A stretch of 64,000 nt of DNA from Phycisphaerales bacterium (GTDB taxonomy: Bacteria; Planctomycetota; Phycisphaerae; Phycisphaerales; UBA1924), in the NCBI GenBank assembly GCA_047600535.1, contig JASGKR010000001.1, positions 2,719,638 to 2,783,637 of the forward strand. Direction: 5' to 3'. Positions 1-64,000 of this stretch are shown here, piece after piece (within the stretch, counting starts at the first letter, position 1; the number at the start of each line of letters is the position of its first letter). Made by a program: the position numbers and the translations under genes. The notes beneath the pieces are model-generated. The model did no database searches, was not told where the DNA came from, and saw only the letters and a list, made by a program, of their open reading frames with translations.

Positions 1-136
1 CTCGGCTGCTACGCTGAAGATCGTCGGCAGGTTCTGGGGGTACACACCCTTAGTGGTCACCAACCACAGGAACGCGTGGCGCGGGCGTACGAGGCGGCGC
101 ACACGCTGGCATGGCGGTTGCCACAGCGTGGGAATC

Positions 137-1126
137 ATGACTGCACGAGCACCCGCTGGCATCTCACCGCCTATCTCCCACACTGACATCCGCCGCTTTG
201 CCGAGGAGAAGGTCAACCTTCCCGCCGAGGACGCCAAAGAACGTCGTGCAAAGGTCAATGATCTGCGCGAGAAGCTGGCGAAGTGGATGAAGGATCATCC
301 CGACTGCGGCATCGCCAAGTCGTACCTGTCCGGAAGTCTTGCCAAGGGTACAGCTCTCCGTACTTCCAGCGACGTAGATGTGGCGCTGTACATCACGTAC
401 GACGGCGAACGCAAAGCGAGCCGGCAACTCTCCAACTGGATCGCCGAGCGCCTACGCAAGGCGTATCCACAGATGAGCCCGGACCAGATCGAGCCGCAGG
501 AATACTCCGTCAAGATCAAGTTCAAGGAGGCGGGTGTCGACGTGGACATCGTGCCCGTCTTCTACGAGGGTGACCCGCAGGACAAGGGCTGGCTGGTGTC
601 CAAGAAATCGGGTCGCTTGATGCTTACCAGCATCCCGATGCACCTCGCGTTTACGCGCAAGCGCAAGGACGCCCAGCCGCAGCATTTCGCTCAGGTCGTC
701 CGCCTCATCAAGTGGTGGGCTGCCGAGCAGAAAGCTAAGGACGCGAACTTCAGGTTCAAGTCGTTCATGGTCGAACTGATCTGCGCCCACCTGGCCGACA
801 ACGGGCAGGACTTCTCCGACTACCGGGCTGGTATGGAGGCGTTTTTCGACTACATCGTCTCTACAGGTCTGAAGAAGCGGATCGCATTCAAGGACAACTA
901 CCCGGTTACCGACCTGCCCGCGGCGATCACCGACCCCGTGCAAATCTTCGATCCGGTAAATGCCAAGAACAACGTCGCATCGCAGTACACCGATGAGCAT
1001 CGCCGCCTGATTGTTGAGGCCGCACAGGACGCACTCGACGCCCTGAACGAGGCTCACACAGCCGCCACGAAGCAGCACGCCGTCGAAATGTGGCGAGTCG
1101 TGCTCGGCCCTTCTTTCAGAGGATAA
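137..1126 (+). CDS. cGAS/DncV-like nucleotidyltransferase (CD-NTase), CBASS cyclase. The ORF extends to 53, and 137 is the first plausible ATG.
   Basis: Pol-beta NTase motif GSLAKGTALRTSSDVDVAL (G[GS]x...DhD) is present. A downstream acidic cluster VDVDIVP gives the third catalytic residue. Length is ~330 aa. The gene is immediately followed by HORMA-sized, TRIP13-like and NucC-like genes. Confidence 0.6.
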   Translation: MTARAPAGISPPISHTDIRRFAEEKVNLPAEDAKERRAKVNDLREKLAKWMKDHPDCGIAKSYLSGSLAKGTALRTSSDVDVALYITYDGERKASRQLSNWIAERLRKAYPQMSPDQIEPQEYSVKIKFKEAGVDVDIVPVFYEGDPQDKGWLVSKKSGRLMLTSIPMHLAFTRKRKDAQPQHFAQVVRLIKWWAAEQKAKDANFRFKSFMVELICAHLADNGQDFSDYRAGMEAFFDYIVSTGLKKRIAFKDNYPVTDLPAAITDPVQIFDPVNAKNNVASQYTDEHRRLIVEAAQDALDALNEAHTAATKQHAVEMWRVVLGPSFRG

Positions 1127-1129
1127 CAC

Positions 1130-1639
1130 ATGACGCAGAGTCACACGACAACGCAGACCTTTTCTCGCACTGACGCACGCTATATCGCCGGAAAAGTTGC
1201 CGCGGACCTTCGGCAGCTTTCTCAGGCGTACGGCGAGCCCAGCGAGGACCACATCGGCAAGCTGATGGGGGAACTCACTGAGTACCTTGCGGATGGGTAC
1301 CTCGACCGGGTCACCTATGGCTTTCGCAAAGGCGAGGAGTGGGTCATTGGGCTGAAGTACAGCGCAGCGGACATCGGCTCACTGACCTCTGATGATCGCT
1401 CGGGGCGGGTTCCGCGCGGGGTCGATCGAACTGGGGCTTCCTGGTATTCATTTCTCATTCTTAACAGCAAATGGAACGCGCTCACCGCAGAGCAGCGCAC
1501 GCAGTACGAGCGGGCATTGCCGATCCAGCGATCAAACGGCGCTGAACCCTCGGCCGGAGCACGCGGTTGGATTGAGGATAAGACATACTCGTCATCCGGT
1601 GGTGGCGTGCGGTGCGCGTCGGCTGGGGGTGCCACTTGA
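1130..1639 (+). CDS. HORMA-domain-like CBASS regulator (call made from size and position)
   Basis: A 169-aa ORF starts 4 nt after the CD-NTase stop and overlaps the downstream AAA+ gene. This size and position match HORMA in cdnC-HORMA-trip13-nucC operons. No motif was verified. Confidence 0.4.
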   Translation: MTQSHTTTQTFSRTDARYIAGKVAADLRQLSQAYGEPSEDHIGKLMGELTEYLADGYLDRVTYGFRKGEEWVIGLKYSAADIGSLTSDDRSGRVPRGVDRTGASWYSFLILNSKWNALTAEQRTQYERALPIQRSNGAEPSAGARGWIEDKTYSSSGGGVRCASAGGAT

Positions 1640-2589
1640 GCAGTGTCGATTTATTCGAGGACGTCGTAACGCTGCCGGACGCACGTGGTCAAGCCAACTA
1701 TGACCGGCTTGTAGGCTTGGACGACTACAAGGCACGGCTCGTAAAGGAGACTCTGCTCCTAGTCGATCCGAGCCAGCTGAGCGACTGGAACAAGAAGCAC
1801 CACAACGGACAGCTCGCGGCCGTCGAGTACTTCCACACCCGTCCGCCTCTATTCGTCCTTGCCGGTGACGTCGGCACCGGTAAGACGGCCTTGGCCCGCT
1901 CGTTCGGGAATCAAGTCGCCAAGCTGGCCAAGGTGCGGGTTGAGTTGTACACGCTGAGCCTCAACGCACGGGGGAGTGGGGCGGTCGGAGAGATGACGAG
2001 ACTCATATCTGGTGCATTTAGACAGGTACGCGAGGCCGTTGGCAAGACCCGCGGCAATGACGGCAAGGCTGGTCGTGGAATTATCTTGCTCATCGATGAA
2101 GCCGATGCGCTCGCCCAATCGCGCGAAGCAGCGCAAATGCACCATGAGGATCGAGCAGGGGTGAACGCACTGATTCGCGGCATCGACGACCTAGCAGCTG
2201 AAAGGCTTCCGATCGCGGTCGTCATGTGCACCAACCGCTTGGACGCAATTGACCCTGCCGTACGTCGACGCGCAGCTGCCGTGTTTGAATTCGCGCGCCC
2301 AAGTCGCGACCAGCGACTTGAGGTCATCAGGGCGGGACTCGCGGGTAGCGGCTTCTCCGAACGGGTGCTCGGCCAGGTTGCCGACGCCACCGGGGAGGCG
2401 ACCGGACGCGGCTACGGCTTCACCTACTCCGATCTGACCCAACGCCTTATCCCGACGGTTGTGCTCGACGCCTTTCCCGAGCGTGGCCTGGATGGTGCCC
2501 GCGCAATCGAGATCGCAAAAAGCCTTAAGCCGACTCCTCCCTTCCGTGAACAGGCGGTAGTGGCATCGCCCGGAGGACATCATGGCTGA
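1612..2589 (+). CDS. TRIP13/Pch2-like AAA+ ATPase of CBASS type III. The likely true start is TTG at 1636, overlapping the upstream stop.
   Basis: Walker A LAGDVGTGKTAL and Walker B ILLIDEADAL are present. Length is ~320 aa. The gene sits between the HORMA-like and nuclease genes. Confidence 0.65.
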   Translation: MRVGWGCHLSSVDLFEDVVTLPDARGQANYDRLVGLDDYKARLVKETLLLVDPSQLSDWNKKHHNGQLAAVEYFHTRPPLFVLAGDVGTGKTALARSFGNQVAKLAKVRVELYTLSLNARGSGAVGEMTRLISGAFRQVREAVGKTRGNDGKAGRGIILLIDEADALAQSREAAQMHHEDRAGVNALIRGIDDLAAERLPIAVVMCTNRLDAIDPAVRRRAAAVFEFARPSRDQRLEVIRAGLAGSGFSERVLGQVADATGEATGRGYGFTYSDLTQRLIPTVVLDAFPERGLDGARAIEIAKSLKPTPPFREQAVVASPGGHHG

Positions 2590-3331
2590 GAAGCCCACAC
2601 TAAAGCGGCTATTTCAGGGCGTCCAGAAGGAACTCGGCTCAAAGCTAGAGACCGCGCGAGAGGCTCTGGATCATCCTTCTTCGAAGGGCACAAAGACCGA
2701 AGACTACTGGATCGGGATGTTCCGTAATTATCTGCCGAAACGATACGACGTTCACCGTGCATTCGTGATCGACTCTAAGGATGTGCTCAGTGATCAGCTC
2801 GACATCGTCGTACATGACCGACAGTTCTCGCCTTTTGTGCTAAACCTCGACGGTGAATATTTTGTGCCTGCCGAAAGCGTCTACGCCGTACTCGAGGTCC
2901 GACAGACCATGAACGCGGCAAATGTGGAGTACGCGGCGGGAAAGATTGGGAGCGTTCGCAAGCTGCATCGGACGAGCCTGCCCATCCGCCACGCGGGCGG
3001 CGAGTACCCGGCCAAACCGTTGCACGACATCCTCGGAGCACTCGTCACTTTTGACAGCGACTGGACACCGCCATTTGGCGATGCCTTCCGGGCGGCAATT
3101 GCGAACGCACCGGCGATCGGTCGTCTCGACATGGGGTGCGCCGCCAAACAGGGCGGCTTTGAAGTAAAGTACGCACCGAACGAGCCTCCTGCAGTTGCAG
3201 CGGAGCGCTCCGAAGCCGCGCTTGCGCTGTTTCTGCTGCGGTTTATCGCGCGGCTCCAGTCCATGGCGACTGTCCCCGCCATGGACGTCCTGGCCTACGC
3301 CCAAGCGATCCCGAGGACCGATGTCCCCTGA
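2582..3331 (+). CDS. NucC-like restriction-endonuclease-fold effector nuclease
   Basis: The 249-aa protein has an N-terminal region HPSSKGTKTEDYWIGMFRNYLPKRYDVHRAFVIDSKDVLSDQLDIVVHDRQFSPFVLNLDGEYFVPAESVYAVLEVRQ. This closely resembles the NucC family, with a PD-(D/E)xK-like core IDx...D..LEV(R/K). The gene overlaps the AAA+ gene stop. Confidence 0.6.
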   Translation: MAEKPTLKRLFQGVQKELGSKLETAREALDHPSSKGTKTEDYWIGMFRNYLPKRYDVHRAFVIDSKDVLSDQLDIVVHDRQFSPFVLNLDGEYFVPAESVYAVLEVRQTMNAANVEYAAGKIGSVRKLHRTSLPIRHAGGEYPAKPLHDILGALVTFDSDWTPPFGDAFRAAIANAPAIGRLDMGCAAKQGGFEVKYAPNEPPAVAAERSEAALALFLLRFIARLQSMATVPAMDVLAYAQAIPRTDVP

Positions 3332-4232
3332 GAAGCGACCGATTAAACGACCGCCACCCACCACGGCCACCCTACGTCGACTCCTATTGAATTGGGAGCT
3401 TATCGATAGCGACGGCGGGCCGGGGACTAAGCCCGACAGTCGTGGGTCGTGGCACCTCTTCTGCCATCTGGCCGCCGCAGGCTCAATCCGTCGCCTCTCG
3501 AACGGCGGAGCCGCTTGGGTTGGAATTCACTATGACCGGCGGAAGGAGCTGTACGAAGCCGCCGTTTTCACCACCCTCTCGGGCCGTAGAGTGTCGTTAC
3601 CCTTTCGCTCGCGCGAGACCCACCGCCTGCTCGAAGAGAGTGAGCTCTGCGCCTATATGGAAGGAGCTTCACGCGGGCACATCCTCGACCGCTCGGCGAA
3701 CGATCCGGGCAACCCGACGAAGGACGACCGCCGCCAGGACTACGACCAGAACGTCAACTCGCCCAACGACGGCGGCCCAGTCTGGGAGATGTGGACGGTC
3801 AGCCGTGACATCCGCCCAGAGAACAAACTCGGCAGTTCGCTTGTCGAAGCCTACGCCGAGCTCCTGTCTGTGCTGGGAAGCAGGTTTGCGGCAGTCGTGG
3901 CCCGTGGGCGGATGGAGCCCGAGTACGGGCACCTCCGGCAGATGTGCGCCCTAATCGACGCCGGGTTCATCACACCGGAAGAAGCGATGACCGACATCGA
4001 GGCGGTGGCCATTCCGCCAGATGTGGAGCGGATTCTGCTTGAAGCCACGCCCGAGGCGTTTGTGACGGCCGCGGAGATGCTGGCGAAGAGGCGAAAGAAG
4101 CCGTGCTATTGGATGTACAGCCGAAAAGTCTCCAGCTTCGCCAGCGCCTCGCTGCTGCGCCGACTGGTGAAGACGCTGGGGCCCGCCGTCGCCCCCGAGC
4201 CGACTCGCAAATCACGGAATCGTCGCCACTAG
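3321..4232 (+). CDS. hypothetical protein, translationally coupled to the nucC-like gene
   Basis: The ATG at 3321 overlaps the nucC-like stop at 3329-3331, giving a ~303-aa product. No recognisable motifs were found. The gene is convergent with the downstream minus-strand genes. Confidence 0.45.
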   Translation: MSPEKRPIKRPPPTTATLRRLLLNWELIDSDGGPGTKPDSRGSWHLFCHLAAAGSIRRLSNGGAAWVGIHYDRRKELYEAAVFTTLSGRRVSLPFRSRETHRLLEESELCAYMEGASRGHILDRSANDPGNPTKDDRRQDYDQNVNSPNDGGPVWEMWTVSRDIRPENKLGSSLVEAYAELLSVLGSRFAAVVARGRMEPEYGHLRQMCALIDAGFITPEEAMTDIEAVAIPPDVERILLEATPEAFVTAAEMLAKRRKKPCYWMYSRKVSSFASASLLRRLVKTLGPAVAPEPTRKSRNRRH

Positions 4233-4937
4233 GTCCTCGACGATCCCGGCCTCAACCTCTGCAAAGCGACCTTTGCCCTTCTTACCACAGGCCGCCCCAC
4301 GGACGCAGATCACGTCCGCACCAGCCGCCCACAGCTCGGGCAACTGTTCCTTGGTGATCGAACCCGCCAGCCACGCTTCCTTTCCCTCGTCGTGCATGGC
4401 CTTGCACCACTTGGCGATCGCCTTCGTCTTGTGGTAGTCCAGGAGCCCGCGACCGATGCCTTTCTCAAACGTGTCGACAAGTACGCCGTCTGCTTTCGTC
4501 TTCACAGCCAATTTGATCGAGTCTTTGAGAGGCTTGAAGAAACGGTCCATTCCGTCGTCCACGAAGACGGCGGGGAAGAGCTTCTTTTTCGGGAACCAGT
4601 GCCGAACCGTCCGCACGATCTTTTCGCCCTGATAGATCGCTGCTTCTAAGGGCAACTCCGCAAGCCCGAACTTGATCAGATCGGCGCCAGCGATCGCGAC
4701 GCCGAGCGCCGCCTGGCATGCATTGGCCCGAGAGTGCTGGATCTCGCCGATGTTTGTCGAGATCTGGACCTTTGGGTACTTAGCTCTCACCTTCGCGCAG
4801 ACTTCCGCGATGTTGAGCGGGTAGGGCGTACCGAGGGCGGAGGCCGGGTATTCGACATCTGCGATCATCGCCCCACCTTCGGCGCAGGCGAGGGCCTCTA
4901 CTGGACCGCGAACGCTTACGAGAAGTCGCTGTTTCAT
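4212..4937 (-). CDS. MfnB/DUF556-like class-I aldolase-type TIM-barrel protein, (5-formylfuran-3-yl)methyl phosphate synthase family
   Basis: Motifs present are LLVSVRG...GGAMIADVEYP, GADLIKFGL, VLVDTFEKGIGRGLLDY, and WLAGSI...ADVICVRGAACG, which together resemble MfnB. Length is ~241 aa from MKQRLL. Confidence 0.5.
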   Translation of the reverse strand: MKQRLLVSVRGPVEALACAEGGAMIADVEYPASALGTPYPLNIAEVCAKVRAKYPKVQISTNIGEIQHSRANACQAALGVAIAGADLIKFGLAELPLEAAIYQGEKIVRTVRHWFPKKKLFPAVFVDDGMDRFFKPLKDSIKLAVKTKADGVLVDTFEKGIGRGLLDYHKTKAIAKWCKAMHDEGKEAWLAGSITKEQLPELWAAGADVICVRGAACGKKGKGRFAEVEAGIVEDLVATIP

Positions 4938-6571
4938 TTCTTTTTCTTCTTTGTGACCTTCTTTGCCGCCTTCTTGGCCTTCGCGCCTTTCTTGCGCTCG
5001 ATGTGGCAGACCCGCACGTCGAAGAATTTCGCACGTAGCGCGGCGCATCCATCGTAAAGACTAAGCCGACTGAAAAACGGCAGATCATCCGGCAGCGTCT
5101 TCGTGGGCGCATCGGCGATCGCGTAGACGATCCGTAGCTGCCGGGTTGGCACGCCCGTACTGAAGTCCTTCCACGGTGCTTTCGACTTCCACTTTGCCGG
5201 GATCTTCGCCAGGACCGCATCACGGAACGGCTGCGACCCGGCAATAAGCTGGGCCGAGTTCTCCCCCTGCTTGATGAGCGCACTGAAGGTCTGGGAGCTC
5301 TTCCACGCCTTTACATGGATGAAATGACCATCCTCCGAAACGAGATCGCAGGCCTCTACGGCATTGCCATCGGCATCGACTCCCTTACGGTCTAGTGCAC
5401 AGAACCGGTCGGGCTGCTTCTTGGCGACACCGTCGTTGTACTTGCCTTCGCCCCCGCTTCCTGTCCATGGGGGTAGGTAGTTGGGGTCGCTCTCTATGTC
5501 GATGTCGATGAAGGCGGCCTTGCAGTCGTCGATGTACTGTTGATCCAGCCGGTACCACTTCCCGTCCTTTAGCGCATACGGCTTCCCGTTGTAGTGCGTC
5601 TGAAACGTCGCGAGGTGTGACAGCGGCTGCTCAACGACAACGGACCCTTTTTCGTGAAGGCCACGGACGTTTAGTTGGTCGAGCTTGAGAGAGGCCCCGT
5701 GAGCCGCCCTCGCCCCAGCGACAATCGCTTCGACGTCTAGGTCCTCTAGCGGCTCCCATTGGTCGTCGGTCCATGAAACCTCGAAACTGTGAACAGAGCG
5801 CCAATCCTCCGCCTCCGGCAGGAAGAGGCCGATCTCTTTGCACGAAACAGGCTTGAGCGCGGCAAGCAACTTGCCGTCAAGTGCCTGCGTTACCGTTGCG
5901 TCAACGACGCGCTCGTAGCGTTTGAGGGCGGCAAGTCTTGCCTTCGGTTTCTTCGCGATTGCCGCAACAAGGCCATCGCAGAGCAATTGCAGTTCCGTAA
6001 AAGGGATGATGCCGCCGATCATGCAGGAGGTCGCGCCCGTAATTCTCTTGCCGAGCGCGGGATCGTTGCTCTTTCCACCTAGCCGGTGCACGTGGTCTCG
6101 CGCTCGCTGAAGCGGAAACGTCGCTAAGTCGCCCGGCTTGCTCGCGATCTGGAGCTTGTGAAGACCGTCGAACCCGACCGCCTTCGACTCGATCTCCTTG
6201 ATCGTGTTTGCCTCCAGCAGACGGCAAGCGGCTTCGAGTCCGAAGTCCTCCTGCACGAAAGTCTTTTCCAAAGCCATGAAGCCTTGACCGTACGTCAAAG
6301 CGCAAACTCGCCCGGATGTGGTCTTGAGAATGACGACAAGTGAGTTCGAGCGGTTGAGGACTGTCTTTGGCTTGGGGATGGCGCAATGCGGGAGGACATA
6401 CTCCAGCCAAGAGGGGACAGTGGTTTTGTCGCTTTGAAAGTACGCCGTAACGGGGAACGTCACTCCGGTGACCGCGACCTGTGTATATCCGCCCTTACCC
6501 AAGCTCGACGGTGCCATCGCATCGTCGAGGTTCTTCACCGAGTCTTTGAACACGTAGATGGTGTACTTCAT
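4934..6571 (-). CDS. hypothetical 546-aa protein with poly-lysine C-terminal tail
   Basis: A long ORF runs from MKYTIYVFKD. The C-terminus is AKAKKAAKKVTKKKKK. A possible nuclease-like D..ED..IHVK motif lies near residue 420. The 4-nt overlap with the upstream gene suggests an operon. Confidence 0.5.
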   Translation of the reverse strand: MKYTIYVFKDSVKNLDDAMAPSSLGKGGYTQVAVTGVTFPVTAYFQSDKTTVPSWLEYVLPHCAIPKPKTVLNRSNSLVVILKTTSGRVCALTYGQGFMALEKTFVQEDFGLEAACRLLEANTIKEIESKAVGFDGLHKLQIASKPGDLATFPLQRARDHVHRLGGKSNDPALGKRITGATSCMIGGIIPFTELQLLCDGLVAAIAKKPKARLAALKRYERVVDATVTQALDGKLLAALKPVSCKEIGLFLPEAEDWRSVHSFEVSWTDDQWEPLEDLDVEAIVAGARAAHGASLKLDQLNVRGLHEKGSVVVEQPLSHLATFQTHYNGKPYALKDGKWYRLDQQYIDDCKAAFIDIDIESDPNYLPPWTGSGGEGKYNDGVAKKQPDRFCALDRKGVDADGNAVEACDLVSEDGHFIHVKAWKSSQTFSALIKQGENSAQLIAGSQPFRDAVLAKIPAKWKSKAPWKDFSTGVPTRQLRIVYAIADAPTKTLPDDLPFFSRLSLYDGCAALRAKFFDVRVCHIERKKGAKAKKAAKKVTKKKKK

Positions 6572-6680
6572 GGGGTGCTGCCTTGAATACATTCCGAACC
6601 TACGACTGGGAGCAGGCCGGCCGTGACCGCACAACACTAAACCTTGCCGCGGCCGATTGCTTCACAAAACGCAAAACTAT

Positions 6681-7508
6681 CTAGTCGGCCTTTTTAATGA
6701 CGCGCCGCACCCACTGCTCTAGCTCGCGACCCTCATATTTCCCCAAACGAAATTGCCGCTGTTGTACGTAGCGGTTCGCGGGGTCGCTGAGATAGCTCGT
6801 GGTAATCATCAAGCCCTTGGTCGCGCCAAAGTCGTCACGAGCCGCGGATAGCTCTCTCACCTTATCGAGGCTGACCGCACGTGTCGGACCATATTTCTTG
6901 GCTTGCCAAACACTCTTGACTGCACCGAGAATTCGGTCGTTTCGCACACCCACGACATCAATTCCGTCATCGCCTCCTTCTTTTGTGATTTGAACTTTAA
7001 AACCATCTTCCTCGAGAAGTTGTCCGATGAGTTCCTCAAACTGACGCCATGAGAGTGCGTGCAAGCTACGCCCAGCGAGAAGGTGATCTCGAGCCAGTCG
7101 AAGTACGCTCGGCGCAAGGCCGATCCACATCGGGATTTTTGGCGGCGCGACGAGGCCGGTATCGGGCTTCCACAACTTGGGCCTGCCGAGAGGGCGTACT
7201 TCCAGGATGGACTCTTTTGGCCTCCCGAGCTGCAGTAGCCACGATCGAATTTGAGCCAATAAGAGATCTGGGGAAGCCTCCCGTTTTCGTTCGACTTCTG
7301 CTTGTCCCCGGAAATCCCAGACGTTGACGTCGAAGTCACCGGACATCGACCGTAGTGCATTGAATAGATGACCGATGGCTTCGGGGCGCTGCTTTCTACT
7401 GAACCCCTCCACAAATTTCACCAGACCACCGTCCACCGATTTCGGGCTGCGTGCCGTGCGGGCTGTTTCGATGAGTGATACGGCTCTCTTGGCGACTTCC
7501 TGACGCAT
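6681..7508 (-). CDS. Mrr-cat (type IV restriction endonuclease N-terminal-like) domain protein
   Basis: The C-terminal half is WRQFEELIGQLLEEDGFKVQITKEGGDDGIDVVG...VWQAKKYG...KGLMITTSYLS. This fits the Mrr_cat PD-(D/E)xK fold with DG.D...Q.K. Confidence 0.55.
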   Translation of the reverse strand: MRQEVAKRAVSLIETARTARSPKSVDGGLVKFVEGFSRKQRPEAIGHLFNALRSMSGDFDVNVWDFRGQAEVERKREASPDLLLAQIRSWLLQLGRPKESILEVRPLGRPKLWKPDTGLVAPPKIPMWIGLAPSVLRLARDHLLAGRSLHALSWRQFEELIGQLLEEDGFKVQITKEGGDDGIDVVGVRNDRILGAVKSVWQAKKYGPTRAVSLDKVRELSAARDDFGATKGLMITTSYLSDPANRYVQQRQFRLGKYEGRELEQWVRRVIKKAD

Positions 7509-8561
7509 ACACACCTCGATTCAAGGCCAGCCCTGACAATCTACGACGGAAGCTTAAGATCTACTGACCTCGGATAGATTTAGTTGCGAGCATTTTACTG
7601 GGGCGTGCCGCTTACCTGGGAGCCTGGGACCGTTAATGGCGAAGCGGTCGAACCGGCCGATCAGTGGGCGCGTGACTTTAACCGAGCCACCGCACCGGCG
7701 GCTCAGCGAGGGTCGGTGCGGCATCAAGGCAGTGCTTCTGGGGAAAGGACTCGCTGCGGGCGACCGCTCACTGGTAGCTTGAAGCACGGGTTTCTTTCTG
7801 CACGTTCCGCGCTTGCACTCTGCAAGATTTGGTGTAGGCTCATTGGCAGTAACGGCCCACCCACTTCAGCCAGGAGCCTCGACTGCGGGCTTCTTTGAAG
7901 GGCCAGCGAAACCGGACTCGGAACCGGGAAAGAGTGATCCGAGCGGCAAAGGGGCAGCCAGACCCGCCGAATGAACTGTGACTGGCCCGCCAGCGAGCGG
8001 AACACGCGCAAATCGGAGGCATTGGTGTCGAGCATTCGGGCGCGTGCCCGGGCACCTTGTCGTCTTTGTCCGTTTCGCTCGGAACGGGCGTGGTGAACGC
8101 TCTGCGGGGTACGCCTCCGCCTGCCAGACGTTCCGGTGTGTCTTCGCGCGTTGAAGGCCGAAGACTCGTTGGAGCGTGCGATGCGAATTCCGAATTGGAT
8201 AGTGAGCCTGCTGAGTGTGGAGTGTGAAGCGTGCCGCACGACATCAAATGGGACACGGGTACGAACACGACTGAGGGTCGGGCCGTTCCCGATCATGGCG
8301 TGCTGCCTCGCCCTGTATCTGGTGGCCAAGACCATCGTGAAAGCGTGCGCGGATGCGTCTCTGCCTTAACGGGGGCGGGCGGGGCCCTCCCCGCCATCGC
8401 ATTGGCTCCTGCCCGAATAACCCCCACTCCCTGACGGTCGGGGCTCGTGATAAGGAAGGATGCACCCGTGAACGGATATCCGGAATAAACGGAACGGCTG
8501 CCGGAACCCCCGCCTCCCGCGCTGAAGTTGCGCCTTTGGGTAAACGAAGACGCTTCGGCGT

Positions 8562-8688
8562 AGTCGTGAGTGCTGAGTCCTGAGTCTCGAGTGAAGCCCT
8601 GAGTTCGGAGTCGTGAGTAGCAAGACTCCCCACCCCCCTCCCCCCCTTCCTTCCCCCACTCAGCACTCACGACTCAGCACTCAGGACT
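8562..8688. repeat. Imperfect long inverted repeat: ~8 tandem NNTGAGT units, a C-rich spacer (ccccacccccctcccccccttccttccccc), then ~4 ACTCAGN units
   Basis: Seen directly in the sequence. agtcgtgagtgctgagt at 8562-8578 is perfectly complementary to actcagcactcacgact at 8658-8674. The repeated 7-nt units allow several pairing registers. The element lies ~60 nt upstream of the 8747 ORF. Confidence 0.6.
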
Positions 8689-8746
8689 CTTCGTTCCTCT
8701 GCTCAACACTTCCCGTTTCTCCTCAACTTCCAGAAAGGACTCTCCC

Positions 8747-9439
8747 ATGCCCGTTCTCCCCAGCACGAAGCTCGGCCGCATCGAGTGGTGCGAGGCTCGC
8801 ATCGCCGCGTGGACCGCCGCGCCGACCACCATCGGCCTCACACTCGCCGAGGTCACGGCGCTCGGCGCCCAGATCAAGGATGCTCGTCAGGCCTACGACG
8901 CCGCCATCAAGGCGAAGAACACCGCCAAGGACTCGACCGTCACCAGCGACAACGAGGCCTCGACGATGACGACCCTCGCCGCCAACGCCATCAAGCACAT
9001 CAAGGCGTACGCCGCCAGCTCGGCCAATCCGGATGCGGTGTACGCCGCGGCCTCGGTCCCGCCGCCCGCCGCGCCCGGCCCCACGCCGCCCCCCGGCCAG
9101 CCGACCAATTTTACGTTCGACCTCGACACCAACACCGGCGGCCTGGTCGTGCACTGGAAGTGCACCAACCCCGCGGGCGTCAGCGGCGTGGTCTACACCG
9201 TCCGCCGCGCGATCGGCGCTGCGCCCGCAACCACGGTCGGCGTCACCGGCGAGAAGAAGTTCAGCGACACGACGATCCCCGCCGGCTCGTCGAGCATCAC
9301 GTATCAAGTCTTCGGCCAGCGCGGCAGCCAGATCGGCCCCGCCAGCAACCCGGTGACGGTGCGCTTCGGCTCCGGAGGCGCGATGCAGGTCTTTGAAGAG
9401 ACCGCGGACACGAGCGCCAACGTGAAGCTGGCGGCGTGA
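8747..9439 (+). CDS. hypothetical secreted protein with fibronectin-III-like region
   Basis: The ORF is 230 aa. A PAAPGPTPPPGQP linker is followed by a beta-rich region TNFTFDLDTNTGGLVVHWKCTNPAGVSGVVYTVRR. AGGA lies upstream of the ATG. Confidence 0.5.
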   Translation: MPVLPSTKLGRIEWCEARIAAWTAAPTTIGLTLAEVTALGAQIKDARQAYDAAIKAKNTAKDSTVTSDNEASTMTTLAANAIKHIKAYAASSANPDAVYAAASVPPPAAPGPTPPPGQPTNFTFDLDTNTGGLVVHWKCTNPAGVSGVVYTVRRAIGAAPATTVGVTGEKKFSDTTIPAGSSSITYQVFGQRGSQIGPASNPVTVRFGSGGAMQVFEETADTSANVKLAA

Positions 9440-9512
9440 GAGGTGGAGTCGCGAGTCTCTTGTCGCAAGTCGCGGGACGAAGTCCGACTGGCAAGTCTGT
9501 GAATGTGATCAA

Positions 9513-9554
9513 GGCCCCGGCGTACTGCCCGGGCCTTTTCATTTCTGCTTTTCG
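9513..9554 (+). terminator. rho-independent terminator
   Basis: The hairpin ggccccggcg-tact-gcccgggcc is followed by ttttcatttctgcttttcg. It lies 75 nt after the 8747-9439 ORF. Confidence 0.55.
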
Positions 9555-9564
9555 CATCTCGTTT

Positions 9565-9800
9565 GACGAGGCCCATGCGCAAGCTTTGGCTCGGTGTGCG
9601 GCGGAATGTGAGAACATAGAGAATCGAAACGCCGTTGCGCGAACGACCGCGCAGCCCAGGCTCGCGCCAGGGCCTCGTTAAAGCGACGACGCCCATGCGC
9701 AAGCTTGGGCTCGGTGTGCGATGGACTGTCGGGCACCGCGAGTGTTGCGGCGTCGTTGCGCAGACGACGCGCAGCCAAGGCTCGTTTTTCGGGCCTTAGA
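9565..9800. repeat. ~120-bp imperfect tandem duplication (2 copies)
   Basis: gacgaggcccatgcgcaagctttggctcggtgtgcg at 9565 matches gacgacgcccatgcgcaagcttgggctcggtgtgcg at 9685. Both copies also share a ...cgttgcgcRRacgacgcgcagccMaggctcg tail. The repeat lies between convergent genes. Confidence 0.55.
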
Positions 9801-11028
9801 ACGAGAAGTTGGTGTTCGGATCCGTCGCGGTCGGGCCTCCCGCGGGCAGGTAGCTGCCGCCGGAGATCGGGACGGGGTTGAGCGTCATCGGAACGATCGG
9901 GGCGACGGCGTTGTTGACGCCGATCACGTAGTTCGCCCCCGTGTTACCGCCGGCCGTGTGGCGGCCGACCCAGTTGAGCGTCCCGGTGATGTCGACGCCG
10001 CGGACGTTGCCGGTGGTGTGATTGCCCTCCAGGCGGTTGCGGGAGCCAGTGATCATGATCCCGCCGCCGGGGTTGGATGCGCCTGCGAGATTGTTGGTGC
10101 AGGTGTTATTCAGCAGCTCGCACTGGTTGACGGCCGCGATCCCGAAGTTCTGGTTGCCGAGCGCGGAGCAGCCGTGGATCGCGCTGCCGGTGAGGGCGGA
10201 GATCCCCCCGCCGGTGTTGGCCGTCGCCGTGCAGGCGCGGATGAGGAGGGCGTTGTTGGCGAAGATGCCGGCGCCGGTGTTGTTGTTCGACGTGCAATCA
10301 ATGACCTGCGATCCGGTGCCGACGGAGATGCCGATGCCGGCGTTGGTCGCCGCGCTGCAGGATTGGACGACGCCGGACGTGACCGTGACGATCCCGACTC
10401 CGCCGTTATTGCGGGCGACGCAGTTGCGGATGACCGCAAAGTCGCGCACCGAGATGCCGTCGGTCGTGTTGCCGTCGACCGTGCAGTCCTCGATAGTCAC
10501 GCGGTCGCCGCCCCTGATGCCGGCACTGTTGGCGATGAAGCGAACGTTGCGAATCGTCGCCATCTGGGGCGCCCCGACGGAGATGTTGATCCCGATGCTG
10601 CCGCACTGCGTCACAGTGCCGTTGAGAATCGTGATGTTGGACTGGCCGTCGAGGTACATGCGGATGCCCGTGCCCGGACCGCTGCCGCTTCCGCGGACCA
10701 TGAAGCCGTTGAGGTCGATGGTCACGTTGCTGGCGCCGATGGCGATGCCGGTCGTGTTCGCCCCTTGCACGACGTCGGCTTCGAGGTAGTAGCTTCCCGG
10801 AGCGGTGATCTCGAAGGTGCCGAACACCCCGCCGGGAGTGTTGGTGCTGTTGATGGCGATGCGCGGCTCAGTCTTGGCGATCTTGTTGTAAAGCTCCTGT
10901 GTCGTCTTGCCGGTCGGCGCGACCGCGCCGGCGGGAGGATCAAGCGGACCGAAGGCGCTGGCTGTGGCGGCGGCGACGAGGGAGGAGGCGAGTGCGACGA
11001 TAAGGCAGCGGCTGGAAGGAATGGTCAT
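9796..11028 (-). CDS. secreted right-handed parallel beta-helix repeat protein, paralog A, with Sec-type signal
   Basis: The signal peptide is MTIPSSRCLIVALASSLVAAATASA. The conserved family N-module is GPLDPPAGAVAPTGKTTQELYNKI...PRIAINSTNTPGG...APGSYYLEADV...IDLNGFMVRGSG. This is followed by many beta-helix rungs (NxxxGIxxxxS). Confidence 0.65.
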   Translation of the reverse strand: MTIPSSRCLIVALASSLVAAATASAFGPLDPPAGAVAPTGKTTQELYNKIAKTEPRIAINSTNTPGGVFGTFEITAPGSYYLEADVVQGANTTGIAIGASNVTIDLNGFMVRGSGSGPGTGIRMYLDGQSNITILNGTVTQCGSIGINISVGAPQMATIRNVRFIANSAGIRGGDRVTIEDCTVDGNTTDGISVRDFAVIRNCVARNNGGVGIVTVTSGVVQSCSAATNAGIGISVGTGSQVIDCTSNNNTGAGIFANNALLIRACTATANTGGGISALTGSAIHGCSALGNQNFGIAAVNQCELLNNTCTNNLAGASNPGGGIMITGSRNRLEGNHTTGNVRGVDITGTLNWVGRHTAGGNTGANYVIGVNNAVAPIVPMTLNPVPISGGSYLPAGGPTATDPNTNFSF

Positions 11029-11706
11029 GGCGAGAGCGTACCGGCGGTCACCTGCTACGCGGGTGCGGCGCGCGAAATTCCGCACGATTGCCTACTTCGC
11101 TGCGGGGTTGCAGTGGCGCTCCGCACGAGGCCCAAAGGCAAGCCTGGACTTTTAGCACGCTAAGCAGCTCGCCCGTGCCTTCTCCCCTTTCGCTACGCCT
11201 TCGGATTGAAAACACGGAGCTCAAAGAGAACACGGAGAAAGGCATGGGTACGGCCGCTGCCACCCCGCCCTTGCTTCCTCCACCCTACACCCCACACTAA
11301 CCGCCATTCTCAACGAACTCCACTCCGGTCTTCTCGCACGCTGCACAAGTTTCTCGCTACCACTCATGCGCTCTGCCGTTCTTTTCTCTCTATGTTTTTC
11401 TCCGTGCTCTCCGTGAGCTCCGTGTTTCACCGACTTTCCAAACAAGCCCTCGTAGCCGCCAAGCGTGCCGGGGTTTTCAAGCCGGCACCAGATTGCGCAG
11501 CTTGCCTAGTTACTAGGTGAGTTCCCCCAACTCAAGAGCTTCGTCAACCTTCGAGTCATGCACGATCTACAAAATCCCCGAATCGCGGGGCTTGCAACTG
11601 CATTCATTATCTGTATTGTGTGTGCGTCGGATGAACACCGCCGGTGTGGGCGGCCCGACATACACGCGAGCCCGTCGAGAGACGTGGCCAAAGAGGAGAG
11701 AGAGTC

Positions 11707-12518
11707 ATGAACAAGCTGACCGCTGTCGCCGTTGTTGCTATCGCCGCGCTCGCGAGCGCCGCTTCTGCCAACATCGTTTATACCACAGGTAATTACGAGC
11801 AGAACTTCAACTCGCTTGCGCTCAGCGGCACCAACCAGTCGTGGACCAACGACAGCACGATCAGCGGCTGGTTCCTCTACCGCGCGCCGCGATCTCGCCT
11901 TTCGCAATTACCACGTACAACGCCGCGCCCGGCTCTAACACCACCGGCAGCTTCTATAGCTTCGGCGCGGCTTCCAGCAACGAACGTGCGTTCGGCGCCA
12001 TCGGCTCCGGCGGCACCTACTACGGCTCACAAGCCAATGGCGCAGTGTGCGGCTGGATCGCCGTCAGCCTCACCAACGGCACCGCCGACACACTCACCGA
12101 TGTGACGATCGGCTTCGACGGCGAGCAGTGGCGCGACGGCGGCTCGAGCGGCGTCACGCCCGCAGCGCAAACGATGGTTCTCGAGTACGGCTTCGGCGCA
12201 ACCTTCGGCGCGGTGACCGCCTGGACTGCGCCGGGCGGGGCGTTCAACTGGAGCTCGCCCGTCATCACCAACACGGGCGGCGGCGCGATGGTCGACGGCA
12301 ACGACGCGGGCCGCGTCGCCGGCCGCGGCGGCACGATCAGCAACCTGGCGTGGGAGCCGGGCCAGACGATGTGGGTCCGCTGGGTCGAAGTGAACGACGC
12401 GGGCAACGACCACGGACTGGCGATCGACAACTTCTCGTTCTCGGCCACGCCCACGCCGGGTGCGGCCGCCGTGCTCAGCTTCGGCATGCTCGCCGCGACG
12501 CGCCGCCGTCGCGCTTGA
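11707..12518 (+). CDS. secreted protein with PTPGA...RRRR (PEP-CTERM-like) C-terminal sorting signal. It is interrupted by a frameshift near 11885.
   Basis: The signal peptide is MNKLTAVAVVAIAALASAASA. The C-terminus is ATPTPGAAAVLSFGMLAATRRRRA. Two overlapping ORFs (11644-12105 and 11841-12518) join with a 1-nt shift at WFLYRA|AAISPF. Confidence 0.5.
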
Positions 12519-12795
12519 CCCTACCCCACCTACAACCATTGTGAAGACCAACCGATAACAGGGCCTGGGCGTACGCCCGGGCCTTTTTCTTTCCATCACC
12601 GGCTCTACGACGTGTAGCCATTAAACGTGGCCGCAACACACATTGCACGGCGCGACATACCCGCAGCTCCACAGTCGCCGCTCGAAACTCGACCTGCAAA
12701 CGTTCTTCATCGCCTCACGCGATTCGGTATGAACGTTGGCCGATCCAGCACTTTTCCCCTTGCATGTCGCGAGGACTGCGCAGTACCGTGCCTCC

Positions 12796-13647
12796 ATGAA
12801 CGAGATCGAACGCCGCACACTCATCGGGGCCGCCGGCATCGGCGCCATCGCCGCACTTTCCAAGGCAGGACCCATCAACCCGCCGGCCGGACCAGTCGGC
12901 TCGACCGGCCGCACGCTCGATGAGGTCTACAACCGCATCCCCGCCGTCGGCGCAGGGGATGGACGCGCGGCGATCGCCGGAAATACCAACTACGGTGTGG
13001 TGCTCAACGCACCAGGCTCTTATCTGCTCACCGGCGATGTCGTCGACCCTCTCGGCAACGGCATCGTCATCGGCGCCAGCGACATCACGCTGGACCTCAA
13101 CGGCTTCGCCGTCCGCAGCGGCAGCGGTAGCGCGTCCGGCATCGCCCTCTCCCCGGGCCTCAAGCGAGTGGTCGTCCGCAATGGGCGAGTCAACGGCTTC
13201 CAGAACGGCATCCTGATCAACGCCGCTTGCCAGAACGTCGTGCTCGAAGACCTGCTGGTCACCGCGGCCCGCGTCACTGGGATCTACCTCAACAGCGCCC
13301 TGGGCGTGCGGGTCCGCCGTTGCACGGTGCAGGACACCGGCGCCACCACCGTTGCGTCCGACTCGATCTCCGACATCACCGGCATCGTGCTCAACAGCGG
13401 TGCATCCACGGTTGAGGATTGCACCGTCAACCGTCTTTACTACTACGGAACGGGCTCGGCGACTCGCCGCGGCATCTGGGCGCCGGACAGCCCGGGGAAC
13501 GTGATCGCGCGCTGCACGATTGCGCACGACGGCGCGATCACCGCGACCGGCATCGCCATCGCCGGAACGAACGTCTATCGCGACAACACGGTCGTCCACT
13601 TCAGTACGCAGTATTCGGGCGGCTTCAACGGCGGCGGGAACACCTGA
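12796..13647 (+). CDS. Tat-signal right-handed beta-helix protein, paralog B
   Basis: The Tat-like motif is MNEIERRTLIGAAGIGAIAAL. The family module is GPINPPAGPVGSTGRTLDEVYNRIP...APGSYLLTGDV...ITLDLNGFAVRSGSG. The C-terminus is YRDNTVVHFSTQYSGGFNGGGNT. Confidence 0.65.
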   Translation: MNEIERRTLIGAAGIGAIAALSKAGPINPPAGPVGSTGRTLDEVYNRIPAVGAGDGRAAIAGNTNYGVVLNAPGSYLLTGDVVDPLGNGIVIGASDITLDLNGFAVRSGSGSASGIALSPGLKRVVVRNGRVNGFQNGILINAACQNVVLEDLLVTAARVTGIYLNSALGVRVRRCTVQDTGATTVASDSISDITGIVLNSGASTVEDCTVNRLYYYGTGSATRRGIWAPDSPGNVIARCTIAHDGAITATGIAIAGTNVYRDNTVVHFSTQYSGGFNGGGNT

Positions 13648-13743
13648 GACATCGCAGAGTTTGCCATCGGCCCCCTCCCGGCATGAACCACGATTCACCA
13701 CAGCGGCCGCTCCGCATACAACCGCGGTGGTCATCACACATTC

Positions 13744-14106
13744 ATGGCCCGCTCCCCCTCTCTACCCTCAGCCATGGCCGACGACCCGCGCCTGAAGATC
13801 CCCGATGAACTGACGCGCCCGGTAGACCGCTCGAAGTTCCCCAGTCTCGCTCCCAAGGGCGATGCTGCGGGAACCGGTAAGGACAAAAAGGGCCGCGGCG
13901 ACGGGACGATGGAGCAATTGGTCAGCATCGGCGTCGTGGGGAGCAACTTCGCCCTCGCAGTCGCGGCGACAGGATTGATCGGCTGGGGCGTTCAAGCCTG
14001 GGTGCTCCCCAAGCTGGCCCCCTGGCCGCTGGTTGTCGGGTTGCTGTTGGGGGTGGTCGTGGGCGCCCTCCGGTTCGTGCAGGACGCCCGGAAGCTCATG
14101 AAGTAG
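13744..14106 (+). CDS. small membrane protein, AtpZ/AtpI-family-like, upstream of the atp operon
   Basis: The 120-aa protein has two C-terminal hydrophobic helices (LVSIGVVGSNFALAVAATGLIGWG..., WPLVVGLLLGVVVGAL). It sits directly 5' of the atpI-like gene and atpB. Confidence 0.4.
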   Translation: MARSPSLPSAMADDPRLKIPDELTRPVDRSKFPSLAPKGDAAGTGKDKKGRGDGTMEQLVSIGVVGSNFALAVAATGLIGWGVQAWVLPKLAPWPLVVGLLLGVVVGALRFVQDARKLMK

Positions 14107-14218
14107 AGACTGAAGCGCCAGCGATCAGGCACCAGCCCAGCCCGTCCCTTGTGGTGGTAGCTGTCTGGCTCCTGATGCCTGCTCGTCCACTTTCCTCCAC
14201 CTTACACCTCACCTACAC

Positions 14219-14742
14219 TTGGCCCCCTTGACCCCGGCCACCGGTCCATCTTCGTCGCCGACACCCTCAGCCACCCCGGCTGTCGGCGTTTCGTCGCTGG
14301 CGTGGGTGATGACGGCGGCGGTAATCTGCGGCGGCGTGCTGGCTGCCGGCGTGCTGGCACAGGTCACGTGGGCGAAGGGCACCCCGGACATCGCCGGACC
14401 AGCCGTGCAGGCCATTCTGGCCGTGCTTGTCGCGATGGGTGTCGGCTACAGCCTGTTCGCTCTGACGGTCGGGCGCACGCCCGCCTCGGCGCCGATGGGC
14501 CTGCTCGCCGGGTCGACGGTGCGGATGCTCGTCGCCCTCTCGATCGCGCTGGTCATGTTCTTCATGGGCGGCTTTGACAAGCCGACCGGCACCGCCTTCT
14601 GGATCGTCTTCCTCTCCGCAGCGCTGGCGGCAATCGTCGCCGAGGCTTCGTGGGGCGTGAAGAACCTGCACCGCATCGCGTCTGCTTCTCAGATTCCCGC
14701 TCCTCAGGCTACTACGGGCGCCGCGCCCGCCGAGACCCACTG

Positions 14743-14743
<1 letters not shown>
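14219..14743 (+). CDS. atpI: ATP synthase protein I-like hydrophobic protein
   Basis: The protein is 174 aa and highly hydrophobic with about 4 TM segments. Its stop overlaps the atpB start (TGATG). Confidence 0.45.
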
Positions 14744-16045
<1,302 letters not shown>

Positions 16046-16054
16046 TCAACCAAC

Positions 16055-16082
16055 GTGCGCCGTCCCGAAAGGGACGGCACAC
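16055..16082 (+). promoter_or_regulatory. stable GNRA-capped hairpin between atpE and atpF (possible attenuator or processing site)
   Basis: The hairpin is gtgcgccgtccc-gaaa-gggacggcacac, a ~12-bp stem with one mismatch. No T-tract follows. Confidence 0.4.
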
Positions 16083-16126
16083 GCTTCCGTCCTGACCGAC
16101 TTTCCACTCCGCCGGAGTTTCAAGCC

Positions 16127-16750
16127 ATGATCAGCACCATCCTCAACACCGTCGTCGTCGCCGCCCTCAGCCAGCCGGGTCACGGCGAAGCCGCCACCGC
16201 CGCCAAGCAGGTTGGCGAGCATGCCGCCGGCGCGGGCGGACACATCGAGCCCGCGGGCGTCCTGCCGACGGTGACGCAGGGCATCGTCCCGGCGATCGTC
16301 TCGCTGGTGGTCTTCGCGGTGGTCTTCGCGGTCCTGGCCGTCAAGGTCTGGCCGACCATCAGCAAGGCTCTCGACGAGCGTGCCAACAAGATCAAGGGTG
16401 AGATCGAGGCCGCCGAAGCCGCCCGCATGACCGCCAAGGCCGCCTTGGAGGAGTACCAGGCCAACCTCGCCCAGGCCCGCACCGAGGCTCAGAAGATGAT
16501 CGCCGACGCCAAGGCACAGCAGCAGGTGCAGTTCGCCGAGATGAAGGCAAAGACCGACGCCGAGCTGACCGCGATGAAGGCCAAGGCGATCGGCGAGATC
16601 GACGCCGCCAAGAAGGCCGCCCTCGCCGAGGTCTACAACCAGACCGCGACGCTCGCGACCACCGTCGCCGGCAAGATTCTGCAGCGCGAGGTCAACAGCA
16701 GCGACCAGCAGCGGTTCGTCAGCGAGGCGCTGGCGGGCATGAAGAACTGA
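16127..16750 (+). CDS. atpF: F0F1 ATP synthase subunit b
   Basis: There is an N-terminal TM segment followed by a long charged, Ala-rich coiled coil (EIEAAEAARMTAKAALEEYQANLAQARTEAQK). The gene sits between atpE and atpH. Confidence 0.8.
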   Translation: MISTILNTVVVAALSQPGHGEAATAAKQVGEHAAGAGGHIEPAGVLPTVTQGIVPAIVSLVVFAVVFAVLAVKVWPTISKALDERANKIKGEIEAAEAARMTAKAALEEYQANLAQARTEAQKMIADAKAQQQVQFAEMKAKTDAELTAMKAKAIGEIDAAKKAALAEVYNQTATLATTVAGKILQREVNSSDQQRFVSEALAGMKN

Positions 16751-16879
16751 GCGGAAGAGTCCAAAGGGTCGAGGAATCAAGGCATCGAGAAGATGCCGTC
16801 TCCTTCGCCCTTCCTTCCCCACTCTTTTCTTCTTGACCCCGCGGTCCCTCGATTCCTCGATCCCTTCCCCGAGCTCACC

Positions 16880-17506
16880 ATGCCCCTCCTCGAATCACAG
16901 CCCGACGCCGTCGCCAACCTCTACGCCCAGTCGCTCTTTGACATCGTCGTCAAGGGCGGCGAGCCGGCCGTTCAGAGCACCCTCGACGAGCTCGAGGCGG
17001 TGATGGACGTCGCCCGCAGTGACAAGCAGTTCAACGAGTTCCTCGCCAGCCGCATCATCTCGCCCGACCAGCGCTCGCAGAGCCTGGACACGATGTTCAA
17101 GGGCAAGCTGAGCGAGCACACCGTGCGTTTCCTGCAGGTGCTCAACGGCAACAGCCGCATGCACGTGCTGCCGGCCGTCGTCGCTGCGTTCGACTCGATC
17201 ACCCACAAGAAGTTCGGCCGCATCGAAGTGGACGTCTACACCGCCACTCCGCTCAGCGACAGCGATAAGGCCGCCCTGGAATCGCAGCTGCAGGCCAAGC
17301 TCGGCCGCGCTCCGGTTATCCACGCCTACACCGACCCCTCGATGCTCGGCGGCATCCGCTTCCAGATCGGCGACAAGCTGATCGACGCCTCACTGGGTGC
17401 CCGCCTTGCCAAGATTCGCGAGCAGATCTCGACCAACGGCCTCCCCGGCGTTCGCGCCGCGGCCGACCGGATCTTCGCAGCGGACCCCAGCCGCAACGGG
17501 CACTAA
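16880..17506 (+). CDS. atpH: F0F1 ATP synthase subunit delta (OSCP)
   Basis: The ~208-aa protein carries the delta-subunit C-terminal motif PSMLGGIRFQIGDKLIDASL. Confidence 0.75.
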   Translation: MPLLESQPDAVANLYAQSLFDIVVKGGEPAVQSTLDELEAVMDVARSDKQFNEFLASRIISPDQRSQSLDTMFKGKLSEHTVRFLQVLNGNSRMHVLPAVVAAFDSITHKKFGRIEVDVYTATPLSDSDKAALESQLQAKLGRAPVIHAYTDPSMLGGIRFQIGDKLIDASLGARLAKIREQISTNGLPGVRAAADRIFAADPSRNGH

Positions 17507-17621
17507 GCAACATTGCTTAAGTTCAGGTAAGTGACGGGTTTTCAGTGGCGAAAACGCCCCTTTCCGGTACGCTGTTGCCGGAGTTCGTTCGCACCCGCGG
17601 AACGTAGGGGATCGCGTCATT

Positions 17622-20600
17622 ATGAATCGCTGCCACATCGTGCGGTCGTTGGCTATCGCTGCGCTCGTCGCCGCGGCCGGTACCGGTACCTCTCTTGGCC
17701 AGACGGCCCATTGGATCGCTCCGGGCACGACCGGCGTGTGGAACGACCCGCTGAATTGGTCCGGCGGCCTGGTGCCGGGGAACGGGAATCCGGGGGCCCC
17801 CACTGTCGCGGTGATCGATCGGGCGGCTGCCGCGCCGTACGAGTCGGTGCTGGACTTCTCCGCGTCGCTGGGATCCGTGCAGATCACCGGCCCATTCGCA
17901 ACGCTGCGACACACCGCAGGCACGCTCACAACGCCGTCGGTCGCGATCGACGGCGGGACCTACCAGCTCATCGGCGGAACGGTGTCGGGCGCGGTGATCT
18001 CGTCCACAAACGGCGGCCGAGTGATGATCGGCACCGACGTCGGCAGCTTCCCCGGCTCGACGTTCATCAACTCGACCGTGAACGCACCCGCGACGCTCGT
18101 GCACGGCGACCTTCAGTTGGACTTCTCCACGTCGTTCCTCGGCGGGCTGACGGTTCTGCACCGCGGGTTCCTGACGTACACCGGCGCGGGCGTGATCCGC
18201 GGCAACATGACGCTCGACCCCAACGCGGGCGACGAGGGGCTCATCAACGTCACCTCCGCGACCGGCGCGAGCCTCTCGATCAACTCCGGCGTCACGATCA
18301 ACGGCAACACGCGGTTCCTGACCGACGGATCGGTCACCAACAACGGCACGGTCGAGCTCCATGACGTGGGCATGGACAACTCGGCCCACTCGTTCAGCAG
18401 CCTGCGTTCCAACTTCGGCACGGTGACCAACAACGGCACTCTTCGTGCTGACGGCGCGTGGATCAGCGTCACGGGCACGTCGTTCGTGCTGCCGGCGAGT
18501 GGACATCTCATCGTCGAGAACAACGCACGCATGTCGATCGGCGCTGGAAACGGTCAGGGCGGCAGCGGCTACACCCTCGCAGGCCAGATCGACGTTACCG
18601 GCAACTCGAGCCTGTCGATCGGCGGCTTTGGCAACTCCGGTTTTATCAACAACGTCAACCTTTCCTCCGACAGCACGCTTTTCATCTCGGGCATCCTCAA
18701 CAACGCGGGCCGCACGATCAATTTCACCCCAGGGATGGGCCGGATCGACGGCACCGGCGGCGTGATCAACGGCGGCACGATCAATATCCAGCCCGGCGGC
18801 CAGGCCCCGCGCCACACGCTGCTCGATGGCGTCACGGTCAACGCCGCTGAACTCGTGCTCGACTCGTCGATGCAGCTGCAGGGGGCGTCGGTGATCAACG
18901 CCCCGCTCATTCGCGTCGGCACCGGCACGCCCGCGGGCGAAGAGGGGGGCCAGCTCTTCATCTTCCCAGGCACCAACTTCGCCCTTGACGGGCGCGATGC
19001 GATTCTCGATCACGGCGAACTAAGCGGCTCTGATGACTGGACGCTCCACATCGCCGCGGGCTCGCAGCTCATCGGGCGCAACGGCGTGATGCGTTCACTC
19101 CTGTCCAACGACGGACTCGTCCTTGACGACACCGGCACAGGCACCATGATCCTCGGCCTGCCCCAGGCCGCCGGCGACTCCTACAACCGCGGCACCATCC
19201 GCACCGCCGTGCCGGGCGCGAGCATCATCGCGTCCAATATCCGCAACCAGGCAACCGGCCTGGTCGAGGCTGGCCCTGGTTCGACCCTCTGGCTCACCGG
19301 CCGCTTCGTCAACAACGGAGTGATCCGCTCCGACGGCGGCACGCTCGTCCTTGACGCTCCGATGGCCCGCAGCGCACTCGGCCAACTCCAGCAGATCAAC
19401 GGCGGCGACTTTGTGATCGCCGACCGTCTCGAGCTCGAAGGCTCGACGCTGGCGTTCGACGGCTCGACCAACGTGTGGCGCCTCGCGGGCACGATGGCCA
19501 ACGGCACGATCGATCTTCCCGCCGGCGTTCCGATGATCGTGTCGGGCGTAGCTGGCGACGGCGGCGGCCTGGTCAACCTCTCCACCGGCCCTGCGTCGCT
19601 TCAAAGCGTCACCCTCCATGGTGATCTGGACGTCCGGGGAGGAGCTCTCAATCTGCAGAACTCAACCATTACCGGGCACATTCAGGCCGCGCTCGGCACG
19701 GCCTTGCGGGTCTACGGCAATACACCCGACGCCCAGGGCCGCACGCCAATCGATCTGCGCATCACCACCGCAAGCCAGCAGACCACCACATACCTCTTCC
19801 CCAGCGGCACCACCGACTCCACCGGCTCCGTCAACCTCGCACCGACCTTTTCGTTCAACGGCGCTGGCAGCTTCACGCTCCCCGGCAACGCAGCGCTCCC
19901 GTCCATCAACCGCGGCCAGATCACCGCCGACCTTGCCGGCCAGATCCTGTACCTTGGCACCGGCACGACTGCATCGTTCACCAACCTGGGCACGGCGACG
20001 GCCCGCAACGGCTCGCGGCTGACCATCGGACCCGTTCTGAACGGCGCCGGCGGCGTCATCGGCGTCGAGCCCGGCAGCGAAACGTGGCTGACCCTCAGCG
20101 GTCCGAACACCGGCACGCTCGCCGTCGACGGCGGGCACATGCGGCTGCTCGGCACGTTCGCCGCATCGTCGATCGGGACCGTGACGCGGAACGCCGCCGC
20201 GCCCGGCCGGTTCACCATCGGCGGCACCGTAAACAATAGCGGCAACTTCCGCACCTCCGACTACGGCGGTCCGGTCGAACTGACCGGCGGCACCATCAGC
20301 GGCGGCACGGTGACGGTGAGCCCCGGCTTCCCCCTCATCGTCGCGCCTCTGACCGGAACCGGGATCAACCAGTATGGCAACGGCATCATCAGCGGCGCAA
20401 CCGTCAACGGTGCTGTCACGCTCAACGGCATCCTCGACCTGACCAACGGCGCCTCGCTCTCAAGCCCTCAGCAAACCACCACCGCCGGCGGCGCCCTGCG
20501 GTACAGCGGCGGCACGATCAGCGGGCTGAACTACACCATCGAGCCGGTCGCCAACGTCACGCCGCAGACGCGCTCGGCCTTCTACGCCAACGGCAACACC

Positions 20601-21452
20601 ACGCTGGGCGCAACCTCGCTGATCTCTGGCGCAGGCGGGCGGCTCACCGGCGGCACGTTCACCGTGCAAGGCACGCTGCGTGCCGACCGCGCCGCTGCGC
20701 CAGGCCTCAGCAACGTGCTGCTTACGCAGTTCACACGGATCCAGAACAGCGGCACGTTCCAGGCGATCAACGGCGGCACGCTCCGCATCGATTACGTGCC
20801 GCAGAGCCCCGGCACCTACGTCCTGGGCAACCTTGTCAACGGCACGCTCACCGGCGGCACGTGGCAGGTCGGCGCAGACAGCACGCTGGACCTTGGCGGT
20901 CGCACCGTGACGACCAGCGCCGCCGGAACGACGATCGAGCTCTCCGGCCTCAACGCCTCGTTCTCCGCGATCAACACCCTTCAGAGCAACGCCGGCACGC
21001 TCAGCCTTCTCACCGGCGCGGCCCTCTCGCTCCCCGGAAACCTCGCCAATACCGGCACGCTCGTTCTCGACGAAGGCCGCCTCACCCTCGGCGGCGCGTT
21101 CAGCCTCGGCACTGGAACGCCGCGCGGCACGCTCTCGGCTCGCAACCTGTCGACCGACGAGACGGCGCCGCTGGCATCATCGACCGCCGCGCTCTCCGGC
21201 ACGCTCAACGCCACGATCGACCCGACGTGGCTCCCCACCATCGGCGGCCGATTCCTTGTGATCTCCGCTCCGTCAGGAATCACGGGCCAGTTCACCACCA
21301 TCAACGTCACCGGCCTGCCCGCGGGATGGAGCGTCACACCCGCGTACGGCGCGACGCAGATGGAACTGGTGGCTATCCCGACACCGGGAGCAACAGCCCT
21401 CGCCGCGGCAGCATTGCTGGGACTTCGCCGGCGCCGCCCCGCCCGCCACTGA
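17622..21452 (+). CDS. giant (1276 aa) secreted Gly/Thr-rich beta-strand-repeat surface protein with PTPGA...RRRR C-terminal sorting signal
   Basis: The signal peptide is MNRCHIVRSLAIAALVAAAGTGTSLGQ. The body is repetitive passenger-like sequence. The C-terminus is AIPTPGATALAAAALLGLRRRRPARH. Confidence 0.7.
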   Translation: MNRCHIVRSLAIAALVAAAGTGTSLGQTAHWIAPGTTGVWNDPLNWSGGLVPGNGNPGAPTVAVIDRAAAAPYESVLDFSASLGSVQITGPFATLRHTAGTLTTPSVAIDGGTYQLIGGTVSGAVISSTNGGRVMIGTDVGSFPGSTFINSTVNAPATLVHGDLQLDFSTSFLGGLTVLHRGFLTYTGAGVIRGNMTLDPNAGDEGLINVTSATGASLSINSGVTINGNTRFLTDGSVTNNGTVELHDVGMDNSAHSFSSLRSNFGTVTNNGTLRADGAWISVTGTSFVLPASGHLIVENNARMSIGAGNGQGGSGYTLAGQIDVTGNSSLSIGGFGNSGFINNVNLSSDSTLFISGILNNAGRTINFTPGMGRIDGTGGVINGGTINIQPGGQAPRHTLLDGVTVNAAELVLDSSMQLQGASVINAPLIRVGTGTPAGEEGGQLFIFPGTNFALDGRDAILDHGELSGSDDWTLHIAAGSQLIGRNGVMRSLLSNDGLVLDDTGTGTMILGLPQAAGDSYNRGTIRTAVPGASIIASNIRNQATGLVEAGPGSTLWLTGRFVNNGVIRSDGGTLVLDAPMARSALGQLQQINGGDFVIADRLELEGSTLAFDGSTNVWRLAGTMANGTIDLPAGVPMIVSGVAGDGGGLVNLSTGPASLQSVTLHGDLDVRGGALNLQNSTITGHIQAALGTALRVYGNTPDAQGRTPIDLRITTASQQTTTYLFPSGTTDSTGSVNLAPTFSFNGAGSFTLPGNAALPSINRGQITADLAGQILYLGTGTTASFTNLGTATARNGSRLTIGPVLNGAGGVIGVEPGSETWLTLSGPNTGTLAVDGGHMRLLGTFAASSIGTVTRNAAAPGRFTIGGTVNNSGNFRTSDYGGPVELTGGTISGGTVTVSPGFPLIVAPLTGTGINQYGNGIISGATVNGAVTLNGILDLTNGASLSSPQQTTTAGGALRYSGGTISGLNYTIEPVANVTPQTRSAFYANGNTTLGATSLISGAGGRLTGGTFTVQGTLRADRAAAPGLSNVLLTQFTRIQNSGTFQAINGGTLRIDYVPQSPGTYVLGNLVNGTLTGGTWQVGADSTLDLGGRTVTTSAAGTTIELSGLNASFSAINTLQSNAGTLSLLTGAALSLPGNLANTGTLVLDEGRLTLGGAFSLGTGTPRGTLSARNLSTDETAPLASSTAALSGTLNATIDPTWLPTIGGRFLVISAPSGITGQFTTINVTGLPAGWSVTPAYGATQMELVAIPTPGATALAAAALLGLRRRRPARH

Positions 21453-21501
21453 AACTGGGGTCTACCGGCTACGATCGGCCCCGAACCGAGGAGCCCCGAT
21501 C

Positions 21502-22710
<1,209 letters not shown>

Positions 22711-22808
22711 ACCGACGCGGGACGCTGCCGTTCCGTTAGACTCTGTCGATCGAACCCAAGGCCCGCGACAACCCGCTTGCTTCGCTCCGCACTCCATCAC
22801 GGACGGCG

Positions 22809-24209
22809 GTGATCGAATCAACGGCGTTCCGCAAGGCCGCCCTCAAGAGCGAATCGGGCCGTGCGACCGCGCTGCTGGTCGTCCTTGGCCTCACGTTGAT
22901 CGCGGTCGTACCCGGAAATCTGCTGAACCACGAGGGTGATCGCACGACGCTCGTGGGCGCGTCGGGCGTGCTGTTCCTCATGGTCCTGCAGGCCATGACC
23001 ATCGTCTACACCAGGCGGCTTGAGCGCGAACAGCGGTCGATGCCGCTCGGTTACGCGGTCATTACGGTGATCGCCGAGAGCGTCGTGCCGTCGGCGATCA
23101 TCCTGATACAGGTGCTCGCCCACTCGCTGCGCCCGCACGCAGCCCTCATGACGCCGCCGCTGCTCGCATACGGCCTGCTGCTCATGCTCACGACGCTCCG
23201 CCTGCGACCGGCGCTCTGCCTGCTGGCGGGCGGCGTCTCCGCGGCGTCGTACGGCACCGTCGCACTGTTTGTATTTCTCGGGCCGGGCCGGACAGACGGC
23301 CAACCGAACCTTCCAGTCTTTGCTTACGGCGTGGTACCCGCGATGTTGGTGATGAACGGCCTCGCCGCGGCGTGGGTCTGCCGCCAAGTCCGCAGCTACG
23401 TCGAGTCGGCGGTGCACGAGGCAGAGACGCAGGCCCGTATGGACCGCATCAACCGCGACCTGGAGGCGGCGAGCGCGATCCAGCACGCGCTTCTGCCGCG
23501 TCAGGCGCCGAGCATCCGCGGCTACGACGTCGCGGGCTGGAACCGCCCCGCCGATCAGACCGGCGGCGACTACTACGACTGGCAGCGCCTGCCCGACGGC
23601 CGGTGGCTCGTCTCTCTCGCAGACGTCAGCGGTCACGGCATCGGGCCGGCGTTCGTGACTGCCGCGTGCCGGGCGTACCTGCGTGCGAGCAGCCAGTTCC
23701 ACGTCGATCTGCCGTCGCTGATCGGGCGCGTCAACGCGCTGCTCGCCGAGGACCTGCCCGAAGGCCGGTTCGTGACGCTCGCGAGCCTGCTGCTCACCCC
23801 CGACGGTGCGGCTTCCGTGCCGAGCGAGGCCGGTCTTCTCTCCGCCGGGCACGGGCCGATGCTGCTGTGGGTGCACGCCTCGGGCAAGGTCGATGACATC
23901 AACCCCGGCGACCTGCCGCTCGCTGTGCTGCCCGATACCAGCTACGGACCTGCACAGACGGTCCGCCTGGAGCCGGGCGACGTACTCGCGCTCATTACCG
24001 ACGGCTTCTTCGAATGGTCGAGCCCTCAAGGCACGCAAGGCCGGCGCGAGCAGTACGGCCTCGACCGCCTGCGTGCCTCGCTGCGAGCGCACGCTCATAA
24101 GCCCGCGTCAGAAATCGTGACGGCACTCGCCGATGACGCCACTCGTTTCGCCGCAGGCGAACCGCAACAGGACGACCTCACGGTCGTCATCGTCAAGAAA
24201 CTGCCCTAG
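22809..24209 (+). CDS. membrane-anchored PP2C-family (SpoIIE/RsbU-like) serine phosphatase
   Basis: An N-terminal multi-TM region precedes the phosphatase region GGDYYDW...SLADVSGHGIGPA...ITDGFFE. Confidence 0.75.
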   Translation: MIESTAFRKAALKSESGRATALLVVLGLTLIAVVPGNLLNHEGDRTTLVGASGVLFLMVLQAMTIVYTRRLEREQRSMPLGYAVITVIAESVVPSAIILIQVLAHSLRPHAALMTPPLLAYGLLLMLTTLRLRPALCLLAGGVSAASYGTVALFVFLGPGRTDGQPNLPVFAYGVVPAMLVMNGLAAAWVCRQVRSYVESAVHEAETQARMDRINRDLEAASAIQHALLPRQAPSIRGYDVAGWNRPADQTGGDYYDWQRLPDGRWLVSLADVSGHGIGPAFVTAACRAYLRASSQFHVDLPSLIGRVNALLAEDLPEGRFVTLASLLLTPDGAASVPSEAGLLSAGHGPMLLWVHASGKVDDINPGDLPLAVLPDTSYGPAQTVRLEPGDVLALITDGFFEWSSPQGTQGRREQYGLDRLRASLRAHAHKPASEIVTALADDATRFAAGEPQQDDLTVVIVKKLP

Positions 24210-24214
24210 TCGCA

Positions 24215-26086
24215 TCACTCGGCGCGAGTGCCGAAGAGGGCGTCCTTTTTCGCCGGCTCCTTCTTCTCTTCGGCCGGCTTGGCGTCTTCCTTCTTGGGCT
24301 CTTCCTTCTTGCGGGCCAGCATCTCCGGCGCGCACGCGAGGTTGTACGCCGTCACCGCCATGCACGTGCTCGACTGCACCAGATACTCGGGAATCGCCAG
24401 ATCGAGCTTGTCGTTCTGCGTGTGCCAGCCGTACCCGTAGTCGGCGCGGCCCACTTCGTCCCAGAAGAATCCGGGGATGCCGACACGGTTGAAGCTCGCG
24501 TGGTCGCTGCTCCCACCGCCCTGACTCGCGCCGCCCACACGCACGTTGACGTTCAGCCACTTCTGGTCCACATCGCTGTAGAACTGGTTGTTCACCGGCG
24601 CCGTCGCGGCAGCGAGATAGTCCTTCTGGTCCTCCGTGCACGGAATGCCGCCCTCGTAGTCGGTGCCGCCGTCATCGACGAAGCAGGCCGACACGCTCTT
24701 GAGCAACTCGTCCTTGTGCTTCTCGACGTACCCCTTGGAGCCCAGCAGCCCCTGCTCCTCGCCGGTCCAGTTGATGAAGCGGATCGTGCGGGCCGGCGGC
24801 TTTGCGCCGTGCTTGATCGCCGTGCTGAGGATGCGTGCCGCCTCGAGCACGACCGACGAGCCGGTGCCGTTGTCGGTGCACCCTTCGCTACCGGGCCCGT
24901 TCCACGAGTCCAAGTGCGCGGAGACGATCACGACCTCGTTGGGCTTCTCGCTCCCCTTGATCTCGGCGATCGTGTTGTACGTCGGGATCGGGCCGGCGGT
25001 GAACTGATGGTCCAGGTTCGCCTCGACTTCCACCGCCTCGCCGTCTGCGATGCGGCTGTTGGTCGCGTCGTAGTCGCTGCGACGGATGACGACCATGACG
25101 ATGTCCGGCACGTCGTCGACTTTGCGGTCCCGCCAGCCCGGCGCACTCGTCGTGCTCACGCGCTCGTCGCGGCTGCTGGAGATGAACCCGGCGACGCCGT
25201 CCATCGCCAGCCGCTGCCGCAACGGCAGTTCTTCAGCCTTCTTGCTCCCGTCCGCCAGCGACTTCTTCGCGTCGTTGAGCGCCGTGAACGTGCTCGACAT
25301 CCCTTCCTGCACGCCGCGCCGGCCCTCGGCCGGCATGGCCTTGACGAGAATCCACGCGCCCTTGAGCTTGCCGTCTTCTTTGAGCTTGGTGTATTCCTGC
25401 TCGGTCTCGGGCATCCAGATCACCGGGCCACGGACTGTCCCGCTCGTTCCCTTTGTCCACGCGAGCGTGGTGAACTGAAACTCCTTCAGCGTCGTGTACT
25501 CGGGCGGTGCGTCCGTAGCGGGCGGCTGTGTACCGCCGTTGGCTCCGCTTGTACCGCCGCCGCTTGCTCCACTCGCAGCACCTGCTCCACCACCTCCACC
25601 ACCCGCATTGTCACCGCCGCGACGCCCCCCGGCCCCCCCACCGCCTGCGGGCCGCGCGGCCCGCTTGACGACCAGCTTCGCCATGCTCGGCCCGCGATCA
25701 AACCGCGTGGTGATCTCCCCCCACTGCTCTACGTTCACGTTGCTCAGGCCCCACGCCTCATACTGCGAAGCGCACCAGCGGTTGGCCTTCTCCGCGTTGC
25801 TCGAACCCGTGAGCCGCGGCCCGATCTGCTTGGTCAGGTGGGTGATGTGCTCCATCACCTTGTTGTTCTCGCGCCCTTCCTTCAGGATGATCGCCACCGA
25901 ATCAGCGTCGCCCATCTTGATCTCGGGGACAGGCTTCTCCTCGCCGTTGATGATCGCGATCGGGGCGCCGCCAAGGGGAGCCTTGGGATGCTCAGGCTCA
26001 CCAGCCCAGGCGATGCTCGCCATTCCGCCCGCCGCCAACGCCAACGCCCCGCACGCCCCACTCACGCACCGAAGAAGACCGCTCAT
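24215..26086 (-). CDS. secreted M28-family zinc aminopeptidase with Gly-rich insert and Lys/Glu-rich C-terminal tail
   Basis: A signal peptide is present. Metal-site motifs are SAHLDSWNGPGSEGCTDNGTGSSVVLEAARIL and FINWTGEEQGLLGSKGY. The tail is EEPKKEDAKPAEEKKEPAKK. Confidence 0.75.
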   Translation of the reverse strand: MSGLLRCVSGACGALALAAGGMASIAWAGEPEHPKAPLGGAPIAIINGEEKPVPEIKMGDADSVAIILKEGRENNKVMEHITHLTKQIGPRLTGSSNAEKANRWCASQYEAWGLSNVNVEQWGEITTRFDRGPSMAKLVVKRAARPAGGGGAGGRRGGDNAGGGGGGAGAASGASGGGTSGANGGTQPPATDAPPEYTTLKEFQFTTLAWTKGTSGTVRGPVIWMPETEQEYTKLKEDGKLKGAWILVKAMPAEGRRGVQEGMSSTFTALNDAKKSLADGSKKAEELPLRQRLAMDGVAGFISSSRDERVSTTSAPGWRDRKVDDVPDIVMVVIRRSDYDATNSRIADGEAVEVEANLDHQFTAGPIPTYNTIAEIKGSEKPNEVVIVSAHLDSWNGPGSEGCTDNGTGSSVVLEAARILSTAIKHGAKPPARTIRFINWTGEEQGLLGSKGYVEKHKDELLKSVSACFVDDGGTDYEGGIPCTEDQKDYLAAATAPVNNQFYSDVDQKWLNVNVRVGGASQGGGSSDHASFNRVGIPGFFWDEVGRADYGYGWHTQNDKLDLAIPEYLVQSSTCMAVTAYNLACAPEMLARKKEEPKKEDAKPAEEKKEPAKKDALFGTRAE

Positions 26087-26141
26087 GCTGTAGCTCCGGG
26101 ATCATCCGCGCCGCCAAGAACCGGCCGCGCATCCCTTCATG

Positions 26142-26798
26142 CTACCAGCGTTCCAGCTCGCTTGCAGCGTGAAAAAGCACCCATGCACTGCGCTTGTCCG
26201 GACGCCCAAGGCCCCCCCCCACTTGGCAGTTGTGGAGCAGCGTTTCGGCGTAGACCCGCGCCTCGGGCCCCAATCCCGGCCCCCAGACGCCCGGCCCTGA
26301 CGCCATCACCCACACGTGTGCCGACCAGGGCATGTTGGTGGCGTTGTCCGGCTGCAGATTCTCCAGCAGCCAGCGGCACGCCGAATACCCACGCCTCAGC
26401 CACCGGACGCGCTGATCCTCATCCGCCGCCCGCGCTCGCGACCACAACGCGTGCAGTCCGCAAAGCTCACGCTCCCCCCACTCCTCCATTCCCACATGCG
26501 GCTTATCCGAGGCTTGGTTCGTCCAGTCGCCCAGCAATGGCCGCCCCTCACCACCGGTATCAGGCAGCACGACCGCATCCACTGGTGCGTTCCCCCACAG
26601 CTTCACATCACCGCGAGCTGACGCAGGAGCCGTCCACACCGTGCTGCGGAGAGCGGCGAACAGGCCTTCGTCGACCTCCAGCTTGTTCCGCCTCTCATCA
26701 CGGAACGTCCCCGGCGCGGGGATCGCAGGCGCTTTCCCCAGCGTCGTCTCCGCCGCGGCACGCAACCGCTTCACCCACAAGGCACGGTCGTCGGTCAT
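26142..26798 (-). CDS. hypothetical protein
   Basis: The 218-aa ORF has good coding-like composition. It is divergent from panC. Confidence 0.4.
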   Translation of the reverse strand: MTDDRALWVKRLRAAAETTLGKAPAIPAPGTFRDERRNKLEVDEGLFAALRSTVWTAPASARGDVKLWGNAPVDAVVLPDTGGEGRPLLGDWTNQASDKPHVGMEEWGERELCGLHALWSRARAADEDQRVRWLRRGYSACRWLLENLQPDNATNMPWSAHVWVMASGPGVWGPGLGPEARVYAETLLHNCQVGGGLGRPDKRSAWVLFHAASELERW

Positions 26799-26820
26799 CG
26801 CCGAACCCTACGCTCGGCGC

Positions 26821-27693
26821 GTGAAGGTGATCACCAACCCCGCCGACCTCGCCCCTTTCCGCGGCTGCACCTTCGTCCCCACGATGGGGGCACTTCACGA
26901 AGGGCACGCCACGCTCATCCGTCGAGAGAATCACGGCTACGTGATGGGAGTCCACACCGACCCCCGTACCGGAAAGGCGATCGACCGCCCGCTCCACGAC
27001 ACCGTTGTCGTCTCCATCTTTGTCAACCCCACGCAGTTCAACGACCCCGCTGATCTCGCTCGTTATCCGCGCACTCTTGAAGCCGACCTCGCTGTCTGCG
27101 AAGCGGCTGGCGCAGACGCCGTTTTCGTTCCCGAGGTGGAAACAATCTACCCCCGCGGCCTCCGTCTCCCGGTGCCGCCGCTCCCCGCCGCCGCGACCGA
27201 GCCGAAACTCGAGGACGCCCTCCGACCCGGCCACTTCGCGGGCGTCTGCCAAGTGGTCGCTCGCCTTTTCGACTTGGTAAAGCCCTACAACGCCGTCTTC
27301 GGTGAAAAGGACTACCAGCAGCTCGCCGTCATCAACGCAATGACCGACGCGCTCCGCCTCCCCGTCTTCATCCTTCCGATAGAGACCGTCCGCGAGCCCG
27401 ACGGACTCGCGATGAGCAGCCGCAACCGCTTCATCCCGCCGGACAAGCGCTCCCAGGCCGCCGCCATCAGTAGAGCCCTCTGCGAAGCCAGCGCCCCCGC
27501 CAACACCACCCCCGCAAAGGCCGAAGCCGCGATGCGCCACATCCTCCTCGAAGCGGGCTTCGCCGAGTCCGACATCCAATACGCCGTTGTCCGCGATGCC
27601 GTAACGCTGACGCCCACGACCATTGGCCCGTGCCGCTCGCTCATCGCCGTCAAGCTCGGCCCCGTCCGTCTGATCGACAACGCGCCGTGGTGA
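26821..27693 (+). CDS. panC: pantoate--beta-alanine ligase
   Basis: The HIGH-type motif PTMGALHEGH is present, with a GTG start at VKVITNP. A C-terminal pantothenate synthetase region is also present. Confidence 0.85.
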   Translation: MKVITNPADLAPFRGCTFVPTMGALHEGHATLIRRENHGYVMGVHTDPRTGKAIDRPLHDTVVVSIFVNPTQFNDPADLARYPRTLEADLAVCEAAGADAVFVPEVETIYPRGLRLPVPPLPAAATEPKLEDALRPGHFAGVCQVVARLFDLVKPYNAVFGEKDYQQLAVINAMTDALRLPVFILPIETVREPDGLAMSSRNRFIPPDKRSQAAAISRALCEASAPANTTPAKAEAAMRHILLEAGFAESDIQYAVVRDAVTLTPTTIGPCRSLIAVKLGPVRLIDNAPW

Positions 27694-27823
27694 CGCGTTC
27701 GCCCCTACCCAACTTCCCCCGCCGCCCACTCCGCGCCTCCGCGTTCTTGCCCTCTTTGAGCCCTTCGAGCCCTTCTTCCCCCGTCGAGTTCCCGCCTTCT
27801 TTTCAAGTTCCTATCCTCGCCCG

Positions 27824-29008
27824 ATGAACAAGACCCCCCTCCACGACTTCCACAACAAGTACGGCGCGAACATGGTCCCCTACGCGGGGTGGGAGATGCC
27901 GCTGTTCTATAAGCTGCCGGGTCTTGGCATCACCGGCGAGCACATCCAGTGCCGCACCAGCGGCGGGTTCTTCGACGTCTCGCACATGGGCCGCCTCAAG
28001 GTCAACGGCCGCCAGGCCGGCAAGTTCCTCGAGCGCGTGTGTACGCGGCGCATCCGCGACATGAAGCAGGGCCAGTGCCGCTACTCGCTGGTCTGCAACC
28101 CCCAGGGCGGCATCCACGACGACGTGATCGTCTACCGCATGGACGAGGACGACTTCCTCGTCGTCGTCAACGCCGCCAACCGCGAAAAGATCATCGCCCA
28201 CTTCGCGGCCGTCAAGACCGCCGAGAACTTCATCGTCAACGTCGAGGACAACACGCTCAAGACCGCGATGGTCGCCGTGCAGGGCCCCAAGGTCATCGAC
28301 TTCATCAGCAAGGTCAGCCGCGAGATCCCCACGCTCAAGCGCTACACCTTCACCGTCAAGAACCTGCTGATCGCCAAGCTCGTCGTCAGCCGCACCGGCT
28401 ACACCGGCGAAGACGGCGTCGAGGTCATCCTCCCCGCGGGCATGGTCGGCATGGCCATGAGCATGCTGATGAAGGACATCGACCCCAGCAAGGAGGGCGC
28501 GCTCGTCCGCCCCTGCGGCCTCGGCGCCCGCGACACGCTCCGCCTCGAAGCGTCGATGCCCCTCTACGGCCACGAGCTCGGCGAAGAGACCAACGCCCTC
28601 GGCACCACGCTCGACTTCGCGATCGCCCTCGACAAGGACGCCGACGCGAATCCGGTGAGCTTCATCGGCCAGGACGCCCTCAAGAAGACCCGCGACAACG
28701 GCGGCCCCGCCCAGAAGCTCGTCGGCATCATCTGCGAAGGCAAACGCTCGCCGCGCCAGGGCATGAAGGTCTTCATCGATGGCAAAGAGGTCGGCACCGT
28801 CACCAGCGGCGCCCCCTCCCCCACCCTCGGCACACCGATCGCGATGGCCTACGTCCCATCGTCAATGACCGCCGAGGGCACAAGCGTCGGCATCGATACA
28901 GGCAAGGGGGATGGAGAGAAGATCCCCGGCCGCATCGTCAAGATGCCGTTCTACAAAGCCCCCAAGCCGCAGACGACTCCGGCCGCCACCGCAACGGCAA
29001 AGGCCTGA
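27824..29008 (+). CDS. gcvT: glycine cleavage system aminomethyltransferase T
   Basis: The N-terminus is LHDFHNKYGANMVPYAGWEMPLFYK. The GcvT folate-binding domain RTGYTGEDGVEVILP is present. Confidence 0.9.
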   Translation: MNKTPLHDFHNKYGANMVPYAGWEMPLFYKLPGLGITGEHIQCRTSGGFFDVSHMGRLKVNGRQAGKFLERVCTRRIRDMKQGQCRYSLVCNPQGGIHDDVIVYRMDEDDFLVVVNAANREKIIAHFAAVKTAENFIVNVEDNTLKTAMVAVQGPKVIDFISKVSREIPTLKRYTFTVKNLLIAKLVVSRTGYTGEDGVEVILPAGMVGMAMSMLMKDIDPSKEGALVRPCGLGARDTLRLEASMPLYGHELGEETNALGTTLDFAIALDKDADANPVSFIGQDALKKTRDNGGPAQKLVGIICEGKRSPRQGMKVFIDGKEVGTVTSGAPSPTLGTPIAMAYVPSSMTAEGTSVGIDTGKGDGEKIPGRIVKMPFYKAPKPQTTPAATATAKA

Positions 29009-29042
29009 GAGCGATCAATATTCTTTGTTGTTGAACGCCGCA

Positions 29043-29070
29043 AACAGCCGCTTCACGCGGCTGTTTTCCT
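29043..29070 (+). terminator. rho-independent terminator after gcvT
   Basis: The hairpin is aacagccgc-ttcac-gcggctgtt followed by ttcc/tt. Confidence 0.6.
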
Positions 29071-29200
29071 TGGCCTCGATAGCTCCGGGCGCAGCGGCTT
29101 CCAGCAGCCAAACGCGCACTGGCCCCGAGCTTTTCATATCCATCTCTTTCTCATCACAAAGCGCCCGCGCGTCGCACATCAACAGATACCCTCACTCACC

Positions 29201-29530
29201 ATGCCCTGGCTCATCCTCCTCATCGCCGGCCTCCTCGAAGTCACCTGGGCCATCGGCCTCAAGTACACCAACGGCTTCAAGAACCTCTGGCCTTCGGTCA
29301 TCACCGTCGTCGCGCTCGTCGCCAGCGTCTACCTGCTCGCCGTCGCGGCCAAGTCGATCCCTATCGGCACTGCCTACGCCGTGTGGACCGGCATCGGCGC
29401 CCTGGGCGCGGTGATCCTCGGCATCGTGCTCTTTAAAGAGCCAGCCACCGCGCTCCGCATCCTCTTCCTCTGCACGCTGCTCGGCTCGATCGTCGGACTG
29501 AAGCTCACGGCGTCTCCGACGCAGCCGTAG
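29201..29530 (+). CDS. gdx: SMR-family guanidinium exporter (Gdx/SugE)
   Basis: MPWLILLIAGLLEVTWAIGLKYTNGF...GTAYAVWTGIGALGAVILGIVLF is near-identical in pattern to SugE/Gdx. It has 4 TM helices and the conserved Glu in TM1. Confidence 0.85.
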   Translation: MPWLILLIAGLLEVTWAIGLKYTNGFKNLWPSVITVVALVASVYLLAVAAKSIPIGTAYAVWTGIGALGAVILGIVLFKEPATALRILFLCTLLGSIVGLKLTASPTQP

Positions 29531-29962
29531 CACAGACGCGGCGCACGGAGCCGCCAACCGGAAGAGAAGAGAAGGGCGCGCGTCTTCGCCCGGAGGGCGC
29601 CACGCCGTTTGCCACGAGTGACCGCAGTCGAGCGCAGCGAGACAAGGGAACCCGTGGACGGCAAACCGACATCCACCTCTTCTCTTCCTTTGTCTCCCGG
29701 CCCGGCAGGGCCGACGTGAGTGCTCGCCAGCCCTACCGGGCTGAAGATAAAGAGAATAACCCGGTACCACGGGTTCCCTCACTTCGTTCAGTCACCCGTG
29801 GCAAACAACGCATGCCCTCCGGACGAAAGACAACGGCTCTCTCGCTCGCTATGCCTCGACACGTGGGGGCTCAGATGCTCCGAGCTACGTGAAGCGGGGC
29901 CGCCCCCACGTCATCCCCAAATCGCCTTTGCCATGGCGTCGTTCCTGTAAACTCAGCGCACG

Positions 29963-30556
29963 GTGAAGAAGCCCCGCTCATCACTCAAGATCGGCCGCAA
30001 GCGCCGAGCCGCGGGCTGGACGCTGCTCGCCCTCGGCCTGTTCGTGGCGGGTGTGTGGGTAGCAAGCGGGCGGTGGATGTTCTGCGTGAAGCTTGCGGAC
30101 CCATATCGGTATTACACGCTGAACGGAGGTCATGCCGAGATGCGAAGCTGGCGCGACACGCTTGGATGGCGCGAAGAGATGGACCATCCATGGAAAATCA
30201 TCGCGTTCAGCCGCGGCCGTTTTGATCTCGCCTGGAAGGCGAGCAGAGAATCGGATGCGAACAACTACGCCTTGGAGCCGGGTGCATGCACGTATGTCGA
30301 CCTGTCCGTGCTCACGTACTTCAACACAAAGGGCGCCCCGCCGAGCAGAGGAATCTGGCGAGTGACTCCGTGGCCTCTCCCTCTCTTCCTCTGGATTCTC
30401 GCCGCGCTGCTGCTCCGCTCTGGCATCCTCGCGCATCGGAGAGCCATGACAGGCAACTGCACCAAGTGCGGCTACTCGCTCACGGGTCTTGCAACAGAGA
30501 CTGCATGCCCAGAGTGTGGAGCCAACCACGAACGCCGGCCCACGCCGAGCACCTGA
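29963..30556 (+). CDS. hypothetical membrane protein with C-terminal zinc-ribbon (CTKCGYSL...CPECG)
   Basis: There is an N-terminal TM segment. The C-terminal CxxC-x15-CxxC motif is present. Confidence 0.5.
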   Translation: MKKPRSSLKIGRKRRAAGWTLLALGLFVAGVWVASGRWMFCVKLADPYRYYTLNGGHAEMRSWRDTLGWREEMDHPWKIIAFSRGRFDLAWKASRESDANNYALEPGACTYVDLSVLTYFNTKGAPPSRGIWRVTPWPLPLFLWILAALLLRSGILAHRRAMTGNCTKCGYSLTGLATETACPECGANHERRPTPST

Positions 30557-30980
30557 AACAAGTGACTTACAACCCTAACGCCGTAAGGATCGAACGGGCT
30601 CCGCACGCCTCCAGCACCCCAAAATCGCCTGTTTTCAAGGGTTATCCACATCCCCCGTTCGTCAGTAAATCCTCACGTTGACGCCAAAAACACGTCGTGG
30701 TATATATATCGCCATGATTCGGAGCGACTACATCGTTCTGGCTCACTCGCAGCTCAACGGCAACAACGCCCGCTCGGTCCGCCTTTCCCGGACCGGCCAG
30801 CCGACATGAGAAGCAGCTCTGTGCGCACGCACAGGGCGCCGTGTCGCCGTCACGTCCCGCTCTCCCGAGCCCGCGTGACCCAACCCCTCTAACTCAATAA
30901 CCAACCGGCTTCCCGCGCGAGCTCTCCGTTTGCGCTCCACAAGCCCTCCTCTTACGCACCCCCTCACACAAGGGACACGC

Positions 30981-33020
30981 ATGTACCTCGTCCTCGCCAT
31001 CCTCGCCGTACCTCTCGCCCTCCTCCTCATGTTCTGGCTCATGGGCTTCAGGTACGTCCCCAACAACCGCGTCGGCATCATCGAAAAACGCTTCTCAGGC
31101 AAAGGCTCAGTCCGTGGCGGCTTCATCGCACTCCACGGTGAGGCCGGTTTCCAGCCGCGCATCCTCCGCGGCGGTCTGCACTGGCTCATGCCGTTCCAAT
31201 ACATCGTTCACCGCGTCCACCTTGTCACCATCCCGCAGGGCAAGCTCGGCTACGTCTTCGCCCGCGACGGCCGCCCGCTCGAACCACGCCAATCGCTCGG
31301 TTCAAACATCGCCGCCAACAGCTTTGAAGACGTCGAGGCCTTCCTCGCCGCCGGCGGTCAGCGTGGCCCGCAGCGCCAGATCCTGCGCGAAGGCACCTAC
31401 GCCATCAACCTCGCTCAGTTCGTCGTCATCACCGAGCAGCAGCTCTACTTCCTGCGCCTCGACCGCGACGACCTCGCCACCTTTGGCGAGATGACCAAGG
31501 TCGTCCGCCACCGCGGCGGCTTCGAGCCCATCGTGATCAAGGACGGCCAAGACCTGATCGGCGTCGTCACCGTCCACGACGGACCATCGCTCGACGACGG
31601 CCAGATCATCGCCCCCGTCGTAGGTGCAGGAGGTGGTGAGGCCGGCACGACGCACAGCAACTTCCAGGACCCCGAGGCGTTCCTCGCCGCCGGTGGCCGC
31701 CGCGGCCGCCAGTTGCAGGTGCTCGTCGAAGGCACGTACTACATCAACCGCCTCTTTGCCACCGTCGAGTTTGAGCCCAAGACGATCATCGACGTCGGCA
31801 ACGTCGGCGTGGTGATCTCCTACATCGGCGTCCGCGGCGAAGACCTCAGCGGCGCCGACTACTCGCACGGCGAGCTGGTCGAAGTCGGCCAGCGCGGCGT
31901 GTGGAAGGACGCCCTCCTCCCCGGCAAGTACGCGTTCAACACCTACGCCGGCAAGGTCGTGGTCGTCCCCACCACCAACTTCATGCTCAAGTGGATCCGC
32001 AGCGAAGTCGGCGAGCACAACTTCGATCAGAACTTGTCAGAGGTGTCGCTCATCACCAAGGACGCCTTCGAGCCCAGCCTGCCGCTGAGCGTGGTCGTGC
32101 ACATCGACTACCGCAAGGCCCCGCTGGTCATCCAGCGCTTCGGCGACATCCGCCGACTGGTCGAGCAGACCCTCGACCCGATGGTCGCCGCCTACTTCAA
32201 GAACGTCGCCCAGAACCGTACGCTCATCCAGCTCCTGCAGGACCGCGCGGAGATCCAGTCCCACGCCGCGGCGGAGATGCGCACCAAGTTCTCCCACTAC
32301 AACCTCGAGCTCGAGGAGGTGCTGATCGGCACGCCTAAGAGTCCGACCAACGGCAACGGGCGTCTGGAGCAGATCCTCGAACAGCTCCGCCTTCGCCAGA
32401 TCGCGCAGGAGCAGATCGAGACCTACGCCCAGCAGGAAAAGGCCGCGACGCAGGAGCGCGAGCTCCGGCAGGCCGAGGCCTTCGCCGCCCAGCAGACCAA
32501 GCTCACCGAGAGCGAGCTGGCGATCACCGTGCAGACCAACCAGGGCAAGGCCGAATACCAGCGTGCCCTGCAGCAGGCCTCGCAGATCAAGGCGATGGCC
32601 GAGGCAGACGCCAACCGCGTCCGCGTGATGGCCGAGGCGGAAGCGGAACGTAACGCGCGAGTCGGCGTCGCCCAGGCGATCGCCGTCGAGGAGCAGGTCC
32701 GCGCCTACGGCGGCCCCGTGTATCAGCTCACCCAGAGCGTGCTGAATCGCTTCGCCGAGGCGATTCAGACATCCAAAGTCGACGTTGTTCCGAAGATCGT
32801 GATCTCCAACGGCAACGGTGGAAACGGCGGCGCGAACGGAACCGGCGGCGCCGCCAACAACGGTGGCGGCGGCGGTGGCGCCAACGGCAACATCATGGAA
32901 GCCCTGCTCACCATGATGCTCTCCGAGAAGATGCTCTCGCTCACCAGCGATGCCTCGCGCAATCCGCCGCGACCGGAAGTCGAGAAGCTCCGTGCGGAGA
33001 TCACCGCGCGAACCAACTGA
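30981..33020 (+). CDS. SPFH/band-7 (flotillin-like) domain protein with long coiled coil and Gly/Asn-rich C-terminal region
   Basis: An N-terminal TM helix is followed by the band-7 core (RVGIIEKRF...). The coiled coil is Q/E/A-rich. The low-complexity region is NGNGGNGGANGTGGAANNGGGGGGANGN. Confidence 0.75.
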   Translation: MYLVLAILAVPLALLLMFWLMGFRYVPNNRVGIIEKRFSGKGSVRGGFIALHGEAGFQPRILRGGLHWLMPFQYIVHRVHLVTIPQGKLGYVFARDGRPLEPRQSLGSNIAANSFEDVEAFLAAGGQRGPQRQILREGTYAINLAQFVVITEQQLYFLRLDRDDLATFGEMTKVVRHRGGFEPIVIKDGQDLIGVVTVHDGPSLDDGQIIAPVVGAGGGEAGTTHSNFQDPEAFLAAGGRRGRQLQVLVEGTYYINRLFATVEFEPKTIIDVGNVGVVISYIGVRGEDLSGADYSHGELVEVGQRGVWKDALLPGKYAFNTYAGKVVVVPTTNFMLKWIRSEVGEHNFDQNLSEVSLITKDAFEPSLPLSVVVHIDYRKAPLVIQRFGDIRRLVEQTLDPMVAAYFKNVAQNRTLIQLLQDRAEIQSHAAAEMRTKFSHYNLELEEVLIGTPKSPTNGNGRLEQILEQLRLRQIAQEQIETYAQQEKAATQERELRQAEAFAAQQTKLTESELAITVQTNQGKAEYQRALQQASQIKAMAEADANRVRVMAEAEAERNARVGVAQAIAVEEQVRAYGGPVYQLTQSVLNRFAEAIQTSKVDVVPKIVISNGNGGNGGANGTGGAANNGGGGGGANGNIMEALLTMMLSEKMLSLTSDASRNPPRPEVEKLRAEITARTN

Positions 33021-33059
33021 TGCGGGCTGTTTGAGTCGGTAAGTGATCGAAGGGGGGAC

Positions 33060-33116
33060 GCGGCGGGTAAGGCTCACGAGGGGGTGAGCCCACTACCCGC
33101 CGCTTTCCTTTTCTCC
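33060..33116. terminator. nested-hairpin bidirectional terminator between convergent genes
   Basis: The outer stem gcggcgggta/tacccgccgc encloses the inner stem ggctcac-gaggggg-gtgagcc. tttccttttctcc follows. Confidence 0.6.
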
Positions 33117-33155
33117 TCTTCCTTCGATTGACCGCCCCAGCGAAGCAATGGCTTT

Positions 33156-33197
33156 CCGACTTCCGACTTCCGACTTCCGACTTCCGACTTCCGACTC
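33156..33197. repeat. heptanucleotide microsatellite (ccgactt)x5 plus ccgactc
   Basis: Seen directly in the sequence. The repeat abuts the stop codon of the corrected 33196-34262 gene. Confidence 0.85.
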
Positions 33198-34262
33198 AAT
33201 TCTCCCCACACCCATCAAAGAACCCGGTGATGAACGCGATGAAATCGTTGTTGTCGAGCTGACCGTCCGAGCCCGGCTGACCTCCCGCGCGCCCACGTCC
33301 GCCCGGGTGTCGGCAGCGAAGTACCGGTTGATGTACGCGATGAAGTCGTTGTTGTCGAGCGCACTGTCCGCGCCGTCGACGCCGCCCGCACTCCCCACGT
33401 CGCTCGGCCCGCAGGGGATGTAGATCGTCCGCCCCAGCCAGCGGTTGTTCACGATCCCCATCGACGGGCTGTTGATCGTGTACCCCTCAGGCAGCACGAA
33501 GACCAGCGGCTCACCGAAGCTCGGCCCGTTGGTCGCGATGCTCGCGTTCATGTGCCAGCTCGCCCCGCCCGGCGAGTGGTCATACGCGCCGCCGAACGCG
33601 ACGCCCGACGGATTCCGCGGCGTGCCGAGCGACATCGAAACGGTAAACGGCTGGTTCACCGGAACCAGCGCGCCGACGATGCTGACGGTTCCGCTGGTCG
33701 ATGACGGCGGGTTCCCGCCGCCGATGTGCGCCGAGAACGACCCGCCCTGACCGGCAATCGAGGCGCTCGCGTTGATCGTGTACCCCGCGGAGATGACGTT
33801 CTCGCCCGATGCACCGACGATCCCAATCACGCTGAACGACGCCGACACGGGAATCGTGTTCTCAAACTGCCCCGTCCCCGTGTACGAGATCACCACGTCG
33901 CTCCACGAAGCGCTCGACGTGCCCGACCCCGCCCACGTCACGCCGTCATACCGACCCGGGAGACTCGCAATCGCATGGCGGGATCCGGCGCCGTTGGCGG
34001 AGTGCTCAATCAGCCCACGGTCGACCGACGACATGAACGACTCGTGCGCCGCGCTCCCGTTCGCCGAGACCGAACCGCACGTCGAGATCCCCAGCATCGG
34101 AAACTGGCTTGTCCGGTTATCGCCGTGGAACGTCTGCGTCCCGCCTCCGTAGAAGACGGCCGCTCCGATGTTCGTCGAGTACGTCCCCTGCGCAAACGCC
34201 GCCGCTCCAGACCCCGCCACGCCCAGCCCCCCTACCACGGCCGCCAACATCGTCGCTCGCAT
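33196..34262 (-). pseudogene. secreted protein with duplicated DNNDFIA(Y/F)I dockerin-like C-terminal module ending FFDGC. A single-nt frameshift between the two repeats makes it a pseudogene or assembly error.
   Basis: The signal peptide is MRATMLAAVVGGLGVAGSGAAAFAQG. The first repeat is GSAGGVDGADSALDNNDFIAYINRYF. Shifting +1 near 33265 restores AGGQPGSDGQLDNNDFIAFITGFFDGCGEN-stop. The annotated ORF 33093-34493 reads through into junk. Confidence 0.5.
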
Positions 34263-34575
34263 GAGAACCTCCTTCGTGAAGTACTCAGGACTAGCGGCCG
34301 CTCGCACCAGCTTGGACACCTCCCCACCAAATATCAGGCGGCCCGCACACAGAGCCCCGACCGGCAGGAAGGGGACAGCGCCCTTCCTCCCACACCGCAG
34401 GCAGGCTTCACAAACAGACCTCCACCCCCCCACCCCCCCGCCTCCCCCACTCCCCAGCAACTCCACCCGCGGGAAAAACCCTGTTCTGACCACAACCGCC
34501 GTCTAGACGTCAACCAAGCACTCCCTCACCGGTGCCCAGTTGTCAGAGACCCGCGGCGCTGTAGAGTCACAACCC

Positions 34576-35880
34576 ATGCAACACGATCTCGACCGTCGTT
34601 TCCTTCTCGGTGGCCTCGCCGGCGCTGCCGGTGTCTCCGCTCTGGCCGCCATGGCCAAGGGCGGCCCGATCACCCCCCCCGCCGGGGCCGTCGCCTCTAC
34701 CGGCAAGCCCCTCTCAGACGTCGAGCCTCGCACAGCCATCAACGCGACCAACACCCCCGCGGCCAACGGTTTCACTCACGTCATCAGCACCAACGGCTCC
34801 TACTACCTCACCGCCGACGTCATCGCCACCGGCGGCAGCAACGGCATCCTCATCAACGCGCCGCGTGTCACCCTCGACCTCAACGGCTTCTCCGTCGTCA
34901 ACAGCAGCACCGGCTTGTTCGGCATCCTGCTCAATGGTAACGACCAGAACGCCGTGATCCGCAACGGCTCGATCTCGAGCTGGGGCCAGATCGGCATCGG
35001 CCACAACGGCGGAACCGCCCCCGCCATCCACCTGGAGAACCTCTTCCTCCGCAACTGCGTGCGCGGCATCCGCGTCACCGGCCCGCTTCGCGTCACCCAG
35101 TGCACCGCGCCAACTGCTCCGCCCTCGGCTTCGAGTGCATGAGCCCTCACGCCCTCTTTGAATCCTGCCTCGCCGAGGCCTGCACCGGCGCGGGCTTCTA
35201 CCTCAACCCTTACAGCGTGGCTCAAGGCTGCATCGCCAACACATGCGGCACCGGCTTCTTCGGTAACGACGGCAGCCGCCTTATCGACTGCTCCGCCACC
35301 GCCAACACCACTCTCGGCTTCGACCTCGGCTCCGGCGTCTTCCTCCACCGCTGCACCGCTCGCGGCAACGGCACAACCAACGCCGCCGGAAACGCCAACA
35401 TCCGCGCAGGCTTCCGAACCCACATCGCCCAATGCCTGGTCGACGCCGGCGCTTACCGCGGCATCGTGACCGCCCACGCCTGCATCATCGCGGAAAACCT
35501 CGTCAGCACAACCTCGGGCATCGGCATCGAGGCCGGCGACGGCTGCACGATCGAGCGCAACAACGTCTCCAACAACACCGGCAACGGCGTGCAAATCGCC
35601 AACAGCTGCCGCGTCCACGCCAACATCATCGACTACCACCCCACCGCCGGCACCTCGGCCATCCGCTGCCTCGGCAGCAACAACTCGATCGAGCAGAACA
35701 ACCTCACCCGCGGCTCCGATCGGTGTCGACATGACCAACTCGACCAACAACGTCATCCTCAACAACCGCGTCTCCTGCACCACGCCCTTCGCCGTCAACG
35801 CCGGCGGCAACTGGTACCCGCAGATCTCCGTCGCCAACACCGGCTCGGCAGCCACGCCGTTCTCCAACGTGGTGTATTAG
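34576..35880 (+). pseudogene. Tat-signal beta-helix protein, paralog C, with two internal frameshifts (~35110 and ~35715)
   Basis: The N-terminus is MQHDLDRRFLLGGLAGAAGVSALAAMAKGGPITPPAGAVASTGKPLSDVEPRTAINATNTP. The reading frame hops through ORFs 34540-35142 and 35100-35945 and then a third frame. That third frame ends ...NNRVSCTTPFAVNAGGNWYPQISVANTGSAATPFSNVVY, which is homologous to the paralog F C-terminus. Confidence 0.55.
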
Positions 35881-36047
35881 CCGTGGCTTGGACGCCGCCA
35901 GGCTCGGCTTTGCGAGCCTGGCGCGTTGATCGCCCGCTGCAGTAACAGCAACAACCAAGCACTTTCCGCACGCTCACTCACGATTCACTGGCCGTGCGAA
36001 CCCGCCTTCGCCGCCGGTCTGAACACCGCAATCGAATACCTACACAC

Positions 36048-36992
36048 ATGACCACTCACGCCAACGACACCTCTTCCCCCACCGACAACCTCGATCGCCG
36101 CTTCCTACTGGGCGGACTCGCCGGCGCCGCGGGTATCGCCGCGCTCGCCGCCATGACGCGCCCCGCCTCCGCCGGCCCGCTCAACCCGCCCGCGGGTCCG
36201 ATCGCGGGAACCAGCCACACGCTCGACGAGATCTACAACAAGATCCCCGCCTCAGGCACTGGCGCAGGCCGCATCCCCCTCGTCGGCGGCAACCAGCCGA
36301 TCACGATCACCCAATCCGGCTCATACATCCTCACCGGCAACCTCGCCAATACCGGCAGTAACCCTCTCGCCGTCTTCGGCGCCAACATCGACATCGACCT
36401 CAACGGCTACTCCGTCTCTGGCGAACTCGAACTCTCCGCGATCGTGGTTCAGGGCCGCAACATCCGCATCCGCAACGGCATCATCCGCGAGTCCTACTAC
36501 GGCGTCGGCCTCACCGGCATCTCCGGCGTCGTGCTCGAGGACCTCATCATCGATCGCTGCCGCTTCGCCGGCATCGCCGCCAACGGCGGCACGATGCAGT
36601 CCATCAACATCCGTCGCTGCAACGTTTTCGATACCGGCGCCATCTCCCTGCCCACCGACCCGCCCTCGGGAAGCTACCGCGGCATCTACCTCAACGGTTC
36701 CGGCCACACTGTCACCGACTGCACCGTCCAGCGCATCATCCCGCCCGTCGGCGCCGCCTTCCGCGGCATCGAACTCACTGGTTCCGGCCACGTCGTCGCA
36801 CGCTGCATGGTCTCCAGCAACGCCGCTCTTGCAGGTATCGGCATCCTCTGCAGCGGCGGCACCTACCGCGATAACACCGTCGTCAACTTCACCACGCCCT
36901 ACAGCGGCGCCAGACAACGGCGGCGGCAACGCCTGACCGCAATGTCGCCCAGCGGCGATAACGCCCGCAACGCCGCCGATCCCAGGCTGTGA
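36048..36992 (+). CDS. Tat-signal beta-helix protein, paralog D. A C-terminal frameshift is likely, with the true stop near 36936.
   Basis: The N-terminus is MTTHANDTSSPTDNLDRRFLLGGLAGAAGIAALAAMTRPASAGPLNPPAGPIAGTSHTLDEIYNKIP. The family end motif YRDNTVVNFTTPYSG continues as DNGGGNA-stop in the +1 frame. Confidence 0.6.
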   Translation: MTTHANDTSSPTDNLDRRFLLGGLAGAAGIAALAAMTRPASAGPLNPPAGPIAGTSHTLDEIYNKIPASGTGAGRIPLVGGNQPITITQSGSYILTGNLANTGSNPLAVFGANIDIDLNGYSVSGELELSAIVVQGRNIRIRNGIIRESYYGVGLTGISGVVLEDLIIDRCRFAGIAANGGTMQSINIRRCNVFDTGAISLPTDPPSGSYRGIYLNGSGHTVTDCTVQRIIPPVGAAFRGIELTGSGHVVARCMVSSNAALAGIGILCSGGTYRDNTVVNFTTPYSGARQRRRQRLTAMSPSGDNARNAADPRL

Positions 36993-37073
36993 GCACGGCC
37001 GCGCAGGCTTATCCGACCTGCCGAGGGTCCGCAACAAGCTTGTACCTAGGCGATTTGCCCGTACACTGAGGGC

Positions 37074-38384
37074 ATGACCAACGACCTCGATCGTCGGTTC
37101 CTTCTGGGGGGCCTCGCAGGCGCAGCCGGTATTTCTGCGCTCGCGGCAATGGCAAAGGGAGCCGGCCCCCTCAACCCGCCCGCCGGAGCCGTCGCTTCCA
37201 CCGCCAAACCACTGGCCGATCTCGAGCCCCGCACTGCGATCAACGCCGCAAACACCCCCGGCGACGCCACCGCTGCGTTCATCATCAGCCAGCCCGGAAG
37301 TTACTACCTCACCGCCAACACGCCGGTTCCGCCCGGCGGCCAGGACACCATCCGCATCACCGCCAACGGCGGCACGGTGATCATCGACCTTAACGGCTTC
37401 ACGATCGCAAGCGCCAACAACGCCGTCCGCATCGCCGCCGCCGCCACTTCCGACGTCACCGTCCAGAACGGCGTCATCGTCAACTGCAATAACGCCGTCA
37501 CCAGCGCCGCAGTTGTCGCTCTGAACGCGCGCCTCCTCGTGTCGAACGTCCGATTCTCCAACTGCCTGGCGTGCATCTCCACGCAGTCGCCTGTCGAGGT
37601 TCGTAATTGCTCGCTCAATAACTCGTCGGGCTTGGGCACCCCCGTCGGCATCAACGGCGGCGCTCGCAGCCTCGTCGAATCCTGCCTGGTCGCCACGCCC
37701 GGCTCCAACAACATCATGCTGGGCGCCCAATCGATCGTCCGCAACTGCATCGTCAACGGCTCAAGCGGCTACTCCGTCGACGTCGGCGGCGGCTCGTTCG
37801 TCGACTCGTGCACGCTCAGCAACGGCAACACCGGCATCCGCATCGGCCAGGTGAGTGGAGGCCCCGGCGGCGCCGTGCGCAACTGCACGCTCTCAGCCTT
37901 CGCCATCGCCGGCATCAACGCCGTCGGCTCGACGATCGAAGGAAACACCATCATCACTCCCCAGACCGGCACGCCCCGCGGCATCGAGTCACAGGGCAAC
38001 TGCGACATCGTCGGCAACCGCATCGACGGCTCGGCCGGCGCCGGAGTCGGCATCCGCCTCTACAGCGGCCGCAACACCGTCCGCGCCAACGGCGTGAGCG
38101 GATTCAGCGGCACAAACGGCATCGGCATCTCGATCTTCCCCACCGCCGGCACCGGCAACGCGGGCAACAAGATCGTCGACAACGAGCTCGTCAGCAACTG
38201 GCTCCACATCGGCGCCAACGCGTTCTACAACTTCATCGCCCGCAACACCATGTCCTTCGTCGGCGCGGGCGGCAACTTCAACAACGCCGGCAATAACGCC
38301 TACGGCCCCTTCGTCCTCTGCAACAACACCGACTTGTCGACCGTCGCAGGCACCACCCACCCGCACGCCAACCTCGTCTACTGA
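37074..38384 (+). CDS. Tat-signal beta-helix protein, paralog E (full length, 436 aa)
   Basis: The N-terminus is MTNDLDRRFLLGGLAGAAGISALAAMAKGAGPLNPPAGAVASTAKPLADLEPRTAINAANTPGDATAAFIISQPGSYYLTAN...IIDLNGFTIASAN. Many N/G/S/T-rich beta-helix rungs follow. Confidence 0.7.
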   Translation: MTNDLDRRFLLGGLAGAAGISALAAMAKGAGPLNPPAGAVASTAKPLADLEPRTAINAANTPGDATAAFIISQPGSYYLTANTPVPPGGQDTIRITANGGTVIIDLNGFTIASANNAVRIAAAATSDVTVQNGVIVNCNNAVTSAAVVALNARLLVSNVRFSNCLACISTQSPVEVRNCSLNNSSGLGTPVGINGGARSLVESCLVATPGSNNIMLGAQSIVRNCIVNGSSGYSVDVGGGSFVDSCTLSNGNTGIRIGQVSGGPGGAVRNCTLSAFAIAGINAVGSTIEGNTIITPQTGTPRGIESQGNCDIVGNRIDGSAGAGVGIRLYSGRNTVRANGVSGFSGTNGIGISIFPTAGTGNAGNKIVDNELVSNWLHIGANAFYNFIARNTMSFVGAGGNFNNAGNNAYGPFVLCNNTDLSTVAGTTHPHANLVY

Positions 38385-38486
38385 GGCTCGAGCCGACCGC
38401 CATCGTTCACCGAGAGAATGTGCCTAGAGCACACCGCTCGGAAGCAAAGGGCTGGTCATCCCGTGGTTTGTCTGTAGACTGCCCAA

Positions 38487-39656
38487 ATGACCAACGACCT
38501 CGACCGTCGCTTCCTCCTCGGCGGCCTCGCCGGCGCTGCTGGCGTCTCCGCCCTTGCTGCGATGACCAAAGCCGGCCCGCTGAACCCTCCCGCCGGCGCC
38601 CTTGTCTCAACCGGCAAGACGCTCACCGACGTCGAGCCGCGCACCGCCGTCAACGCCCAGAACACGCCGCCAGTCGGCAACTACCTCTTTTCGCTCCCAA
38701 CCGCGGGCTCGTACTACCTCACCGGCAACATCTCCGTACCGGCAAACCGCACCGCGATCCTCATGCCCGAGGGGGCCACGCTCGACCTCAACGGCTTCAC
38801 CATCGCCGGCTCCGGCGCCGCTTCCAACGGCGTAGAGGCCCGCAACGCCTGCACCGTCCGCAACGGCTCGATCAATAACGTCGGCAGCGCGGTTCTCGTC
38901 GGCGTCGCTCCAAGCCTCTCCGTCACCGTCGAAGACCTGCGCGTCACCGGCTTCCTGTCACGCGGCATCGATATCGGCGGCCCCTCGGTCGTGCGCCGCT
39001 GCACGGTCAGCGGCCAGGGAATCACCGCGATCGAGCTCCAAGGCGACCACGGCGTCGTCGAAGACTGCGTCGTCAGCAATCTCGTCGCCGGCGGCGGCGG
39101 TGCGATTTACCTCAACTCCTACAGCATCGCCCGCCGCTGCCACGTCAGCCGCTGCACCGTCGGCATCCGCCTCGGCTTCGGCTCCGTGGCCGACGAGTGC
39201 GTCGCCGTCACCTGCGGCCACACCGGCTTCCAGGCCGGCCAGCGCGCCGTCGTGCAGCGTTGCTCGGCGATCAATATCACCGTCGGCGCGGCAGGCAACC
39301 CCGGCGTCGGCATCGACCTCACCGACGGCGCCGAGGCCGTCGGCTGCTCCACCCTCAGCTGCTACACCGGCATCCGAGGCTCGACCGGCGCCCGCATTAT
39401 CGAGTGCACCGCCGACGCCTGCGCGTCCGCTGCCGTTCGCCTCACCGGTCCGGGCAACACAATCGACTCCTGCCGGCTGAACCGCAGCAGCACCGGTGTC
39501 GACATGACCAATGTCGGCGGTAACTTCGTTCAGAAGTGCGTCCTGATGGGCAACGGCACCGCGTTCGCCGTCAACGTCGGCGGCAATTGGTACCCCAACG
39601 TCACGCTGGGCGCCACCAACTCCGCTACCAACCCCCTCGCAAGCGTCGTCGGCTGA
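38487..39656 (+). CDS. Tat-signal beta-helix protein, paralog F (389 aa)
   Basis: The 5' coding DNA is near-identical to paralogs E and G (atgaccaacgacctcgaYcgtcg...). The protein has the same N-module and a beta-helix body. Confidence 0.7.
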   Translation: MTNDLDRRFLLGGLAGAAGVSALAAMTKAGPLNPPAGALVSTGKTLTDVEPRTAVNAQNTPPVGNYLFSLPTAGSYYLTGNISVPANRTAILMPEGATLDLNGFTIAGSGAASNGVEARNACTVRNGSINNVGSAVLVGVAPSLSVTVEDLRVTGFLSRGIDIGGPSVVRRCTVSGQGITAIELQGDHGVVEDCVVSNLVAGGGGAIYLNSYSIARRCHVSRCTVGIRLGFGSVADECVAVTCGHTGFQAGQRAVVQRCSAINITVGAAGNPGVGIDLTDGAEAVGCSTLSCYTGIRGSTGARIIECTADACASAAVRLTGPGNTIDSCRLNRSSTGVDMTNVGGNFVQKCVLMGNGTAFAVNVGGNWYPNVTLGATNSATNPLASVVG

Positions 39657-39695
39657 ACGACTGGCCTCAGGCCCAATGCGCAGTATCCTGTCGCC

Positions 39696-40748
39696 ATGAC
39701 CAACGACCTCGATCGTCGCTTTCTCCTCGGCGGCCTCGCCGGCGCTGCCGGCGTCTCCGCCCTCGCCGCAATGACCAGCCGCGCACACGCGGGCCCGCTC
39801 AACCCGCCCGCCGGCGCCGTCGCCGCCACCGGCAAAACGCTCCCCGAAATCGAGCCGCGCACCCCGATCACCGACGCCAACACCCCGGGCACGGCCAACG
39901 TCCTCTTCCGCATCACCCAGCCGGGCTCGTACTACCTGACCGGCAACATTCTGGGCTTTCCCGGCAAGAGCGGCGTGCTCATCGCCGCCGACAACGTCAC
40001 CCTCGACCTCAACGGCTTCGCGCTCCTGGGCGTGCCCGGCAGCGGCGACGGCATCGCCGGCAACGACGTCTCCAACGTAACCGTGCTCAACGGCGTCTGC
40101 AAGGGCTGGGGCGCCACGGGCGTGTCGTTCTACGGCTCCGCCGTGCAGGGAATCCGCATCCACGGCGTCACCGCGGCCAACAACGTCAACGGCATCTATG
40201 TAGACCGCCTGGCCGAGATCAGCGGGTGCATCGCGCTTAACAACACAGTCACCGGGATCGAAGCCGGCAACAGCTCCGTAGTCACCGGCTGCACCTGCTG
40301 CGGCAACGCCAATGGCATCCGCGTGGGAAACAACGCCTGGGTGGAGGGCAACACCGTCGCCGGCGCCGCCGCCTGGGCAGGCGAGGGGACCGGCCCAGGC
40401 GCGGAGGGCATCCGCGCACGCATCGCCAGCACGATCGTCGGCAACAACGTTCGCTCCTTCGCCATCGGCTACCGCCAGGCCGCCGCCGTCTCCGGAGAGT
40501 TCGGTCTCTGCCGCATCGAGAACAACCAGTGCCTCTCCTGCAACACCGCCTACAAGATTGAGGGAACGTCCAACATGCTCCGCAGCAACACCAGCGCACT
40601 GGCCGCCGCGGCCCACTTCAACATCGCCGCGAACAACATGGCAAAGGTCGTCGTCGCCACCATGAACGGCGCGGCCTTCACCAACACCGGCGGCACATCA
40701 ATCCTTCCCACCGGCGCAGACACAAACACAAACCTCATCCTGGCATAA
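39696..40748 (+). CDS. Tat-signal beta-helix protein, paralog G (350 aa)
   Basis: The N-terminus is MTNDLDRRFLLGGLAGAAGVSALAAMTSRAHAGPLNPPAGAVAATGKTLPEIEPRTPITDANTPG...SYYLTGNI...VTLDLNGFALLG. Confidence 0.7.
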   Translation: MTNDLDRRFLLGGLAGAAGVSALAAMTSRAHAGPLNPPAGAVAATGKTLPEIEPRTPITDANTPGTANVLFRITQPGSYYLTGNILGFPGKSGVLIAADNVTLDLNGFALLGVPGSGDGIAGNDVSNVTVLNGVCKGWGATGVSFYGSAVQGIRIHGVTAANNVNGIYVDRLAEISGCIALNNTVTGIEAGNSSVVTGCTCCGNANGIRVGNNAWVEGNTVAGAAAWAGEGTGPGAEGIRARIASTIVGNNVRSFAIGYRQAAAVSGEFGLCRIENNQCLSCNTAYKIEGTSNMLRSNTSALAAAAHFNIAANNMAKVVVATMNGAAFTNTGGTSILPTGADTNTNLILA

Positions 40749-40785
40749 AGCAAACCGCCCAACTCACCCTCACAAGCAAAGCAGC

Positions 40786-40842
40786 CCTCAATTTGGCCAT
40801 TTAGCCATTTAGCCATTTAGCCATTTAGCCATTTGCCATTTG
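40786..40842. repeat. octanucleotide microsatellite (agccattt) of about 6 units
   Basis: ttggccatttagccatttagccatttagccatttagccatttgccatttggccattt lies between convergent genes. Confidence 0.85.
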
Positions 40843-40851
40843 GCCATTTCG

Positions 40852-41751
40852 CTAAGCCCCCCTCACCGCTCCCGCCAACGCCGCAGCAACCAGCGGCCCC
40901 AGCAACGGCCCAAGACTCAGAATCTTGTCCGACTTCTGCAAGTTGTGTCGCGCACACAGCAGTTTCACATTCTCCACCGTAATCGACGACCCACCCTTGG
41001 AGAACGGCACGTCGTGATCAAAGTGCAGGTTGTCCATCGCGCCGCACTGCACGCACTTCCCCTGATCACGAATAAAGACCGCCTGCTTCACCGCCGTCGG
41101 AATCTGCCGACTGATCGACAGCTCACGCTCCTCCTCCCGCGTCGTCACACCCGGCGTCGCCGTCGGCCGCAGAAAGAACCGAAACACCTGCCGCGTCTTC
41201 CCCCCACTCACCCGGCCTTTGCCCGTTGGCACATCCTTGATCACCGCATCCACCAACTCGTGCCGACCGCGATCGCACCACACCCCGTCGATGATCTTCT
41301 CATACACCTGCACGACCTCAGCCGCACCCTCCCCTGCCTTAAACCCCTCCGCCGCGGCAAAGAACTTGCCGTTATCCGTCAACTTCCCCGACGCCAGCCG
41401 CATCGGCTGATCCACCTTCTTCGCATCCTTCACCACGCCCCGCGGCCACTCCGACACCTTCCGCGCCCGGTCGTGCCCCTCATACTCAAGCATCCCCGCG
41501 TGCTCACCCTCATCGTGCCACTGGTCCTGATACGGAGCCCCCTTGCGCACAGACATCAAGATGACCGAGTACCCCGCCGCCCCACCCCGCACATTGAAGT
41601 TCATCCCCCGCTGCAGGCTCGTCTCCTCACGAACGCACATCTCGGCATGGGAGAGGATTTCGCGGTAGCGCGCGGGCATTGACCGCAGAATATCGCCAGG
41701 CGGCTTGAGTGTCTCGAGTGGAGCCCGCACCGAAGGGGGTAAATGCAGCAC
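40852..41751 (-). CDS. HNH endonuclease-domain protein with uncharacterised N-terminal domain. An alternative start is at 41679.
   Basis: The C-terminal motif is CVQCGAMDNLHFDHDVPFSKGGSSITVENVKLLCARHNLQKSDK, which gives C-x2-C...H-x-D-H...N...C-x2-H-N. The N-terminal domain (GYSVILMSVRKGAPYQDQWHDEG...LEYEGHD) is unknown and may be a modified-base reader. Confidence 0.6.
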   Translation of the reverse strand: MLHLPPSVRAPLETLKPPGDILRSMPARYREILSHAEMCVREETSLQRGMNFNVRGGAAGYSVILMSVRKGAPYQDQWHDEGEHAGMLEYEGHDRARKVSEWPRGVVKDAKKVDQPMRLASGKLTDNGKFFAAAEGFKAGEGAAEVVQVYEKIIDGVWCDRGRHELVDAVIKDVPTGKGRVSGGKTRQVFRFFLRPTATPGVTTREEERELSISRQIPTAVKQAVFIRDQGKCVQCGAMDNLHFDHDVPFSKGGSSITVENVKLLCARHNLQKSDKILSLGPLLGPLVAAALAGAVRGA

Positions 41752-41820
41752 CGTTCATCTCAGAGCGACTGATCGGTGGCACGGGAGCCGGTGCCACACC
41801 CCCGGACCGTCTTCCAAGAA

Positions 41821-43092
41821 TTAGTCTCCGCCGTCAGGCTTGTCCCGATCCCAAGCCTCCGGATTAAAGGTCGGAGAAATAGTCGGTAGCAGTTCAAGAA
41901 ATCTGTCAAAGCGAAAACCAGTTGGCGTGTATTGGGATTCGACCTCAGAAAAGATATGACGCAACATGCCAACGTCAGGCAAGTGGTAGTCCAAATAGTT
42001 AGCAATAACCGCAAACGGAAAAAGAAATTGTTCCCAGTCGGGCAAAGAATCGCTATTTGTGCCTATCAATCCGAGAAGATACTGCGTCAACTCGCACTCG
42101 TACATCAGGTACCATATCCCGTCGCTTTTGACGGCCTTTACGGGTGAATCGCCCTCAACAGGAATCGCACGAGCGGCCAGCCTAATCCGATCTGCATCGC
42201 CGCTGCGAAGTGGACGCCGTGAGTAGCCGAACTCAAAGACGTCACGATCGGTTTCCTTGGTGGAGTACCAGCTGGCCCGGTCGCCAATCAGGCCAAAGCG
42301 GAGGTCCAGTCGTCGTTGCATTACGTCAATACGCACGAGGTCAACTTCGCGTTTCGCGAAAATCATCTGGCGCAGTGCGTGGGGCACACTGGTAACGATG
42401 GGATCAGTCGGCAGCTTCAAGGCGTCGCCGAGAACCCCGATAATACTAGAAAGCGAAAGGCTGCCAACAGTCTCACGAATCAGAGACTCCGCGTGATAAA
42501 GCAGGAGCGAGTTTACGGTCCAGAAGTGCTTTAGTGACTGGATTTTCTCAACGGTCATCGTCGTTCGCGCGCCATCGGCTTCGACCGGCACAATAGCTAG
42601 CCTGCTGACTTGTCCCTCGAGTAGTTCATCACTTACGGCGCCTTCGATCATCAGAGCCGACATCAGAAACGAAGCCTCCTGAGAGGCCCAAGTAGAAGAA
42701 AAACCCCGCTCCTTCTGCATAGCCTCATGCTCGCTCTTAACGTGATCGCAGTACGCCTTGTATATTGCTTCCAACATTTTTTCACGATCGGCGCCAGCTT
42801 CGATGGACGAGCGAGCGACATTAGTCCGCGGCGCACGCGACCCGCACGCATTTGCCATAGCGCAGATAGCTTCGCTTGTGCGATAGCCGGGTGCTGTGAA
42901 CTCTACGCGCACCCCTTCGATGCAAGTGCCGACTACCCATGTGTGCGGCTTGACTCGTGACGACATCCGAATGAACGACCACTCCTTAAAATGGTCGGAC
43001 CACCGGACTGGAAAGGCGACCTGTACGCCATTCTCCTCTGATTCCACAATCTTTATCTTGCTGTGCTCGGACAAGCCAAGTTCCGCAACCAT
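41821..43092 (-). CDS. hypothetical protein, downstream partner of the HD-GHKL gene in the lower-GC islet
   Basis: The protein is ~424 aa. GC is visibly lower than the flanks. The gene lies 69 nt downstream of the 43161-44849 gene stop. No motifs were recognised. Confidence 0.45.
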   Translation of the reverse strand: MVAELGLSEHSKIKIVESEENGVQVAFPVRWSDHFKEWSFIRMSSRVKPHTWVVGTCIEGVRVEFTAPGYRTSEAICAMANACGSRAPRTNVARSSIEAGADREKMLEAIYKAYCDHVKSEHEAMQKERGFSSTWASQEASFLMSALMIEGAVSDELLEGQVSRLAIVPVEADGARTTMTVEKIQSLKHFWTVNSLLLYHAESLIRETVGSLSLSSIIGVLGDALKLPTDPIVTSVPHALRQMIFAKREVDLVRIDVMQRRLDLRFGLIGDRASWYSTKETDRDVFEFGYSRRPLRSGDADRIRLAARAIPVEGDSPVKAVKSDGIWYLMYECELTQYLLGLIGTNSDSLPDWEQFLFPFAVIANYLDYHLPDVGMLRHIFSEVESQYTPTGFRFDRFLELLPTISPTFNPEAWDRDKPDGGD

Positions 43093-43160
43093 GCTGCGTA
43101 CTGCGTCTCCTAGCGTATTTTGACCTACAGCGACTGGTTCTGTGCCAACCACCTGCACCG

Positions 43161-44849
43161 TTAGGCGCACCCGGGGACGACAAACCACTTGCGAAGGATG
43201 TTAAGAGGTCGCGTCAGCTTAGCGCTCGCCCGGAGGTGCATGCGTACCACCGTGCCATGTGGCACGATTCCCAGTTCGCTCGGGACGCCATGCTTTGGAA
43301 GCAGTTTAATCAAGTAGCGCCCATGAACTGATCGCAGGGATAATTGACGAGCATCTTCCTCTTGGGCTGAAGAAGTGATAATCTCGACATTGTCCGCGAT
43401 CATGAAAGCTGACAACAGGCCAATACCAAAACGACTAATTGGGTGGAATCCCGGGTACGTTTCTTTGAATTTTCGATCTTGGTACTTTGAGGACCCCACT
43501 TTTAGTAGGTGTTCCTGTATCACCTGCTGGGTCATTCCAGTCCCGTCGTCGCGGACCTCGATAACATTGGAGTCGCTATCCCAGACAACCTGAACCTTTC
43601 CTGAACTAACTTGCTTCCCGTCCACGGCGTCAATATGGCGCTGCAGGCGGACGGCGTCTATAGCATTTTGTGTAATTTCACGAAGTACGACATCGGTGTC
43701 GTTGTACAGCGTGTGGCCGATCAGCAAGTCTAGTATCTTCGTTTGATCAATTGAGAACGCAAACGATTCTTTGATGAACCCGTCTGTCTCGATGTTTGTA
43801 TCGTCGATTTGCCGCCACGGAAACTCGAATCGGCTTCCATGCCGCTTTTGGGAATCCGCGGCCCACGCGGCTGACTGCTTTAACTGGTTTTCCGCGTACT
43901 TCAAATAAGATGTTAGCCCGAAAAAGCCGTTGGGATTGCTGAAGTAAGCGAACACCTCGATTGTGTCTCGCGGCAGGCTGTCATCAATTGCCCCTTCGGA
44001 ATTTTTAGCGAACTTGGTTCTCACCCGTTTAACCGCGTGCTGCTTCGCCCATTCTTCCTGACTAATTGGGTCAGTTGGTGCAATGACTCTGAAAAGAATA
44101 CTGGGCGTTCTATCTTGCGTAATATGGAGGAGATCGGCAGATCGGAGCAGAATCGCAGCGTACTGGACATTTGCCGTTGCGGTATCGCTGTTGCCGTATG
44201 GCTGCGATACCTTGTACTTCGTGACATTATCCAAGTCGTTTAAATGGTGGCTCTCGCACACAAGCGCGAGGTCCTTGCGAAACTGCGGATCTAACGAGCT
44301 AAGTAATTTGTCAACTTCTGAGATTGCGGCATGCGAAACCCCCAAATGTTCGGCAGGCCTTCCAAGAATCCAGTTTTTTACACGCACGGCATGATTCTGA
44401 CGCACGAACTCTTGGTATAGATACCTTTCAAGTTCCTCGGGTGGAAGCTTTGATACCCGTGATTTATAATCAATCCCATCCTGGTCGGCAAAGAGCACTT
44501 TGTCCTTAAAAGCGGGAAACAGCGATTCTCCTCTGCGCTGGTATTCTGCTTTGGTTACCAGCATGCCAAGATCGTGGAAGTACACGGCTAGCGTGATCAT
44601 GAGCCAATCCGTGGGGCTCATGAGTTTTACGGTTGAGCTGGGAACAAGTTGCTCTACGAGTTGCAGCATTGCGTCCACATGCGAGACGTCATGCTTTGTG
44701 TATTCGTCAAATATACCATCGCGACCGATAAGTCCTGTGAGCTGTTCGATTACTCGCTTAATGTGGAGGAGTTTTAGGCCGCTGAACGAGGAGAGCTCTT
44801 CGGCCGGAACCGCCCAAAGCTCGACGTTAGTGGATAGCTGCTGGACCAA
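43161..44849 (-). CDS. HD-domain plus GHKL (HATPase_c) ATPase fusion protein
   Basis: The N-terminus has H..HD motifs (KHDVSHVDAML ... AVYFHDLGM). The C-terminus has a Bergerat fold: N-box REITQNAIDA, G1 IEVRDDGTGMT and G2 SRFGIGLLSAFMIAD. GC is lower than the flanks. Confidence 0.6.
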   Translation of the reverse strand: MVQQLSTNVELWAVPAEELSSFSGLKLLHIKRVIEQLTGLIGRDGIFDEYTKHDVSHVDAMLQLVEQLVPSSTVKLMSPTDWLMITLAVYFHDLGMLVTKAEYQRRGESLFPAFKDKVLFADQDGIDYKSRVSKLPPEELERYLYQEFVRQNHAVRVKNWILGRPAEHLGVSHAAISEVDKLLSSLDPQFRKDLALVCESHHLNDLDNVTKYKVSQPYGNSDTATANVQYAAILLRSADLLHITQDRTPSILFRVIAPTDPISQEEWAKQHAVKRVRTKFAKNSEGAIDDSLPRDTIEVFAYFSNPNGFFGLTSYLKYAENQLKQSAAWAADSQKRHGSRFEFPWRQIDDTNIETDGFIKESFAFSIDQTKILDLLIGHTLYNDTDVVLREITQNAIDAVRLQRHIDAVDGKQVSSGKVQVVWDSDSNVIEVRDDGTGMTQQVIQEHLLKVGSSKYQDRKFKETYPGFHPISRFGIGLLSAFMIADNVEIITSSAQEEDARQLSLRSVHGRYLIKLLPKHGVPSELGIVPHGTVVRMHLRASAKLTRPLNILRKWFVVPGCA

Positions 44850-45018
44850 GGTAAGCTCCTAGCGGCAGTTTACTTATTTGCCGCACACCTTTTAGGACGA
44901 TTTGTTCCGGCAAGCCGGCGGGGGAAGCACCGCCCAACCCTTTCCACTCCCCGTGCCGCCGCGCCGGCCGCTCTGGGACGGTCGGTGCTGCCTTCATGCT
45001 CGCGATTTAGACTATCCA

Positions 45019-45594
45019 ATGCCCCAAACCCTCACGGTCCTGCTTATTGTGATCGGCCTCCTCGTCCTCATGGGCGTCGCCCTGGTTGCCGCCGCCAAGC
45101 TTGGCCTCCTCAAACCCGGTGAATCCGGCGAGAAGTCCCGGCCTTACCGCCTCTGTGACCGCCTCCTCTCCGACGCCGAGCTCAAGTTCCACACCGCCCT
45201 CACCGCCGCGATGCCGATCCTCTGTCAGCGAGCCAACCGGCAAGATGCCCCACTCCTCTTCGCGAAAGTCCGGCTGGGTGACGTGCTCACACCCGATCGC
45301 AACAAGACTCCCGAGCGCAGCGGCAGTGACGGCTGGCAGGCCGCCCGCAACAAGATCGACCGCAAACACGTCGATTTCCTGCTCTGCAATCCCGCGACCA
45401 CGAAGCCAGTGCTGGTGATCGAGCTCGACGACAAGTCGCACCAGCGGCCCGACCGACAGGAACGCGACAAGTTCCTCAACGACGCGTGCAAAACCGCGGG
45501 GCTGCCCATCTGGCGCGTCGCGTGCCTCCCGCCGAACATCAATTACGACCCGCGCCAACTAGCCGCCGAGATGGCCAAGGCGCTTGGCGTCTGA
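45019..45594 (+). CDS. membrane-anchored DUF2726-like (nuclease-fold) protein
   Basis: The N-terminal TM segment is MPQTLTVLLIVIGLLVLMGVALVAAA. The core is KHVDFLLCNPATTKPVLVIELDDKSHQRPDRQERDKFLNDACKTAGLPIWRV, which fits the DUF2726 pattern. Confidence 0.5.
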   Translation: MPQTLTVLLIVIGLLVLMGVALVAAAKLGLLKPGESGEKSRPYRLCDRLLSDAELKFHTALTAAMPILCQRANRQDAPLLFAKVRLGDVLTPDRNKTPERSGSDGWQAARNKIDRKHVDFLLCNPATTKPVLVIELDDKSHQRPDRQERDKFLNDACKTAGLPIWRVACLPPNINYDPRQLAAEMAKALGV

Positions 45595-45693
45595 TGCCTT
45601 AAAGGGGGCAGTCGGGGCCCTCCCCGACACTGCATCGCGCATTTCGCCTGCGATTTCCAAGTACACTCCGCCTGCACAAACCCCGCCGAGTCC

Positions 45694-45768
45694 CAAGGCG
45701 CAGCGCAGCCTCAGTAGCGCGTCTGGTTCGGGACCAGAAGGTCGGAGGTTCAAATCCTCCCACCCTGG
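45694..45768 (+). pseudogene. degenerate tRNA-Pro(CGG)-like element
   Basis: The anticodon arm is tctgg-TTCGGGA-ccaga and the T arm is ggagg-TTCAAAT-cctcc. A D arm gcgc/gcgc is present but the D loop lacks GG and U8 is absent. The acceptor stems pair at only 5 of 7 positions. Confidence 0.3.
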
Positions 45769-45838
45769 CTGCAGCGCAACCACACAGCGCGTTTGACTGG
45801 GGATCAAAAGGTCGTGGGTTCAAATCCCGCCACCACGA
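45765..45838 (+). pseudogene. degenerate tRNA-Pro(GGG)-like element, tandem to the previous one
   Basis: The anticodon arm is tttga-CTGGGGA-tcaaa. The variable loop is aggtc. The T arm is gtggg-TTCAAAT-cccgc. The acceptor pairs at 4 of 7 positions. The architecture is the same as the neighbouring element. Confidence 0.3.
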
Positions 45839-46980
45839 GTTGGCGGGACGAATTTCCACCCCCATCCCCTAAGGACCACCACACCCCCCCCCCTAAACGG
45901 AGGTATTCACTCGGTATCCACCAAATACCCTTGCAAACACCAAACTTTTCGTGTATAATTCGATCTGAAATCAAAACCACCACCCACCCACACCAAAGCT
46001 CCGGCAAAACCCCGAGAGCCACCACACGCAAGGGAAAAGGGAAGCGGCAGGCGGACGACCGAGCCGTCAGACCAAAGGGGGACCCAACGTGCAAGCCCAA
46101 CCCACCACCGACACCACCAGCCCGCTCGCGCCACCGTCAGCCAACACCCCCACCACAACTACCCCGCCCCCACAGCGCTGCACTCCCACGCTCATCGATA
46201 GCGCCCAGGCCGACGCCATCGAAGCCCTCCAGGCGATCCTCAAAGAGACCGCCCCGCTCGACATCTTCGACGACCTCCCCGAGCGCACGCGTGCGAGCGA
46301 TCAGACCGACGACACAAACGAGTCAACCGACGCCCCGCGCCGCCACTCACCCCGCGGCCGCGCACTCCGCCTCTCCATCCGTCTCCGAGCCGCCACCGCC
46401 CTCCTGCGAATCAGGGTCGCAACTCCTTCTCCCAGCTTCTTGCTGGGAGAAGGTGCCCCTCGGTCCTCCGAGGGGCGGATGAGGGTGCCTCGTTCTTCTG
46501 ACTCCACCAATTGCCCCACGCGCACGCGCTCAGCCTCTCCAAATCCGCAATCCGAATTCCACAATCCGCAATCGCTCTCGCCCGACACCAACGACGAGCC
46601 CGCGCCCAAACCGCGCTCTCGCTCCGCGCGCGAAGTCGCCCGCGACGAAGCCGCGGCCAAAAAAGCCAAAGCCGATCGCACCCTCGCGATGATCGAGGCC
46701 GGCAACCAGCAGGCGTATCAAAACCTCCTCGAGATCCGACGCCAAGCCGACCTCCGCATAGCCGCGGAAGCAGCCGCAAACTCCGCCGCGGCAGCAGCAA
46801 CCTCGATCACAACCAACAACGCCGACAGCACGACGCCCAGCGCACACCCGCCGCCCATCCACGAACCCTCAGGGAGCGCAGCACCAAGCCCAAGCCACCA
46901 AAGGCCCTCGCTCAACGCCGCGCTCCCAATTCCCTAAACGGCTGCACGCAAGCGTCAACTGCCGACGCGCCCGTCCAACA

Positions 46981-49107
46981 TCACGGACAACCGAAGTAGT
47001 ACAAGTCGAAGAAGAGGATCTCGTCGTTAGTGCTGACGATGCCGTCAGGCCCAGGCGTTGCACCAGGCCCAGCGATGTCCGCCCGGGCGTCGCCCGTCAG
47101 CAGGTACCCCATGAAGACGGCCATGTCGTTGTTATCCACAACACAGTCGTGCCCGGGCACGCCGCCCTGCACGCCGACATCGATCGGACAGAACGGCGCC
47201 GTGGTCAACCCCAGGCTCGCCAGCGTGAAGGTGATCTTCTTGCGGATCAGCGGCTCGCCTGTGTCGAGGTAGGACCCTTCCATCACTGTGGTTTCCGGAC
47301 GGACCCGTGCCACGGCGGTGTAGATGGTAATCGGCGTCGTTGACGTAATGCCCGGCACCAGTTTGGCAAACTCGCCGCCATCGAACCTGAAGGTCATGTC
47401 GGTCGTGGCGGGACTTGTGGCCACCGAAGTGCTGACGCTGGTCGTCGGCGCCGCTGCAGCCCTCATCCAGAGCCGCTGGCCGTTGACCACCATGAGGGCT
47501 GACCCTTTCACTGTGGACGGGGCGGGTACGGTCGCGGTAGGCGAAACGCCGATGCGCAACCGCAGACTCAGGTCTGTAAACACTCCACTGCACGTCGTCC
47601 CTGCGAGCACCGTCTGGCTGTCAAACACCATGCTGGAATCCACTCGATCGGTAAAGGTGTTGTCGTACTCCTCTGGGTAGAAGAGCTTCCAGTTACCAAA
47701 AGACGTGTCGCCGGTTCCTCCGGCCACAAAGCACTTGAGCATCACCAGCCCGCAGAAGAACTGCCGGACCTTGCCCACCGGATTACCCGAAGGACAGATG
47801 TCATAGTTCGTGTAGTCTGTGAGCGAGCAGAGCGTACGTTGCTCTGATGCCCACACATGCGGAGTATCGGATGGCGATAGTGAGACTGGCCCGTCAGTAG
47901 AAAAGTCGCTTGCGGACCTGGTCGTGCCGATCCACGTCATCCCAAACGACGGGTCAAAGTACGCGGGGCGGGCCGGTATCCCAGCCAACGTGTCAGCCGG
48001 AAGGTTGATACCCGCAATCGTGTGGTTCAGGAATGTCGTGTACTGCGCCGGCTGAGCCGTGGAGTAGGTTCCGGCCGGTGGATTTGCGGCGAGCGTCGCG
48101 TTCCACTCCCACGTATTCCCCTCGCGCCCGTCAAACATCTGCAGGTAATTCATCGCCCCGCTGGAGTCGCGGATCTGGCTGTTGATGAGCAGGTTGTCAC
48201 CCCACCCCGGTTCGATGTAGAACGTCGTCCCGTCGCCCACCCCAGCCAAGCGAACCAGGCTCAGCCACCCGCGCGCCGATTGAGCGCAAACGGTGCGACG
48301 CGCCGTCGTGCTGAGCACTGTGCTGTCGCTGCCGTTCCCGATCAACAGCCGCTGCGCGATCTGCACCGGAGTTGCGTTGCCTCCTGGGCCGTATATCCAT
48401 GCGGGTCGGCCCGGCGATGGCGTAGCGACGTACTCCGTAGACATCGCACGCATGCCGGCCATCACGGCCGCTCCAACTTCCTCCGGCTTGCTGGCGCCCT
48501 TAATCCAATCCGCCAGCCTCAACAGCATGGTGCGGTTGGGCAAAGCCGCCGAGTTGAGAGTGAAAGCCGGGCTGTCGTGGCCCGATGCCGCCGGGGCCCT
48601 GTACGTCAGAGCCACTTCGTTGATCGTGACAGTGTTTGTCATCACCGCGCCTGTGCTGTCCACCACGGAGAGCTCGAGTTTGTACAGCCCGCACTTGGTG
48701 GGTAGCGACGTAATCGGAAAGATCATGCCGGCGCTCGCCGATGCGTCAGGCGGGGTGGTCACCTGCAACGCGGCATCGGTCCACGTGTGCCGAAGCTTGT
48801 AAGGCCCAGTCCCTCCGATGCCGGGAACATTGAGCTCCAACTTCAACCCGGGCACGCCTTCTACCGCCATGGCTGTGTGCAAGTCATCCCACACGATGTA
48901 CTGCAGCGGTGTGCCGCCGTTGCGGTCGTAGACGTACACCGGGTTGGTCGCGGGCGTCGGCCATGCACCGCGATCACTCAGATAAATCGGATTTGTCTCC
49001 GTCGCCTTAATCCAGTCGATGTTCGCCTGCGCCAACGCGCGGCCGGAACAGGCGAGCAAGCCGCACACAGCGGCGGCTAAAACAGTCGAACGGGTGGCGG
49101 TGCGCAT
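46981..49107 (-). CDS. large secreted protein (708 aa) with duplicated C-terminal DNNDMAVF / STNDEILFFDLYYFGC dockerin-like module
   Basis: The signal peptide is MRTATRSTVLAAAVCGLLACSGRALA. The C-terminus is GVQGGVPGHDCVVDNNDMAVFMGYLLTGDARADIAGPGATPGPDGIVSTNDEILFFDLYYFGCP. Confidence 0.65.
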   Translation of the reverse strand: MRTATRSTVLAAAVCGLLACSGRALAQANIDWIKATETNPIYLSDRGAWPTPATNPVYVYDRNGGTPLQYIVWDDLHTAMAVEGVPGLKLELNVPGIGGTGPYKLRHTWTDAALQVTTPPDASASAGMIFPITSLPTKCGLYKLELSVVDSTGAVMTNTVTINEVALTYRAPAASGHDSPAFTLNSAALPNRTMLLRLADWIKGASKPEEVGAAVMAGMRAMSTEYVATPSPGRPAWIYGPGGNATPVQIAQRLLIGNGSDSTVLSTTARRTVCAQSARGWLSLVRLAGVGDGTTFYIEPGWGDNLLINSQIRDSSGAMNYLQMFDGREGNTWEWNATLAANPPAGTYSTAQPAQYTTFLNHTIAGINLPADTLAGIPARPAYFDPSFGMTWIGTTRSASDFSTDGPVSLSPSDTPHVWASEQRTLCSLTDYTNYDICPSGNPVGKVRQFFCGLVMLKCFVAGGTGDTSFGNWKLFYPEEYDNTFTDRVDSSMVFDSQTVLAGTTCSGVFTDLSLRLRIGVSPTATVPAPSTVKGSALMVVNGQRLWMRAAAAPTTSVSTSVATSPATTDMTFRFDGGEFAKLVPGITSTTPITIYTAVARVRPETTVMEGSYLDTGEPLIRKKITFTLASLGLTTAPFCPIDVGVQGGVPGHDCVVDNNDMAVFMGYLLTGDARADIAGPGATPGPDGIVSTNDEILFFDLYYFGCP

Positions 49108-49344
49108 GTCGGCTCCTTGGTGACAAAGCGGCGGCGAGAAGATGCCGCCGGAGCCTACCGAGACGCCAATGCGATCACAACATCAAGCACAAGCGATGCG
49201 CCAAACTTGATGCAAGTACCGCGCAGCTTTTACAGGTTCTGCAACCGACTACATATCGCGAGACGCTCGAGAGTGCGGCGTGGATTGGTGTCGTCGATCA
49301 TCCGCGCCTGCCCGCTCTTTTCGTTTGAGCTCTCGCCGGCGGCC

Positions 49345-49827
49345 TTATCCCCGCACCGCGGCCTCGATCTTCGCCACGTCGATCTTCCCCATCGTCATCA
49401 TCACCTTGAACGCGCGCTCCGCGACGGCGCCGCCGCGCGCCATCGCATCGGTCAGCACCCGCGGGGTGATCTGCCAGGAGAGCCCCCACTTGTCCTTGCA
49501 CCAGCCGCACGCGCTCTCCTGCCCGCCGTTGCCGACGATCGCGTTCCAATAACGGTCGGTCTCGGTCTGGTCGTCAGTAGCGATCTGAAACGAGAACGCC
49601 TCGCTGTGCTTGAACATCTTGCCGCCGTTGAGGCCGATGCACGGCACGCCGCACACGGTGAACTCGACGGTGAGCACATCACCCTTCTTGCCGCTGGGAT
49701 AGTCGGCAGGAGCACGGTGAACAGCGCCGACCGCGCTGTCGGGAAACGTCGCGGCGTAGAACCGCGCGGCCTCCTCCGCATCACGGTCATACCACAGACA
49801 AAGCGTGTTCTTCGCGGCCTTCTTCAT
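49345..49827 (-). CDS. VOC-family (PhnB-like / 3-demethylubiquinone-9 3-methyltransferase-domain) protein
   Basis: LCLWYDRDAEEAARFYAATFPDS...VLTVEFTVCGVPCIGLNGG...GWCKDKWGLSWQI is the typical pattern of this family. Confidence 0.7.
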   Translation of the reverse strand: MKKAAKNTLCLWYDRDAEEAARFYAATFPDSAVGAVHRAPADYPSGKKGDVLTVEFTVCGVPCIGLNGGKMFKHSEAFSFQIATDDQTETDRYWNAIVGNGGQESACGWCKDKWGLSWQITPRVLTDAMARGGAVAERAFKVMMTMGKIDVAKIEAAVRG

Positions 49828-49959
49828 CGTTGCACTCCAGTGATCGCCTTTGGCGGCTCATCGTTGGCGCGAAATGAACAGAGCGTGAGTTGTGAGTGGC
49901 GAGTCGAATGCTCGCCGCTCGTCGTACGGCATACGCATCCCACCTCGTCCACCGACTGC

Positions 49960-51249
49960 TCATTTCACCCGGATCGCGCGACGAGCGAGCACTTTTCCGC
50001 CCGTACCGCTTACGTACCGCACCTCCGCCTCACCGACCTCGGCCGGGCACTTGACGTTCAGCGGCGAACCCGCGGTCGTGTTGGTGTACGCACCGTACTT
50101 CGCATCGGGCGTTCCCTTGGGCACGATGGTGATGTAGTCGCCCGCGTTGCTCGGACCCGTCCACTCGATCGAGACCGGCTTGCCCGCTTCGCTCTCATCC
50201 GGCGCGCTGAGCGTCACCGTCGCGGCGACGATCGTGATCGCCGTGCGAGCCAGCACGCGCCGGCCCTGTCCCGTTACGTAGCGCACCTCCGCTTTGCCCG
50301 CATCGATCGGCGCGGTGAGCTGTGTGGGAGAACCCTTCGACACGTCGACGTAGCTGGCGTACTGCGCATCGGGCGCATCGGCCGGCACAACCGTGATGTA
50401 GTCGCCCGCGTTGTTCGGGCCCGTCCAGGAGACCTCGAAGCGTGAACCCGCCACCGCGCGTTCCGGCGCATTCACCTTCACAGCCGCGGCCACCACCTTG
50501 ATTGCCGCGCGCGCGAGCACAGTGCGGACACCCCCCGCTCCAGGCCCCGCAGCAACATACCGCAGTTCCGCATCACCCTCCTGTGTCGGCGCGGTGAGCG
50601 TGAGCTCCGCGCCCTTGGCGGTCTGCTCATAGCTGCCGTACTGCTCATCGCCCGCGCCCTTGGCGACGATCGTCACATAGTCGCCCGCGTTGTTGGGACC
50701 CGTCCACCGCACCTTCAGCGGTGATCCGATCACGACCTCCGCCGGCCCGGCGACTGTCGCCGACACCGGCTGCACCGCGATCCGCGCACGCCCCAACACC
50801 GTGCGCGAAGGACCGGTCACATAACGAAGCTCATACGCGCCCGGCTCCATCGGCGCGGTGAGCCGCAACGACGGCCCCTCCGACGTCTGCCGGTATGACT
50901 TCGACTCGCTGGCCGCAGCGTCTGCACGCACGATGGTCACAAAGTCACCCGCGTTGTCTGGACCAGTCCAGGCAACTGCGAACTCGGCACCCGCGGACAC
51001 AGCCTCCGGCGCCGTCAACGTCGCGGCCGTCAACCGCTCAGCGACTGGAGCCGCACCGGACGCCGGCGCCGATGACGCCGCATTTGAAGCAGGCGGCGCG
51101 GGTAGCTTCGCGTTGCTCTTCGTCAGCCCCACGCTTCCATTCTGCGGCTTGCATCCCTTCAGCAAGAGAAGGAGCACAACGACGATCACCACGAGCATCG
51201 AGAGGACGATCGCGACAGTCTTACGGCGGCGGTTCGTAGAGTCGGGCAT
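49960..51249 (-). CDS. membrane-anchored protein with four tandem ~95-aa repeats
   Basis: The N-terminal TM segment is VAIVLSMLVVIVVVLLLLL. Four repeats have the pattern WTGPNNAGDY(I/V)TIV...Y..T..G.....AP...G.AE(L/V)RYV....VLAR..I.V. Confidence 0.6.
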   Translation of the reverse strand: MPDSTNRRRKTVAIVLSMLVVIVVVLLLLLKGCKPQNGSVGLTKSNAKLPAPPASNAASSAPASGAAPVAERLTAATLTAPEAVSAGAEFAVAWTGPDNAGDFVTIVRADAAASESKSYRQTSEGPSLRLTAPMEPGAYELRYVTGPSRTVLGRARIAVQPVSATVAGPAEVVIGSPLKVRWTGPNNAGDYVTIVAKGAGDEQYGSYEQTAKGAELTLTAPTQEGDAELRYVAAGPGAGGVRTVLARAAIKVVAAAVKVNAPERAVAGSRFEVSWTGPNNAGDYITVVPADAPDAQYASYVDVSKGSPTQLTAPIDAGKAEVRYVTGQGRRVLARTAITIVAATVTLSAPDESEAGKPVSIEWTGPSNAGDYITIVPKGTPDAKYGAYTNTTAGSPLNVKCPAEVGEAEVRYVSGTGGKVLARRAIRVK

Positions 51250-51547
51250 CGAGCGGAGTCTATGAATGGCGGTGAAGTGGCGGGTCGCAAGTCGCTCGTC
51301 GCGAGGCACGCGAGCTGCACGCTTTTCGATCTTGGTACTCGGCACTCGAGGCTCTGCTGAATTTGGCCACGTGGCCATTTGACTACTTGAGCTTGGGTAA
51401 TCTGGCGACTACCCGCCATCCCGGCATTTTTCCCCCCTTGCATCTCCTCCCCTCGCAAGGTACTCTCAGATCACGCCGCGGCGCGGGGTGCAATCCGCCC
51501 GTGCGGCACAACTACATACCTCCATACCGGAGGAGAGAGAGAAGAGC

Positions 51548-52207
51548 ATGCGCTACACGCTGTCTGCGTTGTCCATCGCCGCCATCACCGCCGCGGCATC
51601 CGCTCAAACCTGGAACTTCGACGCCCCGGTCTTCACCTTCGGTGAGTCGACCCCGCTGCTCGACCGCGCGGCCAACATTCCCGGCTCCACGCCCGGCATG
51701 ACCGCATCGTTCGACTCCCTGTTCGGCGCTCTGGCGATCAGCGACTCCGCCGATTTCCAACCCAACAGCCTGATGCAGGGCCAGTATCTCTTCGCACCCG
51801 GCGACGGCGTCAACGGCCCGCTGGCGCTCCTGACCATCACGTTCAGCCAGCCGGTGACCTCGGCGAGCTTCGACTTCGCCGTCAACGGCTTCGAGCCGGG
51901 CTGGAACCTCATCCTCTTCGCCGATCCCGATTTCGGCGCCGTTGATGAGGTCCCCGTGTATTCGCTCTACGCGGCCGGCGAGGTCGACACGACCGGCTTC
52001 GGCGCGTGGGGCGGCCACGTTGACTTCACCAGCGCCACGCCTTTCACCACGATCGTCATGACCGCGATCTTCGGTGACCCCACCGTCGGCACGCCCCCTC
52101 AGGCCACGCAGTTCGCGATCGACAACCTCACCGTTACCCCGACGCCCGGTGCCGCCGCGGCGTTCGGCCTCGCCGGCGCGGCTTCGCTGCGTCGCCGTCG
52201 TCGCTGA
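51548..52207 (+). CDS. secreted protein with PTPGA...RRRR C-terminal sorting signal
   Basis: The signal peptide is MRYTLSALSIAAITAAASA. The C-terminus is TVTPTPGAAAAFGLAGAASLRRRRR. The body resembles the 11707-12518 protein. Confidence 0.65.
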   Translation: MRYTLSALSIAAITAAASAQTWNFDAPVFTFGESTPLLDRAANIPGSTPGMTASFDSLFGALAISDSADFQPNSLMQGQYLFAPGDGVNGPLALLTITFSQPVTSASFDFAVNGFEPGWNLILFADPDFGAVDEVPVYSLYAAGEVDTTGFGAWGGHVDFTSATPFTTIVMTAIFGDPTVGTPPQATQFAIDNLTVTPTPGAAAAFGLAGAASLRRRRR

Positions 52208-52233
52208 TTCGCATCATCATCTGACCAGTGCAT

Positions 52234-52268
52234 AAAAGCCGAGGGCCGTAAGGCCCCGGCTTCTTTTG
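52234..52268 (+). terminator. rho-independent terminator
   Basis: The hairpin aaaagccgagggcc-gtaa-ggccccggc is followed by ttcttttg. Confidence 0.5.
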
Positions 52269-52316
52269 CGCCCCCGCTACAGCCGCGCTCCTGGCACACC
52301 CACGCGCCACGTTACT

Positions 52317-52691
52317 ATGGCACACGCCATGTACCGCATCCCCAAAGACCTCGACCTCAGCGCCGTCGTCGGCGAGTTCACCACGCAGGTGTGCGTCGGC
52401 CAGTTTGACATGCAGTTCTCGTTCGGGCGCGTGCGGTTCGCAGTCACGTCGCCCATCGAGCTGTTGCGCGGCGGCAACGTTGTCGCTCGCTGGCAAGAAG
52501 GAACATGGCCCGATGCGGGGTTCTTCGACGTCATGAACTCCGACGTCCGCCGCTGCGAGGTCGTCACCGATCGCTTGATCGTGCTGGAATTTGAGAACGG
52601 GCTCGAGATGCACCTGAAGGATGACTCGGACATGCACGAGTGCATACAGATCTGGCTCGACGATGGTCCGTTGCCGTGGGTCATCATCTGA
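52317..52691 (+). CDS. hypothetical protein
   Basis: A 124-aa ORF runs from MAHAMYRIPKD. No motifs were recognised. Confidence 0.4.
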   Translation: MAHAMYRIPKDLDLSAVVGEFTTQVCVGQFDMQFSFGRVRFAVTSPIELLRGGNVVARWQEGTWPDAGFFDVMNSDVRRCEVVTDRLIVLEFENGLEMHLKDDSDMHECIQIWLDDGPLPWVII

Positions 52692-52789
52692 AGAGGCACC
52701 GGAGTGCCACACCACATGGCGTGAGCGAGAGTGCTCCCCTCCCCACCCCCCACCCCCCACGCTCCCCGCTCCCCGCTCCCCACCGCGAC

Positions 52790-53221
52790 TCACGCCAGCG
52801 GGCCCGACCACACGAAGAGCGGCACTGCACCGCCCGCGTGCTGCCGGACTTTCTTTGCCGCGGCGGAACTTCGCGGGTCTTCGCATTCTGCGAACCCGCC
52901 GCCTCCCTTATGCGAGCCCCACATGACGATGCGGTCGGCGAAGATTTCGTCGAGGAGGCCCACGACGCTCGCGACGATCGCTTTGTCACGCTCGGTGCCG
53001 CGCAGCTTGTCGTTGTAGTTGGCGTGGTGTGTGTGCGTGAACTTGCCGACGTACACGATCAGCTCGGTCTCGCCGTCTTCGGTGATCACGATGTCGCCGA
53101 CGTCGGGGTGCGCTGCGGGGAATATGGCACTGCGGTCGCCGCTGCTGCTTTGTGTGGTGCGCAGGCCGCGGGCGGGGTGCCGCTGGGTGAGTTCGTTGAT
53201 GAGCAAGTCGAAGAGTGACAT
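52790..53221 (-). CDS. hypothetical protein
   Basis: An ORF runs from MSLFDLLINELTQRHPARGL (~143 aa). The upstream in-frame extension in the ORF track is likely non-coding. Confidence 0.4.
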   Translation of the reverse strand: MSLFDLLINELTQRHPARGLRTTQSSSGDRSAIFPAAHPDVGDIVITEDGETELIVYVGKFTHTHHANYNDKLRGTERDKAIVASVVGLLDEIFADRIVMWGSHKGGGGFAECEDPRSSAAAKKVRQHAGGAVPLFVWSGPLA

Positions 53222-53333
53222 GGGCGGTTGGTTGTAGGGCGGGCCACGCCGATGTGCGATTGGCCTTGAGGCACGCCGCCCGCAGAGCTGCCGGTGAGCG
53301 GGTGCTTGGAGGGTTCTTTTCGGCTGGAGGCTG

Positions 53334-53476
53334 CGTTGAAGAGGAGGGGAGGAGGCGGGTTTGGGGATGACGTGGGGGCGGAGGCGCGTCTGACGGCCGG
53401 GGATCTGGGAGCCCCCACGTGAGGAGGCGTGGGGACTTCGATGTACTGCCAATCAGTGGCTTGGCGATGGTCTGTG
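53334..53476. repeat. ~144-bp dispersed repeat, copy 1, containing the gacgtgggggc-N31-gcccccacgtga palindrome
   Basis: It is ~90% identical to 54136-54279. The ORF track also shows this as near-identical minus-strand peptides (IAKPLIGSTSKSP...PPDAPPPPRHPQ). Confidence 0.8.
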
Positions 53477-53507
53477 CATCCTGACGCAAGTCGCCGTTCT
53501 GTTGTCA

Positions 53508-54020
53508 TCACGGCGTTCGCCGCGGCATCAGACAGTCGAAGTGCTTGCAGACGTCGATCTCGTCCATCTCCGCGAATGAGACGTTGAGCTGCAATCCAGG
53601 CGGGATGCACGCCGCCAGCGCGGACGACAGGTCTCTTGCGTGCAATGCCAGCGCAGGGATCGCGTCGCGCTGGTACACGCTGTCGGACACGGAGGAACCC
53701 CAGTCGTAGACGTACAGGCCGCGGCGGGCCAGCCCGATGACCGACGGTGCCTTTGCGCTCATGGGATGCAGCCAGCGAAGTCCTCCCACCGGGAGTGCCG
53801 CGGCGCGTTCTTCGATCTCCAGCATCAGCGGGTGCTGCTGGACGATGCTTGGAATCGCACCCCATCCTGCAGTGGTAAAGAGCCCGACAAAGCCCTTGGC
53901 ATCGAGCGCCGGCCAGGCGTGGTCGATGCCGAAGTATTCGCTGTAGGGGCCGTGTTCTTTGCGGTTCACGGTTGAGCGTACGTGGCGGAGTGGGCCTAGA
54001 GCGTCCGCGCCGTCTGGCAT
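53508..54020 (-). CDS. hypothetical protein flanked by the two repeat copies
   Basis: The ORF is 170 aa. No motifs were recognised. Confidence 0.4.
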   Translation of the reverse strand: MPDGADALGPLRHVRSTVNRKEHGPYSEYFGIDHAWPALDAKGFVGLFTTAGWGAIPSIVQQHPLMLEIEERAAALPVGGLRWLHPMSAKAPSVIGLARRGLYVYDWGSSVSDSVYQRDAIPALALHARDLSSALAACIPPGLQLNVSFAEMDEIDVCKHFDCLMPRRTP

Positions 54021-54135
54021 CGCGCAAACGGCTCTTCAGTTTGGAGAGATCCAGCTCGCCGACGATCGTTTTCGGTGAAGCATTGATTCCACGCCCTCGG
54101 TCCTCCGGAGACAGACATCCATTCGACCGGGGGCG

Positions 54136-54279
54136 GCGTTAAGAGGGAGGAGAGAAGGCGGATTTGGGGATGACGTGGGGGCGGAGGCGCGTCTGGTGGC
54201 CGGGCACGTAGGAGCCCCCACGTGAGAAAGCTTGGGGACTTCGATGTGCTGCCAATCAGTGGCTTGGCGATGGTCTGTG
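54136..54279. repeat. ~144-bp dispersed repeat, copy 2
   Basis: See copy 1. It shares the gatgacgtgggggcggaggcgcgtctg...ggagcccccacgtgag...ctgccaatcagtggcttggcgatggtctgtg core. Confidence 0.8.
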
Positions 54280-54382
54280 TTTTGTGGGTAGAACGCACCA
54301 ATCGTCCCAAAGCGGCCGATCGGTGGCACGTTGGCACCAACGAATAGGTTCTCGCGGTGCGGCGATCACCGCATCTCTTCCA

Positions 54383-55105
54383 TCAAGACCGAGGAGCCAG
54401 AATGGCCCACTTGCAGTAGAGATTGCCCAATTCCGTCAACGCCCAACAAACCGTGGCGCCTTCCGGCTTCGCTCCGGACGTTCCAAGAAGGTGCCTCTCT
54501 CGGAGACGCGGTACCCAATAGTCAATGAGCGAAACCGGATAGGGAAGAACGACCGGGTGCCTATCCGAGGGCGACTCGGCTAGATCAAAGTACAACTCGT
54601 AATACTCTCGCTGCACGACTGTCGTCCAGTTGTACGGGAAACCAGGTGTTCGGAATCTACCGCCAGTACGGTAAATTCCTGCCAGAATCGCTAGCCCGGG
54701 CACATCGATTTCCTTCGTAACCCTCGCGGCCCACTCGGCTTCGTCCCATTGGGGAGATCCCGGCGGAAGCGCCGCCGCTCCAATGAGAATGTCGCGAAAC
54801 GCGGCCCGTTTTTCCTCTTTCTGCGCTCGCGATACATCCTTCAGAACGCTCTCGAGTAGGATCGCAAATTCCTCCTTCGTGCGCAACGACTCGATCACAT
54901 CGCCTCGAAGCCTCTTCTCGACCTCCGTAAGGGTTTCAATGACTCGCTGCTGTTGTCGTTCGGCAGAGTGAGCAAACAGCAAGTGGTAGAGCGGTTCGCC
55001 AAAGTTGGGAATGCCCTTCACAAGAGCCTGTAGAGCAATCAAGCCTGCTGGGACCAGCGATCGATCTGACGAGCGCCCGGAAGTCTCGGAGTTCTCACTG
55101 GACAT
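54383..55105 (-). CDS. hypothetical protein
   Basis: The ORF is 240 aa. No motifs were recognised. Confidence 0.4.
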   Translation of the reverse strand: MSSENSETSGRSSDRSLVPAGLIALQALVKGIPNFGEPLYHLLFAHSAERQQQRVIETLTEVEKRLRGDVIESLRTKEEFAILLESVLKDVSRAQKEEKRAAFRDILIGAAALPPGSPQWDEAEWAARVTKEIDVPGLAILAGIYRTGGRFRTPGFPYNWTTVVQREYYELYFDLAESPSDRHPVVLPYPVSLIDYWVPRLRERHLLGTSGAKPEGATVCWALTELGNLYCKWAILAPRS

Positions 55106-55284
55106 AAGTTAACGCTAGCCGCGAAAACGCGACACCGGCTTGTGAGCAGAGGCGACCGTGTCACCTCACCGGTGGCATCTCTGGCGCGCACTCGGCGTCA
55201 CCGAGTGATACTGAGCCGCGTGTTTGCTGGTGGTACGCCTCTCCCCCTTCCTTTCGGTCGGGGCTCTGTTTGAGGGTTCCGTGG

Positions 55285-56106
55285 TTACTTCACGCGGGTC
55301 AGTTCGATTCCGTGCTCGGCCCAGAAGCTCGGGCGGGTCATGTATCGGCGGTAGACGCCGATTGCGCGGTCGGGTTCGTTGGTGAGGAGCCACTCGCCCG
55401 TGGTGCTTCCTTTATCACCCGGAGTGAACGCCGCCTCCATTGCGGGGGCGGGCGCGTCGGGGGAGGGCAGGTTCGGCGGGTCGAGGAGCTTCACCGTCGG
55501 CGCGAGCATGACCGGCGCTGCGGGGACGCGGATTGACAGTGTGTCACCGTTCTGGCGCAGGCCCAGCAGCAGGTGCGCGCGGAAGCGAAGGGCGAACGGC
55601 TCGACGTCCTCTGCCTTGAGGGGGAAGCCGTCGGCGGGCTCGAACTGCAGGCAGCCGATGAGCGTTCCATCGCCGCCCTGGTCCGCGGGGGCTCCGGTGA
55701 GCGCGTAGACCCGTGCGTCGATCACCGTCGGCTCAGCTTTGTCGGCCTGCGCGGCCGCGCCTTGTGCATCGCTCTGACCTTTCGCGGCGCCGCTGGGCGT
55801 TGAGACCATGTGGAAGACGTAGACCTTGGCGGAGCCCGTCGCGCCGTCCTGCGCCTGGCCGTTTGTCAGCCGCGCCATGACTCGATCGTTCTGTGTCGGC
55901 TGGTTCGACTCGGTCACCTTCACGTCGATCCGCTCGCCGCTGGAGCCGGTGCCGGTCCACGTTCCGACGAGCCCGGGTGCCGCGGCCAGATCCGAGACTC
56001 GGAACGCCGGGTCGTCTCGGGTGCAGCCGCCCTGCAGGAATCCGGCAATCACCCCTGCGCCACCCAGCACCCCCGCAAAGCCGACGCGCCACGTTTGACG
56101 GTTCAT
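55285..56106 (-). CDS. putative lipoprotein
   Basis: The N-terminus is MNRQTWRVGFAGVLGGAGVIAGFLQGGC, which gives a signal peptide with a lipobox-like LQGGC. Confidence 0.5.
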   Translation of the reverse strand: MNRQTWRVGFAGVLGGAGVIAGFLQGGCTRDDPAFRVSDLAAAPGLVGTWTGTGSSGERIDVKVTESNQPTQNDRVMARLTNGQAQDGATGSAKVYVFHMVSTPSGAAKGQSDAQGAAAQADKAEPTVIDARVYALTGAPADQGGDGTLIGCLQFEPADGFPLKAEDVEPFALRFRAHLLLGLRQNGDTLSIRVPAAPVMLAPTVKLLDPPNLPSPDAPAPAMEAAFTPGDKGSTTGEWLLTNEPDRAIGVYRRYMTRPSFWAEHGIELTRVK

Positions 56107-56396
56107 TTGAGCCTCCATTTTCAAGCCGCAACCCATCACGCCCGACCGCCAAATCGCCGCGGTCTGTCATTTGAAGCGCCCATCCCCCAACCGGGTTCTC
56201 CATTCTTCGCTTCTTCATCCGGCCACTCCCTCTCCCCCCCACTCGCCCCACCTTTTCAGCCACTCAACCCAATCTATCCGGTCTCTATAAGCATCTTCTT
56301 CGCTCGGCAATACCCCAGAACCAACTCGGGATTCTGGCCGTCCCCACGTGCACAAGATATGTTTCTATTCCGCCCTCCCCCGACTCAGAGAGATCG

Positions 56397-59010
56397 ATGC
56401 ACCTCCACAGTCTGCTTAACTCCGTCCGTACCGTGGCGCGGCTCGCGCTGCTGCCTCTCACGGCGATCCTCTTTCTGATCGGCGCCGTCGCGCCCGCCGC
56501 CGCGCAGTCCACGTGCACGCCCGATTGGCTGCCCATGCTCGGCACCGGCCCGCGTGACGAGAATGCCTTCTGCTCCCTCGTCGCCGATCTCGACGGCCCC
56601 GGCGATGACGGTCCGACGCTCGTCATCGGCGGCCGCGGCCTCGTACTCACCCACCGCAACCACACGTGGGAAGTCCTCGGCACTGGGCTCGCCGGCGACG
56701 TCTACGCCCTCGCGATGTACGACCCCGACGGCGACGGCCCACTCCCCGCCTCGCTCATCGCCGGCGGCAACTTCTCCATCAACTCACAGTCGTGCGGCGT
56801 CGCCCGCTACGACCGCACGAACAACACGTGGGCGCCGATGACCTTCGGCATTTCGTATCCCTACGGCGTGCGGGCGCTGGCGGTCTTCGACCCCGACGGG
56901 AGCGGCCCCCTCCCGCCGATGCTCTACGCGGGAGGCGACTTCGCCACCATCAACGGCGCGAGCACGCCCTACCTCATCAAGTACGACGGAACGTCGTGGA
57001 CCTCCGGCGGCGCGTTCAACAACGTCGTGCGGACGCTGAGCGTCTTTGACGCAGACGGCGACGGCCCGCTCCCGGCGCAGCTGTACGCCACGGGCACCTT
57101 CAGCAACGTCGGCGTCCCCGCGGCACGCATCGCCCGGTTCGACGGCGCCTCATGGAGCGCGGTCGGCTCCGGCGTCAGCGGCACCATCTACCAGCTCAAC
57201 GTGGCCGACACCGATGGTCCCGGCCCGCAACCCGCGCGGCTCGTCGCCAGCGGCTCGTTCAGCGTGGTCGGCAACTCATCGCTCACCAACCTCGCCGCGT
57301 GGAACGGCACGACGTGGTCGGCGATTGGCACCTCCCTCAACGGCGCGGTGGAGACCGCGGGCCTCTATGACCCCGACGGCCCGGGCCCCGTGCCGCCGCG
57401 TCTGGTCGTCGCCGGCTGGTTCTTCAACCCCAGCCTCCCGTACCAGGCGCGCATGTTCGAGTGGACCGGCTCGGCCTGGAGTGCGATCGACAACGCCGCG
57501 ACGCTCCCCGCCGTCATCACCGGGTTCGACGTCGACGGACTCGGCCGCGACTCGCTGGTCGTCGCCGGCGGGTTCGAGCAGTTCGGCGGCGTGAACGCGT
57601 ACCACGCTGCCGCGTGGGACGGCACCGGGTGGAAGACGCTGAACACCGGCGTTGATGACTACATCTACTCAATCGCGCAGTTCGACCCCGACGGCGCGGG
57701 CGGCGCACCGCCGCGCCTGTTCATCGGCGGCGCGTTCAGGACCATCGGCGGCCAGTCCATCCGGGGCCTTGCGCAGTGGGACGGCACGGCGTGGTCGACC
57801 ATCGGCAGCGGCTTCGCCGCAACCGCGGGATCGCCCTCGGCTATGTGCGTGTACGACGACGACGGACCTGGACCGCACGCGCAAAGCTGATTGTCGGCGG
57901 CTCGTTCACCGGCGTCGGCGGCGTCACGACCGATGACATCGCCGCGTGGGACGGCACATCGTGGTCCGCCCTCGGCGGCGGCTTCCCCGGCACCCACGTC
58001 GGCGTGAACTGCCTGACCGTGTTCGACCCCGACGGTGACGGGCCTGCCCAGCCGCTGCTCATCGCGGGGGGCACGTTCGATCACGCCGGGGCGACGCCGG
58101 TCACCAACGTCGCGGCCTGGAATGGGTCGACATGGACTCCGCTGGGCGACACACTGTCCAGCGTCCGCGCGCTATCTCCTTCGATCCCGACGGGCCGGGC
58201 GGCGCACCGCCGCAACTGATCGCGGCCGGAGCCTTCACGCTCGCCAACAGCGCCCGAGGCGTGGCGCGTTGGGACGGCGCGACGTGGCAGCCCATGGGGA
58301 CCGGCATTGCGTTCGAGAACACGACAGGTGTCACGTCGCTGGCCGTCTTCGACCCCGACGGCACGGGCCCGCTGCCGGCTCGGCTGATCGCGGCCGGGTT
58401 CTTTTCGACCGGCTCGGGCGCGCCGGGCAACTCCGTCGTGCAATGGGACGGCGTGACATGGTCCGCCCTGGGAACTCAGGCGTTCGGCACCCTCCGCAAG
58501 GTCGCGGTGTTCGATCCCGACGGCGAGGGACCAGCGCAGCAACTGCTGATCGCGTGCAGTGATTCGTCTCTAAGTCAGCCGTCGCCCGTCCTTGGGTGGG
58601 ATGGTGCTACGTGGCGCGAGCTCACGGCGCCCGTCTACCACTCGCAGGTTCTCTCCTACGGAACGTTCGACCCCGACGGCGACGGCCCCCGCCCGCCGGT
58701 GCTGGTCGTCGGCGGCAACCTCCAGCAGACAGGCCGCTACGCCGCGACGCACATCATGGCGTTCGGCTGCAGCGAAGCGATCGACGTTCCTCCGCCGTGC
58801 AGCCCGGCCGACATCGGGAGCACAGGCGGCCAGGTCGGCAGCGACGACCTGCTGAACAACAACGATTTCATCGCCTTCATCACGCTGTTCTTCATCGAAG
58901 ATGCACGGGTGGACTTTGGAAGTGCCGGCGGCGTGCCGGGAGCGGACGGCCAGTTCGACAACAACGACTTCATCGCCTTCATCAACTACTTCTTCACAGG
59001 CTGTCAATAA
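56397..59010 (+). CDS. large secreted repeat (beta-propeller-like) protein ending in a duplicated DNNDFIAFI...FFTGC dockerin-like module. It is interrupted by two frameshifts (~57870 and ~58180).
   Basis: The signal/TM segment is LALLPLTAILFLIGAVAPAAA. There are about 12 repeats of the pattern (L)xVFDPDGDGPLP..LxAGGxFxxxGGxxxxxIAxWDGTxWSxLGxG. The same repeat continues across ORFs 56397-57890, 57776-58219 and 58132-59010. The end is GSDDLLNNNDFIAFITLFF...DGQFDNNDFIAFINYFFTGCQ. Confidence 0.6.
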
Positions 59011-59354
59011 CGCCACGTTTAGAACACCCGGCCAATTTCTTTCCAGTGGGCCGGCCCACCTCGCCCTCCTTCCCCCTCCCCCCGCCAGTTTCCCTTGCCC
59101 CGACTTTGCCACCCGCCTCCGAACACCCCCCCACCACCCTCCACACCCCCCTAACCCCCTACCCCCATTCCGCGATCCGGCCACAATCAGCAATCCCGAA
59201 TCCGCAATCCGCAATTCCCTCCCCCTTTCCCGTAACCCCTTGCCAGAACACCACTTGAAACCCCAACCGCCTTCTGGTACTACTCTTCACCTCGGACCGG
59301 ACGGGCCCCCATCAAAGGCCCGTGCCGCTTAGTGCCAGCCTCAAGGAGTCTCCC

Positions 59355-60203
59355 GTGCATCTGGTGACGAAGATCCTGATCGTGTTCGCCGCTCTCTTCG
59401 CTGTCCTCCTCGCTGCGCTCTCGATGGCGTTCTCGTACAACGCCGAGCAGCTCCGCAACCAGATCTCCGCCGAGCGCGCCGAGCGCGACGCGGCGAACTC
59501 CGCCCTGCGCGAGGCCCAGGCGACGGCGACCACCAGCCTGGCCAAGGCCAAGACCGACGCCGAGCAGGCCGTCGCCCGCGCCACAGCGGCCGAGACCGAC
59601 AAGGCCAACGCTCTCAACGAGCGCGCCAAGCTCATGGCCGACAACAAGAGCATCCAGCTCGAGCGCGACCGGTTCATGAACGAGTCGGCCGGCAAGGACC
59701 AGCGCCTGCAGGTCGCCACCGAGCTGGCCAAGAGCCTGCAGGATCAGAACACCAAGCTCGCCGGCGAGTTCCAGCGCATCTCCAAGGAGAACGCTGACAT
59801 GCTCGTGGCGCTCTCCGACCTGCAGAGCCAGAACCAGGTCATGACGCAGAACGTTCGCGCTCTGCAGGAGCAGCTCTCCGACGCCGCCAACGCCGCCAGC
59901 AGCAAGGCGACGGCTGCGGTCGATCCCCGCGCCGGCGCCGAGATGACGGCCGGTCCGCTGGTCACCGCCCGCATCACCAAGACCACCAAGTCCCAGAGCG
60001 GCGACACCCTCGCCGTGATCTCGGCCGGCGCCAACGCCGGCGTGAAGGTCGGGCAGCGTCTGAACATCGTCCGCGGCAACAAGTTCGTCGGCGCCCTGGT
60101 GATCCTCCAGGCCGATGCCAACGAGTCTGTCGGCCGCATCGACACGCTGGGCACCGGCAACTCGGCCATGGCCGACGACACCGTGCTCAGCCGCGTGCAG
60201 TAA
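59355..60203 (+). CDS. membrane-anchored coiled-coil protein
   Basis: AAGGAG lies 7 nt upstream of the GTG start. The TM helix is ILIVFAALFAVLLAALSMAF. A long Ala/Gln/Glu-rich coiled coil follows. Confidence 0.6.
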   Translation: MHLVTKILIVFAALFAVLLAALSMAFSYNAEQLRNQISAERAERDAANSALREAQATATTSLAKAKTDAEQAVARATAAETDKANALNERAKLMADNKSIQLERDRFMNESAGKDQRLQVATELAKSLQDQNTKLAGEFQRISKENADMLVALSDLQSQNQVMTQNVRALQEQLSDAANAASSKATAAVDPRAGAEMTAGPLVTARITKTTKSQSGDTLAVISAGANAGVKVGQRLNIVRGNKFVGALVILQADANESVGRIDTLGTGNSAMADDTVLSRVQ

Positions 60204-60234
60204 TTCTGACCTTCTGACTTCAAGGAGAACCACC

Positions 60235-60450
60235 ATGAGCCAGATGGGCATGAATCTTCCCGGCGCTGCACGCCGTCGCGCCGCCACGATGGACATCTAC
60301 ACGGGCCTGCTCTTTGTGGCCGTCGTTGCGTTGATCGCGGCCTGCGCCGTGGTCTTCATCAACGGCTCGCTGATCGGCAAGAAGGGGAGCGCCTTCGGCC
60401 TTCAGGAGCAGGGCCAGAGCGGCAAGAGCGGCCTCGAGTTCGGCAACTAA
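60235..60450 (+). CDS. small (71 aa) single-TM protein
   Basis: AAGGAG RBS lies upstream of MSQMGMNLPG. The TM segment is IYTGLLFVAVVALIAACAVVFI. Confidence 0.5.
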   Translation: MSQMGMNLPGAARRRAATMDIYTGLLFVAVVALIAACAVVFINGSLIGKKGSAFGLQEQGQSGKSGLEFGN

Positions 60451-60684
60451 GCCGGCGTGCAGGTTCGATTCGATTGACCGCGGGCGTCCTGCCCGCACAA
60501 CGCTCGGATTGAGGCGGCGCTGCTTGTGCCCCCTGAATCCCGGCCGCGACAGCGTCCCCGCGTTCTCCGACCGACAACGGACAAGCCTGAGCCGGAACAC
60601 TTCACCGGCCCTTGACTTGCGCAGCGCGGCGACTAGATTTCTCCCCCCTCGCTCGGCCTCAAACCGGGCGGCGGGGTACGCCTT

Positions 60685-60758
<74 letters not shown>

Positions 60759-60761
60759 TTG

Positions 60762-60795
60762 AAAAAGCCCCGGAATTCCGGGGCTTTTTCAATTT
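60762..60795. terminator. bidirectional rho-independent terminator after tRNA-Asp
   Basis: The perfect hairpin aaaaagccccgg-aatt-ccggggcttttt is flanked by an A-run and a T-run. Confidence 0.8.
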
Positions 60796-60989
60796 TTAGC
60801 TTTGCGGCTCGCGCCGTTTGTGTTTTTCCTGCGGGCGCTCGCTCGGCCGCCGGCCACGCAACTTGGGGCATGACCGGGCGGGCAAACGCAAAGAGCGCGT
60901 AAAGCACCGGCCACCGTGAAGCCGGTGGTGCGGCTGGATCGCCTGCCGCTTGTAAAAGCGATGTTGTGTCGCGTCGCCTGGGCGACCGA

Positions 60990-61376
60990 TTAACTGAGCT
61001 GCTTACGCAAGGAGAAGATAAAATCCTGCAGCGACAGGTTCTGCTCGAGCGTCAGCGAGTTGCCAGGCTGTCCCAGCAGGGTTTCCAGGTCGTCCAACCT
61101 CGCCAGAAATGCCGCTTTCTGCCCACTTTGCGTGAACACTGGCGGCCCCTCGGTGGCGTAATTGTCCTCGACGATCTTGATCGCGAGGGAGGGATCCCCC
61201 TCAAAGTCCGAACATTCCTTACCGAACCAGTACCGGTAGATTTTGCACAGAAGATCCAACAAGTCCTGGAGCCATTGACTTAACGGCATGTGACACCCCT
61301 TGTACGCACCCGCGTCCTTCAGGTACGCTTTATCGACCGCCTTGTGAGCATCTGATGGACGAAACAGCTCACCCAA
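60990..61376 (-). CDS. hypothetical protein
   Basis: The ORF is 128 aa and has lower GC. No motifs were recognised. It is divergent from the sigma-factor gene. Confidence 0.35.
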   Translation of the reverse strand: MGELFRPSDAHKAVDKAYLKDAGAYKGCHMPLSQWLQDLLDLLCKIYRYWFGKECSDFEGDPSLAIKIVEDNYATEGPPVFTQSGQKAAFLARLDDLETLLGQPGNSLTLEQNLSLQDFIFSLRKQLS

Positions 61377-61425
61377 CTATGCAGTCTCGGCCGCTCACCC
61401 GTAAGGAAGCCGCGGAGTTCGTTTT

Positions 61426-61929
61426 TTGCGCGAGCCGCAGATCCGCGCCCTGGCGCGGACGGTGCTCACACGGTGGGCCCGCACGATCACCAGCAGCGAG
61501 GAGGTCTTCGCGTCGGTCGCCCGGCGCGTCGACGCCGTCGCATCCCAGAAGGATCTGCGTCCTTGCTCGCCGGGACAGTTGTGGCAGTTTGTCCGCACGG
61601 TCACGCTCAACACCGCGATCTCAAAGACGCGTGCCGCGGCCCGCATGGCGCAGCTGGTCGAAGAGTCGGGGTACGAACTGACGGCGGTGCAGCGGCGCAT
61701 CGAGTCATGCTCCAGCGATGAAGAGGTCATGACCGTTCTCTGCCGCGTGGCGATGGCGCTTGGGCGAGCCGAAGACCAGGAGCTGTTTGCGCTGCGGTTC
61801 CGCGGAGCCAGCTACAACGTGCTGGCGAAGCTCATGGGCACGTCTGAAGCCGCGGTGCGCCAGCGCTGGGCCTCACTCTGCCAGCGGCTCCGCATCGCGG
61901 CCGACGAGGGGAAGCTCGATGGCGACTGA
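61426..61929 (+). CDS. sigma-70-family (ECF-like) RNA polymerase sigma factor
   Basis: The region-4 helix-turn-helix is ELFALRFRGASYNVLAKLMGTSEAAVRQRWASL. The stop overlaps the kinase start. Confidence 0.6.
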   Translation: MREPQIRALARTVLTRWARTITSSEEVFASVARRVDAVASQKDLRPCSPGQLWQFVRTVTLNTAISKTRAAARMAQLVEESGYELTAVQRRIESCSSDEEVMTVLCRVAMALGRAEDQELFALRFRGASYNVLAKLMGTSEAAVRQRWASLCQRLRIAADEGKLDGD

Positions 61930-63522
61930 CTCCAGCTTCATGCAGGGGTACGCCGCGCTTCTGTCAGCAGCCGAGCTGGTTCCGTTCGACTGCCCGTCTC
62001 CATTCGGCCCCGCCGACCGTTATCAGCTCGATGAGCTGGCGGCCATCACGACCAAGTCGTGGGTCTATCGCGCAACTGACCAGAGTTTCCTCGCAGACGG
62101 CAAGGCGCCGCGGGTTGCGGTCAAAATCAGCCGTTCACCGGGCGCGGAGCTGGAGGGATTTCTTGGGCGGCGCGTGGAGCACCCCGGCGTCGTTCGCGTG
62201 CTGGAGCAGGGGCGCACCGAGGAGGGGCACGGCTACGTGGTGATGGAGTGGGTCGACGGGGGCGATCTCTCCAGCACCGATCTGCCGTGGAGCGCTCGCG
62301 ATGCGGCCCGCCTGGTGTTGCGGCTGGCTCGCATCGTGCAGGCGGCGCACCGCGTGCTGGTGGTGCACTGCGATCTCAAGCCGTCAAACGTCCTGCTGAC
62401 GCACGATCTGGAGCCGCGGCTGGCCGACTTTGATCTCGCCCAGCGCGTGAGCGACGACTCGCAAAGCCGCAAGGGGACCTTGGCCTACATGGCCCCCGAG
62501 CAATTCCGGGGCGGGCCGGGCAGCCAGAGCGTGCAGGCGGACGTCTACGCGCTTGGGGGCATCCTGCACGTATTGCTCAAGAGCCTGCCGCCGCACGGCG
62601 ACGACGAGGAGACGATCAAGGCCGCGCTGCGGTCTGGAACGTGGGCGGAGTGCGCGGGAGTCGAGCCTTCGCTGTGCGCGATCATGCGCAAGGCGCTGCG
62701 CCCGACCTTGAACAGCGGTACATGACGGCCGAGTCTGTCGCGGCCGACCTTGAACGCTGGCTGACGCACCGGCCGATCGAATGGCAGCGCCCCGGGCCGC
62801 TCAAGCGGTTGAGGCTCTGGAGCAAACGCCGGCCGGCGGTGGCCGTCGCGGCCAGCGCGGTCGTCGCGGCCGCCGTCATCGGCGGCGCGGCACGCTGGGA
62901 GTGGGTGCGGCGCGAGCAGCAGCGCGACGCGGAGGTCGCGGCGCGGGTCGAGACCAAGGCGCAGAAGAAGGTCGACGACATCGGCGGCAACGTGCAGCGA
63001 GCGATCCTGTCGCTGGCTCGCAAGCTCACGCTCGAACAGAAAAACCAGATGAACAACGAGGAGCTGATGGCCAGCCTCTCGGTGATGGGGTGGATCAATT
63101 TCCAGGGCCCCAATCGCGAGGATGAAGAGCGCCGGACGCTGCACGACTACGGCGTGACGGTGTGGAATGAGATCCTCACCCGCTGCCAGACCCGGGCCGC
63201 GGGCGAGGCCGACAGCCTGGCGCTCTTTGCGCACATCAACCTCGCACGGCTGGCGCTGGACGAAGGGGATAACACCGGCGCGGCCAAGCACGCAGATGCG
63301 GCGGAGAAGCACTGGGGCTCGATCCTCACGCCGAACGACACGTCGACGGTGGCGCTCAAGATCGTGCGGGCCGTGCTGGCCAAGCGCAACCCCGATACGC
63401 CCGCGGGCGTAATCGACGTGGCGGGGCTCGAGCGGGAGGCGTTGCAGGCGGGCATCGGCGAGTCGCTGCTGCGCCACCTCCGCCCGACGCCCAAGGCGTC
63501 CTCGGGTAGCAAGAAACCCTGA
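61919..63522 (+). CDS. serine/threonine protein kinase with C-terminal TM and repeat region. A frameshift near 62703 is apparent.
   Basis: Motifs present are the catalytic loop VVHCDLKPSNVLL, the DFD activation segment (DFG-equivalent) and TLAYMAPEQ. ORF 61760-62725 ends ALRPTLNSGT-stop. The +1 frame continues the canonical kinase end RPDLEQRYMTAESVAADLERWL, then TM RRPAVAVAASAVVAAAVIGGAA (ORF 62641-63522). Confidence 0.7.
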
Positions 63523-64000
63523 GGTTGGAAAAAAATTTGCGTGCGCCCGAAATACGGGCTCACAGATCCGCGTGCGGCGCGTACTAAGAGATGGTGGCGG
63601 CACCGCATGCTTTTTGGACGGCCCTCCCGTGCTGTCTTCACCCTACCGCGAAAGCGGATTCAGCATGCGGTCGAGCCACTGTGGCGCATGTTTTGATCGA
63701 CGCTGCGCACCAGCGACAATCGCTGCGCCATGCGCTGATCGAAGGGTGGGGGCGCGGGGACATCACCCGCGCCCCCCACCCCCCACCCCTCCCTCCCCCT
63801 TCCCCCCTTACTTTCGCTTGCCGTCTCCCACTGCGCTTTCTCCACGCCCTGTTGGGCTACAGGGAGGGGCCGCGGGCCTGTCCTGTCGATGTTCGGATAC
63901 GAGGGCACGGCGGCGCAAGCCGTCCAAACGCGCTGTGGATTCCGCCCATTTTGACTTGCACGGCGGTCCGTCACGCGTTAATCTATGGTTGGCTGCACGC

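Follow-up and report, generated by a model that had tools for sequence, protein, structure and literature searches.

The window, a 64,000-nucleotide stretch of a Phycisphaerales metagenome-assembled genome (MAG), opens with four forward-strand CBASS genes, which are followed by the orphan gene ORF5, by an MfnB-like gene on the opposite strand and by two further reverse-strand genes (Table 1). The window begins at cdnC; the promoter and any upstream regulator lie outside it.

Table 1 Genes at the start of the window, with the evidence for each assignment.
Feature	Coordinates	Strand	Basis
cdnC, clade-C CD-NTase (CBASS oligonucleotide cyclase)	137..1126	+	PADLOC, NCBIfam, Pfam and PDB matches
Single bacterial HORMA protein, 169 aa	1130..1639	+	Pfam bacHORMA_1, PADLOC HORMA, PDB 6p8v_H
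Trip13/Pch2-like AAA+ ATPase	1612 (GTG) or 1636 (TTG)..2589	+	PADLOC TRIP13, PDB 6pb3 and 6p8v_A
nucC, restriction-endonuclease-fold DNA nuclease effector, predicted to be cAAA-gated, 249 aa	2582..3331	+	PADLOC, Pfam, PDB
ORF5, rare orphan family, 303 aa	3321 (ATG)..4232	+	Composition, homologues, alignment A1
MfnB-like (4HFCP_synth-fold) protein, ORF5 partner, 242 aa	4212..4940	-	Pfam, NCBIfam, PDB
DUF6119 / TIGR04141 'sporadically distributed' protein, 567 aa	4934..6637	-	Pfam DUF6119 (3.4e-95), TIGR04141 (7.7e-91)
Mrr-type restriction endonuclease-domain protein, 277 aa	6681..7514	-	Pfam Mrr_cat (2.8e-23)

The CBASS cassette

A preliminary description of this DNA had read a cdnC-HORMA-trip13-nucC architecture from gene order, sizes and motifs, and profile and structure-database searches bear this out. 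CdnC matches the PADLOC Cyclase model PDLC00808 (E = 1.1e-130), Pfam SMODS and NCBIfam CBASS_cyclase_a (410 bits against a cut-off of 200), which places it among the CD-NTases and not with generic MNT/KNTase enzymes, and it aligns end to end with CdnC of E. coli MS115-1 (PDB 6p80, 1.2e-99). The catalytic GS...DxD...D residues, reported earlier as a GS...DVD...DVD triad, are retained as SGSLAKGT, DVDVA and DVDIV. The reading frame is open from a GTG at 53, and ATG 137 is the likely start because the resulting 329 aa equal the length of homologues in three related loci (L015-L017). The HORMA protein matches bacHORMA_1 (3.1e-41; 141 bits, cut-off 35.6), PADLOC HORMA (5.8e-53) and the MS115-1 HORMA protein (7e-30), and is expected to be the activator of CdnC.

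The ATPase matches PADLOC TRIP13 (3.2e-122); its best PDB match is Rhizobiales Pch2 (6pb3, 1e-96) and its second the MS115-1 ATPase (6p8v_A, 1.5e-89), and the best PDB matches of CdnC, HORMA and NucC are all MS115-1 proteins. The Walker A and B motifs that had been claimed for it can be read in the translation as GDVGTGKT and ILLIDEAD. Between its two candidate starts, TTG 1636 forms a 4-nt TTGA overlap with the HORMA stop and fits because homologues are called at 317 aa. Directly 3' of trip13 lies nucC, overlapping it by 8 nt (2582-2589) and ending with TGA at 3329-3331. Its product, earlier called NucC-like from its N terminus, is NucC by its matches to the PADLOC Effector (NucC) model (4.4e-92), Pfam DUF6602 and E. 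coli NucC (PDB 6p7o, 1.7e-66). A CD-NTase, an adjacent HORMA protein, a Trip13 ATPase and an effector in one operon, as type III CBASS requires, are all present, and the sequence of 137-3331 strongly supports a complete, apparently intact four-gene cassette on the forward strand. As a system it is an ordinary type III CBASS.

The closest characterized counterpart, that of E. coli MS115-1 (PDB 6p80, 6p8v, 6p7o; bioRxiv 10.1101/694695, 10.1101/694703), carries these four genes in identical order, likewise with one HORMA protein, and all four window proteins align with it end to end at the E values given above. The host differs, being a Phycisphaerales planctomycete, and in the window the 3' end of nucC overlaps an unrelated gene. 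The CdnC catalytic residues and the NucC cAAA-pocket residues are kept, save for two changes in NucC described below. The mechanistic steps are taken from the E. coli and P. aeruginosa homologues. By analogy, the HORMA protein would adopt a closed, peptide-bound state during infection and activate CdnC, whose product would be a cyclic tri-AMP-type signal, and in uninfected cells Trip13 would remove HORMA and keep the system silent. The signal would occupy the three-fold pocket of NucC trimers and lead to hexamers, whose indiscriminate DNA cutting would amount to abortive infection.

The first of the two NucC changes lies in the active site. The published conserved motif is I-D-x30-E-A-K (E. 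coli residues 72-106), and Lys occupies its last position in all four distinct solved NucC proteins. The window protein reads L-D74-x30-E105-V-R107, with Leu73 for Ile and Arg107 (codon CGA, 2900-2902) for Lys; the strict motif is absent, but Asp74 and Glu105, which correspond to E. coli D73 and E104, are present at the right spacing, and the overall sequence leaves no doubt that the protein belongs to the family. The departure from the published motif and from the solved proteins might mean that the operon is decaying and that the Lys-to-Arg change has inactivated its effector, which we consider quite improbable. Arg marks a clade of 16 among 121 NucC sequences, the window's included, and is found in 16 of the 19 closest ones, at 73-98% identity and from different genomes and sites. 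All 16 are otherwise full length and retain D74 and E105, which indicates purifying selection, and the remaining genes of the operon are all intact. In addition, the lysine of PD-(D/E)xK enzymes is replaced in some active nucleases, by Glu in BamHI and by Gln in BglII. Nuclease activity with E-V-R is not guaranteed by the sequence, but conservation of the Arg in 16 relatives down to approximately 73% identity argues for a functional NucC.

The second change concerns the ligand pocket. Aligned to 6p7o, the cAAA pocket of the window protein consists of R54, F82, T230 and V231 (E. coli R53, Y81, T226 and V227), and the gate-loop latch of H137 and Y142 (H136 and Y141). Pocket and gate-loop residues are essential in E. 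coli NucC, as established by mutation. The stacking Tyr81 of the E. coli protein is Phe82 here, which keeps the aromatic ring.

ORF5 and the boundary of the cassette

Downstream of nucC, the preliminary description had reported an ORF of ~303 aa that overlaps the nuclease stop by 11 nt and carries no recognisable domain, and had proposed it as a CBASS accessory or second effector. The gene is as described. The overlap leaves no room for a promoter of its own, and its 3' end overlaps the 3' end of the MfnB-like gene by 21 nt. The GC content at the three codon positions (GC1/2/3 = 0.64/0.51/0.76) is similar to that of the neighbouring genes, 28 homologues were found at 43-100% identity (E <= 1e-3) and an alignment of 23 sequences (A1) has 50 invariant columns. 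Coding-type composition, homologues and invariant columns together show that it is not an open frame that G+C-rich DNA yields by chance. In the deposited annotation of the source genome only the last 191 codons are called (P0004); the long form is correct because conservation spans residues from ~15 onward. ORF5 has no match in Pfam, PADLOC, NCBIfam or PHROGs, nor to known CBASS accessory and effector families (Cap2/Cap3, CapW, CapH/CapP, SAVED, TM effectors and others), and its confident AF2 model (pLDDT 81, pTM 0.81) has no fold match in the PDB or BFVD. The family is rare, with 89 cluster representatives among 1.84 billion (1.84e9) proteins. A set of 185,579 species-representative genomes contains 4 loci, which belong to Phycisphaerales and Acidobacteriota, and the G+C content of metagenomic loci spans 28-73%.

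The limits of the cassette were drawn by comparison with four of the closest ones (L015-L018, NucC 75-83% identical). None of these independent cassettes has more than the four genes, and the part of the window to which their DNA is homologous is only about 161-3300. What follows them is a ScaI restriction-modification pair with integrases, a terminase, or other genes; neither ORF5 nor the MfnB-like gene was found in these loci by tblastn. Near-identical cassettes occupy unrelated positions in other genomes of the Phycisphaerae: the cassette is mobile, and in this genome it has apparently inserted right beside ORF5, a gene already resident there. Outside the window's lineage, ORF5 homologues adjoin nuo genes, an IS element, Wadjet, Septu, DUF3326 and other genes; the genes upstream of them include nuoGHI (L001), an IS element (L003), Wadjet (L005), DUF6119/DUF1508 (L008) and DUF3326 (L009), among others.

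That ORF5 is nonetheless a fifth, translationally coupled CBASS component, whether accessory regulator or second effector, appears very improbable to us. The promoterless 11-nt junction is what suggests it; a second genome (L007) has retained the overlap, and a high-identity recombination tract shared with that genome (~96-98%, window 700-3700) crosses the nucC/ORF5 junction and reaches the first ~380 nt of ORF5. CBASS genes lie within 4-6 kb of ORF5 in two further loci (L008 and L003), and independent evidence comes from an unrelated metagenomic locus (L026), in which the MfnB-like/ORF5 pair precedes a Cap4-CdnC-HORMA-Trip13 operon by 51 nt on the same strand, in a co-directional, tightly spaced run. 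The L026 system, however, is a type III CBASS different from the window's (Cap4 effector, CD-NTase, HORMA, Trip13), and ORF5 lies on opposite sides of the different effectors in the two loci. ORF5 is missing from all four close cassettes, and the same database holds 2907 NucC homologues (E <= 1e-20), thousands against tens for ORF5. CBASS genes are found within 7 kb of ORF5 in only 5 of ~50 loci, representing 4 independent lineages, and for the majority of ORF5 loci the available sequence contains no CBASS gene. Septu (7 loci), PLD nucleases, Wadjet and Gabija occur near it just as often, which would be expected of any resident of a defence island. The recurrent co-occurrence with CBASS/NucC operons that an accessory should display is not seen, and a functional link of ORF5 to CBASS is unlikely.

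The coupling that had been deduced from the overlap holds in part. The overlap is real and, with nothing intergenic between the two genes, ORF5 is probably transcribed together with the CBASS genes here; the overlap itself, however, has the look of close packing where the cassette ends, not of designed operon membership. The shared transcript is a consequence of the junction and not evidence for a common function. Hence, we consider it highly probable that 137-3331 is a four-gene type III CBASS and that ORF5 forms a separate, non-CBASS pair with the MfnB-like gene.

The MfnB-like partner

The constant neighbour of ORF5 is the MfnB-like gene: 14 independent loci, drawn from several lineages, have the two directly side by side. 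Three arrangements occur: convergent, as in the window; co-directional with the MfnB-like gene upstream, overlapping ORF5 by 4 nt in one locus (L013) and with zero gap in L026; and co-directional with it downstream (L019). Approximately half of the ORF5 loci are without it and have unknown proteins of 301 and 599 aa alongside instead.

The partner matches Pfam 4HFCP_synth (1.1e-38) and the structure of M. jannaschii MJ1099 (PDB 4rc1, 1.9e-20). It shares Pfam family and similar length with MfnB, the 4-HFC-P synthase of methanofuran biosynthesis (MJ1099; PDB 4rc1, 4u9p), but scores 118 bits against the NCBIfam MfnB equivalog, under the cut-off of 304. MfnB is marked by its Schiff-base lysine, Lys27 (PMC6604932), together with D25, K85 and D151. 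The latter three are retained in 16 of 16 ORF5-linked proteins, but in every one of these, the window's included, D-V-E replaces D25-V-K27, which puts Glu in place of the Schiff-base lysine. The partner also keeps company with defence genes, not with methanofuran genes. In the preferred reading, ORF5 and the convergent MfnB-like gene, a member of the TIM-barrel aldolase family that has lost the MfnB Schiff-base Lys, are a conserved pair and may constitute a two-enzyme small-molecule module residing in defence islands.

Genomic neighbourhoods of the pair

The most frequent identifiable neighbour of the ORF5/MfnB-like pair is Septu, with PtuA/PtuB within 5 kb in 7 loci (PADLOC, PtuA 1e-37 to 1.5e-50, PtuB 4.5e-56). 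PtuA directly follows an MfnB-like gene in two of the loci, with a 13-nt overlap (L009) or a 17-nt gap (L024), and in L019 a PLDc_2 protein gene shares 4 nt with the MfnB-like gene. Wadjet and Gabija lie near the pair in L005, and CBASS does so in the four lineages, where an effector gene is abutted twice. Septu (PtuA ATPase and PtuB HNH) is absent from the window, and the known system has two genes, neither an MfnB-like nor an ORF5-like partner having been described for it; we found no literature linking Septu with either kind of protein, nor any linking MfnB with anti-phage defence.

These neighbours raise the possibility that ORF5 and the Lys27-to-Glu protein form an uncharacterised defence or conflict module, or an accessory shared by nuclease-based systems (Septu, CBASS, PLD). 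Such a reading agrees with the preferred one on independence from CBASS and differs on the role of the pair, which would not be island-side metabolic genes. The sporadic distribution and wide G+C range described above, the overwhelmingly defence-related neighbours, the abutting PtuA and PLDc_2 genes, the DUF6119 and Mrr genes in the window and the silence of the literature on MfnB in defence all speak for it. However, in L001 the pair sits behind nuoGHI with no defence gene in view, and some of the genes that recur nearby have a biosynthetic look, namely an Orn/DAP/Arg-type decarboxylase, DUF3326, methyltransferases and a radical SAM protein. Two genes of one defence operon would not usually converge as these do in Phycisphaerales, the partner is missing from about half of the ORF5 loci, and PADLOC gives no match. 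We regard this role as possible but tentative. Its more specific form, an undescribed two-enzyme module that makes or destroys a small molecule, either defending the cell by itself or serving nuclease-based abortive-infection systems as a shared accessory, is doubtful; if true, the physical coupling to nucC in the window would be functionally meaningful after all.

Beyond the pair, the DUF6119 gene terminates 7 nt into the MfnB-like gene, overlapping its start. Homologues of the DUF6119 gene in L007, L008 and L016 occupy other positions and orientations, and the protein is variable island content. The Mrr-type protein, the product of an adjacent gene of the defence type, also matches the PADLOC models mREase_IV and PDC-S02, at about 1e-11.

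A type III CBASS operon and its arginine-variant NucC

Five closely packed ORFs occupy window 1-4232 on the + strand, in surrounding DNA of about 60% G+C, and all five have the G+C pattern by codon position of real genes. The first four match CBASS genes in PADLOC, Pfam/NCBIfam and the PDB (table), which upholds the type III CBASS call of the preliminary description. Its ORF coordinates, sizes and motifs are also correct, because the re-read ORFs are as described there and show the coding-type G+C pattern: the cyclase carries SGS...DVDVA...DVDIV, and the ATPase carries Walker A GDVGTGKT and Walker B ILLIDEAD. Two starts can be refined. The cyclase is placed at ATG 137, giving 329 aa, the length annotated in three related loci, and the ATPase at TTG 1636, giving 317 aa as annotated in relatives, with TTGA overlapping the HORMA stop. 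Judged by sequence, ORF1-ORF4 are an ordinary, intact-looking type III CBASS, a planctomycete example of a well-characterised system and as such a routine addition. Promoter, terminator and repeat scans of window 1-5200 and 1-9000 gave nothing over chance level and no cassette-flanking repeats, and Rfam gave 0 matches on window 1-12000.

Features of the CBASS region and its right-hand neighbours in window coordinates, with PADLOC, Pfam/NCBIfam and best PDB sequence matches per gene
Feature	Position	Strand	Matches
ORF1 cdnC	open from GTG 53; ATG 137 to 1126	+	PADLOC Cyclase 1.1e-130; SMODS; CBASS_cyclase_a 410 bits (cut-off 200); 6p80, E. coli MS115-1 CdnC, 1.2e-99
ORF2 HORMA	1130-1639	+	PADLOC HORMA 5.8e-53; bacHORMA_1 3e-41; 6p8v_H, MS115-1 HORMA, 7e-30
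ORF3 trip13	1612-2589	+	PADLOC TRIP13 3.2e-122; Pfam AAA; 6pb3, Rhizobiales Pch2, 1e-96; 6p8v_A, MS115-1, 1.5e-89
ORF4 nucC	2582-3331	+	PADLOC Effector (NucC) 4.4e-92; DUF6602; 6p7o, E. coli NucC, 1.7e-66
ORF5	ATG 3321 to 4232	+	
MfnB-like gene	4212-4940	-	Pfam 4HFCP_synth
'Sporadically distributed' gene	4934-6637	-	DUF6119/TIGR04141
Mrr-type nuclease	6681-7514	-	
Two 7-nt-unit arrays	8562-8689		

In NucC of E. coli MS115-1, mutants identified R53, Y81 and T226 as required for cAAA-activated cleavage; V227 touches the base and H136/Y141 latch the gate loop (Lau et al.). In gap-free parts of the alignment these residues correspond to R54, F82, T230, V231, H137 and Y142 of the window NucC. Given the gene matches and the retained catalytic and pocket residues, the published mechanism is most likely to apply to the window operon: CdnC would be activated by HORMA, HORMA would be antagonised by Trip13, a cyclic tri-AMP-type signal would be produced, and NucC would assemble into hexamers and destroy DNA non-specifically.

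For the NucC active site the published motif is I-D-x30-E-A-K (E. coli residues 72-106), whereas the window NucC reads L73-D74-x30-E105-V106-R107. Codon 107 is CGA (Arg, window 2900-2902), two changes from any Lys codon. Lys occupies this position in all four distinct solved NucC proteins and in 105 of the 121 sequences made up of the window NucC and its best 120 database homologues, and Arg in the remaining 16. Arg is carried by the window NucC and, among its 18 nearest relatives, by 15 (73-98% identity, different assemblies); these E-V-R proteins (16/121) all come from Phycisphaerae-type contigs. The Arg-type operons are otherwise intact and lie at different genomic sites. Because Arg has been kept over such wide divergence, in intact operons at different sites, the alignment argues for a functional clade-specific variant and not for decay. 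The clade offers a cheap test of the role of that residue in a signal-gated PD-(D/E)xK nuclease.

ORF5, a structurally orphan gene beside the cassette

The start of ORF5 overlaps the nucC stop (TGA 3329-3331) by 11 nt, and the preliminary description took it for an extra coupled gene, possibly an accessory or second effector. The gene itself is real: its GC1/2/3 is 0.64/0.51/0.76, it has 28 homologues at 43-100% identity in a collection of 5.8 billion proteins, and an alignment of 23 sequences has 50 invariant columns. A spurious ORF is rejected: besides the GC3 and the conserved homologues there is a confidently predicted AlphaFold2 model (pLDDT 81, pTM 0.81). This model has a beta-sheet domain at the N-terminus and a helical one at the C-terminus, and the most conserved stretch, residues 114-163, is predicted as an unstructured loop. 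An exhaustive profile search retrieved only 89 cluster representatives among 1.84 billion proteins, many of them fragments. ORF5 matched no Pfam, PADLOC, NCBIfam or PHROG model, and no Foldseek match to the PDB or BFVD reached E 0.001. The gene is genuine and conserved, a structural orphan, and represents a 300-aa family with a confident predicted fold without a known relative.

The annotation of the source Phycisphaerales MAG (QM783_13140, P0004) covers only the C-terminal 191 codons and leaves 110 conserved N-terminal residues, with GGPG, WH and CHLA motifs, out of the public record. This short form is rejected, given that conservation extends over residues 15-112, with GGPG, WH and CH among them. 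The next possible in-frame start after ATG 3321 is a TTG at codon 22, and beginning there would truncate the conserved LRRLLLNW helix. Judged by conservation, the long form is right, because conservation begins at about residue 15.

The proposed coupling to CBASS was not supported. The cassettes of four E-V-R-clade NucC homologues, 75-83% identical to the window NucC, have four genes each; downstream of them come unrelated small genes, a phage terminase, or a ScaI-type restriction-modification pair with integrases on its flanks. The blastn homology of the window to each of them stops at 3300-3301, within the variable NucC tail, and tblastn found neither ORF5 nor the MfnB-like gene in these four loci. 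ORF5 homologues lie mostly in other contexts; upstream of them are nuoGHI (L001; L numbers denote comparison loci from other genomes or metagenomes), an IS element with a type II CBASS 4 kb off (L003), Wadjet and an integrase (L005), DUF6119 and DUF1508 (L008), a decarboxylase and DUF3326 (L009) or an unknown 453-aa protein (L010). As for co-occurrence with NucC operons, the nucC-ORF5 junction is common only to the window and L007, a close relative with about 75% DNA identity in the flanking genes, and there are 2907 NucC homologues (E<=1e-20) against 28 of ORF5. The best-supported reading places ORF5 in a separate conserved pair, with its position against the cassette incidental. Where a mobile cassette ends, overlap of its last stop with the next start says little about operon membership. 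A nucC cut off by the junction was also considered and rejected: all cassettes have a variable tail of 7-9 residues after DVLAYA, and the tail has the same length here.

Compared with L007, DNA identity is 65-87% (mostly in the 70s) at window positions 200-700, about 96-98% at 700-3700 and about 75% at 3700-4900. The high-identity block of about 3 kb indicates a homologous-recombination tract from a recent exchange of the cassette between the two related genomes. It spans mid-cdnC through the cassette to the first ~380 nt of ORF5, and from this extent the CBASS-ORF5 junction was already in both lineages before the middle was exchanged by homologous recombination. The first ~14 residues of ORF5 (MSPEKRPIKRPPPT) show no relationship to the M-x-x-R-G-x-Y-x-F N-terminus found in the longer homologues, in keeping with a start that was acquired at the junction.

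The MfnB-like partner of ORF5

The constant neighbour of ORF5 is the MfnB-like gene of the 4HFCP_synth family, which in the window is on the opposite strand. An MfnB-like gene directly adjoins ORF5 in 14 independent loci (window, L007, L001, L003, L005, L008, L013, L019, L022-L027); in L009 the two are separated by 4.5 kb. The pair is convergent and abutting in every Phycisphaerales locus. The MfnB-like gene is co-directional and upstream in the Acidobacteria genome L013 (4-nt overlap) and in L026 (zero gap), and co-directional and downstream in L019. Persistence of a pairing through rearrangement across phyla is what classically marks a functional link.

The window MfnB-like protein scores 118 bits against an NCBI MfnB equivalog cut-off of 304. 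All 16 ORF5-linked MfnB-like copies (window, L001, L003, L005, L007-L009, L013, L019, L022-L027) have D-[V/A]-E where MfnB of M. jannaschii has D25-V-K27, whereas K85 and D151 are kept; Lys27 is reported as the catalytic Schiff base former (PMC6604932). By this score and these residues the partner is no true MfnB, and the Lys27-to-Glu proteins form a distinct subfamily, presumably with different chemistry. The result is a conserved cross-phylum gene pair without assigned chemistry, of which the MfnB-like member has lost the Schiff-base lysine. We found no link between MfnB and anti-phage defence in the literature.

Among the more distant ORF5 loci, roughly half lack the MfnB-like gene and carry uncharacterised 301-aa and 599-aa proteins instead; the conserved 301-aa protein, the 599-aa protein or both neighbour ORF5 in L014 (8820-11521) and in about 20 metagenomic loci (L028-L056). 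Searches of Pfam, PADLOC, PHROG and PDB sequences gave no match for either protein. The N-terminal VYLSGPMD of the 301-aa protein is reminiscent of nucleoside 2-deoxyribosyltransferases. A hidden MfnB-like protein is rejected for it, given that BLASTP gave no similarity.

Defence-island setting of the pair

In the window the pair is flanked by the CBASS cassette on one side and by the DUF6119/TIGR04141 gene, which overlaps the MfnB-like start by 7 nt, and then the Mrr-type nuclease on the other. Other loci have Wadjet and a Gabija-like OLD/UvrD pair (L005), a type II CBASS and a DAC-domain protein with a NucC homologue (L003), or a Cap4-type CBASS and DUF6119 (L008) near the pair; in L019 a PLDc_2 protein overlaps the MfnB-like gene by 4 nt, alongside pYEATS and TPR-S/trypsin proteins. 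Septu PtuA/PtuB (PADLOC 1e-37 to 1.5e-50 and 4.5e-56, respectively) lie within 5 kb of ORF5 in seven loci (L009, L014, L023, L024, L025, L027, L036) from organisms of 39-62% G+C, and PtuA follows straight after an MfnB-like gene in L009 (13-nt overlap) and L024 (17-nt gap). ORF5 could have been a core gene anchoring a hotspot, but this is weakened by its sporadic distribution: because the family has only 4 loci among 185,579 species-representative genomes, it is accessory island content itself.

A functional connection of ORF5 to CBASS specifically would draw on L026 (629-8378, metagenomic, 47% G+C), in which eight genes, all in one direction and at most 51 nt apart, encode a nucleoside-deoxyribosyltransferase/TIR-like protein, a methyltransferase, MfnB-like, ORF5, a Cap4 SAVED nuclease (9e-103), a CD-NTase (1.3e-134), HORMA and Trip13. 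Here the pair lies beside a type III CBASS for a second time, independently of the window. CBASS lies <=7 kb from ORF5 in four lineages (window/L007, L008, L003, L026), in two of which ORF5 abuts an effector gene. However, among the roughly 50 ORF5 loci, many of them short, Septu is at least as frequent a neighbour, and CBASS proximity in four lineages fits island co-residence. Hence we regard a CBASS-specific role as improbable. That the pair is some kind of defence-related module is less improbable, though still less likely than not. Given that it repeatedly abuts Septu, CBASS and PLD nucleases, the pair is a reasonable candidate for experimental defence screening.

Homologues of the DUF6119 protein are also present in other islands (L007, 46% identity and opposite orientation; L008; L016, 85%). 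DUF6119 has no PADLOC model and we found nothing relevant in the literature; it may be an undescribed defence gene. Further along the window, the arrays AGTCCTG x3.6 and CACTCAG x4.7, without an Rfam match or a convincing ORF, are mutually reverse complementary and form a 32-nt inverted repeat, 63 nt apart.

L003 (11392-15192; also L004 and L011) encodes an 895-aa protein with ADP-ribosylglycohydrolase and diadenylate-cyclase (DAC) domains. About 300 nt downstream, past a 69-aa ORF, lies a NucC homologue that is 52% identical to the window NucC and carries E-I-K, with no CD-NTase adjoining. E. coli NucC binds c-di-AMP with a Kd of 2.6 uM (Lau et al.), and the two L003 genes could be a DAC-driven NucC system.

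Follow-up and report, generated by a model that had tools for sequence, protein, structure and literature searches.

An MfnB-like gene, a DUF6119 protein and an Mrr_cat protein beside a type III CBASS operon in a Phycisphaerales genome

Three minus-strand genes lie next to a CBASS operon in the 64,000-nucleotide stretch of Phycisphaerales DNA analysed here, which we call the window, and their arrangement raises the question of whether they form a single defence system. A first-pass annotation had described them as an MfnB/DUF556-like aldolase (gene A), a large protein with a Lys-rich tail (gene B), and an Mrr_cat nuclease-domain protein (gene C). It proposed either a restriction-like defence module or methanofuran/H4MPT-linked C1 metabolism. 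The answer that we find probable on balance is a different one, in which this part of the window forms the right-hand portion of a mosaic defence island gained by horizontal transfer and carrying several separate units rather than one three-gene system. These units would be the predicted DUF6119 nuclease, an unlinked Mrr_cat gene, and a cassette of the MfnB-like gene and an orphan gene (X6) that acts as a metabolic accessory.

Organization of the locus

The type III CBASS operon (positions 53-3331, plus strand) includes all four canonical genes, encoding CD-NTase, HORMA, TRIP13 and NucC proteins, in the canonical order (Table 1), and the three minus-strand genes indeed adjoin it. A fourth gene, X6, had been missed in the first-pass annotation. 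X6 overlaps both of its neighbours: at its ATG, the end of NucC including the stop codon (11 nt), and at its 3' end, gene A (21 nt, 4212-4232). Open reading frames and sequence agree that genes A, B and C are real, and profile searches assign them to families (PF04476 for gene A, PF19614 and TIGR04141 for gene B, and Mrr_cat for gene C). The earlier description of genes that abut or overlap holds for genes B and A, which share an ATGA where the gene B stop codon (TGA, 4934-4936) overlaps the gene A start codon (ATG, 4935-4937), but not for genes B and C, which are separated by a 109-nt spacer (6572-6680). The GC content is 0.55-0.63 within the island versus 0.65-0.68 outside, with the lowest values of the island (0.55-0.56) in the gene C segment. 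The island genes are not phage-borne, as no match was found in viral contigs or PHROGs.

Table 1. Features of the CBASS-proximal part of the window
Feature	Coordinates	Strand	Evidence
CBASS CD-NTase (cyclase), gene 1 of the type III CBASS operon	53..1126	+	PADLOC Cyclase PDLC00808 E 1.1e-130; Pfam SMODS
Bacterial HORMA protein	1130..1639	+	PF18138 E 3.1e-41; PADLOC HORMA E 5.8e-53
TRIP13-like AAA ATPase	1612..2589	+	PADLOC TRIP13 E 3.2e-122
NucC endonuclease effector (DUF6602)	2582..3331	+	PADLOC NucC effector E 4.4e-92; PF20247
X6, 303-aa orphan protein, partner of gene A	3321..4232	+	
Gene A, MfnB-like TIM-barrel enzyme of the defence-island clade	4212..4937	-	PF04476 E 1.1e-38
Gene A Glu29 codon, at the Schiff-base Lys27 position of MfnB (DVE for DVK)	4851..4853	-	profile alignment to MJ1099, PDB 4rc1
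ATGA shared by the gene B stop and the gene A start; the DNA block in common with L159 ends here	4934..4937	-	sequence; blastn
Gene B, DUF6119/TIGR04141, predicted PD-(D/E)xK nuclease core, Lys-rich tail; top fold match RdgC	4934..6571	-	
Gene B predicted nuclease active-site segment, D394...E406-A-C-D409...H419-V-K421	5309..5392	-	invariant columns, 41 sequences
Gene C, Mrr_cat nuclease-domain protein, independent gene	6681..7514	-	PF04471 E 2.8e-23

Comparison with two relatives reveals where the units of the island meet. Window positions 167-4931 correspond to positions 564-5331 of the closest relative, L159, with 88.8% nucleotide identity over 4774 nt (blastn). The CBASS genes, X6 and the MfnB-like gene are thus one inherited block that ends at the gene A start codon, and a recombination breakpoint lies between genes A and B, exactly at this codon. 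Beyond it, L159 carries a different DUF6119 gene (46% identity) in the opposite orientation beside the same MfnB-like gene. A second relative, L067, matches the window in its CBASS (73%) and DUF6119 (76%) genes, with other cargo replacing X6 and gene A.

Gene C encodes a protein of 277 aa with an Mrr_cat domain at residues 152-267 (82.6 bits, cut-off 21), and the string GDDGID...VWQAKK is visible in its translation. The PADLOC models PDC-S02 (E 6.6e-12) and mREase_IV (E 3.6e-11) also match. The protein is probably a modification-dependent nuclease. Its shared strand and close spacing with genes A and B, the ATGA overlap, and the presence of two nuclease-type proteins are what a single Mrr_cat, DUF6119 and MfnB-like module would be expected to display. 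Nevertheless, no Mrr homolog was found in the 72 related loci searched, L159 and L067 share other genes with the window and both lack the Mrr gene, and gene C is set apart by the gap before gene B and by its GC content. A three-gene restriction-like module is therefore very unlikely, and gene C is an unlinked, independent gene. The earlier idea of defence genes survives as a defence island, but the single module is contradicted by the missing Mrr homologs, by the breakpoint between genes A and B, and by DUF6119 genes that stand alone elsewhere (see below).

The MfnB-like protein and its genomic neighbourhoods

Gene A (241 aa from the ATG at 4937) clearly belongs to PF04476 (4HFCP_synth; 133.8 bits, cut-off 22.4), with residues 42-269 of the long ORF covering profile positions 1-223 of 228. 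A profile match to MJ1099 spans residues 5-239 (E 6.4e-33). Scores against the NCBIfam MfnB equivalogs NF002575 and NF002573 are 117.3 bits (cut-off 304) and 105.4 bits (cut-off 341), both far below the thresholds. In MfnB, Lys27 forms a Schiff base (PMC6604932). Gene A has Glu29 at this position, a replacement that is invariant in 26 of 26 and present in 60 of 62 clade members, and the control sequences (MJ1099, Phyllobacterium MfnB and a Streptomyces homolog) keep the lysine. Four MfnB catalytic residues, Asp25, Lys85, Asp151 and Lys155, the last of which has been called catalytic (PMC11365854), are preserved as the invariant D27, K89, D155 and K159. Two C-terminal segments, AGS and RGAAC, are kept as well and are taken to be phosphate-binding. 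Because the Schiff-base lysine is lost, the protein is predicted not to make 4-HFC-P, which MfnB builds from two molecules of glyceraldehyde-3-phosphate; judged by its active-site residues, it is not a 4-HFC-P synthase.

This bears directly on the proposal that gene A is a true MfnB and works in the methanofuran/H4MPT-linked C1 metabolism of a planctomycete. In its favour, Planctomycetes are known to have H4MPT genes, gene A belongs to PF04476, and PGAP names its homologs '(5-formylfuran-3-yl)methyl phosphate synthase'. In contrast, Lys27 is replaced, the equivalog scores are low, and no C1 or methanofuran (mfn) gene occurs among the recurrent, annotated neighbour families of 130 MfnB-like loci, whereas the positive control, a genuine bacterial MfnB from Phyllobacterium, adjoins fae, pqqE and dihydroneopterin aldolase. 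Furthermore, the clade is found in Omnitrophota, Elusimicrobia, Bacteroidota, Ignavibacteria and others. The methanofuran reading is thus extremely unlikely, and the PGAP name would be a systematic mis-annotation of the clade that could yield false inferences of methanofuran biosynthesis in many uncultured lineages.

The clade is compact (50-85% identity) and extends over more than 20 bacterial lineages and a Methanoregula, with more than 100 homologs of gene A at 60-85% identity. An alignment-based scan with the MfnB-like family recovered the clade in genome contigs. The census covers 130 non-identical loci, all from MAGs or metagenomes, and 70 of these are well flanked (at least 2 kb on either side of the MfnB-like gene). 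In 48 of the 70, Septu, CBASS (type II or III), Gabija, DUF6119 or one of two nuclease-like families, the PDC-S71-like c28 and the helicase c17hel, lies within 6 kb; the other 22 have no recognised partner. Within this distance, the most frequent families are PtuA (32), DUF3326 (22), DUF6119 (17, of which 14 are adjacent) and X6 (16, of which 10 are adjacent). The partners are dispersed across the MfnB-like tree, and Septu is often accompanied by polyamine-type genes. The spacing between genes is 0-40 nt, or their reading frames overlap. Tight packing in islands can mimic operons. No MfnB-like gene was found in viral contigs, and plasmids carry only true-MfnB-type relatives (at most 32% identity).

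Several candidate relationships were rejected. 'MfnB-like' ORFs of 334-493 aa that resemble fusions are ORF-extension artefacts. Two upstream partners, c28 (~600 aa) and c17hel (~1000 aa), were considered as sharing the DUF6119 nuclease domain, with no support from hmmsearch and hhalign probabilities of 1.8% and 0.5%, respectively. Both have E-x-x-D ... H-x-K strings. A nucleoside-deoxyribosyltransferase-like C-terminus in the 394-aa upstream partner c18 received an hhalign probability of 0.2%, with nothing in Pfam or PDB. Literature matches to 'DUF556' were irrelevant, referring to DUF5565 and to an Imm49 table entry.

The steadiest partner of the MfnB-like gene is X6. Look-ups anchored on X6 recovered a PF04476 gene in the same cluster in four of four cases, and 11 X6 homologs lie on contigs equal in length to those of MfnB-like matches. 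Gene A and X6 belong together as a mobile cassette. In the window this cassette would occupy a slot with the type III CBASS operon on one side, joined to X6 by translational coupling, and on the other the convergent DUF6119 gene, which the ATGA couples to gene A. X6 has no structural match, and its long matches carry no informative additional domain. Its best viral fold match, a 76-aa Tad2-like domain (E 0.077), is too weak to use.

A cassette of this kind could be a mobile metabolic or house-cleaning passenger, with defence neighbours that merely reflect island architecture. In a Pirellulales clade the MfnB-like gene sits alone amid ordinary genes (subtilase, ECF sigma factor, NmrA, HAD and RtcB), and therefore the enzyme has no need of a defence partner. 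It is also conserved to a degree that immune proteins rarely show (mean column identity 67%), several loci have serine recombinases and IS3 elements close by, and PADLOC has no match for gene A. However, islands are dominated by restriction-modification, toxin-antitoxin or CRISPR genes, whereas the neighbours here are specific families: Septu (32 loci), the rare DUF6119 (17 loci) and CBASS with nuclease effectors. In addition, the gene resides within operons of overlapping or nearly touching reading frames, and an independent metagenome sample shows these partners again. We consider the passenger reading clearly unlikely relative to a metabolic accessory role.

The DUF6119 protein and its pairing with the MfnB-like gene

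Gene B encodes 545 aa from the ATG at 6571, rather than the 546 aa first reported, and its longest ORF gives 567 aa from a GTG at 6637. It matches PF19614 (DUF6119) over profile positions 2-523 of 524 (E 3.4e-95, 320.1 bits, cut-off 27) and TIGR04141 over its full length (E 7.7e-91, 305.1 bits, cut-off 35). Its C-terminus (...ERKKGAKAKKAAKKVTKKKKK) forms the Lys-rich tail, which is restricted to some relatives. The D..ED..IHVK motif noticed in the first-pass annotation corresponds to D394, E406, D409 and K421 (...VEACDL...FIHVK...), which are invariant in 41 family members. In a structure model, these columns lie on strands 390-422, which are followed by a helix at 426-445, and the protein has a restriction-endonuclease-like core fold. 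The fold matches and invariant residues point to a nuclease with a PD-(D/E)xK catalytic core, in which D394, E406, D409 and K421 would be the catalytic residues. The top fold match is the DNA-binding protein RdgC, which suggests that gene B also has a DNA-binding part, the fold output giving no matched residues.

The DUF6119 and MfnB-like genes are adjacent in 14 of the 130 loci, an arrangement for which no description was found in the literature searched. On this point the first-pass annotation is supported for the pair, but not for the three genes with Mrr as one module. The adjacent genes might form a dedicated two-gene system to which X6 is an optional addition. The DUF6119 nuclease would then be gated by a ligand that the enzyme produces or breaks down, and the ATGA coupling would reflect required co-expression. 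Adjacent copies are mostly on the same strand and overlap or lie less than 100 nt apart. Their DUF6119 partners are only 24-38% identical to one another and spread across one major family branch, and thus the pairing is old or repeated. L159 pairs the same MfnB-like gene with its own DUF6119 gene, and the trio with X6 occurs in the window and in three further loci (L018, L031 and L095). On the other hand, DUF6119 is absent from ~87% of MfnB-like loci, the shared DNA block ends between genes A and B, and all six DUF6119-anchored look-ups, including the 84%-identical L067, lack an MfnB-like neighbour. Neither obligate pairing nor co-variation was found that would indicate a toxin/immunity or toxin-antitoxin pair; MfnB-like enzymes that are 58-85% identical lie beside DUF6119 partners that are 24-84% identical. 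A dedicated two-gene system is therefore rather unlikely. Since DUF6119 is the lone member of the gene set in the six look-ups, several of which show defence-type surroundings, it is most likely a self-sufficient effector. A scan of genome contigs with a single DUF6119 protein found nothing.

Proposed roles and relation to known systems

As a metabolic accessory to DNA-degrading effectors, the MfnB-like enzyme, probably with X6, would convert a small phosphorylated sugar derived from triose or pentose phosphate and may thereby contribute to phage resistance. It might build a small molecule, a possibility raised by its operons with decarboxylases and DUF3326. Alternatively, it might remove nucleotide-derived sugar phosphates, as its nucleoside-deoxyribosyltransferase-like neighbours suggest. 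We tentatively propose, as a possibility with less than even chances, that the enzyme and X6 act as a pair in anti-phage defence, converting small molecules alongside DNA-degrading effectors, and so represent a component of a new kind. In one version, which fits the nucleoside-deoxyribosyltransferase-like neighbours, the pair would eliminate the sugar phosphates released by DNA degradation and thereby prevent the phage from recycling nucleotides. In the other, it would work with decarboxylases and DUF3326 to supply Septu-type systems with a metabolite that resembles a polyamine or a furan and is antiviral or regulatory. Septu, CBASS and Gabija are known to work without such an enzyme, and an accessory role is therefore not required. 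If the proposal is true, a class-I-aldolase-like barrel that has lost its Schiff-base lysine would join the known components of bacterial and archaeal immunity as a metabolic enzyme family. The overall interpretation would also offer a first clue to the function of DUF6119/TIGR04141 and of an orphan protein that has no structural match.

Relative to known systems, the locus combines familiar and unfamiliar features. The CBASS operon is of standard type III composition but has two additions, the orphan X6 as a translationally coupled fifth gene and, in convergent orientation, the MfnB-like gene. PADLOC models gave zero matches to gene A, X6 or the DUF6119 protein, and X6 and the MfnB-like gene therefore fall outside the catalogued CBASS accessory genes. 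The window itself has no Septu genes, whereas roughly one in four related loci has a PtuA-PtuB operon that the MfnB-like gene either heads or diverges from. That operon differs from Septu by an added AdoMet_dc or PLP decarboxylase and DUF3326, a combination not found in the published literature searched, which points to an undescribed Septu-plus-polyamine-type gene cluster.

Gene A resembles MfnB (MJ1099; PDB 4rc1/4u9p; PF04476) in Pfam family and TIM-barrel fold. It differs in its invariant glutamate, in scores that are one third of the equivalog cut-offs, and in belonging to a horizontally spread clade in defence operons instead of C1/methanofuran neighbourhoods. Gene C is similar to Mrr/type IV modification-dependent restriction enzymes and to the PADLOC candidate PDC-S02 in its Mrr_cat domain and GDDGID...QAK motif, but it has a 150-aa N-terminal region without a match and is unlinked to the other genes. 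Gene B is a full-length member of DUF6119/TIGR04141, a 'sporadically distributed protein' family without a described function, and has all of the family-invariant residues. Here this family gains a predicted nuclease core and a defence-type context, and its closest known systems include the PD-(D/E)xK defence nucleases HamA (Hachiman), Shedu SduA, Can2 and type II restriction enzymes.

Gene layout of the island and the X6 gene

The three minus-strand genes downstream of the CBASS operon (genes A, B and C) were borne out by their ORFs, and profile searches assign them to PF04476 (gene A, MfnB-like), DUF6119/TIGR04141 (gene B) and Mrr_cat (gene C). The 4-nt overlap and the lysine-rich tail of the large protein reported by the first-pass annotation are likewise real. 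Its statement that all three genes abut or overlap holds for A and B but not for B and C, which are separated by 109 nt. The GC content is 0.55-0.63 across window positions 1-8000 versus 0.65-0.68 beyond, which is consistent with a horizontally acquired island.

A fourth gene, X6, was missing from the original gene list. The NCBI gene model (QM783_13140) is only 191 aa long. However, 27 aligned homologs support a 303-aa form, and because the ATG of this form overlaps the NucC stop codon, X6 is the fifth gene of the CBASS operon.

An imperfect inverted repeat composed of ACTCAGCACTCA(C/G)G units is located within an ORF-poor stretch, near the point where GC content regains the genome level; it is a possible marker of the island's edge. 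Elsewhere in the window, immediately after a tRNA-Pro gene, comes a partial tRNA-like match (37.9 bits over model positions 9-63); this may be what remains of an attachment site used by an integrated element.

Coordinates of features in the window and in related loci (L-numbers)
Locus	Feature	Position	Strand	Description
Window	Type III CBASS operon, complete	53-3331	+	CD-NTase, HORMA, TRIP13, NucC
Window	X6	3321-4232	+	303 aa; overlaps: 11 nt (ATG with NucC stop), 21 nt (3' end with gene A)
Window	Gene A	4212-4937	-	241 aa; PF04476, E 1.1e-38
Window	Gene A/B overlap	4934-4937	-	ATGA
Window	Gene B	4934-6571	-	545 aa; DUF6119/TIGR04141 over full length; Lys-rich tail
Window	Gene C	6681-7514	-	Mrr_cat, residues 152-267
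Window	ORF-poor stretch	7515-8700
Window	Inverted repeat	8562-8688		32 nt, 84% complementary, arms 63 nt apart
Window	tRNA-Pro (CGG) and partial tRNA-like match	45694-45830	+
L159	DUF6119	5425-6663	+	Truncated after residue 416
L154	MfnB-like genes flanking X6	4906-5403; 6890-7615		Fragment (165 aa); full copy
L044	Septu-polyamine cluster	10001-15360
L155	Septu-polyamine cluster	6001-11450
L153	Septu-polyamine cluster	456-6891
L154	Septu-polyamine cluster	5632-11386
L017	c18	5036-6220
L063	c18	8799-9983
L016	c18	8762-9943
L003	DAC + ADP-ribosylglycohydrolase protein	3508-6195	-	895 aa; also in L004, L005

Gene A and its relationship to MfnB

A profile of 26 close gene A homologs aligns to the MfnB MJ1099 (PDB 4rc1) with an E value of 6.4e-33. 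Gene A shares with MfnB the PF04476 domain and residues Asp25, Lys85, Asp151 and Lys155 (D27, K89, D155 and K159 in gene A), the last of which has been named catalytic in MfnB (PMC11365854). In contrast, the position of Lys27, which forms the MfnB Schiff base (PMC6604932), is occupied by Glu29. Glutamate is invariant here among the 26 close homologs and present in 60 of 62 genome-derived members; Lys27 is kept in the controls (MJ1099, Phyllobacterium MfnB and a Streptomyces homolog). Against the two NCBIfam MfnB equivalogs, gene A scores 117 and 105 bits, about one third of the cut-offs of 304 and 341. Given these scores and the missing lysine, the PGAP name of the protein, '(5-formylfuran-3-yl)methyl phosphate synthase', is an over-annotation, one that is likely systematic across many MAGs.

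The first-pass annotation offered methanofuran metabolism as an alternative reading of gene A. A genuine bacterial MfnB at a control locus adjoins fae, pqqE and dihydroneopterin aldolase, but no genes of this kind are recurrent neighbours of the MfnB-like clade in 130 non-identical loci. The residue change, the scores and the neighbours all speak against the methanofuran reading and, judged from sequence comparison, gene A is not MfnB.

Homologs with 60-85% identity to gene A number more than 100, and one of them comes from a Methanoregula archaeon. An alignment-based scan placed the gene in 62 species-representative genomes, which belong to more than 20 lineages. A metagenome scan yielded 254 relatives; 80 of the loci were retrieved. 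There was no match to viral contigs or PHROGs, and plasmids of cultured bacteria carried distant true-MfnB types only. In a Pirellulales clade the gene lies alone amid ordinary genes, and thus the enzyme can stand by itself.

Neighbours of the MfnB-like, X6 and DUF6119 genes

ORFs were called in all loci and clustered, and the cluster representatives were annotated. Of the 70 loci flanked by 2 kb or more on each side, 48 have at least one of the nuclease or defence families. According to a review abstract (PMC13434031), anti-phage genes make up about 1.5% of bacterial genes, so the chance expectation would be far lower. Partners typically overlap the MfnB-like gene or lie less than 40 nt from it, and because partner types are dispersed over the MfnB-like tree, repeated shuffling of partners appears to have occurred.

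Neighbour families within 6 kb of the MfnB-like gene in 130 non-identical loci (adjacent, within 150 bp)
Family	Loci	Adjacent
PtuA (Septu)	32	22
DUF3326	22	1
DUF6119	17	14
c18, 394-aa unknown	17	15
X6	16	10
AdoMet_dc	14	0
PLP decarboxylase	12	1
Nucleoside-deoxyribosyltransferase-like	12	9
SAVED-HNH effector (CBASS II)	11	1
c17hel, helicase family	7	2
c28, PDC-S71-like family	5	5
NucC	5	1
Gabija	2	0

In Septu-linked clusters, either AdoMet_dc or a PLP decarboxylase fills one slot. Four loci share the gene order MfnB-like, PtuA, PtuB, AdoMet_dc or Orn/DAP/Arg-type PLP decarboxylase, and DUF3326; X6 often lies at an end of the cluster. Our literature search found no paper with this Septu and polyamine-type gene combination. 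The c18 protein, also present in about 12 metagenome loci, is encoded immediately upstream of the MfnB-like gene and divergently from the Septu-polyamine operon; it is 72-80% identical across distant lineages and has no match in Pfam, PHROG or PDB sequences. In three other loci, a protein with diadenylate-cyclase (DAC) and ADP-ribosylglycohydrolase domains adjoins a NucC-like DUF6602 gene, with type II CBASS genes (SAVED, JAB, E1) a few kb away.

Only 29 X6 homologs were found among 5.8 billion proteins. Eleven of these are on contigs of the same size as those bearing MfnB-like matches, and one X6/MfnB-like pair has neighbouring locus tags (PHYC_02051/02052). Searching 1.84 billion cluster representatives with an X6 profile returned 96 matches, mostly fragments, and the longer ones revealed no informative additional domain. 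A PF04476 gene was in the same cluster in all four X6-anchored look-ups. In three of them the cluster comprised PtuA, PtuB, a decarboxylase and DUF3326 besides X6 and the MfnB-like gene. In one locus (L154), X6 lies between a fragment and a full copy of the MfnB-like gene, an arrangement suggestive of a recent duplication or recombination event in this cassette.

The possible D..ED..IHVK motif noted earlier in the gene B protein proved to be real: D394, E406, D409 and K421, inside ...VEACDL...FIHVK..., are invariant across 41 DUF6119 sequences. No solved structure related by sequence and, in the literature search, no paper describing the family were found. All six DUF6119-anchored look-ups, one with a protein 84% identical to gene B, lack an MfnB-like neighbour. 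Their surroundings include HEPN_AbiV and PIN genes; a gene of the MvaI_BcnI restriction-enzyme family with a methylase and a zeta toxin; and an N6 methylase alongside a kinase and an SNF2 helicase. P0123, a seventh relative, is on a contig of the same size as those of one MfnB-like and one X6 match. From these look-ups, DUF6119 is most simply read as a self-sufficient gene for a predicted nuclease. The copies linked to MfnB-like genes are deeply divergent across one major branch of the family, and their adjacency appears enriched and is not obligatory.

Mosaic structure and proposed function

Window positions 167-4931 are 88.8% identical over 4774 nt to L159, the related locus closest to the window in this stretch. 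This common block contains CBASS, X6 and gene A and has its end at the start codon of gene A. Further on, L159 carries another DUF6119 gene (46% identical) in opposite orientation, which stops past the ExxD motif, lacks the HxK part and is probably a truncated remnant. A second relative, L067, resembles the window in its CBASS (73% at the nucleotide level), its DUF6119 (76%) and their convergent arrangement. Where the window has X6 and gene A, L067 encodes a 242-aa unknown, a methylase, a 275-aa unknown and a terminase-like protein. Gene C, which has the lowest GC content within the island, has no counterpart in either locus.

The first-pass annotation regarded genes A, B and C as a possible single module. 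The recurrent adjacency of MfnB-like and DUF6119 genes (14 of 130 loci) favours part of this grouping, but an Mrr homolog occurs in none of the 72 related loci searched, nor in L159 or L067, which argues against gene C as a member. Based on these comparisons, CBASS, X6 and gene A are the unit inherited in this lineage, the place held by the X6/gene A cassette between CBASS and DUF6119 is prone to swapping, and Mrr is a separate acquisition.

The comparisons establish gene content, folds, the active-site change, neighbourhood statistics and block structure. On the mechanism we propose, DUF6119 would bind and cut DNA, and the Mrr protein would be a type IV-like enzyme. The MfnB-like enzyme would act on a small phosphorylated sugar without the Lys27 chemistry of MfnB, perhaps using K159 or K89 instead, and together with X6 would serve DNA-degrading effectors. 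Its role might be biosynthetic, as hinted by operons that hold DUF3326 together with either AdoMet_dc or a PLP decarboxylase; DUF3326 is the domain of PavB, which belongs to a polyamine pathway (bioRxiv 10.64898/2026.06.12.731819). Alternatively, nucleoside-deoxyribosyltransferase-like neighbours point to a possible catabolic role in processing nucleotide-derived sugar phosphates. The window has neither of these neighbour sets, only X6.

No paper linking PF04476, UPF0264, MfnB, DUF6119, TIGR04141 or DUF3326 to phage defence was found in the literature search, and none of gene A, X6 and gene B is covered by a PADLOC model. CBASS and Mrr in the window are ordinary. The new observations, drawn from comparative genomics only, are the putative nuclease reading of DUF6119 and an MfnB-like/X6 cassette apparently wired into nuclease systems. 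Compared with known type III CBASS, the four genes in the window are canonical, and to these the window adds a coupled X6 and a convergent gene A.

Follow-up and report, generated by a model that had tools for sequence, protein, structure and literature searches.

Heptamers have been described as the most abundant class of long SSRs (Mrazek 2007, as cited in PMC4679880 and PMC4692102), and intergenic heptamer repeats, including inverted pairs, are already documented (PMC4692102). In Xanthomonas, 70–75 convergent inverted heptamer pairs are found, and the G-rich heptamer repeats of Xanthomonas and Nostoc have been studied as G-quadruplex (G4) formers (PMC4692102). The 5′-UTR of H. influenzae hmw1A contains a heptamer-repeat hairpin which is cleaved by RNase III; this transcribed hairpin controls both expression and its own variability (PMC12721329). 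For a further group, the TAACTGA repeats, translational or RNA-binding-protein roles have been proposed (MacGregor 2015, PMC4679880).

We analyzed a 64-kb stretch of DNA (hereafter the window) from the 4.38-Mb genome of a Phycisphaerales MAG, in which the gene-free region 7515–8746 lies between a variable defense island and a core gene. The hairpin at the end of this region is a member of the widespread heptameric repeats of intergenic DNA, many of which are arranged in convergent pairs capable of stem-loop formation. It combines the features by which heptameric intergenic SSRs are recognized: a 7-nt tandem period above chance, a noncoding site, and a convergent inverted pair.

Like the heptamer SSRs of Xanthomonas (convergent GGGAATC pairs) and Nostoc (GGGGA(T/C)T repeats; Rehm et al. 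2015, PMC4692102), the hairpin is built from a 7-nt unit in degenerate, intergenic NNN-core arrays of about four units, and its two convergent arrays could form a stem-loop or a cruciform. In both cases, sequence and length are not conserved between related species. On the other hand, it differs from these SSRs in its unit (GAGTNNT, which is not G-rich), in its G4/i-motif-capable tract, which lies in the loop and not in the repeats, in its Phycisphaerales host, and in its location, which is not directly behind an ORF but 5′ of a gene, between divergently oriented neighbors.

The hairpin also resembles the (ATCTTTC)n hairpin of hmw1A (Rapun-Araiz et al. 2025, PMC12721329) in that a heptamer repeat is located between a promoter (putative in our case) and the start codon, and in that the predicted hairpin is long and imperfect, leaves the ribosome-binding site uncovered, and has a G/C-rich tract on one side. 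However, at hmw1A the perfect units, 11 or more in number, pair with a G-rich arm that is not a repeat, and the locus is hypervariable, whereas the arms of the window hairpin are short degenerate arrays. With the TAACTGA direct repeats of marine Beggiatoaceae, Cyanobacteria, and Bacteroidetes (MacGregor 2015, PMC4679880) and the cyanobacterial STRR heptamers, it shares a stop-codon-containing heptamer, a patchy cross-phylum spread, and an intergenic location close to start codons. Unlike the TAACTGA direct arrays, which lie over the ribosome-binding site (PMC4679880), it is an inverted pair located 58 nt from the start, with a separate Shine–Dalgarno-like AAGGA. Finally, it is an imperfect extragenic palindrome, as are REP/BIME elements and bidirectional intrinsic terminators, and TGAGT-type hairpins of other genomes resemble these elements in lying between convergent genes with A-rich/T-rich flanks. 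Unlike these elements, the window hairpin has no repeated unique sequence family in the window, a 63-nt loop, no U-run, and no adjoining gene 3′ end. A literature search for its repeat sequence itself returned primers and unrelated sequences only.

The Region between the Defense Island and the Core Gene

The defense island contains a type III CBASS, a TIGR04141 protein, and a Mrr-like nuclease (Pfam, PADLOC). The last of its genes (6681–7514, minus strand) encodes this Mrr-like restriction endonuclease (Pfam Mrr_cat, 2.8e-23; PADLOC PDC-S02 and type IV mREase models) and is divergent from the region 7515–8746. The core gene on the other side (8747–9439, plus strand, GC3 0.92; hereafter gene 8747) encodes a protein that is 100% identical to QM783_13160 of a Phycisphaerales MAG. 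In its structure model, a Pro-rich linker separates a long helical hairpin at the N terminus from an FN3 domain at the C terminus, and no Pfam, NCBIfam, or PADLOC family matched it. The original prediction regarded this product as secreted, but it has neither a recognizable signal peptide nor a known surface role. A Shine–Dalgarno-like AAGGA is present at 8735–8739 (plus strand), 7 nt 5′ of the ATG, and is left free by the predicted fold of the hairpin.

The region itself is noncoding, in agreement with the earlier impression that it holds no credible ORF. Codon-position GC periodicity was not observed (max–min 0.02–0.18, compared with 0.28–0.47 in the downstream gene). No Pfam matches were detected for the eight longest ORFs or, at E ≤ 1, in the six whole-frame translations. 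The longest ORF (203 aa, 7724–8335, minus strand) has no homolog among 5.8 billion proteins, in which it is itself unrecorded. A hidden gene or pseudogene was rejected on the basis of the GC frame plot, the Pfam searches of ORFs and six frames, and the search with this ORF. In addition, a full HMMER scan dismissed a 77-aa ORF (8136–8369) as a gene: its sole matches, to a repeated CxxCH-type motif of a protein with multihaem-like repeats and to a junk repeat protein, are repeat-motif artifacts. The residual GC periodicity of 0.13–0.18 at 7750–8110 and 8200–8470 could represent a decayed gene.

Most of the region is a spacer of about 850 nt (7515–8361), which is noncoding, unstructured, and unconserved according to codon periodicity, Pfam, homology, folding, and blastn. 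Its folding z-scores range from −2.6 to +2.2, and blastn found no match to orthologous loci, plasmids, or phages. Similarity of the region to mobile DNA was also rejected, as no plasmid or phage matched in blastn, and outside the hairpin no homolog was found in any collection searched. The promoter of the Mrr-like gene must be located in the first ~100 nt of the spacer, which may be made up of long-decayed gene remnants. In the whole region, a sigma-70-like match occurs only at 7533–7560 and a terminator call only at 7812–7826; the terminator scan gave nothing at the hairpin. Sliding z-scores were unremarkable on both strands except at the hairpin, which is the only part of the region with excess folding, and a structured RNA of 1 kb was therefore rejected.

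A REP-like GC-rich hairpin motif (GCCTTAAC GGGGGCGGGCGGGG CCCT CCCCGCC ATCGCA) was identified at 8362–8402 (plus strand) by blastn and direct reading. It shows 84% identity over 49 nt to 45587–45635 of the window (blastn), and its kin lie directly after stop codons, both in the window (45596–45637) and in the related locus L005 (about 9190–9240 and about 9400–9520). We also considered a paralogous cassette, with 7682–7722 and 8355–8402 collinear with the flanks of gene 45019–45594; it was rejected because nothing similar was found between these flanks (blastn, tblastx, BLASTP). The core motif common to the cassette-like matches, GRSGGTCGGKGC, shows no enrichment in the window (11 occurrences, 9 expected).

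Architecture and Folding of the Terminal Hairpin

In the MFE structure, the whole stem-loop spans 8543–8696 (plus strand), with ACGAAGA/TCTTCGT as its outer stem and CGCTTCGGCG as a small side hairpin. Its arms (8562–8593 and 8657–8688) are 32 nt long and 84% complementary, with a perfect 17-bp core formed by AGTCGTGAGTGCTGAGT (8562–8578) and ACTCAGCACTCACGACT (8658–8674). Alternative pairing registers exist at shifts of 7 and 14 nt. The 5′ arm is part of a series of degenerate heptamers at 8562–8618 (AGTCGTG AGTGCTG AGTCCTG AGTCTCG AGTGAAG ... AGTTCGG AGTCGTG AGT; TRF and sequence) and has TGA in all three frames within 15 nt; the 3′ arm consists of complementary heptamers at 8657–8689 (CACTCAG CACTCAC GACTCAG CACTCAG GACTC). 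TRF detected period 7 in both arms (3.6 and 4.7 copies, 80–83% match) and, in the 3′ arm, also period 14 (2.3 copies, 94% match). The three-unit pattern GAGTNNTGAGTNNTGAGT has eight matches in the window, seven of which are within the hairpin, compared with 0.15 in shuffled sequences. At most two perfect units occur in tandem, and the C runs reach 6 and 7 nt. Thus, the perfect pairing, the slipped 7-nt registers, and the C-rich loop of the original prediction were all confirmed, as was the distance to gene 8747, which had been given as ~60 nt and was measured as 58 nt between the hairpin 3′ end and the ATG at 8747.

The loop of 63 nt contains a C-rich, G-free tract of 30 nt, CCCCACCCCCCTCCCCCCCTTCCTTCCCCC (8628–8657), the minus strand of which reads as a canonical G4 motif; directly 5′ of this tract is an inner 6-bp hairpin, GGAGTC-11 nt-GACTCC (8607–8629, MFE structure). 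Tracts of this kind in the window comprise 14 of the C-type on the plus strand and 3 of the G-type, and CT-rich tracts are also asymmetric (8 vs. 0); this follows an overall surplus of C over G on the coding strand (22477 vs. 18594). C-rich tracts were observed both after stop codons and before start codons. The idea that a hairpin with a C-rich tail is the terminator of this genome was rejected, as the folding energy just 5′ of 12 C-rich tracts was not below that of random windows. Intrinsic terminators are characterized by a GC-rich stem, a loop of 3–8 nt, and a U-run directly after the stem, whereas this hairpin has a much longer loop and a tail, CTTCGTTCCTC, without a U-run.

Folding z-scores at the hairpin are about −5 to −6. 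The RNA fold of 8540–8710 has a predicted energy of −65.5 kcal/mol (z = −6.0), with 0 of 200 shuffles equally stable, and the DNA fold of the minus strand has a z-score of −4.9. If transcribed, the hairpin would form a very stable RNA stem-loop, and it may have a local cis-acting RNA role. A scan of 7400–8850 against Rfam 15 gave no match at gathering threshold and no tRNA-like match. At E ≤ 10, only chance-level matches to mir-674 and mir-769 (18 bits, compared with thresholds of 93 and 57) and to a viral pseudoknot (E = 0.45) were obtained, and a known ncRNA was rejected on the basis of both searches. The riboregulator proposed originally is also disfavored by the lack of excess folding elsewhere in the region and by the absence of the hairpin from the three closest orthologous loci. 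For eight loci of other genomes that contain such hairpins, Rfam likewise returned sub-threshold miRNA-precursor matches only, to the hairpins themselves.

Orthologous Loci and the Native Upstream Region

The three closest orthologous loci, at 82, 75, and 67% protein identity, lack the hairpin, and it is absent in L127, L005/L006, and L001–L004; they carry instead a common leader block, GGTGCGATACCCCGTG-37 nt-GGCTCAAGC. This block is absent from the whole window and has no match in the metagenome collection. Its three sequences show no net covariation (term +0.79) that would indicate a wider RNA motif. Upstream regions of more distant orthologs are unrelated. Because the relatives without the hairpin carry a different conserved block at the same position, the hairpin is a lineage-specific replacement of that block, which places the replacement of a conserved leader by a heptamer hairpin within about 18% protein divergence. 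A riboswitch-like leader would be conserved upstream of orthologous genes, and the hairpin is conserved there in neither sequence nor structure. Essentially, the region is variable DNA that is not conserved in related genomes, an outcome which the original prediction had named as speaking against it. A metagenome scan with protein alignment yielded no further relatives, and an exact-protein look-up of gene 8747 yielded no same-species sequence.

Three-way alignment and direct reading revealed collinear anchors at 8424–8492 (plus strand): CCACTCCC (8424–8431), GATAA (8449–8453), and CGGAATAAACGG (8481–8492), the last of which is a 12-mer identical in L001. The anchors are short (8, 5, and 12 nt) and lie upstream of the hairpin. 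They suggest that 8424–8492 is the native upstream region of gene 8747, possibly including its promoter. As the anchors start about 130 nt upstream of the hairpin, the latter is likely to be inside this native upstream region rather than at the edge of the island. In 1–12000, att-like direct repeats were not detected, and no direct repeat of ≥16 nt is shared between 8400–8750 and 1–7500, the far end of the island being located before the window start. Given the anchors and the missing att-like repeat, the suggestion that the hairpin is a boundary scar of the defense island is not supported.

The ortholog of gene 8747 is preceded by other defense genes in L001–L004 (RM, GmrSD, RE_Eco29kI) and by NERD and an HTH gene in L005. 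Because island content differs between the window and the orthologous loci of its relatives, the locus is a variable defense-gene site. This site upstream of the helical + FN3 gene, with different defense genes in the window and two related lineages, could help the mapping of defense hotspots in Planctomycetota.

At the 3′ end of gene 8747 (9440–9545, plus strand), four-way alignment revealed a degenerate heptamer array (AGTCGCG AGTCTCT ...), whose units are of the GAGTC-type family also present in the 5′ hairpin; downstream of the array is an intrinsic terminator that the relatives have conserved. The orthologous 3′-end arrays keep their period and place and differ in unit sequence and length between relatives; in L127 and L006, heptamer arrays are present on both sides of the terminator. 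Considering that the 3′ arrays change their unit and that the leader was replaced over a short evolutionary distance, the two observations suggest fast, concerted turnover rather than a sequence-specific function.

Heptamer Hairpins in Other Genomes

A genome scan for arrays of four TGAGTNN units identified at least 120 loci in Cyanobacteria, Acidobacteriota, Bacteroidota, Chloroflexota, Planctomycetota, and other groups. Seventeen of these at least 120 loci are of the inverted hairpin type; all 17 are intergenic and have the stop codon of a flanking ORF within 15 nt, and seven are located between convergent ORFs. Among the other tandem arrays in the TGAGTNN loci, period 7 predominates (n = 98, compared with 4–19 each for periods 5, 6, 8, and 9). 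Just 10 of these 98 arrays carry the TGAGT core. TGAGT was therefore rejected as a special core, and its apparent ubiquity is largely a product of the search pattern. Selection of heptamer units for stop codons was likewise rejected (76 observed, 70.2 ± 3.8 expected, P = 0.08).

Possible Origin and Function of the Hairpin

In our opinion, the hairpin is probably an inverted pair of degenerate GAGTNNT/ANNACTC heptamer SSR arrays around a C-rich loop, derived by slippage and transcribed in the 5′ leader of gene 8747, and the region 7515–8746 is, as part of the same reading, junction DNA between a variable phage-defense island and a core gene. Such arrays would arise and stay homogeneous by replication slippage or local duplication. 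The hairpin would be transcribed within a 5′ leader of roughly 250 nt, and the leader RNA would fold into a stem of about 32 bp with the ribosome-binding site free. This stem might be a double-stranded RNA target for RNase III; alternatively, the hairpin might be a roadblock to transcription running in from the side of the changeable island, or an insulator from it. Equally, selection may have given it little or no function. Several points count against this reading: TGAGT-type hairpins elsewhere are found at gene 3′ ends, and no intact gene ends at the window hairpin; the sole sigma-70-like match of the region is that at 7533–7560; the anchors are short; and the residual GC periodicity could mean a decayed gene.

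Those 3′-end hairpins raise the question of whether the element is an orphan terminator or insulator, either left by a plus-strand gene lost in island turnover or kept against island read-through (transcription and translation) into the core gene. The stop codons next to all 17 inverted hairpins and the seven convergent cases are in line with this idea, and many such hairpins are flanked by ...AAGAAG / CTTCTT... (A-rich 5′, T-rich 3′), comparable to ACGAAGA / TCTTCGT of the window element. TGA is present in all three frames on both strands of the hairpin, L005 has a plus-strand gene directly upstream, and the L127 and L006 arrays flank an intrinsic terminator at the 3′ end of the ortholog. However, the hairpin does not adjoin the end of any plus-strand gene, and the neighboring island gene is divergent; the end of a lost gene would more likely be at the REP-like motif (8362–8402), which in L005 and at 45.6 kb contains the stop codon or comes after it. 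Considering also the silent terminator scan, the long loop without a U-run, the ordinary stability of hairpins directly 5′ of C-rich tracts, and the absence of stop-codon enrichment in the units, we regard an orphan terminator as unlikely. A broader proposal, rather improbable, is that inverted TGAGTNN hairpins are a selected cross-phylum class of RNA gene boundaries (RNase III or termination modules closing all frames), one of which replaced a leader RNA here and controls the FN3 gene beside a defense hotspot in a hmw1A-like manner.

The original prediction also suggested a phase-variable promoter element. In a related form, changes in heptamer number or C runs would alter leader structure or spacing and switch gene 8747, as at hmw1A, whose transcribed heptamer hairpin is a precedent (PMC12721329). 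The heptamer arrays and C6/C7 runs do sit between conserved upstream motifs and the start codon, and the arrays at the 3′ end of the gene vary in sequence and length among relatives. Phase variation is nevertheless unlikely because at most two perfect units are found in tandem, compared with at least 11 in hmw1A; the units match by 80–83% only, the C runs are short, and neither a signal peptide nor a surface role has been recognized for the protein. The promoter version is weak for the same degeneracy and, in addition, the hairpin lies downstream of the motifs conserved with relatives and not in an obvious promoter spacer. We thus consider such a contingency switch very unlikely. A DNA-level element is just as hard to credit: a template-strand i-motif or G4, extruded by the flanking cruciform, would modulate transcription of gene 8747. 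The canonical minus-strand motif at 8628–8657, the tract asymmetry (14 vs. 3, and 8 vs. 0 for CT-rich tracts), the stable DNA fold, and the G4 studies in Xanthomonas and Nostoc (PMC4692102) are consistent with it, but the asymmetry tracks the C excess and the tracts occur after stops as well as before starts. Most unlikely is a miniature mobile element (MITE- or REP-like) in the leader with the 32-nt arms as terminal inverted repeats. Inverted-repeat termini do surround a short noncoding core (about 127 bp), and the GAGTC-type unit recurs at the 3′ end of gene 8747, at 49887–49904 of the window, and in the sister species contig L006. On the other hand, no second copy of the element is present in the 64-kb window, the flanks show no target-site duplication but prolong the palindrome, the relatives have a replaced block and not an empty site, and the arms are tandem repeats instead of unique termini.

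If the heptamer SSR reading holds, a candidate ncRNA or att site can be removed from the annotation, and a striking hairpin beside a defense island would be an ordinary simple-repeat structure. The locus adds two data points to the question of why the intergenic DNA of bacteria is so rich in heptamer repeats and what role these have. Further 7- to 9-nt repeat arrays and repeat-armed hairpins were also observed in the window, at 11210–11427, 16763–16866, 33040–33200, 40791–40838, and 52700–52800.

Genomic Context of the Junction Region

The region at 7515–8746 lies beside a defence island that sits upstream of gene 8747 (8747–9439, plus strand). This island contains a complete type III CBASS operon at 53–3331, which encodes a cyclase (53–1126), HORMA (1130–1639), TRIP13 (1612–2589), and a NucC-type effector endonuclease (2582–3331), as well as a TIGR04141/DUF6119 protein (4934–6637, minus strand) and, as the last island gene, an Mrr-like nuclease (6681–7514, minus strand). 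GC content is 0.55–0.62 up to ~8700 and 0.65–0.71 past that point. The upstream island and this shift indicate that the region is an intergenic space whose flanking genes diverge: the last one of the island on one side, the first host-like one on the other. An ORF at 4212–5048 (minus strand), which overlaps the TIGR04141 gene by ~115 nt, matches 4-HFC-P synthase (PF04476, 1e-38), an odd companion for defence genes.

The product of gene 8747 is 100% identical to QM783_13160 (Phycisphaerales MAG, 4.38-Mb contig) and belongs to a family of 38 members, none of which is annotated. Its structural model consists of a long helical hairpin, a Pro-rich linker, and an FN3 domain (pLDDT 87). No signal peptide was evident, and the label "secreted" in the original prediction is unsupported.

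The lack of a credible ORF in the region was borne out by several analyses. The codon-position GC difference was 0.02–0.18 within the region versus 0.28–0.47 in gene 8747, and neither its ORFs nor the six whole-frame translations matched Pfam. For a 203-aa ORF, neither a homologue nor a record of the ORF itself was found among 5.8 billion proteins, and the only matches of a 77-aa ORF that ends in a REP-like motif were to a Cys-rich motif that recurs in a multihaem-like protein. The Rfam scan suggested originally gave no indication of a known ncRNA: No family reached threshold for the 1.2-kb region, and a relaxed scan produced nothing beyond chance-level matches to miRNA precursors and a viral pseudoknot. 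Sliding-window folding of both strands revealed nothing remarkable anywhere in the region outside the terminal hairpin, and plasmids and phages showed no similarity to it. The region is unconserved junction DNA.

The REP-like motif, GCCTT(A/G)AA(A/C)GGGGGC-AGTCGGGG-loop-CCCCGAC-CTGCATCG, is common to two species; its copies (8362–8402 and 45596–45637 in the window, ~9190–9240 and ~9400–9520 in L005, an orthologous locus) lie on or directly after stop codons. A second short match, 7682–7722 to 44951–44991, is collinear with it; the cassette-like look of this pair collapsed when tested.

A Hairpin Built from Heptamer Repeats

The hairpin at 8562–8689, which has conserved motifs upstream of it and the ribosome-binding site of gene 8747 downstream, matches its original description exactly. 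Its arms (8562–8593 and 8657–8688, 32 nt each) are 84% complementary, include a perfect 17-bp core (8562–8578 with 8658–8674), and allow additional pairing registers shifted by 7 and 14 nt; both have a period of 7 according to TRF. RNA folding of 8540–8710 gave −65.5 kcal/mol (z = −6.0), a stability that none of 200 shuffles reached. The hairpin does not pair with the AAGGA at 8735–8739. As DNA, the other strand gave z = −4.9. The three-unit GAGT pattern has eight matches in the window, seven of which are in the hairpin, versus 0.15 expected.

Using a scan for four consecutive TGAGTNN units, with one genome per species, we detected at least 120 loci; the matches listed came from Cyanobacteria, Acidobacteriota, Bacteroidota, Chloroflexota, Planctomycetota, Gemmatimonadota, Proteobacteria, and other phyla. 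Among them, 17 loci have a complementary array within ~250 nt, which makes them hairpins of the same type; several have GC/CC spacers identical to those of the window hairpin. All 17 are intergenic, each with the stop codon of a flanking ORF no more than 15 nt away (usually 1–14 nt ahead of the array), and in seven cases the flanking ORFs are convergent. None of them falls under a bacterial Rfam family. In 0.87 Mb of these listed loci, 98 other tandem arrays had period 7, versus 6, 19, 16, and 4 for periods 5, 6, 8, and 9, respectively. Their units are highly diverse, and only 10 of the 98 contain a TGAGT core, indicating that TGAGT is one heptamer of many and that its seeming ubiquity owes partly to the search pattern.

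These findings agree with the literature. Heptanucleotide repeats are described as the commonest class of long simple repeat in many bacterial genomes, with polymerase slippage as a possible cause (Mrazek 2007, as cited in PMC4679880 and PMC4692102). Xanthomonas has 70–75 convergent inverted GGGAATC pairs, mostly directly after an ORF, whose length is not conserved between sister species (PMC4692102). The hairpin is an inverted arrangement of intergenic heptameric repeats, a known but functionally uncharacterised class. Such repeats are found in chaperone-gene leaders too: A TGAGT-heptamer hairpin in a Pyrinomonadaceae locus (L060, ~7560–7641) stops ~10 nt short of the dnaK start codon, and heptamer arrays in an Anaerohalosphaeraceae locus (L010, ~6995–7020) lie ~80 nt ahead of groEL.

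Probable Lineage-Specific Replacement and Possible Function

We compared the three closest orthologous loci of gene 8747: L127 (82% identity), L005/L006 (75%), and L001–L004 (67%). In L001–L004 the orthologue is preceded by a methyltransferase, an Eco29kI-like nuclease, GmrSD, and an FRG-domain gene, and in L005 by a NERD gene and an HTH gene; thus, the site upstream of gene 8747 carries defence genes that differ from lineage to lineage. The hairpin is absent from all three relatives. Their orthologues share a leader block (L127 1–174; L005 ~9828–10000; L001 ~9868–10000) composed of GGTGCGATACCCCGTG, an interval of exactly 37 nt that holds one variable hairpin, GGCTCAAGC, another variable hairpin, and the ribosome-binding site. 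This block could be a small cis-regulatory RNA; covariation gave no net signal from three sequences. The GGTGCGATACCCCGTG-37 nt-GGCTCAAGC arrangement occurs nowhere in the window, even with up to three mismatches allowed, nor in the metagenome collection. Upstream regions of more distant orthologues (41–45% identity) are unrelated, several having their own tandem repeats.

Further upstream than the expected position of the leader block, the window has short anchors collinear with those of L001 and L005: CCACTCCC (8424–8431) and GATAA (8449–8453), together with a 12-mer, CGGAATAAACGG (8481–8492), identical in L001. From these sequence comparisons, the simplest reading is that the native upstream region of gene 8747 would start by ~8424, that the junction on the island side lies near the REP-like motif, and that, in this lineage alone, the hairpin has come to replace the conserved leader segment and does not mark the island's boundary. 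The proposal of a boundary scar is at odds with these anchors upstream of the hairpin, and no att-like direct repeat was found within 1–12000.

The hairpin is a stable, lineage-specific inverted heptamer array. It would be transcribed within the leader of gene 8747, where its near-continuous ~32-bp duplex would suit RNase III well as a substrate; the heptamer hairpin of Haemophilus influenzae hmw1A offers an experimentally studied precedent (PMC12721329). Alternatively, it might block transcription coming in from the island contents, and it may well be neutral. The originally suggested phase variation is unlikely because the arrays consist of degenerate units and hold no more than two perfect copies, compared with 11 or more in hmw1A (PMC12721329). 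The observation of a hairpin in a gene-free region was confirmed, and its interpretation was only partly supported. The hairpin adds a member to a known repeat class and lies within unconserved junction DNA.

Other Short-Repeat Elements

Repeat-armed hairpins with CT-rich loops also occur at 11210–11427 (9-nt units), 33040–33200 ((TTCCGAC)x6, 7-nt units), and 52700–52800 ((GCTCCCC)x3, 7-nt units), all intergenic, and at 16763–16866 (8-nt units), where a stop codon precedes the hairpin and the next ATG follows it. An octamer array, (CATTTAGC)x5, at 40791–40838 resembles a TTTGGCCC array at 4130–4165 of L001. CT-rich tracts (eight on the plus strand, none on the minus strand) are all intergenic, some ~45 nt past stop codons and others 30–150 nt ahead of start codons. 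G-quadruplex motifs are likewise biased (14 C-type versus 3 G-type), and both biases reflect the general excess of C on the coding strand. The ideas that hairpins are more stable directly before C-rich tracts and that heptamer units are enriched in stop codons both failed, with no significant difference and no enrichment, respectively.

Between the convergent genes 8747–9439 and 9796–11085, two tandem ~120-nt units (9560–9790) share a 45-nt core with 89% identity, each folding as a long GC-rich hairpin in a BIME-like arrangement. At 45694–45830, a tRNA-Pro(CGG) is followed after 4 nt by a partial tRNA-like sequence (Rfam 37.9 bits, model positions 9–63; no ARAGORN call) and then a C-rich tract; this arrangement may be what is left of an integration site.

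At the 3' end of gene 8747, a heptamer array follows the stop codon and precedes a conserved intrinsic terminator in all four lineages. The unit is AGTCGCG-type in the window, TGAGTCS in L006, and ATNGCAA/CATTTGC in L127. The sequence of these arrays turns over while period and position stay, which is what slippage-driven concerted evolution predicts.

What the first reader, a model, noticed from the sequence alone, without database searches (positions are those of the whole stretch)
9796..40748. Paralogous family of Tat/Sec-secreted beta-helix proteins: 7 copies, 5 in tandem, with gene-conversion-like identical 5' ends
Seven genes share a conserved N-module after the signal peptide. The positions are 9796-11028(-), 12796-13647, 34576-35880, 36048-36992, 37074-38384, 38487-39656 and 39696-40748. 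The module is GP(L/I)NPPAG(A/P)(V/I)xSTGKTLx(D/E)(V/I)(E/Y)...TAINAxNTPG...GSYYLTxN...(I/L)DLNGF. Divergent right-handed beta-helix bodies follow. Four of the tandem copies begin with near-identical DNA (atgaccaacgacctcgaYcgtcgSttYctYctSggcggcctcgccggcgc...) despite different bodies. This suggests recent duplication or gene conversion, and a constant anchoring/secretion module fused to variable domains. Two subtypes exist: an EIYNKIP type and a VEPRTAINA type. Twin-arginine export of beta-helix proteins and this N-module are not something I can assign to a named family.
Basis: partly seen in the sequence, partly recalled or inferred. Interest (0 to 1): 0.75.

Follow-up and report, generated by a model that had tools for sequence, protein, structure and literature searches.

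The report
Tandem secreted beta-helix protein family
The window carries seven old paralogues of a very large, unnamed family of exported beta-helix proteins from Phycisphaerales bacteria; both ends of the protein are conserved and its sides vary, but the supposed recent gene conversion at the 5' ends is not there.

Summary
The seven genes and their shared N-module are real: a module HMM finds exactly seven hits (E 1e-29 to 1e-38). Five lie in tandem. Copy 3 is broken by two frameshifts and copy 4 by one near its 3' end.

The source is a Phycisphaerales MAG. The family is very large (12,001 cluster representatives). In other Phycisphaerales it forms same-strand arrays of up to 13 genes. No Pfam, NCBIfam or PHROG model covers the N-module.

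An AlphaFold model of copy 7 (pLDDT 87) is one right-handed beta-helix. The N-module is its cap plus first rungs.

The paralogues are old. Their best full-length matches are in other genomes. The shared 5' DNA is only the Tat signal peptide. Its protein sequence is nearly identical, but 9-24% of its bases differ, almost all synonymously. That indicates purifying selection, not recent conversion.

Six of seven copies have Tat-type signals, against about 9% of family members elsewhere.

A third of arrays elsewhere end with a small beta-barrel protein carrying a GC-type dockerin. This suggests a cell-surface role.

The function is inferred, not shown: diversified glycan-recognition proteins.

The parts
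9796..11028 (-). Copy c1, 410 aa. Sec-type signal peptide (MTIPSSRCLIVALASSLVAAATASA|F). N-module at 10702-10950. Regular 21-residue rungs. C-terminal …TDPNTNFSF.
   Evidence: Translation. Module HMM E 5.5e-34. Pfam Beta_helix 93.7 bits. C.x..N ladder with period 21. Best full-length matches are in other genomes at 39-42% identity.
12796..13647 (+). Copy c2, 283 aa, short 'EIYNKIP/EVYNRIP' subtype. RR-type signal MNEIERRTLIGAAGIGAIAALSKA. N-module at 12868-13107.
   Evidence: E 1.9e-30; Beta_helix 43.7 bits, NosD 30.5 bits. Relatives with the same signal peptide occur in L072 (best full-length match, 49% identity) and L003.
34576..35880 (+). Copy c3, a frameshifted copy with shifts near 35110 and near 35715. 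N-module at 34663-34890. Its C-terminal tail is of the c6 type (…GGNWYP…SNVVY). It is either a pseudogene or an assembly error.
   Evidence: The ORF list shows two separate ORFs. Three-frame translations. Module HMM E 1.3e-37. The reconstructed 433-aa protein is 37% identical to c6.
36048..36992 (+). Copy c4, a mosaic: a body of the c2 subtype with a signal peptide of the array type. N-module at 36174-36410. There is a frameshift near 36900, and the probable true stop is near 36936.
   Evidence: E 1.1e-29; 40% identity to c2 and to L072; signal-peptide alignment; the alternative frame gives …DNGGGNA*, as in c2.
37074..38384 (+). Copy c5, 436 aa. Tat-type signal. N-module at 37164-37400. C-terminal …THPHANLVY.
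   Evidence: E 7.6e-33. No Pfam hit. A TANNNT hexamer ends 6 nt before the ATG.
38487..39656 (+). Copy c6, 389 aa. Tat-type signal. N-module at 38574-38798. A clear orthologue exists in another genome.
   Evidence: E 7.7e-34; Beta_helix 52.5 bits. 61% identity over 385 aa to L001_6985-8175.
39696..40748 (+). Copy c7, 350 aa. Tat-type signal. N-module at 39792-40019. This is the copy that was modelled.
   Evidence: E 7.2e-38. 100% identical to P0121, 'hypothetical protein QM783_13295 [Phycisphaerales bacterium]', on a 4.38-Mb contig. AlphaFold pLDDT 87.4, pTM 0.81, right-handed beta-helix.
33093..34493 (-). Divergent upstream neighbour of the array: a secreted protein with a GC-type dockerin domain. 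It is also frameshifted, within the dockerin. It gives context only; a functional link to the array is not shown.
   Evidence: NCBIfam NF041540 at 29.7 bits against a cut-off of 29, matching only the first half of the model. The second half, …DNNDFIAFITGFFDGC, is in another frame.

Best explanation
The seven genes are old paralogues of a very large, Phycisphaerales-centred family of exported proteins. Each protein is a single right-handed parallel beta-helix.

Shown:
- After a signal peptide that almost always ends in Ala, the mature protein starts at G-P-L-x-P-P.
- The conserved ~90-residue N-module is an extended lead-in, a short capping helix and the first rungs.
- It is followed by roughly 8-14 rungs of 21-22 residues. 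Their interior ladder (C-x-A-x-x-N-x-x-x-G-I) is conserved, while no charged or polar non-ladder residue in the body is conserved across paralogues.
- A conserved ~70-residue tail (…NW.I..GN…GSTDPNANF[ST]Y) ends exactly at the stop codon.
- In this window, six of seven copies carry a conserved Tat-type signal. Elsewhere most members use Sec-type signals.
- The identical signal-peptide protein sequence is kept by purifying selection, not by recent gene conversion.

Inferred:
- Each paralogue offers a different lateral face on a constant scaffold. Together they form a repertoire of glycan-recognition proteins (binding, possibly cleaving) at the cell envelope or surface.
- The conserved ends are caps that also serve as a common handle for a shared partner.
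- A candidate partner is the small four-hairpin beta-barrel protein with a GC-type dockerin. It is encoded directly 3' of a third of such arrays in other genomes, but it is absent from this window.
For: Copies and family size:
- Exactly seven module hits in the window.
- 12,001 cluster representatives at E<=1e-3 and 4,214 at E<=1e-10 among 1.84 billion.
- 346 confirmed stretches in genome contigs. The 77 loci kept are nearly all Phycisphaerales.
- 196 copies in those 77 loci, in same-strand arrays of up to 13 genes.

Structure:
- AlphaFold model of c7: pLDDT 87.4, with blocks of at least 95 from residue 51 to about 220.
- Foldseek finds only glycan-active or adhesin beta-helices: GH87, the HK620 tailspike, a PL alginate lyase and the PfbA adhesin.

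Conservation pattern:
- Both ends are conserved across 178 members.
- The last residue is Y, F or H in 162 of 183 members.
- In an 84-sequence alignment, the near-invariant body positions are only G, C and N.

Age of the paralogues and the signal peptide:
- Orthologues in other genomes are closer than the window paralogues.
- In the signal-peptide core, 6-16 of 66 bases differ, nearly all synonymously.
- The RR-type signals show Tat hallmarks.

Candidate partner:
- The partner gene lies directly 3' of 23 of 67 arrays, and all 23 copies found are in that position.
- The reverse test succeeded in 3 of 3 cases.
- Its dockerin scores 28.6-28.7 bits against a cut-off of 29.

Context:
- The window is chromosomal and rich in other surface proteins with GC-dockerin and PEP-CTERM-like sorting signals.
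- One genomic study describes Phycisphaerae as degraders of complex carbon (PMC11266412, title and abstract).
Against: - There is no experimental or direct sequence evidence for glycan binding, and no ligand-binding motif was identified.
- Fold similarity among beta-helices is generic. The best Foldseek E-value is 3e-5, and TM-scores are 0.25-0.59.
- The lack of residues conserved family-wide does not rule out catalytic sites specific to subfamilies.
- The candidate partner is absent from this window and from two thirds of arrays. A physical interaction was not modelled.
- The strong conservation of the ends could reflect folding or capping needs alone.
- Export route and cleavage site are inferred from sequence features only. 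SignalP and TatP were not available.
Confidence: 0.55

Rival explanations
1. They are secreted polysaccharide lyases or hydrolases (CAZyme-like depolymerases). Each paralogue would cleave a different polymer, and the family would be an undescribed PL or GH family.
For: - The closest solved folds are enzymes: GH87 alpha-1,3-glucanase, HK620 tailspike endoglycosidase, PL alginate lyase 6kfn (TM 0.59), pectate lyase Pel9A and GH110.
- Phycisphaerae are described as degraders of complex carbon (PMC11266412).
- A sulfatase gene sits next to one family member.
Against: - No Pfam match to any PL or GH family, only the generic Beta_helix and NosD models.
- No acidic or basic residue is conserved in the body across 84 homologues.
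- In the secondary-structure assignment of the c7 model the strands follow one another closely. The only low-confidence internal stretch is one short loop, at residues 226-232.
- Subfamily-specific active sites were not examined.
Confidence: 0.3
2. The conserved N- and C-terminal modules are mutual or shared docking elements. The rods either stack head to tail into mixed fibres, or are all tethered to the cell surface by the beta-barrel/GC-dockerin adaptor. Either way they would form a variable surface coat.
For: - Both ends of the rod are conserved across paralogues and genomes while the body shows no conserved non-ladder residue.
- The adaptor-like gene lies directly 3' of 34% of arrays, and the reverse test succeeded 3 of 3 times.
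- Its dockerin part superposes on a clostridial dockerin, 6kgf_D (TM 0.58 normalised to the target, probability 0.92), although the overall E-value is not significant (0.37).
- The window has other GC-dockerin proteins, including the array's upstream neighbour.
Against: - No multimer modelling was possible.
- The last ten residues of the c7 model are confident (mean pLDDT 92) and include a strand at 346-349. Whether that strand packs on its own helix could not be checked, because model coordinates cannot be read with these tools.
- The short c2/c4 subtype and the c3/c6 subtype have different tails.
- The adaptor gene is absent here and from most arrays.
Confidence: 0.15
3. One reading: the array arose by recent duplication or is being homogenised by gene conversion at the 5' ends.
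For: - The signal peptides of c3 to c7 are nearly identical in protein sequence. c6 and c7 share 79 of 85 bases.
- c4 combines a c2-type body with the array-type signal peptide.
Against: - 6-16 of 66 bases differ in the core, nearly all at synonymous sites. The longest exact shared run is 26 nt.
- The bodies are as diverged as unrelated GC-rich sequence.
- For c1, c2, c6 and c7 the best full-length match lies in another genome; for c3, c4 and c5 the scores are close or tied.
- The same signal-peptide type is found in other genomes: L034, and a variant in L001, L003 and L052.
Confidence: 0.05
4. They are tailspike-like or receptor-binding proteins of a prophage or tailocin, or NosD-type accessory proteins.
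For: - Foldseek hits to tailspikes.
- A weak PHROG tail-spike hit for c2 (E 0.037).
- NosD Pfam hits and a profile hit to PDB 7o0y at E 3.9e-4.
Against: - The neighbours are housekeeping genes: ATP synthase, pgk, panC and gcvT.
- No phage structural genes were seen in the window or in the loci examined.
- No nosZ, nosF or nosY is nearby.
- All copies carry signal peptides, which tail proteins do not.
Confidence: 0.03

Closest known systems
Generic right-handed parallel beta-helix (PbH1-repeat) proteins, Pfam PF13229 Beta_helix. NCBI annotation already names many homologues 'right-handed parallel beta-helix repeat-containing protein'.
   Same: The fold is the same, as are the 21-22-residue rungs with Asn and Gly-Ile ladders. 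c1, c2, c4 and c6 pass the Pfam cut-off.
   Different: PF13229 covers only the rungs. This family adds a ~90-residue N-module and a ~70-residue C-tail, each conserved in its own right. It also adds a fixed mature N-terminus (A|GPLxPP), tandem arrays, and a restricted taxonomic range.
NosD (PF05048; PDB 7o0y), the periplasmic beta-helix subunit of the NosDFY complex
   Same: An exported beta-helix with similar rungs. c2 passes the Pfam cut-off (30.5 against 23.6 bits), and the family profile hits 7o0y at E 3.9e-4 over about 110 residues.
   Different: No nos operon context. Many paralogues per genome instead of one. The match covers rungs only, and the N-module has no counterpart.
Beta-helix glycan-active proteins: phage tailspikes (HK620), GH87 glucanases, PL-family lyases (for example 6kfn and Pel9A) and the PfbA adhesin
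   Same: These are the best structural neighbours. They are extracellular rods that read polysaccharides along a lateral groove.
   Different: Sequence identity is 8-15% and E-values are no better than 3e-5. No catalytic residues are conserved. There is no trimerisation or head-binding domain and no phage context.
Chlamydial polymorphic membrane proteins (Pmps)
   Same: A paralogous beta-helix surface protein family in a bacterial lineage, partly in gene clusters. Grouping chlamydiae with planctomycetes in the PVC superphylum is from my own knowledge. The paper PMC10715098 reports Pmp-like motifs in one Phycisphaerae protein.
   Different: Pmps are autotransporters with FxxN and GGA[ILV] repeats and a C-terminal beta-barrel. 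Here those motifs are essentially absent (0-1 GGA[ILV] per protein), and there is no barrel.
Mycoplasma/Borrelia-type variable surface protein gene families with a conserved 5' end (comparison from my own knowledge, not tested)
   Same: Tandem paralogues with a conserved signal peptide and divergent mature regions.
   Different: Those families vary by recent recombination or conversion and phase switching. Here the paralogues are old and have orthologues across genomes, and no conversion tracts were found.

Membership tests
Pfam PF13229 Beta_helix / right-handed parallel beta-helix fold | A sequence match above the gathering score, or a right-handed three-sheet helix in the structure. | tested here: met
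   c1 93.7, c2 43.7, c4 38.2 and c6 52.5 bits against a cut-off of 25.9. c5 and c7 have no sequence hit, but the c7 model is a beta-helix with pLDDT 87.
NosD (PF05048) orthologues | A match above the cut-off, plus a nosDFY/nosZ operon context and a single copy per genome. | tested here: not met
   Only c2 exceeds the cut-off (30.5 against 23.6 bits); c4 and c6 fall below it. No nos genes were found among the neighbours scanned. There are seven copies in 31 kb.
CAZy polysaccharide lyase or glycoside hydrolase beta-helix families (PL1/3/6/9, GH28/49/55/87/110) | A match to the family's Pfam model, and conserved catalytic Asp, Glu, Lys or Arg residues. | tested here: not met
   No such Pfam family appears at E<=1. 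Near-invariant body positions in 84 homologues are G, C and N only. dbCAN was not available, and subfamily-level sites were not examined.
Phage tailspike or tail fibre proteins | A PHROG or Pfam tail-protein match, plus a phage structural gene neighbourhood and no signal peptide. | tested here: not met
   PHROGs gave one weak hit (c2, E 0.037) and none for the others. The neighbours are housekeeping genes. All copies have signal peptides.
Tat (twin-arginine) substrates | An N-terminal (S/T)-R-R-x-F-L-K-like motif, a weakly hydrophobic h-region, a basic residue in the c-region and an A-x-A cleavage site. | tested here: met
   Six of seven copies have the features (c1 does not): RR-F/T-L-L/I, maximum 12-residue hydropathy of 1.85-2.09 against 2.41 for the Sec-type members, and one K or R in the last six residues. 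No dedicated predictor or experiment was used. TatABC genes were not looked for.
Chlamydial Pmp family (PF02415) | Repeated FxxN and GGA[ILV] motifs, plus an autotransporter beta-barrel. | tested here: not met
   0-1 GGA[ILV] and 0-4 FxxN per protein. No PF02415 or autotransporter hit.
GC-type dockerin domain-anchored proteins (NCBIfam NF041540) | A C-terminal ~67-residue dockerin-like domain ending in Gly-Cys. | tested here: not met
   None of the six family proteins scanned matched NF041540; c3 could only be read by eye. All seven end in …NF[ST][FY]-like or other tails. The domain is found instead in window neighbours at 33093-34493(-) and 46981-49107(-), and in the array-terminal barrel protein of other genomes.

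The most novel reading that the evidence does not exclude
The arrays would encode interchangeable 'cassettes' for a surface-display system specific to Phycisphaerales and not yet described. The system would have three elements:
- rod-shaped beta-helices with variable sides, whose invariant N-cap and C-tail plug into a common partner or into each other;
- a new four-hairpin Trp-rich beta-barrel protein that docks them to the cell surface through a GC-type dockerin;
- control by neighbouring ECF sigma / Ser-Thr kinase pairs.

This would be a cellulosome-like or variable-coat architecture built from parts unrelated to clostridial cohesin-dockerin enzymes.
Probability: 0.15. Interest if true: 0.75.

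Novelty: new variant of a known kind. Interest (0 to 1): 0.45.

Why it matters
Phycisphaerales are widespread, rarely cultured bacteria that degrade complex carbon. This family has thousands of members, can fill 13 consecutive genes, and has no name, model or paper behind it. Defining its N-cap and C-tail signatures would allow it to be annotated and counted.

The pattern of constant ends, variable sides and a recurrent dockerin-bearing neighbour gives a concrete, testable lead on how these bacteria build their cell surface or recognise polysaccharides.

The result also corrects a tempting misreading. Identical signal peptides in tandem genes here reflect selection on a Tat signal, not recent gene conversion.

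Tried and rejected
- An exact look-up of c7/P0121 in the contig index found nothing, so the official gene calls around the window could not be retrieved.
- Literature searches found no description of the family or its partner. The terms were Phycisphaerae with beta-helix and paralog, Phycisphaerales with parallel beta-helix, Phycisphaera with gene family expansion and secreted, and GC-type dockerin. The Phycisphaerae genomics paper mentions none of the relevant terms. The Pmp paper concerns a different beta-helix family.
- A profile search of the N-module against PDB sequences gave only chance-level hits.
- PHROGs and NCBIfam gave nothing useful for the family.
- A metagenome scan with a degenerate pattern for the signal-peptide core found only two contigs and no close strain. 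Variation between strains therefore could not be assessed.
- The promoter and terminator consensus scan of the array was no better than shuffled sequence.
- Clustering of flanking ORFs found no obligatory partner. It found only the barrel/dockerin gene (a third of arrays) and ECF sigma / kinase pairs (8-11 loci).
- The gene just upstream of the barrel gene is not one fixed subfamily.
- Rejected readings: prophage or tailspike, NosD orthologue, Pmp-like autotransporter, and recent gene conversion.
- Cluster look-ups gave no organism names for the multi-module relatives.

Full report
**1. Checking the observation**

I built an HMM from the seven N-modules, from GP[LI]xPP to DLNG[FY]. I ran it with all filters off against every open stretch of at least 40 codons in the six frames of the window. 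It finds exactly those seven places (E 7e-38 to 1e-29). The next best hit has E 0.17. So the repeat is real and the count is right for this window. c3 to c7 follow each other on the + strand with gaps of 39-167 bp.

Two corrections are needed.

- c3 (34576-35880) is not an open reading frame. It reads in one frame to about 35110, in another to about 35715, then returns to the first.
- c4 shifts frame near 36900. In the other frame it ends …DNGGGNA*, like its relative c2.

Similar frameshifts break three neighbouring features:

- the GC-dockerin gene at 33093-34493(-);
- a large beta-propeller/GC-dockerin gene at 56397 to about 59010.

Housekeeping genes look intact. I cannot tell pseudogenes from errors in a metagenome assembly.

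**2. The '5' identity'**

A DNA alignment of the first 480 bases shows that the similarity stops at the end of the signal peptide.

- Signal-peptide DNA identity among c3 to c7 is 75-80%, and 93% only for c6/c7. Module identity is 68-81%.
- The 22-codon core LDRRFLLGGLAGAAG[VI][SA]ALAAM is nearly identical in protein sequence across the five copies. They still differ at 6-16 of 66 bases, almost all at synonymous sites.
- The longest exact run shared by any two copies anywhere is 26 nt.

This is what purifying selection on a peptide looks like, not recent gene conversion.

**3. Age of the paralogues**

The best full-length matches of c1, c2, c6 and c7 are in other genomes, not among the window paralogues. 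c6 is 61% identical over 385 residues to a gene in locus L001. It is at most 37% identical over full length to c3. For c3, c4 and c5 the scores are close or tied. The duplications therefore predate the divergence of these Phycisphaerales lineages.

One sign of old 5' exchange exists. c4 has a body of the c2 type but the signal peptide of its array neighbours.

**4. Source and size of the family**

- c7 is identical to a protein annotated 'hypothetical protein QM783_13295 [Phycisphaerales bacterium]' on a 4.38-Mb contig.
- The window is chromosomal. It carries ATP synthase genes, pgk, panC, gcvT, an M28 peptidase and an SPFH protein.
- The N-module profile finds 12,001 cluster representatives at E<=1e-3, and 4,214 at E<=1e-10, among 1.84 billion.
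- It also finds 346 confirmed stretches in species-representative genomes. The 77 loci kept are almost all labelled Phycisphaerales, Phycisphaeraceae or Planctomycetota.
- Those 77 loci hold 196 copies, typically in same-strand tandem arrays of up to 13 (L009), 12 (L026), 9 (L030) and 8 genes.
- Homologues are annotated only as 'hypothetical' or 'right-handed parallel beta-helix repeat-containing protein'.
- No Pfam, NCBIfam or PHROG model covers the N-module. Neither does any PDB sequence.
- The papers I could search do not describe the family.
- Some distant relatives carry three to six modules in one long protein. Their organisms could not be named.

**5. Anatomy**

An AlphaFold model of c7, built with an 84-sequence alignment, is confident (pLDDT 87.4, pTM 0.81). 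Its 10-residue blocks average at least 95 from residue 51 to about 220.

- The model is one right-handed beta-helix.
- The N-module (residues 33-110) is an extended lead-in, a short helix at the 'PEIE' of the EPR motif, and the first strands. It is the cap and first rungs of the helix, not a separate domain.
- The rungs have a conserved interior pattern, C-x-A-x-x-N-x-x-x-G-I. Its period is 21 in c1.
- Across 84 homologues, the near-invariant positions in the body are only Gly, Cys and Asn. The remaining rung positions are not conserved.
The last residue is Y, F or H in 162 of 183 complete members.
- c1, c5 and, more loosely, c7 have this tail. c3 and c6 share a variant (…GGNWYP…). The short c2/c4 subtype has a different end.

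Foldseek against the PDB gives only generic beta-helix neighbours. They include GH87 glucanase, the HK620 tailspike, the PL alginate lyase 6kfn, Pel9A and the PfbA adhesin. The best E-value is 3e-5 and sequence identity is 8-15%. The family profile touches NosD (7o0y) at E 3.9e-4 over rungs only.

**6. Export**

In 193 family members from other genomes, the residue just before GPLxPP is Ala in 179. This fits signal peptidase I cleavage that leaves Gly-Pro as the mature N-terminus.

Only 17 of 193 (9%) have RR-type signals. They fall into three conserved classes that track subfamilies. RR-type peptides have a less hydrophobic core (1.98 against 2.41). They nearly always have a basic residue in the last six positions (0.94 against 0.09 per peptide). 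Both are established hallmarks of Tat signals.

In the window, six of seven copies are of this kind, so the window is unusually rich in the Tat-type subfamilies. Tat export does not define the family.

**7. Neighbourhood in other genomes**

I clustered ORFs within 5 kb of family genes in the 77 loci. One recurrent neighbour emerged.

- It is a secreted protein of about 215 residues with four 'YAWGENIGWINF' repeats and a C-terminal GC-type dockerin. The dockerin scores 28.6-28.7 bits for NCBIfam NF041540 against a cut-off of 29.
- An HMM of the repeat region finds it in 23 loci. It is always on the array strand and directly after the last family gene. That is 23 of the 67 arrays with enough downstream sequence.
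- I then started from three such proteins on megabase contigs. The genes just upstream carried the N-module in all three cases.
- The protein has thousands of homologues at 50-80% identity, all unnamed.
- ECF sigma / Ser-Thr kinase pairs lie within 5 kb of arrays in 8-11 loci and in two of the three reverse look-ups.

None of these genes is in the window. The array's divergent upstream neighbour is a GC-dockerin protein, and several PEP-CTERM-like proteins lie nearby.

**8. Interpretation**

Shown:

- an old, very large family of exported beta-helix proteins;
- conserved ends and interior;
- tandem arrays;
- a conserved Tat signal under purifying selection in this genome.

Inferred: the constant scaffold with paralogue-specific faces resembles solved beta-helices that act on extracellular glycans or serve as adhesins. 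The organisms are described as degraders of complex carbon (PMC11266412). Together these points make a repertoire of glycan-recognition proteins at the envelope or surface the most likely role.

Whether they only bind or also cleave is open. I lean slightly to binding, because no catalytic residues are conserved. Subfamily-specific sites were not examined.

The conservation of both ends goes beyond what I would expect capping alone to need (my judgement, not tested). Together with the recurrent dockerin-bearing neighbour, it suggests a shared docking partner. That step is speculation until a complex is modelled or isolated.

**9. Novelty and score**

The fold and the generic annotation are known. 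The new points are the defined N- and C-terminal signatures, the scale and array organisation, the Tat-type subfamilies and the conserved 3' partner gene.

I rate it a new variant of a known kind, of moderate interest.

Noticed in passing
[not shown]
   Followed up: yes
window 33093-34493(-), 46981-49107(-), 56397-~59010(+): Three secreted proteins end in GC-type dockerin domains (NF041540 scored for the first two; the third by eye). Two of the three are broken by frameshifts, as are family copies c3 and c4, while housekeeping genes look intact. The cause could be pseudogenes, population heterogeneity or assembly error.
   Followed up: partly
window 11841-12518(+), 17622-21452(+), 51488-52207(+): Secreted proteins ending in a PEP-CTERM-like sorting signal (…TPTPGA…hydrophobic…RRRR). 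One is a 1,276-aa repeat protein with no Pfam match. NCBIfam hits to the PEP-CTERM and MYXO-CTERM models are weak. The region is dense in surface proteins.
   Followed up: partly
window: upstream of the starts at 11028(-), 12796, 34576, 37074, 38487, 39696; also 13774, 26821, 27824, 29201, 40852-41679(-), 45019: A TANNNT hexamer ends 6 nt (8 nt in c3) before the start codon of six family genes. The same is seen, with 5-8 nt spacing, at gcvT, panC, an atpI-like gene and others. This looks like widespread leaderless transcription and implies that each array gene has its own promoter. c4 lacks the hexamer.
   Followed up: partly
window 53-1126(+) and 4934-6637(-): A CD-NTase/SMODS-type nucleotidyltransferase and a DUF6119 protein lie in a stretch of lower GC (0.57-0.61). 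This may be a CBASS-like defence island.
   Followed up: no
window 40800-46000: Directly after the array, GC drops to 0.53-0.57. The stretch holds an HNH-like gene (40852-41751, -), an unknown 455-aa gene (41821-43188, -) and a DUF2726 gene (44902-45594). It is probably a mobile or defence island.
   Followed up: no
L082:3092-3706/807-3095 and 8218-8775; L083:11203-13603; L017, L031, L066, L067, L076: ECF sigma factor / Ser-Thr kinase gene pairs recur within 5 kb of family arrays in 8-11 of 77 loci, and in two of three reverse look-ups. They are possible regulators. None is in the window.
   Followed up: partly
P0241, P0244; P0247 (4,160 aa): Distant relatives carry three to six copies of the module core (…YTISQPGSYYLTGN…NVTLDLNGF) in one long protein with a different C-terminus (…RYLMP). 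The module therefore also occurs as an internal repeat. The organisms are unknown.
   Followed up: partly
L085:1-45: The edge of a metagenome contig is 100% identical to 45 nt of the c6 signal-peptide DNA (window 38499-38543), but the rest of that contig does not match the window.
   Followed up: no
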